From Stegostoma tigrinum (Eukaryota), in contig NC_081360.1 in NCBI RefSeq assembly GCF_030684315.1, positions 26,395,818 through 26,459,817 of the forward strand: 64,000 nucleotides of DNA. The letters run 5' to 3'. The translations under genes and the position numbers were made by a program. This document shows positions 1 to 64,000 of the stretch, piece by piece. How positions within the stretch are numbered: the first letter of the stretch is position 1; each line of letters begins with the position of its first letter. The notes beneath the pieces are model-generated. The model searched no databases. It was given only the letters and a program-made list of their open reading frames with translations, and was not told where the DNA came from.

Positions 1-229
1 CGCACAGAAATATATTGCATTTACCACGAGCAATTATCATTTTAGAATTCTATATTTCTTTTTGCTCATCGCACTGTTAAGCATTTTTGTTTTTATTTGT
101 CTCAGGGTGTTAATAGCAACTTTTTGTGATGACTAGTATCTCCCCCTCACTCCTAAAAAACAAAGCATACGTTATGTTTAGTTTCTGCTTTTTCAGCATT
201 GCTGTAAAGATCAGAATTCAGTTTCTCAC

Positions 230-311
230 CTGCCGGAGACCTCTCTTTCTTCCCAATGGTTGTTGCATAAGCAGATTCTGCTGCCCAGGTTCACTTTGAA
301 CACTTGCTACC
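230..311 (-). CDS. UNC80: UNC80 coding exon 18/18 (82 nt), not in ORF track
   Basis: taacag|G GTA GCA...CGG CAG|gtgaga; (R)VASVQSEPGQQNLLMQQPLGRKRGLRQ. Confidence 0.94.
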
Positions 312-2799
312 CTGTTAAGTATACTTAGTGTTAATCAGATTACAAATAATTAACTAATTCTGAATTTCTTTTATTAATTGTTATTTTTGTAGTGCTTGTT
401 TCATGTTTCAGAAAACTATTACTAACTTAATTTCAGCAAATAGATTGTCTTGTTCTCAATTTATTGTGTATTATTTTAAAACACCCACCTCAGACTCCAT
501 TAACTCTAATTTCCTAGCATTGTAAAGCAATTTGTACTCTTCAAAATTAGAATGTTTAAAAAAGATGCTGGATTTTTTTTCAGCTACTTTTATATTCGTA
601 GCATCATTAACTTGGTTGAAATTAATGATTTGTCAGTCTGGCATTTACTGAAACTGAAATTTGAATAAATATTCATACAAGAGCTTTCCCTTTTGCTGGT
701 AGAACATTTATATCACATTTCAGCCCAAATACCTCTCCTCTAATCTGTGAGAACTCATGGTACACTGTTAAAAGGAAGATAAAGTTGCAATAGTGCACGG
801 GTCTAAAACAAAAACAAACACTACAATTGAATTTTTTTTTAGAAATGGCAATGGTGGAGGTGTAAACAACTTGTTTCTTATATTTTGTAATGTTCAACAA
901 CAAAGGGCTGTCAAAATGTCAATAATTCATCACATAACACAATTTTTAATAAACAGTTCTGCTAAAAATGAAGCAATATAATGCATCTAAATTCAAGTTC
1001 TCTTACATGTAATTGATTCTCCAGATTTAATCGTACTAGGGGACAGAAGCTCATGGATAGAGCTCTTGCACTCACCAGGATGTTCAAAGCAGATATTCAA
1101 GACTCCCAGCTCCCATATGCACTGAAAATTATCGCATGCAGTCCTGATTTTCACTGAGCATGTGTTTTTTTTTTCCTTTGAAGGATGTGCTGAGATAGAA
1201 ATTTGTTCATGTGGCATTGTGCCACCACTTACTGGGGGGTGTGCTATGGCACTAGCATCCCTTCTGTGTACTACTGCTGGTTATTGATGCTGGATGGTCC
1301 ATTCACTGGGTGTCACACAGGCGCACTAACTGCTATCATGCCAGTATTGGAAACCTGCACCCATGAGGATTTCTTGCATATCCATCAATGTAGCTCATAG
1401 CAACAAGCTGGGATCTCAGTCTGTTCACATTACCAGTCAAAGGAGAGCTATTTTTCAGTTAACTGTAGCTGGGTCCTTGGAGGTGTTATTTTCAGTTCCT
1501 GAATACAGCCAAGGAGAGGACAACCTGGCCAAGCATGGAGGCACTTGTCGCAGTGTCCCCTTTTCTTTCACAGTGTGTGGTCTTCACCGGCATTTGTTTG
1601 CCATCCCTACTGCCCTTGAGCAGATTGGTTTTCTAGGCCATTGCTAAGGGCAGGTAAGAATCAAGATTTCATTGCTGTGGTTCAGGGGTGACATGTAGGT
1701 CAGACCAGGTGAGGATGGCAGACATCCTTCCTCAGGAGCACGAGTGAAGTAAGTGGGTTTTTACATCAATCGGCGATAACTGTCGCGGTTGCATTAACCA
1801 TCACCGTTGCGCCCTGCCTTTGGGAAGCCCTGGTCTTAATGTCCTCCAAAGGAGGCAATGCCACCCTGTGGGGGAGCAAAACTGGGCCTGACTGTGGCTC
1901 ACTTGTGCTCCCTGACCAGCTTTTGCTGGCTTCCAGGCAGAATTCTCAAGGACCTGAAAGCAAACAGAGGCGAAAGGTTAAAAATGGGGTGGCATGGAGC
2001 TTTTTAGCCACACCATCTGAAGCTTTCTGTTGAAGACAAATGCCAGGAGGGGGCGGTGGGAGGTAAATATAGGTTTGAGAGGCAGAAGACAGATTGCCGC
2101 CTCCTCCTCCCAAAACCACCTCTTGGAACTAGATTCCATGGGCTACGTCACCTGCTGCCCCAATATCTCAATGATCTCCTTCTGGGGTTCAGCAGACTGC
2201 ATCTTGGAAATTGCCCACCCTTTTCTTCCTGAGTTATGTTTGTATTTTCACCTGAAGACAGAGAGAGAGGCTGACTGACAGTGATTGCATAGCATTGTCC
2301 CTTGCTCATGTGTACAACAGAGAAAGGTGCATGAAGCAAGAGATAGGTGTGATTCTGCCCAATTTGGAAAGCTGTCTGTTGATGAGGTGCATGTTAGGTG
2401 AAAGTTTGAAGTGAGGAGTTGGTGTGTGCCACACGTGGGATGTAATGCAAATCTACTTTCACTCACCTTGAGCAACAAGTCATTGCACTTTATCAGGAAC
2501 ACTGTCGCACCCTATGGGTGAGAGTCTGAGCATTAACCTCCCTCCCTCATCAATCTGGTACATGAGAATATTCTACCAACCCACAGAATCTTGGTCTCCA
2601 TCCTGGAATCCACCTTGCTCACCTGGCCCTCTAAGGCAACACCAGAGAAGCATGATTTGAATGAGTGACAGCAGGGTCACACGTCACAACTCATCTGTAA
2701 CAAATCGAATTTCTAGTCCACCATGTGTACCCAGCACTTGCAGGTCCATGTCCATGTTACTTTCTTCACATCAGAAATATCCTTCGGCTACAAGTATGG

Positions 2800-2917
2800 A
2801 CAGCACAGTGGCTGAGTGGTTAGCACTGCTGCCTCACCTGGCCTCGATTCCAGCCTCAGGTGACTGTCAGTGTGGTGTCTGCACATTCTCCCTATATCGG
2901 CGTGGATTTCTGCCAGG
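2800..2917 (+). mobile_element. HE1/V-SINE 5' part, interrupted; resumes at about 3630-3665
   Basis: tRNA-like head cacagtggctgagtggttagcactgctgcctcac plus V-domain start. Same family as 35391-35712. Confidence 0.85.
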
Positions 2918-3629
2918 AGGAGAACATGCCCCCATCTACATCAATGGAACCAAGGTTGAGAAGGTGAAGGGCGTCAAGTTCCTTGGAATGACGATAACTG
3001 ACTACCTGTCCTGGACTTCCCACGTAGAGGCAACAGTCAAGAATGCATAGCAACGCCTGTTCTTCCACAGGCAGCTCAGGAAGTTTGGCATGTCCATAAG
3101 GTCCCTCATCAACTTCTACAGACGCACCATTGAAAGCATACTGCCAGGGTGCATCATAGTCTGGTACGGCAACTGCTCTCCCCAGGACCATAAGAAACTA
3201 CAGAAGGTGGTGTGCACAGCCCAGACCATCGCTGAAGCCAACCTTCCATCCATGGACACTATTTAAACGGCACACTGCCATGGAAAGGCAGCCAACAACA
3301 TCAAAGACCCATCACACCCTGGTAATGATCTCCTGCAACTTTTATTAGCAGGTAGAAGATACAGAAGCCTGAACAGACACACCAGCAGGTTCGGAAACAG
3401 TTCCTTCCTGGCTGTTATCAGACTGTTGAATGGATTCTCTAGAATCAAATAACTCTAATCTTGCTCATGTTGATCTTGCCTAGAGCACACCCTGTGCAAT
3501 CTAACCTGTATGCCTTTGTCTGAGTCTTTCGGATCTGTACATCCTTTCCTTACTATGATCTGCCTGTACGGCTCATAAAAAAGCTTTTCACTGCATTTCA
3601 GTACACGAGGCAACAAATAAACCAATCAA
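2918..3629 (+). mobile_element. Rex1/Babar-like LINE, 5'-truncated 3' fragment
   Basis: Decayed ORF end HAPIYINGTKVEKVKGVKFLG...IVWYGNCS...DPSHPG...VIRLLNG, followed by a 3' UTR ending aataaaccaatcaa. Confidence 0.8.
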
Positions 3630-3861
3630 CCAGGTGCTCCAGTTTCAGCCCATAGTCCAAAGAAATCAAGAAATGCACATCAACAAATGTAATCTCTTGC
3701 CGAAAGAAGAAGTGTTTTGAACAGTAGCTTCTCACCTGACCATGCCAGGAACTCTTCATTTGCATTGATCAAGGTTTCTCAGCTTGTCAATTTCACTGAA
3801 GAAACTCTTTGCATTGTGTATTCACCTTGCAAGCTGCTGGCAGCTAAGGAAACAGATGAAA

Positions 3862-4025
3862 ACTGAAAGAACTGCAGGTGCTGTATATCAGAAACAAAAA
3901 CAGAAGTTGCTTGATAAGCTCAGCAGGACTGGCAGCATCTGTGAAGAGAAATCAGAGTTAACGTTTCGGGTCCAGCGATGCTTCCTCAGTTCTGCCAGAC
4001 CTGCTGAGCTTTACCAACAACTTCT
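3862..4025. mobile_element. PLE-derived fold-back element (family B)
   Basis: Inverted arms at about 3902-3935 and 3991-4025 surround a minus-strand CTGAGGA...cccGAAACGTT core. Confidence 0.75.
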
Positions 4026-5553
4026 AGCTGGTCTTGAACAAAACTGTGTACCAATTAAAAAGGAAATAATTCCCTGTCAATGGGGCAATGATTTACGTTC
4101 AGTGAGACATTAGTCAAGGAAAACATTTACAAAGTTTTACTGCAACCGGAAAGACTTTGATTGAGCGTGTTGCATTTGTATGGTGGCTCAAGGTGTGCAC
4201 TTAAATGCACATGATGAAGCTGAAGATTTTTTTTGCCTTTGTAATTAAATTTACAGTCAAATTAAAACTGGATCCTTGAGGCACTCATCCACTCAGCAGC
4301 ATTTCTATTAAGTTACTTCAAAAGGAAAGAAGAGATAAAATCAAAGGTTATTTAATGAAGTCAACAAGAGCTTTGGAGTGATCGAGAGCTTCTACAATGA
4401 ATATGCTACGAAGCACAAAAGATCAATACTGGTTGAGATGAATTTGGAGACTGCATTTATTTGGATAATTCCTGTCCTGTATGATGCTAGAGAGCACATC
4501 ATTAACAAAGAAATATGGTGCAGCAGAATATCAGACATGTTCATTAATTACATAATATCATCTGTGAAGAGGCATAACCGACTCTGCTCTGAATTTCTGA
4601 CAGTAAGAGAGTCAATGGATGTGAAAGTTCAGTCAGGGCCCACTACCCTGGATTGCTGTTCATTTTTATAACCTTCCTATTTTCCATAGACACAATCAAC
4701 TACATATTTAGAAGCAGGTACGCAAACAGGGCACATAGATTTAAGCGAAATGATAATGTAACACCATTCACCCCATTTTCCATTACAGCTTTATCATTTA
4801 TTTGTGACAGTGTATAAATAAGAGCAATGATTTTTATAACTCTTAGGCCTGAGGGGTTCTTGAAAGTTCTAAATGTGAATTTTAACATTATTTTGACTTC
4901 AAATATCTGATTCAGTCATATACTTAAATATAATATATGAGATAAAGTTACAGCAATGGAAAAGGAAAAAGCCTGAAACATCAAAAGATTTCACTTACTT
5001 AAAGAACATGACCGTTTGATAGCAAGTAATACATTAGAATGCTGAAATTTCACTCAATTGCCTTGATATTCCAGGAGCATCTCAGTTTTCTCTTTATCAA
5101 AATGATGCCATGGGTAATTTAGATAAGACATGGAAAATGTATTCAGAAGGGACAGAGATGGGTCATTCAAAGGAGTGATATTTTATTGTCCCCTTCCTTT
5201 TGATACTTGTTACATTTTATATTACACCTCCACCTTTACCAAAAGTTTCCATCAAAGATTCAGTCATTTAAAATGCTAGGGGATGTGAGCACGAATGGAT
5301 AATATGGGAACATGGGTGGATAACATTCGTGTGATGGAACATTTTCATGGCATTTCTGATTTCCAATTAAACCACAGGTTTCACAGAGAGAAAAAGAAAT
5401 GTGAGATTTAAAAGACATATGAATGGCAATGTGGTTTTTGTTTGGAAAAAAAACCGGATGAAAACTAAATAGCAAGACTTATTAAATGACAGACAAAAGT
5501 GTTATCAGGATTCCTAGCATGTACATTGACATAAATGCAACATTACACTGTAC

Positions 5554-5610
5554 CTAGAAAGGTTAATCTCAGCAGCCAGCCCCTGGGATTCATCGAGGAC
5601 ATTAGGTTCA
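5554..5610 (-). CDS. UNC80: UNC80 coding exon 17/18 (57 nt), not in ORF track
   Basis: ctgcag|T GAA CCT...TCT AG|gtacag; (S)EPNVLDESQGLAAEINLS. Confidence 0.93.
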
Positions 5611-7574
5611 CTGCAGGGCAGGGAGATGAGTATTTAGGGAAATGAAGCATGCCTTGTCTACAAACAGGGCAATTCACAAGGTAGCATGCTGTTAAACAGC
5701 ATACACTTACTGTACATTGTAAAACAAATCAATAGGCTTAAACAAATCTAGGGACTGGAATTTCAAATCAAGTATAATGCTTAAAACACATGAAAACCAA
5801 AACAAATTCTACATTGCTCTAGACCAGGAGGAAAATCTCACCTACTATACAAAGAATTAATAGAAAATATGATCAATTTTAAGGATGAAGCCTGTTTTGC
5901 TAAATAACAGAATTTCATTTTCTGCCCCATTGGAGGTTCAGAGAGATTTACTTATGGATGTCTAAATTAAACACAAAAAATTGAACATTCTTTAGCAGAC
6001 AATGCTGGAAAATTAAGTCAAATACTTGAATGCTATTCATGCAAATGTTATGTAATAAAATTGTACGGTGTAGGTTTGCACCCATGAACAACTGAGTGCA
6101 GGTAAACATATGAAAACTCAGAAGGTAAGACAACTCAGGCCAGTCTTCACTTTAAGCACTTAAACAGAGATAAAGATTGGTAAAGATTGACAGTGCACCT
6201 GGCCACAGAATATATGTTACAAAGGTACACTGCATAGAAATTAACACTTTAAAAAGAAGGCAAAATGCCACAAACATTGTTCTCAGGACCACAATGTTGC
6301 TTTAGTCTCAAAGTAGAGTGCTCTCAACATTTGAAATCTTTATGAGAAACAATACAGCAGTTTAAGCAATGGCAGTCTTAAAACACTGAACCTGCTGACA
6401 GTATATATTTTTCTTTAGGCTTGGGATATAGACGTCATTGACTGAGCCAGCATTTATTACCCATCCCTTTTAAATTGTGTTGCAAGAAATTAAATGTATT
6501 CAATTCTAATATTAACATTACCATTAACCATTGTCACAGGAACAAATGATTTTATTCATCTCTAAATATTTGGGTGTCATTACTTACCATTATTTTGATT
6601 GTGAATTTGTTAACCGCAATGCTTGATAAACAATTAGAAAATGGGCACAAAAAGTAAATTTACCTTATGTTTAAAATGAGGATCACCCATTACAGATCGG
6701 TTACAGATCAGAGGGTTATTAGCGTCAAATTCTTTCCCACATAGACCAGTGGAGGATCACTGTTATTACTGCTGTGTTTAATTAATCATTTAAAAATAGA
6801 TCAAAAGGATGAAATACATTTTCACCCAAACTCTATATAAAAACCCAAGTGTCAACGATCAAATGAATGTTGATACATGAGTATATTCAAACTAACCTAT
6901 GTTGGATTTTGTTTTCAAAGTTACCAAATGTGTTCTTTGTTATGCTATCCTTTGCTCTTATGCAGTATACAACTTGTCCCAAGTCATCGTCAACATCATT
7001 TCCATTCTGGACAGTTGCCTTCGTTTGATGGAATTTGTGAATTATTGATAGGACTTCACATTAATAGATGTACACACGGCTGACTAAACAGAACATAACA
7101 GTGGAACATGCATGTGGATCCAGGTGGGCTTGGCAAGATTGATATTAAAGGATGTTTCCCCTACTGGGACGGACTAGAACTAAGGGACACAGAATAAGAT
7201 GGGGAGACTCCCATTTCAGATGGGGATGAAGAAAATTTCTCCTCTGGGGGTCATTAGCCTGTGAAATTCTTTTCCCCCACACAGCAGTGCAGAATCACTG
7301 ATTCCTATTACAGCAGAGTTAAGTAGATCTTGCTTGACAAGTAGGTCAAAGGACAAAGGTATTAGACGTGAAAGAGAAAACTGCAATCAGGTCAGCTATG
7401 ATCATTAATATAAACAGATAATGATAACTACTCACTACGAGTCATGGACAGAACTAAATTAATTAAAATAGAAATATTCATAATTTCAAAGCTACTTTAG
7501 TTTTCTTCCAAGTAAAAGCACATGATGCTCCAATAAAATTCATATAAAAGCTAATTCAATGATTACAGCTACAG

Positions 7575-8095
7575 ATGAACATAAAAGATCCCATACCCAC
7601 AACCAATAAAACTAATGTAACATACAAAATGCCATGTAAGGACTGTGAGAAACATCATATAGGCCAAACTGGAAGAAAACTGACAATAAGAATACACAAA
7701 CACCAACTAGCTACCAAGAAACACAACCAATTCTCAAGGGTCTTAATACACTCGGACAAAGGAGGACATGAATTTGACTGGGACAACACATCCATAATAG
7801 CACAAGCCAAACACAGAATTCCTGGAGGCCTGGCATTTCAACTGTAACTCCAACAACAAACACATTGAACCGGACCTGGTATGCAAACCACTGAAAAACA
7901 GAACTCGAAGTGATACCAACCACCCCAGCAAACTGAGGCACATAAATAACAAACGGGACAGGATGCCAGCACTTCACAGGAGGCACACTGATGATGTTAC
8001 TTAGCAGGGTGTCAAAGCATCCACAACCAAACACATTGGCTCAGCAAGCAAATTTACAACCTCATCCACAACCCGAGCTACAAGTCTTCTCAAAA
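7575..8095 (+). mobile_element. Penelope-like element 3' fragment with GIY-YIG endonuclease (family C)
   Basis: NVTYKMPCKDCEKHHIGQTGRKLTIRIHKH is a degenerate PLE GIY-YIG. The terminal region has CTGATGA at 7988-7994. Confidence 0.85.
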
Positions 8096-8229
8096 ACTTT
8101 AATTCAATGGGTTTTTTAAAAAAGAATGACTAGATGTTCTTACAATCTAAGGGAACTAGCTGAGAGAATTCCATAATGCAAATATTTGAGTGCTTCATTG
8201 TATGGATTAGGAATTTCTAAGTCAGCCTA

Positions 8230-8690
8230 ACCGGGATATTGCCGGGAATGGAAGATTTGAGTTATAGGGAGAGGCTGGATAGGCTGAGACTTTTCTCACT
8301 GGAGCATAGGAGGTTGAGAGGTGACTTTACAGAGTATTTTAAATTCGTGGGGGGTATCGATAAGGTGAATGGTAGATATCTTTTCCCTACAGTGGGGCAT
8401 TTCAAGACTAGGGTGCTTTTTTTTTTAAGGTGAGATGGGAAAGATTTAAAAAGGACATGAGGGACAATGTTTTACACAAGGAGCAGTTCGTGTGTGGAAT
8501 GAATTTCATAGGAAGTGGCGGATGCAAGTACAATTACGATCCTTAAGACATTTGGATAAGTGCATGAATGAGATAGGGTTGGAGGGAAATGGGCCAAGTG
8601 CAGACAGGTGAGATTATAGTTTGGTTTGGGATTTTGGTCAGCATGGACTGGTTGGACTGAAAGGTCTGTTTCTGTGTTGTATGACTCAAT
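8230..8690 (+). mobile_element. CR1 (HER1-like) LINE 3' end
   Basis: PGMEDLSYRERLDRLRLFSLEHRRLRGD motif plus the typical tail ...gaaaggtctgtttctgtgttgtatgactc. Confidence 0.9.
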
Positions 8691-9989
8691 GACACAGGAG
8701 AATTCCAGGAACATTTGCAATCCAGTCATCCGTGAGAAACTTGCACCACCATTCTTTTCATCTTTAAGACAGTTCAAACTCTTCATGAAAGTCTCCTTTA
8801 GGAATTTATTTTGCAGCAAACAAATGTTGCTCTGCTTTTGTCTTCACTCACTCTCAAAGTTTAGAATGATGCATCATTGCTGCTTTACAGAGGTCTCCTG
8901 TTCCAGTCACTCCATGAAGATCTCATTGAAAAATTTACCTGCAATGCCCTAGAGGATTGCCACTGGCTTTTAAATGCATTGGAATCAATTTAGCGTGACT
9001 TTATTAATGATCCTGGTGGAGAAGTGGGCTTCATTTTCCCTCATTAACATGCAGGTAACTCTGGCTCCCTCAAATCTAATCTAAATTCTGATAGTATCAA
9101 AATGAGGACAGTGTGAAAATTGTAGCCTCATGATCATGGCCACAAAACTAGGCATTCATCTGACTAACCTCATGTCAACTTAATAAATTAACACAATGTT
9201 TACGTTACTGGTCTAAACATTTAGAGGTATGAGCTGAGACATGTAAATTCAGTAAACAAATTAATCAGGGAACAACAAAAAACTAGTATCTGTAATAACC
9301 ACCATGTAACTAGCATTGGCTCTAAAAATTCAAATGCCTACTAATGTCCTCTTCCATCCATACCAAATTAAATCCACATTAGAAGTATTGTGGACACTTA
9401 ACTGTGCTCTAAAATGGCCCTAATAAAATCATGTAAAAGTAAGTCAGGAATGGACAATAAACATTGGCTTTGCCAGGGACATCATGGTTGAATATGTTAA
9501 GAATTTGAATCAAAATCCAAATGCAAAAGAATCAATTATCAATAAAAGAAACCATGAAACAATTACAAACAAAAGCAGTGTGTCCTGGATAAACACAACA
9601 CGTCTGCCAACATCTGTAGAGAGAAAACAGAGTTAAGTTTTCAAGTCCAGTGACCCTTTTTCTGACCGACAAAGATCACTCTCTAACAAGGAACACAGGA
9701 ACAGTGTACCAGTTAGCCTTGACCCTGTTCCAGTATCCAATAAGATCATAGCTGATTTATAACCTAATTCTATGTTTCTCCCTTTGCCCCACTTCTTCCA
9801 ATGCCTTTGCATATTAAATGTCTCCTTCAAAAATTACCTTTGGATGAGCATCAACTGTAATTTATAGAACAGAATTTAAAACATCTCCCAGCTTTTGAAT
9901 ATACAGGTGTTTTCTAAATTCATTCATGAAAGTCTGGCTCTTTTCTTTTATAAGAAGCCCATTGGTTCAGAAGAATTAAAGGCAATCTT

Positions 9990-10990
9990 GTTGAAACATG
10001 TAAGATTCTGAGGGGACCGAGCAGGGCAGATACAGAAAGGATGCTTCCCCTTGTGGAAGGCACAACATCTAAGGAGCATACTTTAGAAATACGGAGTCTT
10101 CCATTCAAACTGGGGATAAAGCAAAATTATTTCTCTTGGAGGATTGTCTGTGGAATCCTTTGCTCCAAAGACTGTAGCAGGGTAAGAGAATATGCTTAGA
10201 AGTCAGAGGTGTACAAGGTGATCAAAAGGTATTGGGATAATGTGAAAGTGAGCCATGAGCTTCCTGAATGGTGCAGCAGGCTTAAGGGACCTCTTGGTCC
10301 TCTGAAATTGTAAGCTCATATTTCCACGTTGCAAAAAATCCTTAATTTTATATTTCACCCTCTTTGCAATAAACAACATGCAATTCACTTTCTAATTACT
10401 TGCTGTATGTCCACACTAAGTTGTGATCCATGAACCAGGACACCTAAAGCGTCCACCTCGAGTTTATAATCTCTCTGCTGTTTTTCTACTCTTTCTGCCA
10501 AAGTCAACAAGTTCACATTTTACTCCATCTTCCAAATTTCTGTCTAGTCACCTATCTATAGGACTTCTTGCCTCCACTTCAAAACTTACTTTCCTATCTG
10601 TCATTGTGTTGTTGGAAAAGTTAGCAACCATATATTCTGTCCATTTATCCAAGTTTGAAAAACAGCCCCAGCACTGATCCTTGTGAACCACCTGGAAATC
10701 CAAGCACCTCACATGTCTACAAGTTCCCCTTGATCCATGTTCCTTGTTACCTAGTCAAAGAACTCTAAATTATGAGTTAAATATGACTTGCCTTTAAATA
10801 AATAACATATTGACTCTATCTGATTGTACTGAGATTCTGAAAGTGTCTTCCAAAATCTCTAAGATAGATTCCAGTATTTTCCCTATGACGGCTATTAGGC
10901 TAACTGGCCTGTAGTTTCCTGCTTTCTGTTTCCCTACTTTCTTGAAGAGTTACATTTGCTATTTTCCAATCTGGTGGGACTTTTCCACAT
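9990..10990. mobile_element. Old CR1 fragments: plus strand about 9990-10320, minus strand about 10330-10990
   Basis: Degraded similarity to the other CR1 ORF2 and 3' segments in the window. Confidence 0.6.
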
Positions 10991-11346
10991 CCCTATTGTA
11001 GTGAGAGCTCAGTAATTATACCAGGTTGACAGCTCCTTCTGGAATTTTTCATTGTTGGAGTAATTTTGCAACTCTGTTGGTGAAACAATCAGCTTCACTC
11101 GCATCTAAAAGAATCCAGCTTTGAGCAACCTGGAGCAAAGCTGATGAATCAAGTGAATTGAGATGTTCCCACCTTTATGAATCAGTCTGATCATTGGTGC
11201 AACTGGAATCTTTCAGCCAACAAAGTGGACCATACACTCTCAGATTCTACTGTTGTTCTCCACATTTAACATACTTTAATATTAAACTTAAAAAGTAATT
11301 TATATGACATTTAAATGAAAGTTATAGAAATTGTTGGCCTCATTAC

Positions 11347-11494
11347 CTGTTGCTGGGCAAAATTCTGAGGCCGGAGTCTGACTGAGGAGCAGACATGCTA
11401 GAGACATGGCTTGAAAATCGACGACGCCCCCTACTGCTGCTGGCCAAATATGCTTCCTGTTCGCTAACAACACTAGGCATGCTAACGGTGTCAT
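11347..11494 (-). CDS. UNC80: UNC80 coding exon 16/18 (148 nt); the ORF track shows a different frame here
   Basis: ctgcag|AT GAC ACC...AAC AG|gtaatg; (N)DTVSMPSVVSEQEAYLASSSRGRRRFSSHVSSMSAPQSDSGLRILPSN. Confidence 0.94.
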
Positions 11495-12257
11495 CTGCAG
11501 GGCAGAAAGGAAAACCCATTTAGACAGCTTTCTCTTCCTATTGAAACAGCAACATTATGATCCACGCATGAATGACAACATTAAAAATAATAAAGGTAAC
11601 ATGAAACATGCTGGAACCCCCATTAATAGCGGTTTAAACAGTACTTCTGTGCTGAAGATATCGAAGTTGTGAAACTGTTTTTTTTTCCAATTCTTGCGTT
11701 TTAAAAGTACAAAAGTTAAATTGCCTTTCTGTGCGCTGGGTTTGTGTCCATCTGGTGACCAAATAATTTGCCAACAGTCATAAGTGGGTTTTCCTGTGTA
11801 AAATGTACATTTTTCAGTTATGGTCAGTGAAGATTGTAAAAGTGAAAGAGTTTTTAATCCTCCAACCAAAAAAGGGAGGTAATTCATCTGGGATGGGCAT
11901 CAGTGAAACAAAATGGTCCCTCAAAGTGATTTTAGCCCCTGACCCTATATGAACTTTTCAGTTGTACCCCATCAAGGAGTTCCCACTTGAAGCATTTTAC
12001 GTTCTTAAATTCTGTCCCTCCTTCCCATGCAGCTTACCCAGGACACACCATTTCCTGTTTAACACAAACTTTAGCTAATGCAGCTCTGTTTTCAGCTACA
12101 ACACATTATGCAAACATAACACCCAAAGTTGTTGACAGCCTTCTTATGGGAACGCAGAATGCTGCTATTTCAATATTTGATTTGTGTGCGCTCCCAAGTA
12201 ATGAAAGCTAGAATGCAAATTTGGTACTTGTAGCACTGCTTTACTAAATAATAAATA

Positions 12258-12360
12258 AGTTCTGAGGAAGTGTTACTGGACCTGTAATGATAACTTTAAT
12301 TTCTCTTCACAGATGCTGACAGACCTGTGAGCTTTTCCAGCAACACCTGTTTTTGATGCT
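12258..12360 (+). mobile_element. PLE family B terminal fragment
   Basis: agttctgaggaagtgttactggacc...cacagatgctgacagacctgtgagcttttccagcaac, homologous to the 3862 and 58993 copies. Confidence 0.75.
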
Positions 12361-12884
12361 TTTTTAAATAAATACAGTATTGTTGCTATGTGCACAATCG
12401 CCACATATTATTGGAAAAATAGAGAAAAATACATGTAGTTCACAGAGACACTTCTAGCAGAAGTTACTGACCAATAATCAACAGTAGATACTTAACTTCT
12501 TCGTCAAACTCTAACTCCAAGTTGCTAAAACTAATTCTCACCATGGCCCCAAAGTCACTCATTTACTCTTTTAGTCATTGGGTAAACTCTACAAAAAGCT
12601 ATATCTTTAGTTATCTGTTTGGCAGGATGGGATTAAAGTAGAAAATGAGTAGAGAGAAAACTGGTAAAGCAAAATACTGTCCACCGCACTGTCCCAAATA
12701 ACTACATCTATATGGTCCACCAGAAAGCTTACCTGCCACAAAATTCCATGTCTTTTTGCCATGCTGTCTTGTGAGTCAGTGTGTAGATTTGGAACGTAGT
12801 ATTGGCATAAAGGCCATTATCTATCACTGAAACCAAACATACTAGAACATCCTAACCATGTGGTTATCTTGTTATAGAACATCT

Positions 12885-13010
12885 TTCTATATGTAATGTG
12901 GCCGCTATTTTCTACATTACAACAGTGACTACAGTTCAAATGTAATTTGTTGACTGTAAAGTGTGTTGGCATGTCCTGAGGTCACGAAGCACATGACCTC
13001 AAGTCTTCCT
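12885..13010 (+). mobile_element. DeuSINE (SacSINE1/AmnSINE-like) 3' part
   Basis: ctacattacaacagtgactacagttcaaa...tgtaaagtgtgttggcatgtcctgaggtc resembles the recalled Deu-domain 3' end and tail. Confidence 0.65.
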
Positions 13011-13611
13011 TTATAGAGAGTATCAGCTATGACTCAGATCTATGTATTAAGCCAAATTACACTCCATGGTCCACGACTGGATAAATATAAAAGAACTGGC
13101 CTACAAATGCATGGACGCCGAACCCGTATTAACAAATGGGAATTTGATTATGTTATTTGGTAAGCAGTGTCCCCCTTTTTTATTTAGTGTCAGAGGTACT
13201 TAAAACATTGAAATGGATGTCTAATGCTTGTTGTACAAGTGTTGTTAAACTGGGTAGGTCCAAAGTTGTCTTGTCCTGTGATAATCTTTTAACTTAACAA
13301 TGATGACTGATAGAATGGACGAGTGTAAATTGAAGAATTCATCTGTATATGTTGGATTCATTTTTGGCTGGCAGCTTACCCTACTGAATGACTGGAGTTT
13401 GGCCTAGTTTATCACTTCTGAAACTCACCTCTGACCTTTCAAAACAATTCGTTGATGAATTTATCCTCTTAAATGGCGTCATTGCCTTGTTTATTCACTT
13501 TCTAGCTACTGGGAGAGAAAGTCATCTTGTGTATCAGTGTGAAATATGACACATTCCATCTGCCATTTATTATACTGGTCAGCATACATTCAGTTCCACC
13601 ATAGTCAAGGT

Positions 13612-13822
13612 TATTGGTTAGCTTGGTTGGCTGGACGGCAGACTGACAGCAACAGCTGGGGATCAATTCCCATGCTGGCTGAAGTTGCTATGAAGGTCCC
13701 ACCTTATTAATCTCTCACCTCAGCTGAGCGATGGTGACCCTCAGGTTAAACCACCACCAGCTGTCTCCCTCTAATGAGAGAGCAGCCCTATACCTCGGTA
13801 GGACCAAGGTGATTTTACCCTT
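13612..13822 (+). mobile_element. Short SINE-like repeat, family not named
   Basis: About 210 bp with a tRNA-like head. An inverted homologue lies at about 53090-53300 (ggttaaaccaccaccag...tctctaatgagagagcagc). Confidence 0.7.
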
Positions 13823-14509
13823 TAGTCAATATTGAGCATGATGGGAACAGCTGACCAACTGAAGCTACCCATTTTACATGTCTACTCAAAAAGAATTTCA
13901 ATGTCATATATACTAAGGACCGTATGCATTAAAGACAAACATGTCAGGGTGATTTTCTGATTTGGCAGCTCCCCCCCCATCTCAGTTTAAAGCCCTTGGT
14001 GACACTCTGCAAAGGGAGGGACGCTAAGGGAAATGGCGTGCAGCTGTGGGATAGAGTCAGGCCAGCTGACCCTGAGAGAAGGTCAGAACTAAAGAAAAGC
14101 TGTTTGTTTCACTGGGACTTTTTCGCCAATTGCAATAATATCAAATATTCTTCCTCACCCCTCACGCCCTTATCCATTCTTCATGTCTTTGCCTTGCCAA
14201 CTGATTTCCCCACGTGGTTCCTCATACCCTCCAGTAGCACAGAATGCTATCTTGTCCAGTGACTACCGTGGACCGATCTCAAAGAGCCATGGGGAGATGA
14301 AAAAAAACAAACTAATAATTAAAGAAAATGTTCACACTGTAACTTGATGGTGACAAAGCTCCCATTCAAACTTTTTAAATCTCAGGTGATTAATTTCTCA
14401 CCATATAAAATTCTGTTTATTTTCACAATTAAAATTGTGAACGCAACCTCCCGCTGAGATAATTATAGTTTTTGAAACTTAGACAAGCTGTGTAATGGCA
14501 TAATGATAC

Positions 14510-15390
14510 AAGAATTTGTGGGAATGGTAAACAGTGAGTAGGACAGCCTTAGGTTACAGGAAGATACAGATGGTCTGGTTAGATGGGCTGATCATTGGCA
14601 AATGGGATTCAGTTTGGATAAATGAGAAGAGATGCATCTGGGCAGGATAGACAAAGCAAGGGAGTACATGAAAATAATAAGATCATGGCAACCACTGAAG
14701 ATCAGAGGGACCTTGGTGTGCATGTACCAGACAGATAAATAAAATGGTTGAGATGGCATTAGGAAATCATACCTTTATTAGCTGGGGCTTAGAGTTTAAG
14801 AGCAGGAAGGCAATGCTGGAACTGTATAAAACTTTGGCTAGTTCACAGAGAGAGAGTGTGTGCAGTTCTGGAATCCATTTTATAGGAGGGATGTGGTAAC
14901 ACTGGAGAGGGTGCAGAGGAGATTTACCAGGGCATTGCCTGGGCTGGAGAGTTTTAGTTATGAAGAGAGATTTGACAGACTGGAGCTATTTTCTTTGGAG
15001 CAGAGGAGATTGAAAGGGGACATGATTTAGGTATATAAAATTGTAAGAGGGGTTGACTAGTAGGGACTTTTCTCCTTGATGAAAGGATCAATGATCGGGG
15101 GACAGATGTTTAAGTTAAAGGATGCGGGATTTAGAGGGAATGTGAGGAAAAGCCCTTTCACCCAGAAGGTGGTGAGAATCTGGAACTCATTGGCTGTAAG
15201 GGTTGTAAATGCAGAAATTCTCGTAACAAAGAAGAAGTATTTCGATGTCCGCTTGCAATGCCAAGGCATACAAAGCTATGAGCCGAATGCTGGAAAATAG
15301 GATTAGAATAATTAGGGAGTTGGTTTTGCCTGGCACAAACTTGATTGCCCAAAGAACCGTTTTCTGTGTTGCAGACTTCTTGTGACTTTG
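14510..15390 (+). mobile_element. CR1 LINE 3' portion
   Basis: Decayed ORF2 C-terminus (...CVQFWNP...LERVQRRFT...FTQKVVRIWNSL) and 3' tail. Confidence 0.9.
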
Positions 15391-16432
15391 TTACACCATT
15401 CTAGCATTTCGGGAAATCAAACACTGCATCAACAGATGCTATAGCAGCTGACCCTCAATGTAAGCAATCCAGTAGAGGATTTTTTTTTAAGAAAACAACC
15501 ACGGACAATATCAGCCAGAGTCTTTCTACAATCTAGAAAAAGGACAAAAAGAACTTGGGGTCATGGCATTTATGCAGACTTTATCTCCCTTTCAAGAGCG
15601 TTTGAGTCTGCTCCACAAATCTGTGACTTCCACACTGCATCTTAGCACATACCACTGAGTTGAAATGATCAAATAGACTTGTCAAGATCGGGTTTCCCTT
15701 CTGTGTTATTCATGCACCATTCCATTTCATCGACTGGCAAAAATAGGGGCTGGGTTTCCACAACCTGAGACATCTGTCAATTTTGAAAACCTGCAGATTC
15801 TTCCCAACTCTCTGAAAATCCAGTCCTAATTCTTACACAATCAAACAGCAACATCTTAGATCAATTACCACAACATACCAGAAATCGCACCTCAGGCTAA
15901 CCTGCATTATGTCTCAGACTTTGTACACACACACTCTTTTATATTCCCACTGAGTTGGATTACTGATTTATATGCAAGCGGGTATTTCTTTTTGAGCAGC
16001 AGAAAATGCTGATTGAATTTTGTGTCAAGAATTTTTAAGTTAAGAAAAACTTGTTCCAAGTTAAAAATGCAGCTTTTAGTGTTCGTCATCATGCTTCTTA
16101 GGTGCAAGACTGGGCTGAAATTTGAATAATGTTTGGTTGAAAATTCTGTAGCTTGCTGAAGAATTGCACAAGCAAAGAATTTATTGATCGGAAATTTTGC
16201 AAATTACAGAGGTGCATTTAATGTTCTAACAGGCACCATTCGAAGACAATTCAACTTAGACCTCATGTTGCATTAAGTACAGAAACAGCAGCTCATGCTA
16301 TTTTTCATAGCCAGAATGAATCACGATTGTTGAAATGAAAGAAGTGCAAATGATGATCAGACTGTCATGTTCAATCTAATAAAAGAAAATATCATGCAAG
16401 TTGAATTGAAGCAGTTAATGACAAGTGCTCAC

Positions 16433-16612
16433 TTTCACCATCCTCCTCATCAGTCCTGCTTAGTGTGTCCTGAGAGGCCTGATGAGAAGGTTGGCTGTCC
16501 TGCTCCCACACAGTGCCTGTCCCCGTGTTTGAACGAGACATGGTGGCCAGACTCAAGCGGTAAGCTGATGTGGAGGTTCCCACAGTGCTGATGGAAGGTT
16601 TGCCTTGGTATG
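16433..16612 (-). CDS. UNC80: UNC80 coding exon 15/18 (180 nt)
   Basis: ttgcag|CA TAC CAA...GAA A|gtgagc; (A)YQGKPSISTVGTSTSAYRLSLATMSRSNTG...RTDEEDGE. Confidence 0.95.
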
Positions 16613-18894
16613 CTGCAAAGATATAATGAACAAGTTATGTGAGACAAATATGGCACGGCAAGATTCTGATTAGAGTCTTAGTATTTTCATCAACTGCAAG
16701 GCAGTAACAGGAGTCTTGTACAAAAAAAAATCAAAAAATATTAGTAAAATGCATGGGAGAACTGTCGGCTGCTTCTGTTCTCACTACATAGATGAGTGGG
16801 TTGGACAATGGGAAATGATGGCAGTTTGTATCTAGGGATGATGAGGGACTTCCACCTGGAAAGAAATTCTAGTAGCCCAAAGCTTCTGTCGATGCTTATT
16901 TCAGGTTTACTTGGTCCCGTGAAAAGCAATCGGATACAAGCTTCGGCAGGTCATCTAGCTCATTTCCGAATCAGAAAGCATTCTGATAGCAAAAGTGCAG
17001 AAATCAATGGCCTGAACTGTCCTACTCAATGGAGACAGGAGTCAGTTCATAAGGTGACAAAATTTAACGACATGTTGAGGGAAAGGGATGTGTACTCAAA
17101 AGTAAAACATTATATATTGGTGATGCTCTTGGGTGCCTTCACATTAACACTTGGAAGTTGTAAATATTCTTCTAGTCTAAGCATAAATGGATTCCCTGAA
17201 ATTATTTATCATTTAACAGTTTTGTCATTTAGATATTATATTATATCCTTGATATTTTCTATTTATGTACAGAATGTTAAACATTCATGAGTTGATATTC
17301 CTATTATTTGTGAACTTTTAAGTGTACTAATCTGGTTTTTAGACTTTCTTTGGAAAATTCATTTACAGTAACACAGATCAATGCGAACAAGACACATGGG
17401 GTCAATTCTGCAGTCTTGTCACAGTGCTGAGAACACTGCTCTTTTTCCATGATGTCTATTACATGTCCAAATTTGTAAATCAAGCTAAACAAATTACTGC
17501 GATACCCTGTGCACATTTCTATCCTATGACCAATGGTGGAAGTTGGATTTTTAAAATAATTGAAAGGTTGATGAGAAAAGTTAATGGGATGTAGCCACTT
17601 AAAGGCAAGTGATTGCGTGGGGCGGGGGAACAGAGCAAAAAGACATGCCAGCCAAGCTCAACGCTACACATGGTATCTGCAATGATCTAGAAACAGAAGT
17701 GAGAGACAATAGCTTATCTTATGGAATTAGCAAAGTATGATTCCCCAACTGAACCAGTATCATGTACATGCCCCATATTCCATGCCACAAATGTTACCCA
17801 CCAACTGGTTCCACATTTATTACCTATGTTAAGTCTTCACTCAATCTAGCAGGTCTTTCATTGCATTCAGACACACTCACACTTCAGCTCAGTCCATTCT
17901 CCCAAGTTGAAACTTACAATGGAAAGACTTTGCAACATAGCCATCTTCCAACTGATTCACACATTAAGCATTGTAACACAAACATGATAATTCAGGACAG
18001 GAATTTAGGTTGTTAATATTGAATTTAGTAGCGGTCTTTGGAACTTTGAGAAATATGGTAGTATTGTGATATTAGGTATAACTGACATAACTACCTTATG
18101 TTATTCATTGGGTAAGTAGATCAGAGTGCAGGCCATGGTGACAAGCTCTGGTGACTGATACATGAATCATTTGCTTGATTCAGACATTAGCAGCACATTC
18201 ATTAATACTATGACGATGGATGGACACAGACTTTACAATTGAGAACCAACCACTGATCTAGCTGACCCAGCGTTACAAGCTGGTTACAACGCCCTTAAGT
18301 GTAGATGGTGAAGCCCTGTAAATTGGCTTGTTGTTTGTTCTCTGCAAGCTGAGGCAATCATCAACCGTCACTGGCAGATATGTTTGCTAAGGTCCACAGA
18401 TACATTGGTGTTTGCTAACCTTCCTGCCATGCTTTCTATTTCTCAACCATGTCGGTGAAGCACTCTAAAATGAAGCTTTACCTTATGCAGCAAATAATAA
18501 TCATCAAATTGATGAGCCTTTGATGAAGCTAAGGCAAATGAAATTTCAAGACTCAAAGTTTAGCAGATTATTACAATATAGTAGAAAACAAATATTGGGC
18601 TAATTCTCCCAATTCCAAGACTGTCCCGTGCCCACGTTGCAACTGCTCTGTCAGTGCATTACCGCAGAATTGGCCCCAGTGAACATACATGGAAAAATAT
18701 CCTTCAAAAAGGCATTCTTTGATTAGTTCAACCTAGGGAGATCAACATGGTTACATGACCACACTGCTGCTAGGTGCCCTCAGTTTTAGGCTCTCCAACC
18801 AGCAACTGATTTAAGTGACAAATTAAGGATGCTTGTGCGCTGTGGTTGCAGTAATCTACAGTAAAAGAAGCTTACTTGCTTAGACTACCATTAC

Positions 18895-19060
18895 CTGATC
18901 CACTGTGCACTGCTTCCTTCAGGATTTTTAATTCACTGTGAAACTCAGCAACTAGAGAACTCTTGCAGAGTGGCCTTGGAATGAACCGACGCTCGAGCTG
19001 GTCCACAATGTGATGCCTTGCAGTCATTTCTTCATGATTTTCTGCTGGTTGACTTAACAG
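18895..19060 (-). CDS. UNC80: UNC80 coding exon 14/18 (166 nt), not in ORF track
   Basis: ttccag|CTG TTA...TCA G|gtaatg; LLSQPAENHEEMTARHHIVDQLERRFIPRPLCKSSLVAEFHSELKILKEAVHSGS. Confidence 0.95.
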
Positions 19061-20586
19061 CTGGAACGATTCCAGAGAGGGGAAAAAAAAGTATAAATGT
19101 CTTTGGTGAAATACTTGTTGGTATCTTTTCTAGTTAAGTGTTATATCTCTAACCCTTTTTCAGGTTCTTGTTGAAGAATAATTATTTTCAATTCAGGTGC
19201 TAGCAGATGATATTGAACTCTGACAAAGTTCTTGCAAAAGGCTACAGGGTTGTGCAAGCTCATTAAGCTTTTACTTATTTCTTCCTACTTTCAAAGAATG
19301 CTAGAGTTTGAATTTAAAAAAGCCGGGATGTAAAACCCTAGAAGGAACAGTGCACTGCATTTTCCTCAGCTGCTGGTTTCATAAGAAGGTCCACAAACAA
19401 ACTTTTTTGACTCACCAAATGAAGAAATTTAGCTCTTGGCAAAGGCAACATTTGCACTAGGAGTTTACGAATTTGTGGGTAAAAGGTACTAACAGATATA
19501 AATTTCGGAACCAGTGTTTAACAGAACACATATGTTCAATCATATGTAAAGATGTGATAACGGAAGCAGTGACAAACGATTTCAGATGCCAGTTAATAGA
19601 TGCTTTTTGAGCAGATTCAGTTTTGAATGGCTGCAATATTGGGAAACGTAGGCATCACAGACCTTCAGGACAAAATGCCAGTCAACAGGTAGCAAGAGAA
19701 ACAATCACCATATTGTAATCTGGTTAATAGTCACCTTGGTTTGACCAGAGTTTCCATTTGGTTTAGTTTTCTTAGCACATTTTGGTTGAAATCAATGCAA
19801 CTGCTGCTAAGGTCATAACATTTTAAATATATTTCACATTCAGCAAAACTGAAGCTTCTGGAACTACTGCAGCATTTTGAGAATATTGGGTTGGAAGATA
19901 GGTCCATGCACAAAATCAAATCACGTTTACCGCCATGGTTACCAGTGTTGTTAACTGTACTTATTTGCAGACCGACAGGCTATAAAAATTATACTGGTCT
20001 CTAGAGGTCAATTAACTAAGAAATTTAAACTGTGATTTTTGCTTGTATTTATCAAAAAACAGACTAATGTATCTGAATGCAATTGATTCATTTTACACAT
20101 TTTCACTTTTCATGCAAATTTCAGTGATTTAAAATCAGATTATTCAGAGGTGGAGAATCTACACATTTAAAAAATGCATTTTTGTGATAAACTTATTTTC
20201 AACAGTTTTCAACAAATTCTAGCAACTTTTGAAGAGAGATGGAAACATTTTAAAGTAAATCTTCTAAATAAAGGATTATGATTTTAAATACTGCTCAATT
20301 GCACTGGATTGTGGCAATGTTTGTGTTCATCAAATAAGTTTTTGATACTCAGAGGGAAAAAGGACATTTCAAAATGAATACAAATTTTGCCGCATTGTCC
20401 AGCAGAACCAAATCTAAATTTGAAATTCATTTACCCTATGTATGCATATAATAAATAATAACTGAAAACTTTGCAGAACATCCACAAAATACACGGATTA
20501 TTTCTGTAGTTGACAAGCTGAGGCAAATTTAAGACATTATTTTTGAAAAATCTGTTTTTAGAAAAATACTCCATAATTTTCTTTAC

Positions 20587-20771
20587 CTTACATTGGATGA
20601 AAGGTCGCAGAAGAATGAAGATAGGGATTCTGGTTCTCACTATAAAGTCGATGAAATCCCACATCGCTAGACCACCAACCTTCCGCAATGCCATTTCTTT
20701 AACTTGCAAACTAAGTTTGTACCATTGACTACCCAAATGACGCTCAAAGCAGACAAGGATCACCTTTAAAG
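20587..20771 (-). CDS. UNC80: UNC80 coding exon 13/18 (185 nt)
   Basis: ctttag|CT TTA AAG...TGT AAG|gtaaag; (A)LKVILVCFERHLGSQW...LLRPFIQCK. Confidence 0.96.
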
Positions 20772-21094
20772 CTAAAGGGCAAAGGAAAATTGCAAGTATA
20801 AAGAAAAATAGGAAGTAAATAATAAGGTTATTACTGATATTTTAATTTTGTATAACATGTTTAGATACTAGACTAAAATAAAGAAATAAACAGAAACAAC
20901 TATGTCACTTGTGAAAAGCGCACTGAAAATTGATAAAATTCAGATATATAGATTATTTTTCTGTCACCTCAGAACTACTGTGATCAGACATAGACTAATG
21001 TGGTTTTGCATCCAACAACATTCAAGTGAGTATTTTTATGCTGGCCTCTCTAAATTCTAACCAGATCAAATCTCTTGAATACGTAAAGAGCTAT

Positions 21095-21660
21095 ACAAAA
21101 GCCTGGTTTGGTCACATCTGAAGTATTGAGCCCAGTTTTGGTCACCTCATTACAGGAAAGATGTGGAAGCATTAGAAAAGGTGCAGAGGAGATTTACCTA
21201 AATGTCGCCTGGATGGAGGGAAGGTCTTATGAGGAAAGGATGAGAGAGCCAGGGCTTTTCTCTTCAGAACGACAAAGGATGAGAGGTGACTTGATAGAAG
21301 TGTACAAAATGATCAGAGGTACAGATAGAGTAGACAGCCAGAGACTTTTTCCTAGGGTAGAGGTAGCTTTTATGACAGGAGATAGTTTTAAAGCAAAAGG
21401 TGGTAGATATTGGGGAGACGTCAGAGGTAGGTTCTTTACTTAGAGAGTGGTAGGGGTGTGGAATGCACTGCCGAAGAGGGTAGTGGAGTCAGCCTCATTA
21501 GGGGCATTTAAGCGGCTATTAGATAGGCATATGGGTGATAGTATAAGCTAGGGATAGAGGTTAGTTAGCTCTGAGGATTAGGATAAAAATTCAGCACAAC
21601 ATCGTGGGCCGAAGGGCCTGTACTGTGCTGTGCTGTACTGTACTGTTCTATGTTCTATGT
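21095..21660 (+). mobile_element. CR1 LINE 3' end
   Basis: RQRMRGDLIEVYKMIRGTDRVD; tail gggccgaagggcctgtactgtgctg...ttctatgttctatg. Confidence 0.9.
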
Positions 21661-21739
21661 TCCACCACTCAGTATTATTTACACTGCAGAAATGGGGGAC
21701 TAAATTATATCACTCCAAAATCTGGAGTAATGAAAACTC

Positions 21740-22135
21740 AATGAATGGCAAGACACCTGGAAGATCAGAGGAACAGAGGGATCGTGGGTTTTTGTTCATA
21801 GATCCCAGAAAGTGGCAGGACAGGTTAACAGGGTGGTTAATAAGGTGAACAGAAAACTTGCCTTTATCAGTTGTGGCATGGATTATACAAGTTAGGGAGG
21901 TTAGGTTAGGCCACAGCTAGAGTAGCATACGCAGTTCTGGTCATCACATTATAGGAAGGAGGTGGTGCTGAGGAGATTCACCAAGATGTTGCCTGGTTTG
22001 GAAAATTTCAACTATGAAGAGATGTTGGATAAGTTTGGGTTGTTTGCTTTGGAGCAGAAAAGGTTGAAGGGGTTGAGGACAGGGGAATGGGGAGGAGGGG
22101 TGTGACCTGATAAATGTGTTTAAGATTATGAGGTG
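21740..22135 (+). mobile_element. CR1 ORF2 fragment
   Basis: ggttaggccacagctagagtagcatacgcagttctggtc...gagattcaccaagatgttgcctgg. Confidence 0.8.
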
Positions 22136-22137
22136 CG

Positions 22138-23880
22138 TAGAACAATGCAGCACAGGAACAGGCCCTTCAGCCCACTTTACCTGTGCCCAGCATGATGCCA
22201 TTCAAAACTAATCCCATCTGCTTGCACATGGTCTGTGTCCCTTTGTTCCCCACCTGTTCATAAGTCTTTCTAATTGCCTCTTAAACGTTGTTATTGTATC
22301 TGCTTCTGCCACCTTCCCTGCTAGTATGTTCTGGGCATCTACCACCCACTGTGTAAAAAGACTTGCCTTGCACATCTCTTTACACTTGCCCCTACTCTCT
22401 CAAACTTATTTCTTCAAGTATTTAACGTTTCCATCCTGGAAGAAAGACACTGACTATTTACCTTATCCATGCCTCTCAATTTTATATGCTTTGATCAGGT
22501 AACCCGTCAGCTTCTGACACTAACAAAAATAATCCAAGTTTGTGTGACCTCATAGCTTATACATTCTAAACCAGGCAAAATCCTAGGAAACTGAGATAAC
22601 AAGGTGCAGAGCTGGATGAATACAGCAGGCCAAGCAGCATTAGAGGAGCAGGAAGGCTGACATTTCTTCTCTCCGCGTTCTGGGCCGAGAATGGTCTTCA
22701 TTTTCAGGAAAAGGGTCTAGGCTCGAAACGTCAGCTTTCCTGTTCCTCTGATGCTGCTTGGCCTGCTGTGTTCATCCAGCTCTACACCTGGTTATCTCAG
22801 ACTGTCCAGCATCTGCAGTTCCTGCTATGCCTAAAATCCTTGGAAACTTCTTTTGCAGGCTCTCCAAAGCCTCTATATTCTTCCTATAGTATGGTGACCA
22901 GAACTGCACACAATATTCCAAATGTGGCCAAACTAAACTCTTGTACAGCTGCAATATGACTTGCTAACTTTTACACTCAATGCACTGTCCAATGAAGACA
23001 AGCTTGCCTGTACGCCTCCTTTAGCACTTTATTCACCTCTGTGACTACTTTCAGGGGGCTGTGGATTTCTCGAAATCAATGATCCTAAGGATCCTGTCAT
23101 CTACTGTGTATCTTCTTCCTTAATTTTACCTCCCAAAATGCATCTCCTTACTTGAAAAAACTCCATCTGCCATTATAGCGCCCAAATTTGACTGATCTGT
23201 ATCCTGTTGTGTGGCTTGACAACCTCCCTCATTATCCACAACTCCACCAATTTTTGTGTCATCCGCATACTCAATAATTAGATAACCTATATGTTCACCC
23301 AAATCATTTATATATATTAGAAATAACAGAGCTCCCAGTGCTGATTATTGCAGAACACCATTGGTCACAGGCCTCCAGTCCAAAAAGCACACCTTCACCA
23401 CAAATGTCCATCTTCCAAGACAAAGCCAATTTTGTATCAAACTTACCAACTCACCATGGATTGCATGCGGCTTCATCTCTTAGACCAGCCCATCATGAGG
23501 AACCTTGTCAAATGCTTTAGTAGAACACATATAGATAATATCCACTGCCCTACTCTTAGCCTTCATAAACAAAATAATAACATTGGCTATTCTCAAGTCT
23601 TCTGTGACATTGCCTAGGGTTAATGTGGTATAGAAAGGTCTTCGTCAAGACCCCAGCAATCTCTGTCCTTGTTCCCCTCAATAACACAGGGTGGATCCCA
23701 TCAGGCTCTCAAGACTTATCTTCATTAATGCTTTCCAAGACACCCAACAGCACCACCTTCTTAATATCAACATGCCCTAGAAAATGAGAATTCCCCTCCC
23801 TCTTCTTCACATCATCCACGTTCTTCCCTTTGGTGAATATCAATGCAAAGTATGCACTAATGACCTCACAACATTTATAA
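22138..23880 (-). mobile_element. CR1 LINE (minus strand), interrupted by a PLE fold-back insertion
   Basis: LYKSLVWPHLEYCVQFWSPYYRKNIEALESLQKKF. The tail lies at 22138-22200 and RT remnants extend to about 23880. Confidence 0.85.
22593..22832. mobile_element. PLE-derived fold-back element (family A) with 16-bp TSD
   Basis: Inverted arms 22591-22666 and 22725-22800, flanked by aaaatcct(a/t)ggaaact at 22577-22592 and 22833-22848. Confidence 0.88.
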
Positions 23881-24844
23881 AGTATTTGAATGAGCACCAG
23901 GAAGCTCAAAGGAACAGAGGGATCATGGGGTACTTGTCCACAGATCCCCGAATGTGGCAAGACAGGTTAACAGGGTAGTTATAAAGGCAACTTGAATGTG
24001 TCACAACATTCAAGGTTGTGAGTCTAATGTAAATGGTAGCATATTTTCTGGTGATACAGACCCAAGGGGCTAAAGGGCCTCTTCTGTACTATGATTCTGT
24101 GAATGTATAATTAATCCAAGTCCATTCAAAATAATGCAGGCATCAGGTAAACTTCTAATTATAATGATAATGATGTGCAGCATATTGCTGATTGTACTCC
24201 TGAATAGCTGCATGCTTCGTGCAAGGCTACCACCATTTAAAGATAACTTGCATTATTTAGCATTGTACTTCCTGCTGATACAGCATGCCTGAGATGTTAA
24301 TGTCACTGGTGTGTGCCTGGAACCTGAGCAGTCACAGTCTTGACTGAGGCCCCTCCAGGGGCAGTGGCAAGTGCAAGCATTACTGAAAGCCCAGTGTGCA
24401 CACTTCAAGGCATGGTGTGTTCTGGCTGTAGTAGAGCTGGGATCGATTACAGGAGAGTTGAAGGCCAGGACGAGTCCTCAGAATTAATGCAACAAGCATT
24501 CAGATACCATACTGGAGACCTCAGTACAAAGGATGCACAGAAGAGGAGATATGGTCTTTCTTTAGTGGGAGTGCCTACTCTGAATGGACTGTTATGGTAC
24601 AAGGAGGCACCTCACTAGCAATTTCAAGGGCACTTAGGGATGAATAATAAATGCTGGTCTTGCCAGTGAAGCCCACATACCACGAATGCTTAGAAACAAA
24701 ATATACTACACATCCTTCACTTACCGATCAACTTTTCATTAATCATGAATTATACCTCGTTCAGAGCCTCACCCGAACATACTTAGCACCACTGTAATCC
24801 TTACGATCACATCCACAATTTGCAAATCATGACCACACCTATTG

Positions 24845-27400
24845 GCACACAGAATTATGACGGAGCAGAAGGACAATATTCACCTGTCATACCTGCACTG
24901 ATTCTATTGCTTAGTGCCAATCTCCTGCCTTTTCCCCATATTCCTGCATACTACTTCTAACAAAATAACCACCCCAATGCCCCTCTTGAGTGCTTCAGTT
25001 GAACCAGGCTCCACCAAAGTTCCAGGCAGTGCACTCCAGGCCTAACTCATTCCCTGTGTAAAAAGAAATTTTGTTCACATGACATTTTGCTGCTTTTGCA
25101 ATTCACTTTCAATCTGTGCCTTTTCCTTTTCAAAGGATAGTTTCAATGCTTTCACTTGATACGAACTTTGGAAGCATTAAATTGTGAGAAGGGTAGTATT
25201 TAACACCAAAAGGATGTAGACAAATTGGTGGAGTGGGCAAATGAAATTCAATGCAGAGAAATGTGAGGTGATGCATTTTGGTAGGAAGAACATCAACTGA
25301 CAAAACGAAGTAGGGATACAATTAATAAGGAATGCATGAACAGATGGACCTAGGTGTACATGTGCAGAGATTATTGTCAGACAGGTGAAGAAAGCAATTA
25401 ATAAGGTTTACAGTATCTTTGGATTTATTATTAATAGCATTGAGAACAAGAGCAAGGAGGTTATGCTGAACTCGTACAAAGCACTTGTTAAAGTTGAGAC
25501 TATAGTTCTGGATGCCATGCTACAGAAGGGATAGGAATGGAGAATGTATAGAGTTGGTTTAGAAGAATGGATCTAGAGATGAGAAATTTCTGTTATGAGG
25601 AAAGACTGGAGAAGTTTAACAGTTCTTCTTCGAGAGACAGAGGATACTACGAGTTCTGACAGAAAATTTCAAAATCTGGATAAAGTAAATCAGGGGAAAC
25701 TGTGTTCCCACTCACAGAAGGATTGAGAAGGAGAAGCTGTTACATCAATTCTAATAAAATAATCTTCCTGAAAGATACCCTTTCACCATTACTCTGTTTC
25801 ATTTTACTGAATCAATTTATGGCCATGTTGCTACTGTCCCTTTCATTCTCTGAAGTTTAGCCTTTCTTACATGTCTATTGCGCGGCACGTTATCTAAACA
25901 TCTTCTGGAGGTTCATGTCCATTGTATCAAATACATTACCATCATTGACCCTTTCTATGGCCTCTTTAATAAAACTTAAGTAAGTTTGGTAAATATGATT
26001 TAATCTTTTGAAACCCATGCAAGCCATTTCTAATCAACCAGCCTTTTCCTGTACGATTCCTAATTTAATCCTTAAAAATGATTCCTAGAAGCTACCCCAC
26101 CACTGATTTTAAGTGAACTGGTAGTGCCAAGCTTATCCTTAGAACGTAGGGAATAGTGAAAGATTGTGGCTAGTGGCCCTGCAAATTTCATTCACTTTCT
26201 TCCATATCATTGGATGCATCCCATCTGGTTCTGGTGTCCTGTCAATTTTAAGTGTCAACAATCTACCAAACATTTGCTACATATCAATTTGAAACCCTTC
26301 CAGTAACAGAGTTACTCGCTCTGTCAGCATATCATCCATCTTATCGGTCAAGACAAATACAAAATATTAATTTGATTCCTCAGCCATTCCCTCTGCCTCT
26401 ATGTCTAATTTTATTTTGGTTCTTAATCAGCTCTACATCTCCTTTTAGCAGCTTTTTGCTACTAATATGACAATGACTTTGAGATTCCCCATTATGTTAG
26501 CCATCAGCCTTTTCTCACAATCTTTCTTTATTCTCTAATGTGCTTTCTCTTCTACCTGCTGAACCTTCAAAAGTCATCTTGCTTCTTATTTATACTTGTG
26601 ACCTGGCATGTGTTAAAACATACATTTTCTTCTTTAATTCTTACCTTCTTGTTCAGCCAGGGAGTTCTATATTTGTTGTCCTTGCTTTCCCCTTTGAAGC
26701 AATACAGTTTGATGGGCCTGAACTATTAAAATTCTAAAGGTTACCCATTGTTCAGCCACAGATTTTTCTGCCAAGCTTCGGTCCCAGCCTTTCCGCCCAG
26801 CTCTATCTTGTCCCACTAAAGACGTCTCTTCCCCAGTTAATCATTCTTATTGTGGATTGTCTATTGTTCTTTTCCATCAGCATCCTAAATCTCATGATAC
26901 AATAATCACTGTCTCCTAAATGTTCCCCTATTGATAGTTGATCAATTCGGTTCATTCAATTTTCCAAACCAGATCCAATAATGCATTGTTTTCTGTGAGA
27001 TTGGACACATCTTGCTGCTAGAAATTTTCCTGAACATTGTCTAGGAACACTTGCATTCTTTCTGCCACTATTGCAATCCACATTCAAATAAAGTCCCCAT
27101 TCTATAATGTTTGCATTTTTTTGCAATTTCCCTGCAGATTTCTTCTTCTACATCCTTCCCACTAATGGGCCATCTATAGACTAGACCAAGCGTTTTTGTC
27201 CTTAGCTCGAGCCAAATTCATTCTGTCCTTGCACTATGATGTCTTCTTTCTCCAGCACTCCAACAGTTTCATCAATACTGCTACCCACTCCTCCTTTTCT
27301 ATTTTTATGAAATCTTGGACTCAGAAATATTTAACACCAGTGTGTCCTTTCTTAAATTATGTCTCATCATTGTAACAAACTTCCACAAGGCAATTTGGGC
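24845..27400. mobile_element. Cluster of old CR1 fragments: minus about 24845-25130, plus about 25140-25730, minus about 25760-27400
   Basis: Includes caaatgaaattcaatgcagagaaatgtgaggtgatgcattttgg (QMKFNAEKCEVMHFG). Heavily decayed. Confidence 0.7.
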
Positions 27401-27729
27401 ACATAACTCCCCATTCAGACACTGTATAGGGAGAAGTTTCAGATCTGAATTCTTCATTCGCAGCCTCTGTACTTGTGTATGCTGTTAAATCTTCCATGAG
27501 CATTCATCTACTAAATCTCTCTCCAGCTCCTCATATGCAATCAAACATGCTTTTCCTCTACCATGGATGCTCTGTGAGAAAATGGCAATTAATCCCACAT
27601 TCTTCTTTCAGAATATCCTAATTTAGTCATAAGTTTCATCCCCTTTCATTTGTTTCAAGGTCATTTGTATCAGGTCAAAATTAATATTCTGTGGCCTATT
27701 GCTGATGATAAAAGGCTCTTCAACATTAC

Positions 27730-27936
27730 CTAAGTAAGCTGCCTGACTTGTGGATTCTGCCAAGCCTTCCCTGCGAAGATCCTTCCCAGCATCCCCAGGG
27801 GTGGAGCAGTGGGCTGGAGAATTTTCCAACATGAAGTTCTTGCTACGGGAAGTGCTGATGATTCGTGGCGGAAGGAGAATATTGATTACTGTTTGTAACA
27901 GCAGGAAAACCTCAGGCTGCTCCAAATTTGGACTAT
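27730..27936 (-). CDS. UNC80: UNC80 coding exon 12/18 (207 nt)
   Basis: atccag|AT AGT...TTA G|gtaatg; (D)SPNLEQPEVFLLLQTVINILLPPRII...AESTSQAAYL. Confidence 0.96.
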
Positions 27937-29506
27937 CTGGATCACAAAGGAAGAATATCATTGGGAAAAAAAACTCACACCAATCTGACAGACTTTTGGA
28001 CAGAGAGAAGATTCACATTACCAGTGTTATTTCAACTCAGAAAGCCACACAATACATTTACTTTGTTTTCAAACTGCAAATAGATAGATTTCAGAAGAGA
28101 ATGGCTCCCCACCTCCTCAATATCATTTTACGTTGCATTCAAACCTTCAAGCTGATCTCATACACTTTGGAGGGTGGTTGACTTGAACCCCCAGATCTTT
28201 GTACAACCTCAATATTAACATTAACAAACAGGAACACCGACTTGGGTTTTCATGGAGTTGGAGAGACTTTGCAGAGGGGTGAAAACGGAGATCAGGGATT
28301 CTGGTATTCCAACACCCTCTTGCCAGTGTTTCAGATTTTCACCTGGACATTTTCAGGCTGCGGATTGGTTTGGGTTATCAGCGCAGCCTTCCACTCCTGA
28401 TCTGGTTGGCTCCATTTCAGGTGTTGGCATTTCCAAGTCGTCCAGGATTTTCATGGAGCAGGACCAACATTTTAGTTATGGCAGCTCAAGGGATGTCATG
28501 AACAACAATCTGCAGAAGAGAATCTTTTGAAAGCCAAGTTCAGAAACCTTTCCATGCCCAAGTGTGACTCCCTTACCCTCCACAGCTTCTCATTCTGACA
28601 TGGCTCTCATCTTTGCATGTCCTCCATGTCCCATATCCCAAGATGTGTCCTTTACTTGACCCCTATGTGGCCCCTCATTCTTGTGCTCAATTACCTATTG
28701 TACACTGCATATAAGCAATGAACACCGTCGGGACAATATGGCTTGTTAAAAAATGACTTTAAGGACAGTATTTCATTGAAAACATTCTATTGTCGTCAAA
28801 ACAACCTCATTTTCACTATAGGCAAATATATTTATCAATCATCCATAACTTGTAAGATACCAAGAGCAGAAACTGGGATCACTTGGAACTCATATCTTGT
28901 ATAAATTAGCATTATGCGATTGACAGAAGAGGTCAGGAATCCAGAGATATCAATCAAGCAATGTTTACCGCAGGGTACAGCTGTTTCAAAAGGCTAATGA
29001 ACTCTCTGCTAATCTTCATTATACATTCTTGGCTAGAAACTCAGACATCCATTTAAATCGAAGTTGCCGATCAACCAAAAGTGTGACAAGGTTTAATGTA
29101 TAGGCCCTTAACTTGAATTGCAATGCTCTCTGACTGTTGTGACTGGGCTGTTATTGAACAACACTTTCTACAATTACAAACCACCTTTTTTAGGTGTTAC
29201 TTTGGATTAAAATTTAGTTTACGTTCTTATTATTAAAAATAACGTTTATATATCCAACATATTTACTGTGTTTATTGTAGAAACAGAAAGTATGCTTGAA
29301 GAAAACAAAAGCAGTCAAAAATCACAATTTTTTAAAATTATAAATATGTTATCTAGCAATTCCTTGGAGTTTTGTCGATAGAAAATTATTGTGTAACTTG
29401 CAGCAAAGTTTCTTTCGCTGATATGTGTGATTTCTTTTCTATTTCCAAACTGAAAGGAGCAAGATGTGCAAAAGTAACAATGCTTCTTTTACATAAAGTA
29501 GCAGAC

Positions 29507-29630
29507 CTTTGCTTCCTGTTCCAACTGTTAGCACAAACGGTATCAGAAGATTCAGGAGCATGCCTTCCCTTCTTTCTTGATTTGTAAATGGGGAAATCAC
29601 ATGACTCAATGGGAAGTCTTCTTTCAAAGC
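29507..29630 (-). CDS. UNC80: UNC80 coding exon 11/18 (124 nt)
   Basis: tgaaag|GCT TTG...AAA G|gtctgc; ALKEDFPLSHVISPFTNQERREGMLLNLLIPFVLTVGTGSK. Confidence 0.94.
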
Positions 29631-29702
29631 CTTTCATGAGGAAAAAGAGAGTTGAATTAGAATGTTTCAAAAGCTCCTAAATTCGAACAGCTCTATAACA
29701 CA

Positions 29703-29784
29703 CCTGACAGATCTAAAGAAGTAACATTGGACTCGAAATGTTAACTCTGTTTCACTCTCCACAGATGCTGCCAGAACTGTCAGG
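29703..29784 (+). mobile_element. PLE family B terminal fragment abutting a family A PLE
   Basis: ctaaagaagtaacattggactcgaaatgttaactctgtttcactctccacagatgctgccaga. Confidence 0.7.
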
Positions 29785-31905
29785 TAGTATAGCGCACTGA
29801 CCTCTACATCACGTCAACTCTCCAACACCACCTCCTACTGCCCCCTTGATCATGACCCCACCCTCGACTACCAACCCATCCACAACCTCATCACTTCAGG
29901 TGACCTCCCACCCACAGCCTCCAACTTCATCGTTCCCCAACCTCGCACCGCCGGCTTCTATCTTATTCCCAAAATCCACAAATGTGACTGCCCTGGTCGA
30001 CCCATTGTCTCTGCCTGCTTCAGCCCCATTGAGCTTATCTCCACCTATCTGGTCTCCATTTTCTCCCTCTTGGTCCAGGAACTCCATACCTACATCCGTG
30101 ACACCACTCTCACCCTCTACCTCCTCCAGAACTTCCAATTCCTCGGTCCCCAACACCTCATCTGTACCATGGATGTCCAGTCCCTATACATCTGCATTCC
30201 GCATGCAGGTGGCCTAAAGTCCCTTCCCTTCTTTCTGTCCTGCAGGCCTGACCAGTCCCCCTCCACTGACACCCTCATCTGCTTAGCCGAACTCATCCTC
30301 ACCCTCAACAAATTCTCTTTCAATTCCTCCCACTTCCTACAGACAAAGGGGGTGGCCATGGGTACCCGCATGGGCCCAAGCTATGCCTGCCTCTTTGTAG
30401 GTTACGTGGAACAATCCGTCTTCCCGCACCCACACTGGCCCTAAACCCTGCCTCTTCCTTCGTTACATTGATGATTGTATCAGCGCCGCTCGTGCTCCCT
30501 CGAGGAGTTTGGACAGTTCATCCACTTCACCAACACCTTCCACCCCAACCTTAAGTTCACCTGGACCATCTATAATATCTCTCACTCCTTCCTGGACCTC
30601 TCTGTCTCCATCTCAGGCAACCACCTAGAAAGTGACATCCATTTCAAGGCCACCGACTCCCACAGCTACCTAGAATACACCTCCTCCCACCCACCCTCCT
30701 GCAAAAATTCCATCCCCTATTCCCAATTCCTTTACCTCCGCTGCATTTGCTCCCAGGATGAGGCATTTCACTCCCGTACATCTCAGATGTCCTCGTTTTT
30801 CAAGGACCGCAACTTCCCCCCATCAGTGGTCAAGAATGCCCTTGGCCATGTCTTGTGCATTTCCTGCGACTCATCCTCACACCCCCTCCCCACACAATAA
30901 CCACCAACCTCTGGATCCAACGCATCATCCTCCAATACTTCAGTCGTCTGCAATCTGACCCACCACCAAACATATTTTTCCCTCCCCACCTTTAACTGCT
31001 GTCCAGAGGGACCACTCTCAGCGACTCCCTTGACCACTCCACACTCCCCTCCAGCCCCACCTCACCCAGCACTTTTCCCTGCAACCACAGGAAGTGCTGT
31101 ACCTGCCTCCACACCTCCCCACCTCACCCTGGGCCCCAAGATGACTTTCCACATCAAGCAGGTGTTCATCTGCACATCTGCCAATGTGGTATACTGTATC
31201 CGCTGTACCCGGTGTGGCCTCCTCTACATTGGGGAAACCAAGCGGAGGCTTGGGAACCGCTTTGCAGAACACCTACGCTCGGTTCACAATAAACAACTGC
31301 ATCTCCCAGTCGCGAACCATTTCAACCCACCCTCCCATTCTGCAGACGACATGTCCATCATGAGCCTCCTGCAGTGCCACAATGATGCCACCCGAAGGTT
31401 GCAGAAACAGCAACTCGTATTCCCCTTGGGAACCCTGCAACCCAATGGTATCAATGTGGACTTCACAAGCTTCAAAATCTCCCCTCCCCTGACTGCTTCC
31501 CAGAACTAGCTCAGCTCATCCCCGCCCCCCCAACCTGTCCTTCCTCCTGCCTATCCCCTCCTCCCACTTCAAGCCGCACCCACATTTCCTACCTACTAAC
31601 CTCATCCCGCCCCCTTGACCTGTCCTTCGTTGCTGGACTGACCTATCCCCCCCAACTCCACACCACGACTCCATCCCTGCCTTTTTGACCTATCTGTCTC
31701 CTCTCCACCTATCTTCTCCTCTATCCATCTTCTATCCGCCTCTCGCTCTCTCCCTATTTATTTCAAAATCCCCTTCCCCTCCCCCATTTCTGAAGAAGGG
31801 TCTAGGCCCGAAACATCAGCCTTGCTGCTCGGTCTGCTGTGTACATCCAGTCTACACCTTATTATCTCAGATTCTCCAGCATCTGCAGTTCCTACTATCT
31901 CTGAA
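29785..31905 (+). mobile_element. Penelope-like retroelement (RT + GIY-YIG), 5'-truncated and frameshifted (family A)
   Basis: RT motifs TMDVQSLY, GVAMG and RYIDD (30461-30475). GIY-YIG NVVYCIRCTRCGLLYIGETKRRL. C-rich 3' region, then a terminus with a hammerhead-like core. Confidence 0.93.
31790..31817 (+). ncRNA. Minimal hammerhead ribozyme-like motif in the PLE terminus
   Basis: CTGAAGA-a-GGG(tctagg)CCC-GAAAC-ATC. PLE termini are known to carry minimal hammerheads. Confidence 0.65.
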
Positions 31906-32217
31906 ACAACCGTTAGGACATGTATGTGTTTATATGTTTTGATTTGATTGTCTAATAATTTTGTTCCCGCCTATAGAAAATACTTCTCAGGGAGGTGAAA
32001 TTTACTTTAGATTCTTCTAATTTTCCAATTGTAACCTTGGTGAAAGCTTGGGGAAACTGACTAAATCTATATTTGTGCCATATCTCCAGAGTTTCTGTTG
32101 TTCATGGGAAAGTGAGAGATTGAGAGACTTTTCTCCCCTGCCTTGTGAAACCCCTTCTTCCCAGCCAGCAACCAGGAAGTTTCACCTTCACGACTTGAAG
32201 CAGTAAAACACGAATAC

Positions 32218-32343
32218 CTGAATCTGTAATGCGACGAGCCGAACGACAGCTGTGCTGAAAGGTAGAGGCGGAGAAAGATATGGGCTTAAGTGCAGAAGAG
32301 GCAGACCATCGGCAACACTGGAAGGTCCAACCACACCCATTAC
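32218..32343 (-). CDS. UNC80: UNC80 coding exon 10/18 (126 nt)
   Basis: ttacag|GTA ATG...ATT CAG|gtattc; VMGVVGPSSVADGLPLLHLSPYLSPPLPFSTAVVRLVALQIQ. Confidence 0.96.
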
Positions 32344-35300
32344 CTGTAAGTAAGAAATGAAAGAACTCATTTGTCCTCATAATGATTCAGATAGGCAACC
32401 TTTCTTAAAATGTCTTGATAGTTTTGTTTAATCCTTTTCACTAACAAACCAAAAATCCGAGCGTGTATTCTTTACCTATTTATTTTTGATAGTATAATTG
32501 GAAAGTAAGCAGTTGGCCACCCTATTTCTTGATCAGGCTTACACGTATGAAATTATTTAACTCACTTCTAAACGCACTGAAGTTTCCTTTTTGCAGTCCA
32601 CTGTCAAGATTTAGACATAACCGAGGCTGCCACGTGCCTCAGCTACAGGATTAGCTGGACCAGACCAATCAGCTAGAATCGATTGTTGGTGCTGAGGACA
32701 CTGTAATTTGTCTTAGCAACCTGATATTAAGGAGGAAGATTTCCTGCTTTTGTTCATTATCCAGTGACCCTGGTTGTAAACGATTAGAGGTTAGATATGT
32801 CAATGCATTGAACAAACAGGAGCCACAAGTTTGGGAATTATGGAGGAAGAAATTAAAAAAAAAGATTGAATGTACCTGAGAGGAAATGGGTTACAGCCAC
32901 GGTAGCACCATTATAAATTTTCTCCCCCTTCCCTCTCAGGTGGATGACGACTCTGACTGGATTTGGATTCTATGACAGTCCATTAAGTTATTTTTAAAGG
33001 CTATACAGATGCTCAGCTACTGCTGCCTGAAAAGCCAGCGGTGACAATGCCAAGGCCCTGTCTGTGAGGCTGACCAGTCTGTCTGCTGCATGCCTTTGTA
33101 GTTCCGTAGCGCAGGGTGTTTCCCATTTTTGATGGCAAATCAGAACTGATCAGCTCTCCCGAACCAGCAGTGCCAACAGGGGCAACAGGCAGTGCTGGCA
33201 CTTCAGTAGACACTAAGAGGAGGATCACTGAGGAGCCCCAGAATGGAACTAAGTGAGTTGGGCCCAATCATTGATGCCCTGGCAGAGGTGAGTCGGTGTA
33301 AAAATAAGGAAGGTGTCTTCGTGGAGGGTCAGCCTTGATGTCAGTGGGTCCGTCAGTTTGGCAGAGGGTGCCCAGGAAAGGGGGTACACTCTTAATGCTG
33401 CAGTTACATCTGCCGTGATGCTCCATGTGCTTGTTTGCACCCACATGCCACTGGAGTTAAGGCAGGAGACTGAAGTCCATAAGTAGCCCATACGTGGCCA
33501 TTTAAAGCTCTTAACTGGCCTTCAGCGGGGAAACTTATTCTCAATTCTGATTACCCAGTACTTAATGGGGAGAAGTCAAGAAATGAATGTGCTCTCAAAC
33601 CCAAGTCTTACACAGGACCCCTGACCTCCCACACTAACCCTGAAACAAGATGTTAAATTCCACTTCACTTAAATACACTTGGATTTCCAGCAAGGGTTAT
33701 GCAATGACAAGCAGGATCACTGAGCATGCATGGATTCTTCCTCCTCTTTCTGGTTTGAGACCACTCATAGTGCTATAGTATTCACTGGGACAAGGATCTC
33801 AGACTTTGGTCTGAATTTTCATAATGATTGAGAGGGCCTCCGGCCTAGACAACATGGTGCCAGTGACCTGATTTAGAAGGCCACCACGGAACAGGATGCC
33901 TATGATTTCAGCCAAGGACTGGGTGGGGTTCGAAGCACAACTGTGTGGTTCGGGAAAGCAACTGTGTAGGTTCAAGTACATGCTCACTCAAAACTTTTCC
34001 AAGTTTTGCTAATGGGATATCCAAGCATGCCTGATTAGCTTTTTCAGGAAATAGTCCAAAGGTTCTGGAGTTCTTTGAAGAGGCTGGGCATACTTGTGAA
34101 AAAGTATGGTGGAACAACTGGCTGAGGTACGATGCCCTCTGGGAGAGATCAAACACACTTGAGATTGTCAAAAGTAGTTGCTAAACAACTGCGAGTAAAA
34201 GGAAAATTAATTAACTCATTGGAACTATCACGCTCATCTGTGCTGTACAACTGGTTCACAAACTGTCAGGAAAGTGGGGTTTCTATCTATTTATAGCATC
34301 AATGTCTAATTGCTTATAAAGTCCTTGAAGTGGGCATTATGCATAGAAATTCTTGCATTAAATAGGAATTAAATAGTTGAAGGTAATTAAATGTAGTGAG
34401 ACAGTTGTAATCAGTGGGGAGGTGTTTTCTCCCTCAAGTGATTCATCAATAGACATGTAAGAATATCATGTATTCTACTTCATCTCAGCATTAGTTCTGA
34501 GGCTCTCTCAGTAGATACTGGGTTGTACTAACATGGAAGATATATGGGCAGAGAGGGGTTGATGGAGTCAACAGTCAGCATAAGTTGGGGATAAGTTGGT
34601 TCAATTGCTATGGAGGTGGGTAGAGGGGCATAATTTGACATGGGGGGAATGAGCAGTAGGTGGCATGTGACGACAAGGGTTGTCACGAATGGGAGAAGAA
34701 GTGTGTTGGAATGGGTGGAGTGGCACTGGGATATGTTGGTAATGATTTTATTGGACAGAGAGGCCCTGGTGAATATTCTCGTGATGTAGGTACAAAATCC
34801 AGTGCACAGCTAGTCAAAATTACATTTAACTAATAACAGATGGAATTATAAAATTAGTCTCATTCTGGAGGCCATGACAACTATTATCAATTGTTGTAAT
34901 GATACTGTAGCTTTAAGAGCGGTTTTTTGACCTGGTTTGTTTTTCATGAAAGTTTCAACAGAGGTGCTGAATAGTCTGCTCCAAAGCAAAGGAAGTAAAC
35001 AGCTTGTGAGGCCTTGGGTTGTTTTTAAGTTAGAACAATAGAATGGGTGGGAGCAAGCTCCCACAGAACCAGGGTTTTTTCAGTTTTAGTCTTTAGTAGC
35101 AGTCACTGGGCACATGAAGCTACAAGTGGAAGCTCTTATTCCATTATCTGTCACAGCTAAAAGCTGGGGTTCTCTTCCTGCTGCTAGCATTACATGTGAG
35201 ACAATCCGTTTTATTGACTGTGCCTTTGCCAAAGGTGTATTTATGGCACATTGTTGCATTGGAATAGTTAATGAGTAGTAACTAATGTATATTATCTTGC

Positions 35301-35390
35301 TATGCATTTCAATAGAGTTACTACTAAGCCAATTATTTCATTTTAATTATGCCTGTGCTTTAATCATAGTGTATGAATAAGGTGTTTTGG

Positions 35391-35712
35391 GGCGGCACGG
35401 TGGCTCAGTGGTTAGCACTGCTGCCTCACAGCACCAGGGACCCAGGTTCGATTCTAGCCTCAGGTCTGTGTGGAGTTTGCACATTATCCCCGTGTCTGTG
35501 CGGGTTTCCTCCGGGTGCTCCAGCTTCCTCCCACAGTCCAAAAAAATGTGCAGGTTAGGTGGATTGGCCATACTAAATTGCCCGTAGTGTTCATGGAGGT
35601 GTAGATGAGATGGGTTACAAGGGGACAGGTGTGGGTGGGATGCTCTGAGGGTCGTTGTGGACTTGTTAGGCCAAAGGGCCTGTTTCAACACTGTAGGGGA
35701 TTCTATGATTCT
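35391..35712 (+). mobile_element. HE1 SINE (V-SINE), full length
   Basis: Box A tggctcagtgg and box B ggttcgattc, V-domain gtggagtttgcac...ggtttcctccgggtgctcc, and a CR1/HER1-type tail ending gattctatgattct. Confidence 0.92.
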
Positions 35713-36133
35713 AGTGTGTTTTGTTTCAAGCCTGGTGGTTTGACCAATCAAATCACATCCAGAATACAACACCTTACACTTAGCTTTAAAATAAGAAAAC
35801 ATTTGCGTATAGGCTGTCTTCTTAACTTATTTTCAGAGGGCTTGGTCTGGTCCATAACGTGTTGTTAAAAAAAACAATTTAGTTCAAATGCTGACCTCTC
35901 CAATGTTTGTTTGTTTCCTTGTTATGCTACTGTATGGAACTGAACTGTGTTTTTGACCAGGTTTTTTTTTATGAATAAAGTATATTTTTGAAAAAAAAAA
36001 TTAATGCTGGCCTTTCTGATGATTCCCATATCCCATGAAGGAGTAACAACAATTGAAGAGCTCTTTGACTTTGAAAGACAATATTGAAGTTTGACAGGGA
36101 TTGGTTAAATTTCACTGCTTCCCAGCTACTCAC

Positions 36134-36257
36134 CAAATTGACACAAACATTAATCAATGACCTGAGATGTGGCAGGAATGAAATGATTGGCTGCCTTTGG
36201 AGGGTGACACAAATGCCTTCAATTAAACTGCTCGCAGCTTCCCACTCCACCTGGCGC
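36134..36257 (-). CDS. UNC80: UNC80 coding exon 9/18 (124 nt)
   Basis: ctgcag|G CGC CAG...AAT TTG|gtgagt; RQVEWEAASSLIEGICVTLQRQPIISFLPHLRSLINVCVNL. Confidence 0.96.
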
Positions 36258-37479
36258 CTGCAGAAACATTAAAAATCAACCAGAATCTGACAAAATATTC
36301 CAATGTTTATGTACAATAATGCCATGTACGACTTTAACCATAAATTTTACTAGTCTTGCATCTAACAAATCTGTCACTTTTCACAGCTACAAAATGTATG
36401 TAAATTGTTGCCTCCAACTGGCTACAATATAATTTCCTAACAAAACCAAATCAAAGTGCTTTAATCAATTGAAAAAAATATAAGAAATAGAAAGTTATTT
36501 CCTGCTCAATTTTCCTGCCTTTTGACATCCCAGCCTTTCAAATTGAAACCGGATCTGCAGACACATCTTTATTGAACAACAGCAGTTAATAGAACTTCAG
36601 AATATGTGGGCTTAAAACTCTTCTCACAGAAAACCCATTCTGTACTCTTGCAGACTCCTTGAAAAGTTGATCAAGATGTAAACTAACTTGTCACTGTTTA
36701 ATATATCAGAGTACATCTTAATATAAAACCTACTTCTTCTCAGCAGAACTTTGTTGGCGAAGACATACTGTGGAGTAGGCAGGTGTTAGTAAGGGAGACT
36801 GACAATGTGTGTTCACAGTAACATCCTGGCTTGCAGAGTAAAGGGCTACAATCTAAGCATGTACATAGGGAGCTATGTTACCGCCGATGCAAAAACTACA
36901 CGATGGTAGGCATAATAATGATGAGACTCTGGTGAAGTAGCTCTAGCTTAGAACTTGTGTAGCTGTTTTTAGCTAGCTTGGTGTTAATAAATAGTTGTTC
37001 AAAAATATCCAACAGTCTAGCTATATCTTTAATTTAGAGCAAGGCCACACAAACATCGCCTAGAACCCAACCTAATGATATTAGCCAATGGCACCAGTGA
37101 GCAGGGTTGAAACAGCTTAATGACCAAATCAGCACTCAAACTAGTGGAATTGGTGAAATCTCGTAATCTCCCACACAGTGCAGGGAAAAGGTCCAAAATG
37201 GCATATTTGGAGAAAGAGATTCACACACTATAAGAATGTCCCAGCATTAGTGACAACAAAGATTAAGTCAGGACATTCTTGCATGCTGCATTGTGGGTAA
37301 CATGCATACAAGGCAAGCAGGAAGCAAAAAGGACATAACTGGCAGGTACGATTCTGATTTTAGTGTTTCACACAACATTATAATTAAACAAAATTTAACA
37401 GGAGAAATCAATCTTGGAATGCCTCAATTAGGTCATTTAGAATCTCTGACATTTATTGGATAATTGTAGGAATGATTAT

Positions 37480-38070
37480 TTATTGATTTTTATGACTTGT
37501 GTATAATATTGGTCTCCTGATTCAAGGTAGGATATTGGAAGCAGCTCAGAGGTTGTCTACTGGACTAATACCTTGTCTTGTGAGAAAAGGTTGGTAAGGA
37601 TGGCTTCCATCTGCTAGAATTTAAAGATGCAAGCAGCAACTTGATTGAAATTTTAGATCCTGAGGTGGATTCGCAGATTGGATGTGGAAAGGATTTCTCT
37701 TGTAATCTGGAATGAGGGCGTCACCCAAATAATAGGAAAGTGAGGATTTCTTTTTTTCACACAGGGGGCCAGCAGTCTTTGGATCTCTTCTTGAAAAGGC
37801 AGTGGAAGCAGGGTCTTTGAATATTTTTAAGACAGTGGAAGATGAAGGGTTTGGTAAGCATGGGTCGAAAGGTTCAAAAACAAAATTGCTGGAAAAGCTC
37901 AGCAGGTCTGGCAGCATCTGTGATGGAGAAAACAGAGTTATAATTTGAAAGGTTATCTGGGACACACAGGGAACGCAGATTTGAGGTTCCAATCAGATCA
38001 GCCATGATCTTATTGAATGATAGAACAAGGTTCATAAGGTCAAAGGCCTATTAATGCTCCTAACTAGTAT
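37480..38070 (+). mobile_element. Old CR1 3' end containing a family B PLE terminal piece (minus strand, about 37875-37942)
   Basis: CR1-like tail cagatcagccatgatcttattgaatg. The insert reads aattgctggaaaagctcagcaggtctggcagcatctg. Confidence 0.7.
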
Positions 38071-38902
38071 GTTCACAGGTATGCTAACATTTATATATAC
38101 AAAATGCTAAAAGATGATTTGATCAGAGGGGGAGTAGTGGTTTTGCTTTAGATTCAACTCTTAAATTTGACACAACCCAGGGAAGAATTTAACATTGATT
38201 AAAGCACTGTATTCGGCTAAACACTTCTTGGATTACAGTTCAAGTTTGAAACTGATTGAGAGCCATTTTTAACTTTGTTAAAGACAAAGGCAATCACAAA
38301 GGTTCTGCTTCAGAGCCGATTATTCAGATAGAGGTTCATGTGATGATACCATCCCAGCATATATTCAGTGGAAATATCCAGCTACTGCCAATACATTATT
38401 GACAATACCCACTGACTATCCATGCCAGGATGAAATTCATCAAGGAAATTGAAGATTTTCGTTACCTAACCTCTGAATACCTGCACGTGACTGCAATAAA
38501 GAGGCAGGAAATTAGGCAGGGACAAGATACAGGATGAGAAATGCGCACAGAATTAGATGTGTTGTCACAACAGAGGGTCAGCACATTGTGAGACAACATT
38601 TTGAGCAGTGTAGATAGCTTAGCAGTCACTGCTGACCTCTTGGTTTATGACAAGAGTCTGTTTAACTCATGCAACTTTTATCTTGAAATCCTCCAACTAG
38701 TAGGAGCACCAAGACATCATCAAATATGTTTGTATGGTGGAGAGAAATTAATGGTCACTGGTAGACAGTGGGTGTGATTTTTTATTTGTTCTCAGAGGAG
38801 GTGATAAGACTGGCTAACATGTTAATTTAATCAGAAACTCACCATTGAGATAAACGTTAGACATTAAGCCCTCCTTTCGTAGAAGATGTGTAAATCTTCT
38901 CA

Positions 38903-38916
38903 CCACCAGGTGGCAA
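38903..38916 (+). promoter_or_regulatory. Candidate CTCF site
   Basis: CCACCAGGTGGCAA matches 13 of 14 positions of CCASYAGRKGGCRS, in apparently non-repetitive intron. Confidence 0.4.
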
Positions 38917-40440
38917 TGCATGTATTTGCAGTGAATCACTTTTATAACTTGCTAGAATTAACTTTGCCTTCTCAATTAATTTCTGCTCAAACTGTGATAC
39001 TCGACAATTCAAATACTTGACTGTAGATGGCAAGTACATACTTAGCAACTTGGTCTTCAGTCTCCAGTCTGGGCAGGTTATCTTTTCTTTTTGCCTCTGG
39101 TGAAATGCTGGAAACATTCATTATTTTTAATGTCAATGTTAGCTCTGCAACTGTTTCAGGGATCACGGCAGAATGTATCACTGTACCCTCACAGAACTCA
39201 ACTGCATTGTTAATTCAAAACAATTTATGTCCGTTTCATTTAACAAAAACTGGGCTCACAGCACAACGGGTTCCTCGCATCCTTGCATGGAGTTTCCTAC
39301 TTGAACACAATTGACAAACTGGGCACAAGCTGCTTGCAAACATTTCATTCTTGATGCCAGTAAACAAAAACAAAAGCTGTGCTTTATAACATGATTGTTT
39401 CTCACTATATTAAAATATGCTTCAAAGCATTTAAGAGCAGCAATCTGGTCCAGTTTTATCAATAAAGCTGAAGTATACTTTAACACACAGAATAAACCTT
39501 TTCCTCTGTGTTTCAGCCACTGCCTCTAAGTAACTAATTTTAAATGACTTTAAATAAAACCATACAGCACCATTAACTACTTAAATTAGTGTGCACAAGT
39601 CAGTTTCTTGGTAAGTTAAACATTTAATAACTTATAATATTCGCTATTGCCTCAGCACTTTAAACTTAAAGTTATGTTGAGGGAACCTCATCTTTGGAAC
39701 TCACCCTCAGGCATGACCACAGACAGAAACCATGGGCTCTGGTGCTGCTCCAGGCCTGAACCCCTGGACCTATCTGGTCACAGTGACTCCACCCCCAAAA
39801 CCAGAGCACTGCAGGCTCCTGAAGCCTTGGGCTCAGTTATTGGCCCTAATAAATCTCCTGCTCAAGTTTTGGGTCCAAAATGACCCTCCTTTGGAACTGA
39901 TTGCCTTACTCTTCCTCCCCCCTCTTTTTTTCATAAGCATAAAACCCATCAGTTTTTCAGCCTCTTCCTGAGTCATATTAGACTTAAAACATTAATTCTT
40001 TTCACAGTTACAGCCACAGCTGCTGAGTTTCCCCTGCATTTTGTTTTCACTTCAGATTTCCATCATCTGCTTTTTTTACATAAGATTAATAAGGATCTCT
40101 GCATTATTGAAAATTTAACAGATGAAAGAGAAGTACTTTGGAAACTGCTTCAGAAATCTTTCTTGCCCTCTCTTTATCTCACTCATCTAATACAGAATGC
40201 AACTTCGTCCCTTGTAATTGTGCTGCTAATTTCACAATCCTATCTTCTCATTGGTTAAGGACACTGTTTGTTGCCCGATATACGAAGATCCCAAATGCAC
40301 CATTTCCCTCATTTGTCTGGCTGTCAGCTCCCACATTTAACAAGTTGTCACGCAAACAATATTAGAATCCAAATGCTCTAATTAACAGACGTTATTCGAT
40401 CACTTGTAACACCAGAATTTTCCAATGTTTAATAAGTTAC

Positions 40441-40641
40441 CTTAAGGTTGGCATTTTGTGAATCTTATTGAACATCCGATCTAATCTCTTTAAGATTAGG
40501 ATGAGAGCTGGTCGCACAGCTTCTGCAGTCCAGTCAGTGATTGGAAGCATTTCCATGATGTATCTCCGAAGTCCATGACTCTCCATTGTTTGAGTGTCGT
40601 ATGGTGCAAGCTTTAGAAGGGAATGTGCAATTTCAGCCAAC
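40441..40641 (-). CDS. UNC80: UNC80 coding exon 8/18 (201 nt)
   Basis: ccttag|G TTG GCT...TTA AG|gtaact; (R)LAEIAHSLLKLAPYDTQTME...FNKIHKMPTL. Confidence 0.96.
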
Positions 40642-41263
40642 CTAAGGTACGATAAACATCAAATTTATTCCAGAAGGGCAAAATATAATAACTGCAAATT
40701 CTAAAAGGGACTGACTATTGCCATAACAGGCAAATGAAGTCATTTTTAGTTCTCAAACTTCAGGGTAATTGCACAGATCATCAAAGAAATCTGCAGACGC
40801 TATCAGAACTGTGATCTATACTGCCATCTCCTACATATTTACTGATCAAGGAGTAATCTGTCTCAGAGTGTGTACTGTACTGAAGATTGTGAAATAGTAG
40901 GGATCGTGATGTTGACCAATATACCAAAGCTGATGTTGTCAATTTCCTCTGTCATTGAGTTTCATACCAGGGAGACATTAGCCAATATTTAGGGCCTTCA
41001 AGTCACATTTGCAAGCAATATTGAAGTGGAGCTTTGGACATCATACTAGCCTTTTGGCTCTAGATACTTTATTACACATGATGTCCTTCTGTAGATTTCT
41101 GTCTTCCATCATTACACTGAATATCAGTGAAACTACCTTTGCGTGTATTGAGAGCGTCACCAGAGTTACGATTTTGTCCTTCCGTAAAATGGTCAGAATG
41201 AATAATATGAAGAAACCCTAAGGTGGCAAGTTTAGAATAAATGGTGCAGAACTAGAAATATAC

Positions 41264-41482
41264 CTCATATGTGACTTCACATCAAGTAATTCAAGAGAGG
41301 TAACCCTTGGTTCTCCGGCCATATTCTGAAGAATTTTCAACCTGGGGCCACAATGCTTGAAGAATTCAGTGCAAATGTTTAGGACTGACTCCCGAGGCCT
41401 GCGGAATTCCTCTCTCGCTATACGCTCATCCAGTTCCTCAGTTGGCAGACTCTGGCCCTCTTCTAACAAATGAAGGTTTTCT
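41264..41482 (-). CDS. UNC80: UNC80 coding exon 7/18 (219 nt)
   Basis: ctgcag|A GAA AAC...ATG AG|gtatat; (R)ENLHLLEEGQ...ELLDVKSHM. Confidence 0.95.
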
Positions 41483-42250
41483 CTGCAGAAAAGTAACAAT
41501 GTCCTTTTATACCAAAAGAAAAGCAAGAAATTTTGACATCATTTGTAGTTACCAACAATTTTCACCCAATCAGCTAGCAACTTTGGAAGTCAAACTCCTG
41601 CAATTTTCCATCCAATTTATGGGAAAACCACAGCAGCTAGGGCGCGATATGTCAAGGTGGTTTACCAACTTCTTGGAACAAGTCAGGTGGGCTATGACCT
41701 GAAAGGATTTGAAACCATGCTCCCAGAGCTTGAGCATCTGGGTTGCTAGTTCAGTGCCATGACCATCCTGTCACCACTTACTTCGAATAAGTCTACGATT
41801 TGTGCTAGCCAAGTGTCAAGATGGGTAGGTAAGAGATTGGGCATGGATCAGCCATGATCCATTTGAACGCGGAGCAGGGCTGAATGGCCTGCTCCAGTTC
41901 AAATGCTCCTACAATCCAAACATGCTCAGAACCTTTGTTCTAATGATAGATTAAGAAGTCCAAATATTCTGCTTTCTGGTGCCAGGCAGGTCAGATCAGG
42001 TGATTTGTATTTCAGACAATAACAGACATCGGCTTTTCACTGTAATGTAAATGGATCTGCAAAATTAAAATTCACGTTTTACATCTCTAGGACTATGTTC
42101 TTCTGATTAATCTTCTGAAACAAGAAATTGTTAATTGTGAATGATCGAAAATGAAAGAGAGAGACAAACTGATAGAATGATTGGAATTAAAATTTAGTCC
42201 ATTGTGCCTGTAAAAATGAACATGCAAGAATTATCATGATTCTTCCTGAC

Positions 42251-42343
42251 CTTGTATTGGGTCCTCCAGACATGGCATGATTGGCTGTTGGAGCTCCTCT
42301 ATGACCTTGGTCGGACCTGCTCATTTGAGGAGCTGTCATTGGT
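42251..42343 (-). CDS. UNC80: UNC80 coding exon 6/18 (93 nt)
   Basis: gtgcag|A CCA ATG...ACA AG|gtcagg; (R)PMTAPQMSRSDQGHRGAPTANHAMSGGPNT. Confidence 0.93.
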
Positions 42344-42700
42344 CTGCACCACAATCCGAGAGAAAAAAAATGCAAAAATTTTTTCAGAGATGTTCTGAAC
42401 AAATATCGCTCGATCAAATCAAAGCAACTACAAAGATTAAAACAGAAGCTCATTTAGACAAATTGTATTACTGATGATCTTCAATCAATTCTAGATAGGT
42501 TTCATGCATTACATTGTACTGAATAAAGCACACAGCAGTCAACTAAAAGCATAGAAACAAAATGTGCTGTTGAAATTTTAATTAAAAAATCCAACATTGT
42601 AACCAATAAATGCTAACACATTAAAAGTTAACTTGGAAGGACTGTGACATCTAATGGTATTGAGTGCAAAGGCAGCCCAAGAGCAGGATTAATAAATTAC

Positions 42701-42871
42701 CTGGTGAGAGATTCAACACTATATAATAGGGCTTGCAAGGATGTGGCGAGTGAAGCAATTGCAGTGATTTCATCCCTTGCTGCGGAGGATGATTCCAATT
42801 GAATGGTTTGCTTCTTCAGTTTCTGCAAGTAGCAGGGAACCAGTGCCTCTAACACCATCAGCATTTGAAGA
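42701..42871 (-). CDS. UNC80: UNC80 coding exon 5/18 (171 nt)
   Basis: ccatag|T CTT CAA...ACC AG|gtaatt; (S)LQMLMVLEALVPCYLQKLKK...LLYSVESLT. Confidence 0.95.
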
Positions 42872-43039
42872 CTATGGCATAAATAAGAAGCATGAATGTG
42901 TGGCAACAGTAAAGAAAATTCAATTCTACTGTGGCTAATCATTTAAGTAAAACCAAAAGAGTTGCACAAATGTAAAGGGGCTAAACATTTGATCATAATT
43001 ATTGTGCAAAGTCAGGATTGCCGTTCTGGGCCACCTTAG

Positions 43040-43580
43040 GTGGTGAAGCCACAACTGGAGTATTGTGTTCCTTCTGGTCAATACATTGCAGGAGGGACAC
43101 AATTGTTCTGGAGAGAGCAGAGAAGATTTACTTGCAAGTTGCCAGGGCTGGAGAACTATAACTACATGGAGAGACTGGAGAGGTCGGGGTTGTTTTCCTG
43201 TGAACAGAGAATCTGAGCGGTGAGATGATTGAGTTTTACAAACTTGTGAGGTGTAGAGATAGAGCAGGAACTTGTTTCCCTGAGTGGAGACTTTGAAAAC
43301 CAGGGTTCATAGATCCAAGCTGAATGCCAGAAGGATTAGAAGGTACATGAGGGAAAAGCTTCTTTATGCAGAGGGTGGTGGGTGCCTGGAATTTACCGGT
43401 GGTGGACACAGAAACCCTAAACTCTTTAAAAACACCTGAACCTGCACCTTAACTAAGGTGTTGGCTCTAAGCTGCAGGGTTATGGACCATGTGCAGGAAG
43501 GTAGGATTAGAAAGGGCACCTGTGTATCTTTGGACAAGATAGGCAAAATGACCCCCTTCTGTGCTGTATCATTTTTAATA
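43040..43580 (+). mobile_element. CR1 LINE 3' end
   Basis: gccacaactggagtattgtgt...ggactggagaggtcggggttgttttcc...ccttctgtgctgtatc. Confidence 0.85.
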
Positions 43581-43874
43581 GTTTCTAGGTCCATGTCCAC
43601 AATTGAGTTAAACTTGCCTTATTAAGCAAAATTAGATTAAGTTAAATTTTCATTCAAAACTTATTGATAAAATGGGGAATAGGAAAACTGTGGCAAAATT
43701 CTACATCTATGAACATGAAATAGTGCCTTTTAGTAATTGAAACAGAAATAATGGCTATACTTTAAAGGCTGTGTGATGTGAATGATTGACTTCAGATCCA
43801 CAAGACAGGGAAAAAAAACCTTATATACGTAAGATATTTAAACAGATTAACAGATTTAAGATTTAAATGGATTT

Positions 43875-44070
43875 TGGAGCAGCTTCTTTCCTGCTGTTAT
43901 CAGACCTCTCATATAATAGAGTTGGTTTTTCTCTGCACAATCTCTATAGCACTGTATTTTCCATTCTGTTCTATTACCCTGATGTACATAGGTAAGGAAT
44001 GATTTGTCTGATTAACATGCGAAACAATACTTTCACTATATCTCTGTACATTTGACAATAATAAATCAGA
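43875..44070 (+). mobile_element. Rex1/Babar-like 3' tail fragment
   Basis: cagcttctttcctgctgttatcagac...ctgtacatttgacaataataaatc, similar to 3398-3620. Confidence 0.65.
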
Positions 44071-47000
44071 TATTAGAAAGAGTAGCAAGAGTTAATTATT
44101 ACATGGAGTAACAAGAACTACAGAATACAAAATTCATAATGCAACAGTGAATCCATTCTACTAATCCTTAATAAGTTGTGAGACAATAAAGAATATAAAG
44201 CATAGATTAACACCAATAATTCTTGCTGAGAGAAAGACTAAAAATTTAGCTCATTTCTTTAAAAGGACATCATGGTGACTGACACAGCAAGGACAGGATA
44301 GGATATATAGAAGCTGACTGCTCCCAATCATTAAGGGTTTATAACAAGAGGGACTTGAGCATGAGACGATGCATGAGTTTTAGGTTGAGAATAGGTGAAA
44401 CTTTTACACAAAGGCTTTTGGGATTCGATAAATGGTTGAAGAAAAGAAATATGGGAACAGGGTTAGTACATGGATTTAGTGAGATTCACCTGTTGTATAC
44501 GCTTTTATGCATTTTATGCAGAAAGTAAATGTATGGAAGAGAGAAAATAAAATAAGTGAAGCCCATCAGTCAGGCTTTGTTGTCTAGGCTACAGAGATGG
44601 GTAGTTTTTACAACATGGCTGATCTGCTATGCTAGTTAAATACAAAATCAAAAATCCTATAGAACCCTTTCATAACCTGATTGAAAGGGAAAGGGGGAAC
44701 AGTAGATTCCTTAAGAGACCTAAAATTAGAGAACAAAATTGGCAACTGTGATAAGAAAAGGAAAAGGAGACAAATACAGACTGATACCAAGCCATCCAGG
44801 AGTGACTACTGCCTGACTCATACAGAATGTTAAGGACAAAAATATACACATTGAGCATGTTATTTCCATTTAATTTCCATGCCCCCTACTGACAAGCAGC
44901 TGCTGTTCGCTGGAATTAGCAATAGTAAATTGTGCAGGCACAAAAGTGAATGAGGATCCAATGCTAGCAATGTTACTTCTGCAATCTCCCACATTAGCAC
45001 CCCAAAACCAGGCATCATTTGGCAAACGTTTTCAGCAATATAACTGGCCGCTTTTTGGTTGCCTCCCTAGTTTCGCACTTGTTACTTATCACTTCAAGTT
45101 CTGATCAATCAACTCTTGAAATACTTGGAAAGCCCTTTGTAATCCATTTGAACAACACATGCTGCCCAAAAGATCAATGTTTTTAACAGCATTTCCTCAA
45201 TTCTCTTTGATTTAACATAATTTAACACCTTGTATTTAATAACTCAACACTTGTGAGAAGTATGAAATGGTAAAATTAACATGAACCTTATCAGTTCCTT
45301 TGTCAGCATGACAATGGTATGGTCTTTCAGATGAAATTTCTGTCATTGTTTTCAAAATGACATGTTTGCCAGGATGAAGTTCATTATAGCATTCCATTTA
45401 ATACTGTTGAACGTCAGGGATTATTTAAGACAAGGGTCAAAACATTACTGCTGTGGACATAGCCATCTTATATCTTATTCCAATTATTAAGATGCACTTA
45501 CATATATATATATATTTAGATTTTAAGATGTTTGGCAAGTAAAGTGCTGAAAGTGGAAGCTGAAAGTAACACAGCAATTATGGCAGGGTATCTGGGTCTT
45601 TGGTGAGCAATGAGACAAACAGTGAATCTCAGTGAAATAAATAGAGCTAAGTTGGAAAACCTAGAACATTTCCGTCAGAGTGAAATTGGTGAAAATCACA
45701 AACTTGGAAGTCCCACCCCAGAATTAATCTTTTCCTATTTTTGTGGGGTTGAGTTTGGGGAAAGACCAGCTTTTATCCTTGTGGAGATAGCTGACTATTT
45801 CAATAATCAGCTGCCTTCATTTAAATTATGTTTTGGTATTCACACTGTCCAGAACCCAGAGTATAAGGAGCGGGAGACCAAGTCTGAACATCTATTAAAG
45901 AGCGAATTGGTTTCGGATAGCATGGGCACCCCTTTGGAAAGCGATGGCCCTTTCGGGGAAAATGGTCTTGGAACACTTTGGTGAGAGAATGGTAAAGGGC
46001 CCAATAGGTTTTGGCATTGTTAAAAGTATACATCAATTTGTCTAAAAAATACATAAACTTATTGAAACTATTAAAGTTGGCAAGAGCATAGAATACAAAA
46101 TTTTGTTTTCAGTGGAGAGTAATTAAAGTGATTTCAATGCGTTGAATTATTTTACATCAATGAAAGGATTATTTAAATAATGACATCATCAGTAAACAAA
46201 TACATTTATTTGATATTTGCATGGCTCCTGACACTTGCGCCTGGTGGATTTTAGGTGAGTTGGGATGGAAGCTTGAGGGAAGAGAGTGATTGGGGGAGAT
46301 TATGGGTTGTCATTAGTTGGTAAGATGGAAGATTGTTAGAGGGGCATAGGGTTTCTAAGGGACAAATTAGTTTCTGGATAGAGGTAACAGTGTGGACAAG
46401 ATGGTAGGAAGGACCATGTGTTGAGGGGTATGGGAGTATGGGGGGACATAGAGAGAAGTAAACGGGCATTGGGTGGCTTAGGGGTTACGAGGTGGCTTTG
46501 ATCACCATGGATAGGCATGTGAGAGAGGTGAGGAGACATCAGGCATCTGGGCTGGAGTGATGCCTTTGGTTCTATTCAGTTTACAGCAACATGTACTGGT
46601 ACACGGGTCAGGCCTTACACCCAGCTCCTTTCTGGAGCCAGCAGCCTCTACTGCTGTTCCAGGAACATCCAGCCTACCTCCTGTGGAATCCCATCACCCT
46701 GGAATGAAAATGGGACCTTTTCAAGCCAGCTTTTCCCATGCCGAGTTCACCTGGCTAGGGAATGTCCCATGTCTAAGCTCTCAACCTGGCAATGAAAATT
46801 GTGGCAGAAGGAGGAGGTTGGATTAGGGTGGGTGAATTGAACATTAAACATCAATCGTTCAGAAGGCGAAATTACCCAACCTTGCTTTCTGTTTAAGTGA
46901 GAAAGAAAAATGGGACAGGAGGGAGAATGGCATTTTTAAAAATCTCCCAGAAAAAGTTTACAATCTTAAGGAATGAAAGTCTTGTAGTTGCTCACTTCCT

Positions 47001-47543
47001 GGGTAAGAGCATTTAATTGGCAATGCAAAGGAAGTTAATTACCAGATTTCTGCCGTATATGCCAAAAGTCATTAATGTGCGGATACAGCAACTTTAGAAC
47101 AGTCGCGGGGACCTATTGTATTTGGTGCATGATGGAGCAATGCAAATTGGCCAATTCATAATTCATGGGGTGTCAGGTCCTCACCATAATTGCAAGCTGC
47201 TCTGCATATGAAAAATGGTATGCATTGCACTGATATCATGATGTTTCCTGCATAATCCAGGCCACTGGTTACTGAACACGATCTATTTTTGCTTTACTTC
47301 ACTAAATAGTAAGCTCACAATTTATCATCGACTGTTACACATCTGTGTGATTTCTCTTTTTTCTCAGCAATAAATGTATTTCACTGTTATATGCTTCATT
47401 TTCAATTTCACATGCCATCACCTTTTAGGACGAGCTGTGCATTTTGGTCGATATAATTCAGCACCAAACCCAAGCACATAATAAGGATATTTACAGATGA
47501 AATTTTATTATTTTCCACATTGTCTTAAATAATTTTCTGGTAC

Positions 47544-47640
47544 CTTCTAAGTGATTCCGGTGCATATGCAACTACAGTAACACAGAGTTTAATAGCTTCA
47601 CTAATAGAGAAGGCAAGATCTTCATTTCCATAGCAGAAAT
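47544..47640 (-). CDS. UNC80: UNC80 coding exon 4/18 (97 nt), not in ORF track
   Basis: ttccag|AT TTC TGC...AGA AG|gtacca; (D)FCYGNEDLAFSISEAIKLCVTVVAYAPESLR. Confidence 0.95.
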
Positions 47641-47869
47641 CTGGAAAAACATGAAAAAATATATGGGTTACTGCAGAGTTTGTGACACTGGTGTTCATTT
47701 TACACGACTCAATGCATCATTAAAATAAGGGCGAAAATTATAATTTAACCTGTTCTTTTAGGCCAAATTTCAATTGACTAGAGATTTGAACATGATAAAA
47801 ATGACAGGACTCCTGCTTTATTCCAGAACAATCTCAGCTAACCAGAAAGTAAAATGACTCTTCCATATA

Positions 47870-48150
47870 AATGTCAGAGTATGTCAGAGGCTGGGAATTT
47901 TGTAGTGACGAACTCACCTCCTGTCTACTATCTACATGGTGCATGTCAGAGGTCTGACGGAATACTCCCCACTTGCCTGGATGTGTGCAGCTCCAATGAC
48001 ATTCAAAAATCTCAACACCATCCAGGACAAAGCAACACACTTGACTAGCACTTCATCTACCACTTCTCACCAGCAATACGCAGTGGCAGCAGTGTGTGCT
48101 CTTTACATGATGCACCCTATCTGCTTTCCAAGAATCCTTTGACTGCATTT
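47870..48150 (+). mobile_element. L2/CR1-group LINE ORF2 fragment
   Basis: EYSPLAWMCAAPMTFKNLNTIQDKA motif. Confidence 0.75.
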
Positions 48151-48289
48151 TTGAATCACCTTACCTGTGTTTACAAGAACAAGGTAACAGACATATAGGA
48201 TGACCACAGTGTGCAAAGGGTAATTTGTGATTTTGTGTTTTCTTGTGACTTAAAAGCTATTAACAGTTTCCTAATTCCTCCACCACTGC

Positions 48290-49390
48290 CCCGTCTGCAG
48301 CCAAGTTGGGGCGTTCCACTCCCGGACACCCCAGACGTCCTCTTATTTCAAGGACCGCAACCTCCCTCCCTTCAGTGGTCAAAAACGCTCTCAACTGTGT
48401 CTGTTGCGTTTCCCGTGCCTGTCTTCACATCCCTTCCCTCCAACAAAAACAAAGACAGAATCCCCCTTGTCCTCACATATCACCCCGCTAACCTCCGCAT
48501 CCAACATACCATTCACCCCACTTCTGTCACCTACAATCCGGCCTCACAACCTCCCTGCCCTTACCTGCCTTTCGTAGGGTCCGCTCTTTCTGTGACTTCC
48601 TCGTCTGCTCCACCCTCCCCACCAGCCCCACCGCCCCCGGACCTTTCCCTACAACCTCAGGAAGTGCTACGCCTGTCCCAACACCTCCCTCCTCAACTTC
48701 ATCCAAGGAACCAAACAAACTTTCCACATCAGACAGAGGTTCACTTGCACCCTGTCAATGTGGTCTACTGCATCCGCTACTCCCGTTGTGACCTCCCGTA
48801 CATCGGTGAGACCAAGCGGAGGCTCAGAGGCCACATTGTAGAGCACCTACACTCTGTTCATGACAAAAAACACATTCTGGTCATGAACCATTTCAACTCC
48901 CTCTCCCTGGGTGACATGTCCATCCTGGGCCTCCTCCAGTATCACAATGACACCACCCACAAACTGGAGGAACAACATCTCATTTTCCGCCTTGGGAGCC
49001 TACAACCCAATGGTTTCAATGTGGACTTTACAAGCTTCAAAATCTTCCCACCCTCGGCCTCATCCCGTGACTAACCCTCCCTCTCATCCCCGCCTCCTTG
49101 ACCTGACATAACCTGTCCATCTTCTCTCCCACCTATCCACTCCTCCCAAACCACTGACCAATCCCCATCATTGCCTACCTGCACTCACCTATCACCATTC
49201 CACCTACCTTCCACAGCCCCACCCCTCCTCTCTATTTATTTCAGAGCTCCCTTCCCCCTCACTATTTCTGAAGAAGGGCGCCAAAACAAAATGTCAATTT
49301 TCCTGCTCCTCTGATGCTGCCTGGCCTGCTGTGTTCCTCCAGCTCCACACTGTTACCTCTGACTCCAACATTGGCACTTCTTACTATCTC
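48290..49390 (+). mobile_element. Penelope-like element 3' part (GIY-YIG), family A
   Basis: KDRIPLVLTYHP and NVVYCIRYSRCDLPYIGETKRRL. The terminus ttctgaagaagggc... has a decayed hammerhead. Confidence 0.9.
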
Positions 49391-49394
49391 TTGG

Positions 49395-49690
49395 TACTTT
49401 GTCCCATGCTTTTAGTAATTTACATTAAGGCTTTAGACTCTAATGTAGGGCACTTGATAAAGAAATTTGCAGATGATATGAAAATTGGCTGTGTGGTTGA
49501 CAGTCAGAAAGAAATCTTTAGATATAGACAATCAGTGCAGGGAATGCATTTCTGAGGGTGCAATAGGCAAAGGATAAAAAAGACAATAAATAGGAGGACG
49601 CTGAGTACTGTAGAACAATATAGGGACCTTGGAATATATGTCCATACGAAAGTAGAGGACAGGTCAATAAGGTGGGTGAGAAAGTATATG
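49395..49690 (+). mobile_element. CR1 RT fragment
   Basis: LIKKFADDMKIG (FADD catalytic motif). Confidence 0.8.
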
Positions 49691-49744
49691 TAGTGTATTA
49701 TTTTATAAATCTGAAACATTGTCTCGATAGCTCTTTCATAAAAG

Positions 49745-50325
49745 GTCACCAATATACTCTACAAACTCACAGACTTCAACAGTTAGCTCAATTACACATG
49801 CTCACATCCTGTTTCCCGTAAGGGCTCCACCCCATTCTCCCAGTTTCTCCATCTCCATCTCCATCTCATCTGTTCTCTCCATGGCGCATTCTGCAGGAGT
49901 CCTCAGAAATGTCCACCTTTCTCCTCAAAAGAGGATTCCCTGCTGCCACAGTCGCTGGGGGGTTCAACCTATCTCTCATACTTTGACCTTCACTCCTTTC
50001 CTTTCCCCCCACAACCTCTGGGAGGTTGGGTTCCTCTGGTTCCTCACTTATCTTCCCACTAGCTTCCTCAATCAAAGGATTATAAGGTGCCATTTCCATT
50101 ACCTTCAATGGGATGCCATGACGTGACATATATATTCCCCTCTCTTCTCTTGTCAGCATTCCTCAGGGACCAATCTATCCAGGCCCATCTAGTCCACTAT
50201 TCCTCCACTCCTAACATCTCCTCACACCCTCACAGCACCTTCCCACGCAACTGCAGAAGGTGTAACACCTGTCTGTTTCCCTCTTCCCTCCACACTATCC
50301 AAGGCTACAATCATACATAAACCAA
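49745..50325 (+). mobile_element. Older Penelope-like element internal fragment
   Basis: Homologous to 30640-31140, e.g. ccattctcccagtttctccatctcc and cccacgcaactgcagaaggtgtaacacctg. Confidence 0.8.
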
Positions 50326-50679
50326 ATGAAGCATCATTTTGCCATTCATGAATGCATTAAGAATTATATATGACATTAGTTACACCACAATCTGAGTACA
50401 ATTCTGGTCACTAATTACAGGAGAGATATGATTGTAATGAAAAGGGTGTGGAGGAGATTTGTGGGTGAGTTGCCAGAGCTGTAAAACTTTACCTAAGATA
50501 ACAGATTGGATACACTGTTGCTGTTTTCTTTGGAATAGATGATGCTGTGGGGAAACTTCATTGAGGTGAATACAGTTAGGAGTCGTCAGGATACAGTAAA
50601 GAAGGATGGCCTTTTTGGCTTAACTAAGAGAGTGAAAAGCAGAGGTACAGATTTATGTTATTTAGCACAAGGATAAGAA

Positions 50680-51127
50680 TCATAGATACCTTGCAGTGCG
50701 GAAGCAGGCCATTTGGCCCATTGAAACCACACCATATCTTCTGAAGAGCATACAACCCATCCCTGCCCTATCCTGCTAACGTTTTTTTATAGAATTCCTC
50801 CAGTGTGGAAACAAGCCATTCACCCCAACAAGTCTACATTGCCTCTCCAAAGAGCATCGCACCCAAACTCATTCCCCCATCCTATCTTTGTAACCGTACA
50901 TTTCCCATGCTCACCAATCCAACCTACACATCCTTGGACACTGCAGGCAATTTAGCATGGCCAATCCGCCTAACTGCACATCTCTGGACTTTGGGAGGAA
51001 ACTGGGTCACCTGGAGGAAACTCACGTAGACATGGGGGAGAATTTGCAAATTGCCTGAGGGTGGAATTGAACCTGGGTCCCTGGCGCTTTGAGGCAGCAG
51101 TGCTAACCACCGAGCCACCATGCCACA
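50680..51127 (-). mobile_element. HE1 SINE (minus strand, 50788-51127) preceded by a second HE1 tail (50680-50775)
   Basis: Reverse complement of the 35391 element; MVARWLALLPQSARDPGSIP is the head read as an ORF. Confidence 0.88.
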
Positions 51128-51724
51128 CCAGGAGAGGGAGATGTGGAAATTTTCTTTTTCAACCCAGGGAGTGATCGGGACTTGAAACTCTCTGTCTGAA
51201 AGAGGCAAAAACTCTTACTGTATTTACAAAGTAATTCTATGTTGAATTGAAGACCTGGGGCCACTGTGGATCTTGCACAGGAAAATAACATTAAGCATGG
51301 TTAATGTTCATCACCCAGCATGTGCACAATGGGACCTATGAACTTCTTCAGTGTGAAAAATCTTCTATGATTTCAAACACCATAACCTGCATGTGCCCTT
51401 CCAAGTCACATATCATCCAGACTCTGAGCTCCATGCTCACTCTGTCAAATTCCCCTAAAATGTTATCCCTAACATCTTTGTGGGTCTACCTACACCAGGT
51501 AGACTGCAGCCGTTCAAGAAGGCAACTCACCACTATCATGACAAGTATAATCAATGGCAAAGGCATAAACAACAGAGTTACAGCAATGCACAGATCCACA
51601 AACGAATTGTAAACACATCGTAACAATTTACCTTCCCCAGAGATCATATATTTCTGAGCTGTATTTGCACCCCTCTCATGAAAACTTTAGTAACTCACCT
51701 ATAGGATGACATTGGATATTAGCT

Positions 51725-51804
51725 AATAAAATGTGAGGCTGGATGAACACAGCAGGCCAAGCAGCATCTCAGGAGATTCTCCAGCATCTGCAGTTCCCAT
51801 TATC
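51725..51804. mobile_element. 80-bp PLE family A mini-insertion with 13-bp TSD
   Basis: ttggatattagct at 51712-51724 and 51805-51817. Confidence 0.88.
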
Positions 51805-52689
51805 TTGGATATTAGCTGACAGGTTCAATCATATGTCAAGCATTCTTTTGCAAAAGGTAGCTGAAACTTGTACCTCTGATAGGGTCCCAATACTACTCAA
51901 AATGTGCACAATGTGTATCCATCCTGCAGCAGTTGGGAGGTTTATGGTAATATGTTGAAATCATTTTATAGACTATTTTGCTGTCAGATGATTGTGGGAT
52001 ACATTAGGAGTGGCAGATTAGTTACTTCTGGAATACTGACCTTGCTGATTCTCTATGTCAATTTACAGAGTCTCAACTGCTCTAGAACTCAGTATACCAG
52101 CTGATTTTTAGCTAATAAATATTGTTCACTATCCTGTTCAAAGGTATTGTGACACACCTCTGGGACTTGAACCAGGCCTTCCTGGCCCAGAGGTAAGGAC
52201 ACTAGAAGATCCAATTCACACCATAAGTAGCAATATGTCACTGGTCTGAATTAAAGCACAGGCAATTTTACTCAAAGAGAGAGTTTCTGACTGTATCATG
52301 TTCATGAGAATTTATATTTGTACTGGTAAGTCATCACCATTTTTGGAGGTGGGTAAGTCAATCCATCCGACATTGTTGAGATTGCAATGACTCCAAAAGG
52401 TTTAGTTGACAATAGATGGCTGGAACCATCTGAATTAGTCTGCTAAGGGTGAATTTTAACTCAATGGTCATGGTGGAGGATTTAATGAATTCAACCTGAC
52501 AATCTCCTGATCTTTGGATGTCAAAACAATGCAGGCCACAGTACAGCTTTCATGATGCTTTTTGTTTGGTCATCAGTGCAGACTCTATAGGCCAAAGGGC
52601 CTCTTCTGTACAGTATGACTATGTATAAAATTCAGAGATAGACCGGTTTGGAACATTTCACATCATTATTAACCACTTGCAAGTTTCCT

Positions 52690-52900
52690 TCCATCATCCC
52701 GACTTGGAACTACATCACCGTTCCTTCACTGTCATTGGATTAAAAACCTGAAATTCCTTCTCTAATAGCACTATGGATGCCCCGACATGCCAAACACCAC
52801 AGCAGTTCAAGGGGGCAGCTCTTCAGCACCTTTTCGAGGAGAGTTAGGGATGGGCAACAATTATTGGTTCAACCAGCAATGCACACATCCCACAAATGAC
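52690..52900 (+). mobile_element. L2/CR1-group LINE 3' end
   Basis: gacttggaactacatcaccgttccttcact...agcagttcaag...ttagggatgggcaacaaatt. A related copy lies at about 51385-51560. Confidence 0.75.
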
Positions 52901-53089
52901 TAACAAAATAAAACAGCCTGGCCAACTTATTGGACCTTGCTGTGGGGAAGGAGTGGGAAAAATTTCCTGGGATTTTTTTTCCAACTCCATATACTTCTTC
53001 AACCCAATAGATTAACAGGCTTGCACAGGGAGAGGGAGTGGATAAACAGAAACCTCACCAGGACTGATTCCTCAGTTAATAACAGCGAC

Positions 53090-53300
53090 GAAAATGAGAG
53101 TCTCCATAATCCCAGAGGACCATGTGCTTGTCTCTCAGTGAGAGAGAGAAATAAACTGGTGTGGAGCTTAACCTGAGAGTCTCCATGCCTGAGGCATGAC
53201 TCTCATTTCATTGATGCCTCAGCCAATTTTGGAATTGAATCTGTGCGTTGGCATCACACTGTTTCGCAAATCAGCCAGATAGCCAACTGAGATAACTAAC
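53090..53300 (-). mobile_element. Short SINE-like repeat, same family as 13612
   Basis: Reverse-complement similarity to 13612-13822. Confidence 0.65.
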
Positions 53301-54281
53301 CGCATCAGGTTTATGGCAGACAAGAAAAATATTTAAGGGGCATCTAAAGTTCTGCCAAGAAATAATTACATTTTAATGAACAACTACAGTTATTTTTGCT
53401 TTTTTTTCAAACAAAGCTTTAGAATGTACTTGTCTACTTGGTTTAAAAGATTAAAATGACAAAAAATCTTATCCTCCTTTCTACACAGTAAATGACAGAT
53501 TGAGTAATCTGCTCCATGTATCAGTCATGGAAAACCTCATCATTACTTAATTGTTTCGAACAATTATTTCTACATTTTTTTAAAAAAAGGGTTTTAAATA
53601 AATCAATTAAGTTACTGATTGAATAATGGAAAAAAATAGATATCTTGCTACAAATTACATTAGTAATTCTTTCAGATTTGTGTATGAAAAAAACATTTGG
53701 TAAATAAAGTGCCAGATTTGAGGCATCAACAGTCAAACACTGTAACAATCTGATGTAATATACCTGTACAGAAATCACTTTTCAGGATGTCAAGCAGGAA
53801 GACCTTGACTGCAATTAAATCTTGATTTTTGGAGTTAAAATGCAGTATGCACAGTTTTAGCAGCTAACGAGAAGTTAAGGAACAGTGAAGAGAGAATGTT
53901 ATGATACACAATGAAAGGAAAATCTGAGAATAAATGCTGCCAATAAGTAAAAATCAATCAAACAAATTTAATCCAAGAGTTTATTATACTCTAATAATAT
54001 TAATGTATTATTACTTTTCATAATATCACAATTACATTTTAATGGCAAAGGCAAAAAAAAGTACTTTGATCACATGATTTTTGGTTTTGGCGTATGCTTC
54101 CCCTTTAGGAAAAATGAATTGCAATGTATTAACTTCTTTTTAACACCACAGTTTATTAAATGTGATTTTTTAAAAAAATTCTCAGAACTAATCACATAAT
54201 GTCACTGTGCACTGCCACGTATTTCCACTGCATACATTATTATTGCAATCTTTGACAAATACTAAATTTCAGTAAGATTAC

Positions 54282-54420
54282 CGAGAGATTTGAGTGGTTT
54301 CTCAGCTTTCACTAATTCCAGCACATCCAACGTATCTTGTGTATCACCCTCCAAAGACACCAAAAGGTCAAACAGACATTGAGAAGACACACCTTTAGCT
54401 GATCCACTTGTTGTAACATC
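54282..54420 (-). CDS. UNC80: UNC80 coding exon 3/18 (139 nt), not in ORF track
   Basis: tttag|GAT GTT...CTC G|gtaatc; DVTTSGSAKGVSSQCLFDLLVSLEGDTQDTLDVLELVKAEKPLKSL. Confidence 0.95.
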
Positions 54421-54669
54421 CTAAATACAAAAACAAAATACAAGTTTTCTTTGACACAATTTTTGCTTTCACGGCAGACTTGACTCCTTCTATGGTAAGT
54501 ATTGTTCGCCTAGTTAAGATGGTGATAAGTTGAGCCGATAGAGCTGAAAGGTGATAGGTCGAATAGTATGTATCTGATCTCAGCCAGAGTAACTCAGACA
54601 TATCTCTGCATCCTTGTGTAAGGGGGAGGAGAAAATCGGCCAAGTCTCTCTCTGATCACTATTTTTTTT

Positions 54670-54912
54670 CCAATCAATCTGTTCAGAGATGTTCTTACAC
54701 ATTTCTAGTGCAAGAGGGGCTTGAACTCAGGCCTCCTGGTTCAGGGGTATGGCAGGATAACAAAGTGTGGGGCTGGATGAACACAGCAGGCCAAGCAGCA
54801 TCTCAGGAGCACAAAAGCTGATGTTTCGGGCCTAGACCCTTCATCAGAAAAAGCTGGGACTTGAACCCAGACCTCTTGACTCAAAGTTAGGGATACTTCC
54901 TCTGCACCACAG
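54670..54912 (-). mobile_element. Short tRNA-like SINE pieces flanking a PLE family A terminus (54755-54851)
   Basis: SINE pieces are homologous to 63885-63985 and 52132-52203. The PLE terminus reads gataacaaagtgtggggctggatgaacac...gacccttcatcagaaa. Confidence 0.8.
54820..54847 (-). ncRNA. Minimal hammerhead ribozyme-like motif, sense to the UNC80 pre-mRNA
   Basis: Minus strand reads CTGATGA-a-GGG(tctagg)CCC-GAAAC-ATC. Confidence 0.65.
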
Positions 54913-55058
54913 CAAGTTTGAAGGGCCTGGCGACCTACTTTTATTCCTTGCTCCGATCCAAAAACTTTGCCAAGCCAGAACTGTATATTATTTAAAAACA
55001 GGTTCGAATAAATATCTGGGGCCAACATGAGAGGGATGGAACAATTTTATTTACTTAC

Positions 55059-55193
55059 TGAGAACTCCAGTAGTGGTGCTGCACTTGCAAATAATTGAAG
55101 AATAAAAGGCTTTCGATGCAAAACATAAAACTGTCGACAAGAAAATTCAATTGCTTGGCGTAGCAATGGATTGCTTTCATAATCAGCATAGAC
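55059..55193 (-). CDS. UNC80: UNC80 coding exon 2/18 (135 nt)
   Basis: ttgcag|GTC TAT...TTC TCA|gtaagt; VYADYESNPLLRQAIEFSCRQFYVLHRKPFILQLFASAAPLLEFS. Confidence 0.96.
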
Positions 55194-55364
55194 CTGCAAG
55201 AGGGAATATTTTGAAACAATGTGAATACTAGCAATAAACACACTTTATATAGCCTTTGATAAATACACATAGGTGTTGTAAATTTGAGCAGCGTGATAAG
55301 ATTCTATTTGCATGCATGATTTTTGCATGTGAGGTTGTATTCTTTATATTGTTACAGAAAGGAG

Positions 55365-55998
55365 AGGCATGCATTTACAGAGTGCCTTTTATGACCTGAA
55401 AGTGCACCAAAGAATGTTAAGCTATGACAATCTTTAAATTTGTAGTCAGTTTTGCAGGAAGGGAAAACAGCAGTCAATTTGCAAACTGCAACCTTCTACA
55501 ACAGCAATGAAACAATGACACCCCTATACAGTCAGTGGGGTAAAGCACAGAAACAGATCCATATCTCTCTAAACACTTCCTATTCATATACCCATCCAGA
55601 TGGCTTTTAAATGTTATAATTGCATCAGCCTCCATCACTTCCTCTGGCAGCTCAATCTGGACAAACGCCACCCTCTGCATGAAAAAGTTGCCCCTCACCT
55701 TAAACTTATGTCTTGGAGCTTTAGATTCCCCTACCCTGGTGAAAAGGCATTAGTTTTCTTTTAACATCTTTTTAAATTGGTATTGAGTGAGGGATAAATA
55801 TTGACAACAGTACTGGAATGCTGCGCTCGGGGAAGCAATGTGGTCTTTTATCTCCATTCACCTGAATTGAATGCCGACAATTTTTTTTGCCTAATACTGC
55901 TACTTGCCACACACAGTTACTGTTGTGGTTTGTCTTGTGAGCTTGCAAAGAGAATTAACGAGTGTACAGCTGCATCACACTCAACAGTATTGAAACAG
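55365..55998 (-). mobile_element. DeuSINE-like element split by a CR1 3' fragment (about 55522-55750)
   Basis: Deu-like segments gcagtcaatttgcaaactgcaaccttctacaacagcaatg and gagggataaatattgac flank CR1 RGNFFMQRVAFVQIELPEEV. Confidence 0.65.
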
Positions 55999-56899
55999 AG
56001 GATGGTTTGAAAACAAATCGAAGGATGCTCTGGTAATTTATGTATTAACTTCACATGAAAATACAATGTCTTGGTTTATATGTATCTCATGCATGGTACA
56101 AAATTTGAAACCAAAGAACAGGAAGAAAACTTTCTATTATATAGTCTTAAGAACAAGCTCATATGTTTTTGTTTCTGAATGCACTGAGTTTATTGTGTCA
56201 ATCAAAGTGAAGTGAATACAGCTGAAAGGCATTGCAGGACTAATGCCACTTCAGCCCAAGCCTGCATACTGGCCCCATCTTGCTGCACGCAGGTATAGGA
56301 CAGCTTCATTATCTCAGGAATTGCAAATGGCACTAAACATTGTCATCATCAGCAATCTTATGAAGAAGGTAAGGATGTTGTTGTTTAAACAGCTGAAGCA
56401 GACTGGACCTAGGTCTACAGGTAACAATGAAGAACATGAAGACAGAAGGAATAGTTTGGGACAATGCTTTATTTGCTTACTATAGTTTAGTATTAATACT
56501 GCAGTCGCATGCTATCCCCAATGTTCGCATTGTCTTCTCTCAAACTGTATTCTGTGCAGAATGAAGACTTTTTTGACAGTAATAAAGATTGGAAAATATG
56601 ATACTACTATGATCTAAAGAATAAGAATCTGCTTGACATTTTTTGTTCGGTTGCAGCATACTGCCAAACACAGAAACCCGTCACAATAATCAATAATCTC
56701 CTAACAAGTTACTAAGAAATCTATGCGAAGGCATTTACATGTTTTCTTTAGGTGTAGGCCAATTTTACATCCCTATATGTCCTGTCCCACCGGCAGGACA
56801 GACTTGGCAGAGGTGGCGGCACAGTGGTACAGTCAGGAGGGAGTGTCCCCTAGGAATCCTTAACATTGACTCTGGGCTCTAAGAAGTGTCATGACTACA

Positions 56900-57340
56900 G
56901 GCTAACCATGGCAAGGGACCCTCCTTTCAAATATCACACAACATCCTCCATCAGTTGGTGAATCAGAGCTCCTCCATGTTGAGCAATGCTTTGAAGCACG
57001 GAACGTGGAAAGGACACAAAACGTATTCTGATGGGAGATTTCAACATGTGCTCCTAGGAGTGGCTCAGCATCAGCACTACTGATCGAGTTGGTTGGGTGC
57101 TAAAGGACATAGTTACTAGATTGGGTCTGCGGCAGGTAATGAGGGGAATCAACAAGAGGAAAAGCATACATGGCCTCATTCTTACCAATTTTCCAGCTGC
57201 AGATGCATGTCTCCATGACATGAGTGGTAAAAAAGTGACCACTGCATGGTCCTTGCAGAGACAAAGTCCCCTGCGTCACATTGTGACACCATCACTGTGC
57301 TAATGGGACAGACTCCAACAGATCTTGCAACTCAAGGCTG
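56900..57340 (+). mobile_element. LINE APE-endonuclease region remnant
   Basis: ctgatgggagatttcaac (LMGDFN), then LKDIVTRLGLRQVMRG...LILTN. Confidence 0.7.
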
Positions 57341-58319
57341 GCTTAACAAGAGAACTTAAAAGAAGAATTGTATATGGTATTTTGAATCTCATCTGAAGTA
57401 TCCAGTAGCCATATCCAAAGTATTTGAGGCTCATTCTTCTGCTATTGTTTCATAATGTCAATTGTCTGTTGTTATTATTTATCTCTGTCCTTAATGTTTC
57501 AGGATTTCAAAGTAAGACTTGTGTTTAAAACAGATTATGGTCTATTAAGCTCCATTATATATTCTTCTACAGAAGCATTGTTAGATTTCTAAATTTATCA
57601 AAGTCTGAGTGTGCCTCATGTGCATTGAACAGATTTTCTTAGCAACTTTGACCACAAATATTAGAAGATTATCCAAGCATTCCTCAGTGTCAAATTCCTG
57701 AGCCTCCATCTCTGAAAATATTTTACACCCGATCCTGTTTCAGGCAGGAAGGAATTGTACAAACATCAGTGGGAAATGACATCCTGACACTTTGTTTGCT
57801 TCAGCCATTCTTCTTAAAAGCAAATCAAATTCCCATATCCTGTTGGAATAAAAAAAATCCCCTATTTCCAATCTTTACCTTCTGGCAACCATCCTGTTCT
57901 AGCAATGTCCACACAGACCCAAGCCTGATGGTGAAATAGAACTTAAGGCACATTTCCTTGTGGTTAGCATTTATCAACCTTTCAGTAACCTAGCTCCTAT
58001 CATCCTAAACACCACCTGTTCACCTTTTATATTTACTCGTCTTTAATTAATCAATTAAACACAGTCAGCAGCAGCAACTCTTTTGCGCTAACACTAATTT
58101 CTACCAAAGATGTATAACACTGCTTGCATTCAGATGTGTACTTTGCTTATTTATTAACACAAGTTCTTCTTAAGTTTGGTTTGTTCTTAAGCACATAAAC
58201 CTAGTCCATGCTTTCTATTAATTTGGGTGTGGAAGGCAGTTAAATTGGGAAAAAAAAATCTTAAGTGTTAATAATGGGCTTGATAATGGGCTGTATAACG
58301 CAGTGAGGCATAACACTAG

Positions 58320-58625
58320 TAAATCCAATATCTGTTGCCCATCCCTAACTACACTTGGCTGGGCAGCTGACATTGCCATTTCAAACAGCAGTTCAGAGTC
58401 ATCCATGTTCCTGTAGGCCAGACCAGGAGATGACCTAAAGGACATTAATAAACTCGATGGGTTTTTACAATTGATAGTTCCAGGTCACCTTTCCTGAGAC
58501 TAGCTTTTAATTCCAGGTTCATTAACTGAATTTGAATTCTGAAAGTTTTCATGGTGGGATTGTCATACATATTACAAGACTAACAGTTTGGATCTCTGGA
58601 CTACTAGTCCAGTGACACTACCAGT
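58320..58625 (-). mobile_element. tRNA-derived SINE with gggatgggca tail
   Basis: Reverse complement of 59755-60065. Further copies lie at about 1600-1790 (minus) and 9205-9480 (plus). Confidence 0.7.
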
Positions 58626-58992
58626 TCCCAGTTTCCCTTTGGTTTTTCTCTTGGCCCTTCTGGGTTTAAATCCCACCATGACTTTTAGAAGAATCTAAAT
58701 TCAATTACCAAAAATCTTCAATTAAAAGTAAGATGCAGAGATAAAAATTCCCACATTGATAGGCCCAAATGTGCCTGCATTAAGCAACATGGGTTGACTC
58801 TGAAATGGCTGTGCAAGCCACTACTATAAGCTGGTGCAAGATGACAAAGGAGTGAAACCGTACAGACCGCCACTATCAGCTGAGGAACTGGAAATGACAA
58901 AGGCACTCCTGTCTGGTGAACTTACACCCTACTAACATCTTGCACCCAATGCTAAAATTACGAGAGCTATCACACAGATTAATAAAACTGCA

Positions 58993-59194
58993 AAAAGCAG
59001 AAGTTGCTGGAAAAGCTCAGCAGGTCCAGCAGCATCTGCAAAGAGAAATCAGAGTTAATGTTTCTGTTCTGGTGGTACACAAAACGTTAACTCTGATTTT
59101 TTCCTCACAGGTGCCGCCAGACCTGCTGTGCTTTTCTAGCAACTTCTGCTTTTGTTTCTGATTCACAGCATCTGCATTTCTTTTGGTTTTTATG
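58993..59194. mobile_element. PLE-derived fold-back element (family B)
   Basis: Arms of about 70 bp at 58993-59060 and 59081-59153 with a short spacer, plus an imperfect 13-bp flanking direct repeat. Confidence 0.85.
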
Positions 59195-59754
59195 TAATAA
59201 AGCCACAGGCTTGTACAGTCATGCTCACTGAATTATACCACATGGACAATGTCCCAGGCCCAGACTAGGAGCAATACCCACATCCAGTGAGAGTATAAAA
59301 AACAAACCTCTTCCCAGCCATTGTCTCTGTATGAATCGGACATCCATATTGACCTCGGGGTGTACTTAATATCCACTGTCCTGTCCATGACAGAAAAAGC
59401 ACTTCCTTCAATCTTCACAATGTTATTACATCGTTACGTCACCACCTCCCCAACAACATTCCCTGAAACACATATTCAATACTTTGTGAAACTACGTCCA
59501 GACAGAACTATTCCAACGTATACTTGGTTAGTCACCCCTAATCTATCATTAAACATCTGATCATACAAAACACTACTGCACAGATCCTTACCCACATCAA
59601 CTCCTTCTCATGCACTAATCTTTCCTTGCTAAGCAACATCAGCTCCTGTCCCGCAAAGATTTCACATTTAGCTTACTTACTTTTGTGTTAAAATACTTCC
59701 ATGCCCTTGGTATAGTTTGAGATTTGTAATCTTCTTTAGTGGGGAAATGGTAGG

Positions 59755-60065
59755 GTGGTAGTAGTATGCCACCAGATTAATAATCCAGAGATCCAAACTA
59801 GTGGTCTAATGATATGTATGACATTTCCACATTGTGACTGGTAGAATTTACATTCACTTAATAAACCTGGAATTAAGAATCCTGGCCACGAAACTATCAG
59901 TTATTGTAAAACTCCATATGGTTTATTAATGTCCTTTAGGTCATTGGTTGGTCTGACCTACATGTTACTCAGATCCATAGCAACGTGGTTGAGTCTGAAC
60001 TGCTATTTGAAACGGCAATGTGAGCCACCCAGCACTTAGGGATGGGCAACAAATGTTGGATTTAC
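59755..60065 (+). mobile_element. tRNA-derived SINE with gggatgggca tail
   Basis: ccagattaataatccagag...ctggaattaaga...aatgtcctttagg...ctgacctacatg...ttagggatgggcaacaaatg. Confidence 0.75.
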
Positions 60066-61004
60066 TACTGTTATCCCTCAATGCTTTACACACTGGTGAT
60101 CAAGCCTCATTATCAAAGTTTAAGTTTTCTTCCCAATTCACCTGCCTTTCATACTTAAATTAATACAAAGCCTGGATCAAGTTTCTGTACTTAAGAACAA
60201 ACCAAATTTAAGAAGAACATGTTATAAATAAATAGATTCTAACCATAAGTAAAGAATGATGAACTGCTAGCATACAACTCCACTACTAAAACTCTTAACT
60301 CCTTCTAAAACTCCCTACACATATTAAAAGAGAAACAAAAGCATTGGTGTTATGGCAGAGCAGAAAAATAACTGGGAAAGCAGTTCAATGGCCCCACTTC
60401 ATAGGGTTATTTTGATTTCTGCACAAGAGGCACAGAGTGACTGGTACATTGACTGCAAATTTTCTTGGTTACTGGGTAGGAGTCCCAGATAACAGCAAGT
60501 TATGACAGTAAATAAATGAGCTTTCTTCAGGCTTTAGGTAATTTGTTGGACAGAAAGGCTTGTTGTTACCAAAGACTCTGCCAGTATCATTCACAAACCC
60601 AAGTTATTCAGCTACCTTGGAACCAGTTAGTTGTTGTCGGGCTGATGTCATCCACAAATTGTCACAACCCCACAAACCAATTGCCAGCTGAATCTCATTT
60701 TGTAAATAACCCCTGGTGCTGGCCCATCTACAAACAGATTCCCCCTCATTGCTTGACCAAATCAACAGTGCAAGCACAACATACAAGGAGTTTTAGTAAC
60801 TTGGTTTTGAAAATTTCTTCTGAAATCTTTGGTTTTAAAACAATCCTTCTTCCATTTCGGTCCACAAAGATAAATAAAATTTTTTTAAAAATTACACAAG
60901 CAATGACCATTTCAGATCAAAAGGATTTTTAGTATCTTAACCAGTAAAAATTTCTTCTGATCCCAGTTTTTTATGTAATTCACTTCCTTCTCCCTCCCAC
61001 TGGC

Positions 61005-62338
61005 ACAAAGGACAAAGAAAATTACAGCACAAGAACAGGCTCTTCAACCCTCCAAGCCTGCGCTGATCCAGATCCTTTATCTAAACTTGTCATCTATTTT
61101 CCAAGGATCTGTATCCCTCTGCTCCCTGCCCATTCACGTATCTGTCCAGATACATCTTAAATGACAATATCATGCCCGACTGTACCACCTCCGCTGGCAA
61201 CGCGTACCAAGCACCCATCACCCTCTGCGTGAAGAACTTTCCATGCATATCTCCCTTAAACTTCTCCCCTCTCACCTTGAAATCATAAGCCCTAGTAACT
61301 GAGTTCCCTGCTCTGGGAAAAAGCTTCTTGCTTTCCACCCTGTCTATATCTCTCATGATTTTGTAGTCCTCAATCAGGCCCCCCCCTCAACCTCCATCTT
61401 TCTAATATAAATAATCCTAATCTACTCAACCTCTCTTCATAGCTAGCGCCCTCCATACCAGGCAACATCCTGGTGAACCTCCTCTGCACCCTCTCCAAAG
61501 CATCCGCATCCTTTTGGTAATATGGCGACCAGAACTGTACACAGTATTCTAAATTGGTTGAACCAAAGTCCTATACAACTGGAACATGACCTGCCAACTC
61601 TTGTACTCAATACCCTGTCCGATGAAGGAAAGCATGCCGTATGCCTTCTTGACCACTCTATTGACCTGCGTTGCCACCTTCAGGGTACAATGGACCTGAA
61701 CACCCAGATCTCTCTATGCATCAATTTTCCCCCAGGGCTTTTCAATTTACCGCATTGTTCACTCTTGAATTGGGTCTTCCAAAATGAATCACCTCGCATT
61801 TGCCCGGATTGAACTCCATCTGCCATTTCTCCACCCAACTCTCCAATCTATCGCTATTCCGCTACATTCTCTGGCAGTCCTCTTCACTATCTGCTCCTCC
61901 CCCATCTTAGTGTCATGTGCAAACTTGATAATCAGACCATCTATACCATCCTCCAGATCATTTCTGTATATCACAAACAACAGTGATCTGAACACAGATC
62001 CCTGTGGAACACCACTGGTCACAGTTCTACATTTTGAGAAACTTCCTTCCACTACAACTCTCTGTCTCCTGTTGCCCAGCCAGTTCTCTATCCACCTCGT
62101 TTGTACAGCCTGGACCCCATGCGATTTCACATTCTCCATCAGCCTACCATGGGGAAACTTATCAAACGCCGAATTAAAGTCCTTGTTTATGACATCTACA
62201 GCCCTTCCCTCATCTACAGCCCTCCCCTCATCTATCAACTTTGTCACTTCCTGAAAGAATTCTATCAAATTGGTAAGACATGACCTTCCCTGCACAAAAC
62301 CATGCTGCCTATCGCTAATAAGCCCATTTTCTTCTAAA
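61005..62338 (-). mobile_element. CR1 LINE, RT through 3' end; relatively well preserved
   Basis: QGRSCLTNLIEFF...DFNSAFDKFPH...SGVPQGSV...KFAHDTK; FFTQRVMGAWYALP; tail at about 61005-61050. Confidence 0.93.
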
Positions 62339-63178
62339 TGAGCACACTTTATATCGTCTGGGCTCTACACTCTGAAAACACTCCTTAATCTGCTCTGCAC
62401 ATCGTGCTTAAACCTCACTTCTTTGACCAACCTTTTGTTTCTTCTCCCTCCATCCCAATCCTAATGTCTTCTACTTTGGCTAGATGCCCTCATTTTTTAT
62501 TTCACTTCATGATGTTTTGTGTACTAAATATACTATATAAAAGCAAGTAATTCTTGATGTCTCCAGCCTCTGGTTAAGTTCACTGAAGGAATGGTGGGAA
62601 GGATGAAATAAAATGGAGTAAGAATTCAGTCTGCAGCCCAAGTGTAAAACTAGCATTGTGAACCCACTGTCTGTTTATAAAAAAACATTCAGAATATTCA
62701 CTGGAAATGAGTTACTCGGCTCCCTCAACAGGCAGGTATTCAACAACATGAGTTTTAAGCCCTGGTAGCAACTTGATAATTTTGCTTTAAGAAATATGAT
62801 TCCAATTCCATATCGCTGCAACAAATGTTAAGAGCAAAATTGATCAATTACACAGAACAGTCATAGTTATTCAACCACATTTAAACTGTTGGAGGACCAG
62901 AGAAAAAATACTGGTGACCTGAACCCACACCAATACCAGTCGTACATATCTAAACTCAGACTTCTTTAGTCTCATCAGGTTGCATTGGACTTCCAAATGA
63001 AATCTGGATCTTAAACCATGGGTGAACGATTGGAAGTATTTTTAGGAAAAGAATTTGAAATGGCTGTGAAGATGTTTGACTTCCATGGTAAGTTTTTAAT
63101 CACGAGTTAATTAATGGCAAATAATTATTGATTCCAGTAAGCTTAGTGGTCACTTAGTGCTTGTTGAAATAAACCTAC

Positions 63179-63444
63179 CTGAAGCATGGAAGGAAGGATC
63201 CACTGATAGCCACTCAGTGAAAAGAGATGATTGAAGTGCACTGCAGTATTGATAGCTGTAGCAGCATATTGACGGAGCAATGCACTGTCTTCAGGATGAA
63301 GGATTAAAGCCCCATTAAACACATTCAGGAAGAGCATTATCTCATCTCCCCAGGGAAATTCACTGGGCATACCCAAAAACATCTCTTCCAAGAGTTTGAT
63401 CCACATACTCTTGTGAAGGGTATCAAGACCAAATAATTCTTTGC
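63179..63444 (-). CDS. UNC80: UNC80 coding exon 1/18 in window (266 nt)
   Basis: ttttcag|GC AAA GAA...ATG CTT CAG|gtaggt; (G)KELFGLDTL...GYQWILPSMLQ. Confidence 0.96.
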
Positions 63445-63884
63445 CTGAAAAAACAATAAAAGATTTCACCTTGATGTCTGACACCTCATCCTAAAGACTA
63501 CTTTACTGTAACCTTCTGAAATAATTCCTAATTAAAAAATTCTGGAAAATTTCATCTATCCATGAAACATAAAACTGGAAACTACCACTTCAGCCATTTA
63601 ATTACAATAATTACCTCCCAAACTATTGGCATTTTAATACAATACATGCAAATAATTACTATTATTCTGATTTACAGAAAGTAATTCTGTGGTTTACAAT
63701 TAAAGAAAAACATGTTCGATAATACAAACAAGCGGTTCATAAACCTCCACTATTACAAACCATCTCGTAATTCCTGGAACTTAAATGAAATTGAAGAAAG
63801 ATAAAGATGTGGTAGGTTATGTCACTGTATTGTCGAACAAAAGCATTGACTACACAAAACACAAGTTGTACAACATAGCTGTGG

Positions 63885-63985
63885 GTTCTTGTGGCACAGT
63901 GGTGGTGTTTCTGCCCCTCGCAGGTCCAAGCTCAAGTCCCAATTGCTCCAGAGGTGTACAATAACACATCTGAACAGGGTGATTA
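63885..63985 (+). mobile_element. Short (~100 bp) tRNA-like SINE
   Basis: gtggcacagtggtggtgt...tcaagtccc...ccagaggtgtacaataacacatctgaacagggtgatta. Inverted copies lie at 52132-52203 and 54670-54750. Confidence 0.7.
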
Positions 63986-64000
63986 CATGAGAAAGCATTA

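Follow-up and report, generated by a model that had tools for sequence, protein, structure and literature searches.

Hammerhead-bearing repeats in the UNC80 region of Stegostoma tigrinum are probably decaying pLTR ends of three coding PLE families

The window analyzed here is a 64,000-nt stretch of Stegostoma tigrinum DNA (NC_081360.1, positions 26,395,818 to 26,459,817), along which repeats with minimal hammerhead (HHR) motifs are scattered through the UNC80 region. We conclude, with a probability of about 0.7, that these repeats are decaying insertions of the pLTR ends of three coding PLE families, and that the short ones are likely by-products of the copying of autonomous elements. More tentatively, and at somewhat under even odds, we propose that hundreds of thousands of insertion joints in the DNA record both 5′ ends of the PLE RNA (capped at -4, uncapped at +29), that the minimal HHR would form the first 32 nt of the mRNA and serve as a decapping switch that fires only rarely in vivo, and that internal priming in the 5′ pLTR would mass-produce "strong-stop" stubs. 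Throughout, +1 is the first C of the hammerhead core of each family, and starts and ends of stubs and arms are given relative to it.

Copies in the UNC80 window

UNC80 lies on the minus strand, and 13 of the 21 UNC80_C matches fall inside the window, where they span 18908..63448. Stretches at ~16400-16600, 11350-11500, 5600 and 250 are likely further UNC80 exons, judging by protein motifs only, and the gene likely continues to the left end of the window. The sequence-only reading had named sites of three families, A, B and C, and all of these are present in the window.

The longest family A copy (29783..31907, plus strand) is a 5′-truncated and decayed PLE, Neptune-type by its linker, that retains RT, the CxxxxCxxC linker, GIY-YIG and pLTR and matches a young copy at 78% over -2122..+131. 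Its core is located at 31790..31817 (plus strand). An older 5′-truncated copy (48268..49391, plus strand) has endonuclease remains and a decayed core at 49268; the two copies retain 2.1 kb and 1.1 kb, respectively, of the coding element. A solo stub on the minus strand (54753..54851) runs from just before the core to +95, matches a young copy at 96%, and has its core at 54820-54847 (minus strand), in sense orientation relative to UNC80. In the cores at 31790 and 54820, the two best of family A in the window, the ACGU palindrome of stem III was lost by CpG decay. The remaining family A insertions are a head-to-head pair (22587..22836), in which a minus arm from +21 faces a plus arm running from a decayed core at 22704 through the tail, flanked by an 8-bp target duplication, and a stub lacking the HHR (51721..51814), in which inverted +39..+93 is joined to tail +98..+136 within an 11-bp target duplication.

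Family B is represented by a minus-strand stub covering +1..+132 with a short inverted partner at 3983-4025 (together 3850..4025). Its core, at 3960-3989 on the minus strand, is the best one of this family in the window and has a broken stem II. Decayed stubs are present at 9561..9664 (minus strand, core at ~9634-9663), at 12255..12366 (plus strand, core at 12262, starting just before the core and flanked by an 8-bp target duplication) and at 29708..29779 (plus strand, core at 29712), the last of which adjoins the long family A copy. A stub at 37875..37940 (minus strand) begins at about +30 and has no core, and the head-to-head pair at 58990..59193, flanked by a 7-bp target duplication, lacks the 5′ half of the core; its arms begin at +23 and +24, and one of the two is short while the other has a tail. 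The family C copy (7564..8100, plus strand) is the 5′-truncated end of a Penelope/Poseidon-like PLE (named from the linker) with GIY-YIG remains and a 10-bp target duplication; its core (7988-8021) is dead, with damage at G12 and in the GAAA box.

Target duplications of 7-11 bp were thus found around 5 of the 9 window insertions tested. The view that most copies are short and non-coding needs correcting for the family C copy and the two longer family A copies, the three in which RT or endonuclease remains are still present. A search with the full minimal-HHR descriptor gave no match to an intact minimal HHR in the window, and the caveat of the sequence-only reading that no copy here has every element intact therefore stands. 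A role of the insertions in UNC80 was considered and rejected, since there is no intact core and the family decays neutrally: catalytic non-CpG bases were changed at 8/620 positions, compared with 41/2,914 downstream. The inserted copies likely decay neutrally and do nothing in UNC80.

Hammerhead cores and coding parents in the genome

In an unselected 1.4 Mb sample of the genome the HHR descriptor gave 112 matches, whereas five dinucleotide shuffles, which served as chance control, gave 0, 3, 0, 0 and 1. Genome-wide, the exact family A 28-mer is present in 96,611 copies and the exact family B motif in 738; the reversed motifs, used as control for exact copies, gave 0 in both cases. A scan with Rfam produced no match to a hammerhead model up to E 10. 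To derive majority bases, arms were picked on their downstream sequence (215 arms for A, 78 for B and 6 for C). The CUGANGA and GAAA boxes and an NUH site, which individual window copies fail to preserve, are present in the majority bases of each family, as expected from the minimal-HHR reading. So are the unpaired base after A9 and the G10.1-C11.1 closing pair. Stem III as an ACGU palindrome plus the NUH site was likewise confirmed in the majority sequence, with the ACGU often CpG-decayed (C-G is retained in 131 of 214 family A arms).

Stem II pairs in all three families (4 bp in A, 5 bp in B and 6 bp in C), and its sequence differs among them yet pairs in each. Changes within families are one-sided only (U-G/U-A, U-G/C-G), and the support from covariation is for this reason modest. 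Stem I is short, as had been noted, measuring 2, 4 and 3 bp in A, B and C, respectively, against the 4-5 bp of metazoan PLE minimal hammerheads; in family B it begins exactly at -4. For the family A monomer, folding predicts an inactive hairpin in which +1..+6 pairs with +25..+30, and for its homodimer a pairing via stem II rather than an active HHR dimer, although folding is uninformative for stems this short.

The PLE origin ascribed to the motif-bearing repeats was borne out, their sequence being the pLTR of coding elements. The coding parent of family A has RT motifs, linker and GIY-YIG in a single ORF, with a Pfam GIY-YIG match (E 0.0012) that lies below the Pfam cut-off. For families B and C the coding evidence consists of the endonuclease end only: in 5 of 30 family B loci the sequence immediately preceding the core shows 40-59% protein identity to A, and C has its GIY-YIG remains. 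The Zn-finger-like CxxxxCxxC linker is found between RT and EN in translations of A and B and is absent before the C endonuclease; on this predicted feature, from which alone the clade names are taken, A and B would be Neptune-type and C Penelope/Poseidon-like. In full-length family A the pLTR runs straight into the ORF, 13 of 30 loci have a direct pLTR piece adjoining the start of the ORF (two of these pieces start at -4 and -2), and the start codon is likely downstream of the tail. The shapes known from EN+ PLEs were all found, that is, pLTR partial tandems, an inverted 5′ copy and an optional tail of 30-40 nt. Taken at the level of sequence, the motifs of families A, B and C are real minimal hammerheads in the pLTRs of three protein-coding PLE families.

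Start points, ends and origin of the short copies

Most stubs begin just ahead of the core, and their ends fall at about +93 or +130. Genome-wide, family A starts number 8,050 at -4 and 2,576 at -3, but only 56 at -9. Among 180 young family A arms in the 1.4 Mb sample, 33 start at -9..-1, none at -20..-10 and 2 at -49..-21. Family B arms behave similarly, with 38 of 107 starting at -9..-1, the modal start in the sample being -3 (13, against 8 at -4), whereas such a wall at the core is absent from family C, in which 2 of 28 arms start at -9..-1. The base before -4 in family A is a G in 83 of the first 100 matches listed, as counted by eye, and after removal of 50 two-arm joints still in 33/50 of the matches listed, against 25% expected (p 1e-9); in sampled genomic DNA it is G in 9 of 11 cases. 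Family B has only a weak G excess at -4, the 100 bases counted being 41 G, 42 A and 17 T. A TATA-like box is located at -34 in A, 30 nt above the -4 start point, and at -33 in B (5 of 6 long copies), and B has an initiator-like TCAGTT at -6..-1. Read from these joints, -4 is likely the capped RNA start of the element and the G untemplated.

A second, minor peak coincides with the predicted cut site. Genome-wide counts of family A starts, which cover +25, +28, +29, +30 and +33, gave 165, 480, 3,201, 407 and 677, respectively, and palindromic joints at +29 number 771, compared with 154, 313, 55 and 25 at four control palindromes. Among the sampled arms 5/183 start at +29, against 0, 0 and 1 at +27, +28 and +30. 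The data do not support a large peak at the cut site, where only about 1-3% of arms start. No excess of G precedes +29 (25/60, 40% expected). Microhomology joints, which could also derive from ends at +30 to +32, make up roughly two thirds of the +29 matches; in two separate counts the microhomology was AAA in 80/100 and AGG in 41/100 of the matches listed. When such joints are left out, hand arithmetic based on the first 100 matches listed leaves about 1,000 starts at +29 against 400 at +30. The peak is possibly a fossil of in vivo cleavage; the alternative is pausing of the RT, which the base of the predicted family A hairpin (+1..+30) could cause near +31.

The stubs are likely short cDNAs of autonomous PLE RNA, because their ends fall at two known internal RT-start points, both seen in vitro for the anole element (PMC11167929). 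In the proposed mechanism, RNA polymerase II would initiate transcription at -4, 30 nt downstream of the TATA-like box, so that the HHR would constitute the first 32 nt of the capped RNA. The PLE protein would nick the target and prime reverse transcription internally at +93 or +130, and an RT using the 5′ pLTR site would reach the cap after 100-135 nt, often copying it as an extra G. Most templates would be uncut, with about 1-3% of arms coming from ribozyme-cleaved RNA. Two cDNAs primed from both sides of the break would join by microhomology and would yield head-to-head pairs in which only one arm has a tail and the other is short, the configuration present in 43 of 47 pairs. On the more tentative reading given at the outset, the place of the HHR at the start of the mRNA would account for the shortness of stem I, and the decapping switch would fire in tandem transcripts or when PLE protein is bound.

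The sequence-only reading had regarded the short copies as non-autonomous, retrozyme-like derivatives, and such copies, whether solo pLTRs that have their own internal promoter or retrozymes in arrays or circles, would be transcribed alone and moved in trans by PLE protein. This we consider unlikely, and it found no support for the window copies, which are single or head-to-head insertions of the pLTR of the coding element and not of a distinct non-coding unit. Head-to-tail HHR units number 0 in the window. The 1.4 Mb sample holds one such 429-nt array, on C4, which has 7 HHR-bearing units and whose head-to-head arms reach +95 and about +140. While its existence, an internal promoter in Penelope of Drosophila virilis (PMC8557442) and pLTR-derived retrozymes reported from vertebrates, among them one chondrichthyan (bioRxiv 10.64898/2026.07.22.740005), speak for independent units, 105 of the 112 intact motifs lie outside it, and a dispersed family of this array was rejected, its unit joint being found at the C4 locus only (6/6 matches). 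The share of short copies varies with subfamily in A (14/67 young, 39/71 middle and 16/27 old), with p 5e-5 for one variant in a test whose identity filter selected against old long copies, and in B 102 of 107 arms (95%) are short, the other 5 extending past -100. All three age classes of A nevertheless occur both short and long, with no short-only subfamily among them, and stubs lack the TATA-like box, cross the cut site and end 65-105 nt past it, unlike a cut-to-cut monomer. Short-copy masters may add some stubs, above all in family B.

Stalling of the RT at RNA structure or at an upstream C-rich tract, with the HHR as a mere structural road-block, agrees with the predicted hairpin, with starts scattered broadly from +1 to +60 and with the many joints explicable by microhomology. 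The main wall, however, lies 5′ of the hairpin, where the RT arrives only after passing it, and family B, whose upstream sequence is different, has this wall too; stalling also leaves unexplained the extra G at -4 but not at +29, the 30-nt TATA spacing and the full-length copies beginning at -4 and -2, and we regard it as quite improbable. A further possibility, that recombination or deletion reduced longer insertions to solo pLTRs, as proposed for some rotifer solo pLTRs without target duplications (PMC3846280), would suit the higher short share in older subfamilies. It fits poorly with the window target duplications, the base-precise -4 start with its extra G and the fixed short and tailed ends of head-to-head pairs, and has very little probability in our judgment.

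Relation to known systems

Minimal type I hammerheads in pLTRs of metazoan PLEs were described in 2014 by Cervera and De la Pena (PMC4209133). The motifs analyzed here share with them CUGANGA, one unpaired base, the G10.1-C11.1 stem II, GAAA, the palindromic 15.2/16.2 pairs, NUH and a short stem I, as well as their association with truncated PLEs, mostly singly or in pairs on opposite strands. They differ in the 2-bp stem I of family A and in number, with ~256,000 intact-looking motifs (extrapolated from the 112 in 1.4 Mb) against about 4,000 in coelacanth and 9,000 in Xenopus, counted there with another descriptor. Sharks are not named in the available text of that paper. A literature search, mostly without subscription journals and Repbase reports, returned no shark PLE hammerhead stubs, cap-G signature or cut-site footprint.

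With Poseidon PAc of Anolis (Frangieh et al. 2024, PMC11167929) our families have in common two 3′ ends 30-40 nt apart (the tail), which match two internal RT starts ~100 nt past the HHR, cutting and extension of both strands, uncut RNA as main template and an HHR at the pLTR-ORF junction. Families A and B differ from it in being, by their linker, Neptune-type, and family A also in the likely position of its start codon past the tail. That study, on the one element examined biochemically, found no RNA reads ending at the HHR site, and its accessible text has no 5′-end analysis of genomic stubs; the joints described here, in contrast, point to a capped -4 start and a minor cut-site start. EN+ PLEs (PMC8557442, PMC3846280) likewise have pLTR-ORF partial tandems, head-to-head pairs with palindromic joints, a tail on one end only, and TATA and initiator-like motifs in the pLTR. 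Palindromic joints were read there as self-priming on an antisense template (PMC3846280), whereas those described here would be accounted for by two cDNAs, both copied from sense RNA and both terminating at the same RNA start. In vivo cutting by PLE hammerheads, and its purpose, are termed unclear in PMC8557442.

Non-LTR retrozymes (PMC7229834; bioRxiv 10.64898/2026.07.22.740005) share the type I HHR and an origin from PLE pLTRs, and the 429-nt C4 array fits their definition; the window copies differ, being 65-250-nt singles or inverted pairs without tandem units. If the reading proposed here is true, the great abundance of solo minimal hammerheads across animal genomes would be explained without a separate retrozyme family. 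The ~10^5 near-identical young copies allow joint counts to give base-level predictions (a capped -4 end, two RT starts and a minor uncapped +29 end). Ribozyme class, PLE host and insertion shapes were already known from these systems, and the interest lies in the likely record of start points in the joints.

Hammerhead motifs and their coding parents

All hammerhead (HHR) sites named by the sequence-only reading were located in the window (C9:26395818-26459817), where copies of three Penelope-like element (PLE) families, A, B and C, lie in introns of UNC80. None of the named sites passed a complete minimal-hammerhead descriptor, and an Rfam search found no hammerhead. The abundance of the HHR families is far above chance: in the 3.2 Gb genome a family A 28-mer occurs 96,611 times and a family B 30-mer 738 times (reversed controls, 0 for both), and in eight unselected chromosomal blocks totalling 1.4 Mb the descriptor matched 112 times versus 0-3 times in five shuffles, with 77 of these 112 matches in the main family A group. 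When arms (directional pieces of an insertion) were picked on downstream sequence alone (n = 215, 78 and 6 for families A, B and C), the full core was the majority state in each family, with majority stem II lengths of 4, 5 and 6 bp and stem I lengths of 2, 4 and 3 bp, respectively, which upholds the proposed core and stem II. Catalytic bases decay like adjoining DNA (changes in 8/620 versus 41/2,914 in neighbouring DNA). The window motifs are real and belong to the known class described in PMC4209133.

With +1 as the first C of the CUGANGA core and no position 0, the predicted family A cut falls between +28 and +29. Stem II of family A and its CUAG loop form a near-perfect 12-nt palindrome (e.g. 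window 31798-31809), through which folding predicts a homodimer at about -15 kcal/mol versus two monomers; this palindrome, which family B does not have, is a possible second dimer contact. Positions +1 to +6 of family A, the 5′ box of the core, can also pair with the cut-site region (+25 to +30) into an inactive hairpin, possibly a built-in off state. Random blocks of C3, C4 and C12 contained at least two further family C-like variants with 6-bp stems, plus several unassigned single motifs.

A decayed family A PLE at window 29783-31907 carries RT motifs, a CxxxxCxxC linker and GIY-YIG and ends in the family A core; young relatives, 92-98% alike, abound throughout the genome. Among 30 loci selected by ORF start, 13 show the textbook partial tandem, in which a direct pLTR piece continues into the ORF. 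At 5/30 loci a family B core follows a related Neptune-type endonuclease, and family C cores, including that of the window copy, follow a linker-less GIY-YIG. The window also contains a family B-like coding fragment (thumb and linker region) without pLTR at 49896-50339 (+), and 7-11 bp target duplications flank five of nine insertions tested.

UNC80 spans the window on the minus strand; its presumed last exons were assigned from protein motifs. Pieces of a tRNA-like SINE (54846-54902, 52160-52203 and 54714-54757) gave a weak Rfam tRNA score of 25.8, under the cut-off, and a family A stub (a short PLE end-piece, 54753-54851) lies between two of them. Long inverted arms, 83-88% alike, at 58154-58412 and 59767-60227 enclose about 1.1-1.9 kb and are likely a DNA-transposon relic, within which a family B pair (58990-59193) sits.

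Start points at -4 and at the cut site

The 5′ ends of the copies are non-random. Among 180 young family A arms, 110 begin at -9 to +60, 33 of them at -9 to -1 and none at -20 to -10; for family B, 38/107 begin at -9 to -1 and 5/107 extend past -100. Genome-wide counts, based on a pattern of three non-reference plus 21 reference bases, gave 56 family A starts at -9, 8,050 at -4 and 2,576 at -3.

Position -4 has the appearance of a capped RNA start. When reverse transcriptases reach a cap they copy it as an additional G, and the base preceding -4 was G in 83 of the first 100 family A matches listed, counted by eye from the start of contig C1. Forty of these G matches (GAG) and ten more (AGG) probably represent arm-to-arm joints; among the remaining 50, where the template has C, G was found in 33 against about 25% expected (p 1e-9). 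G also precedes -4 in 9/11 arms from sampled genome DNA. A TATA-like box starts at -34 in family A and -33 in family B, the latter having an initiator-like hexamer at -6 to -1 and a stem I starting at -4. Two full-length family A copies start at -4 and -2. The G signal is weaker for family B (G 41/100, A 42/100 among matches listed). Family C has its TATA-like box some 47 nt ahead of the core, and its arms show no start wall at the core, so its RNA may begin at a more upstream position than that of A or B.

Family A starts at +29 number 1,044 + 2,157 genome-wide; controls gave 165 at +25, 480 at +28, 407 at +30 and 677 at +33, about a third of the last being single-base deletions. Perfect head-to-head joints (two opposed arms) centred on the 4-nt palindrome at +29 number 771, those at control palindromes 154 (+13), 313 (+16), 55 (+24) and 25 (about +56). 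Of 183 arms in 1.83 Mb of sampled DNA, five begin at +29 and a single one at each position from +30 to +33; +27 and +28 have none. The majority of +29 matches are microhomology joints, also obtainable from ends at +30 to +32; without them, a hand calculation puts the excess over +30 at roughly 2.5-fold. A predicted hairpin in folded family A RNA closes at +30 and could pause RT. No G excess was found at +29 (25/60 versus 40% expected). On balance, the odds tilt slightly towards ribozyme cleavage as the source of the +29 starts.

Origin of the short copies

The sequence-only reading proposed that most window copies are retrozyme-like derivatives. This is not supported for the window copies: they form no tandem units, their sequence is the pLTR of coding elements, and across the sampled genome each family A age class includes both short and long members (short/long 14/53, 39/32 and 16/11). 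The idea nevertheless stays alive genome-wide, because the short share differs between groups, nearly all family B copies are short, and one array exists on contig C4. This retrozyme-type array (C4:40079900-40082780) is built from a 429-nt unit that covers pLTR positions -115 to +317 and includes a TATA-like box and an HHR. Five units lie on one strand and are arranged head-to-head with two on the opposite strand; the array's arms terminate at +95 and near +140, and the start of one arm falls exactly on +29. A genome search found the unit joint at this locus alone, making the array a single case.

We favour the stubs being by-products of autonomous PLE copying. Transcription would begin at -4, RT primed within the 5′ pLTR would run off at the cap, and two run-off cDNAs would join through microhomology; some templates, a few per cent, would already have been cut. 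Longer copies would result from 3′ pLTR priming combined with ordinary 5′ truncation. A literature search found no report of cap-G or cut-site start-point signatures. What makes these data valuable is the joint statistics, through which the in vivo activity of PLE hammerheads can be tested directly.

Dimer cleavage is described as weak in PMC4209133. For the anole element, PMC11167929 reports internal priming, cutting of two strands and HHR cleavage assisted by protein, with uncut RNA serving as the main template. The 3′ ends of our copies cluster at +90-95 and +126-133, and 43/47 head-to-head pairs have one end of each kind. These two clusters match both the optional tail of PLEs (PMC8557442) and the pair of internal RT starts that PMC11167929 demonstrated for the anole element.
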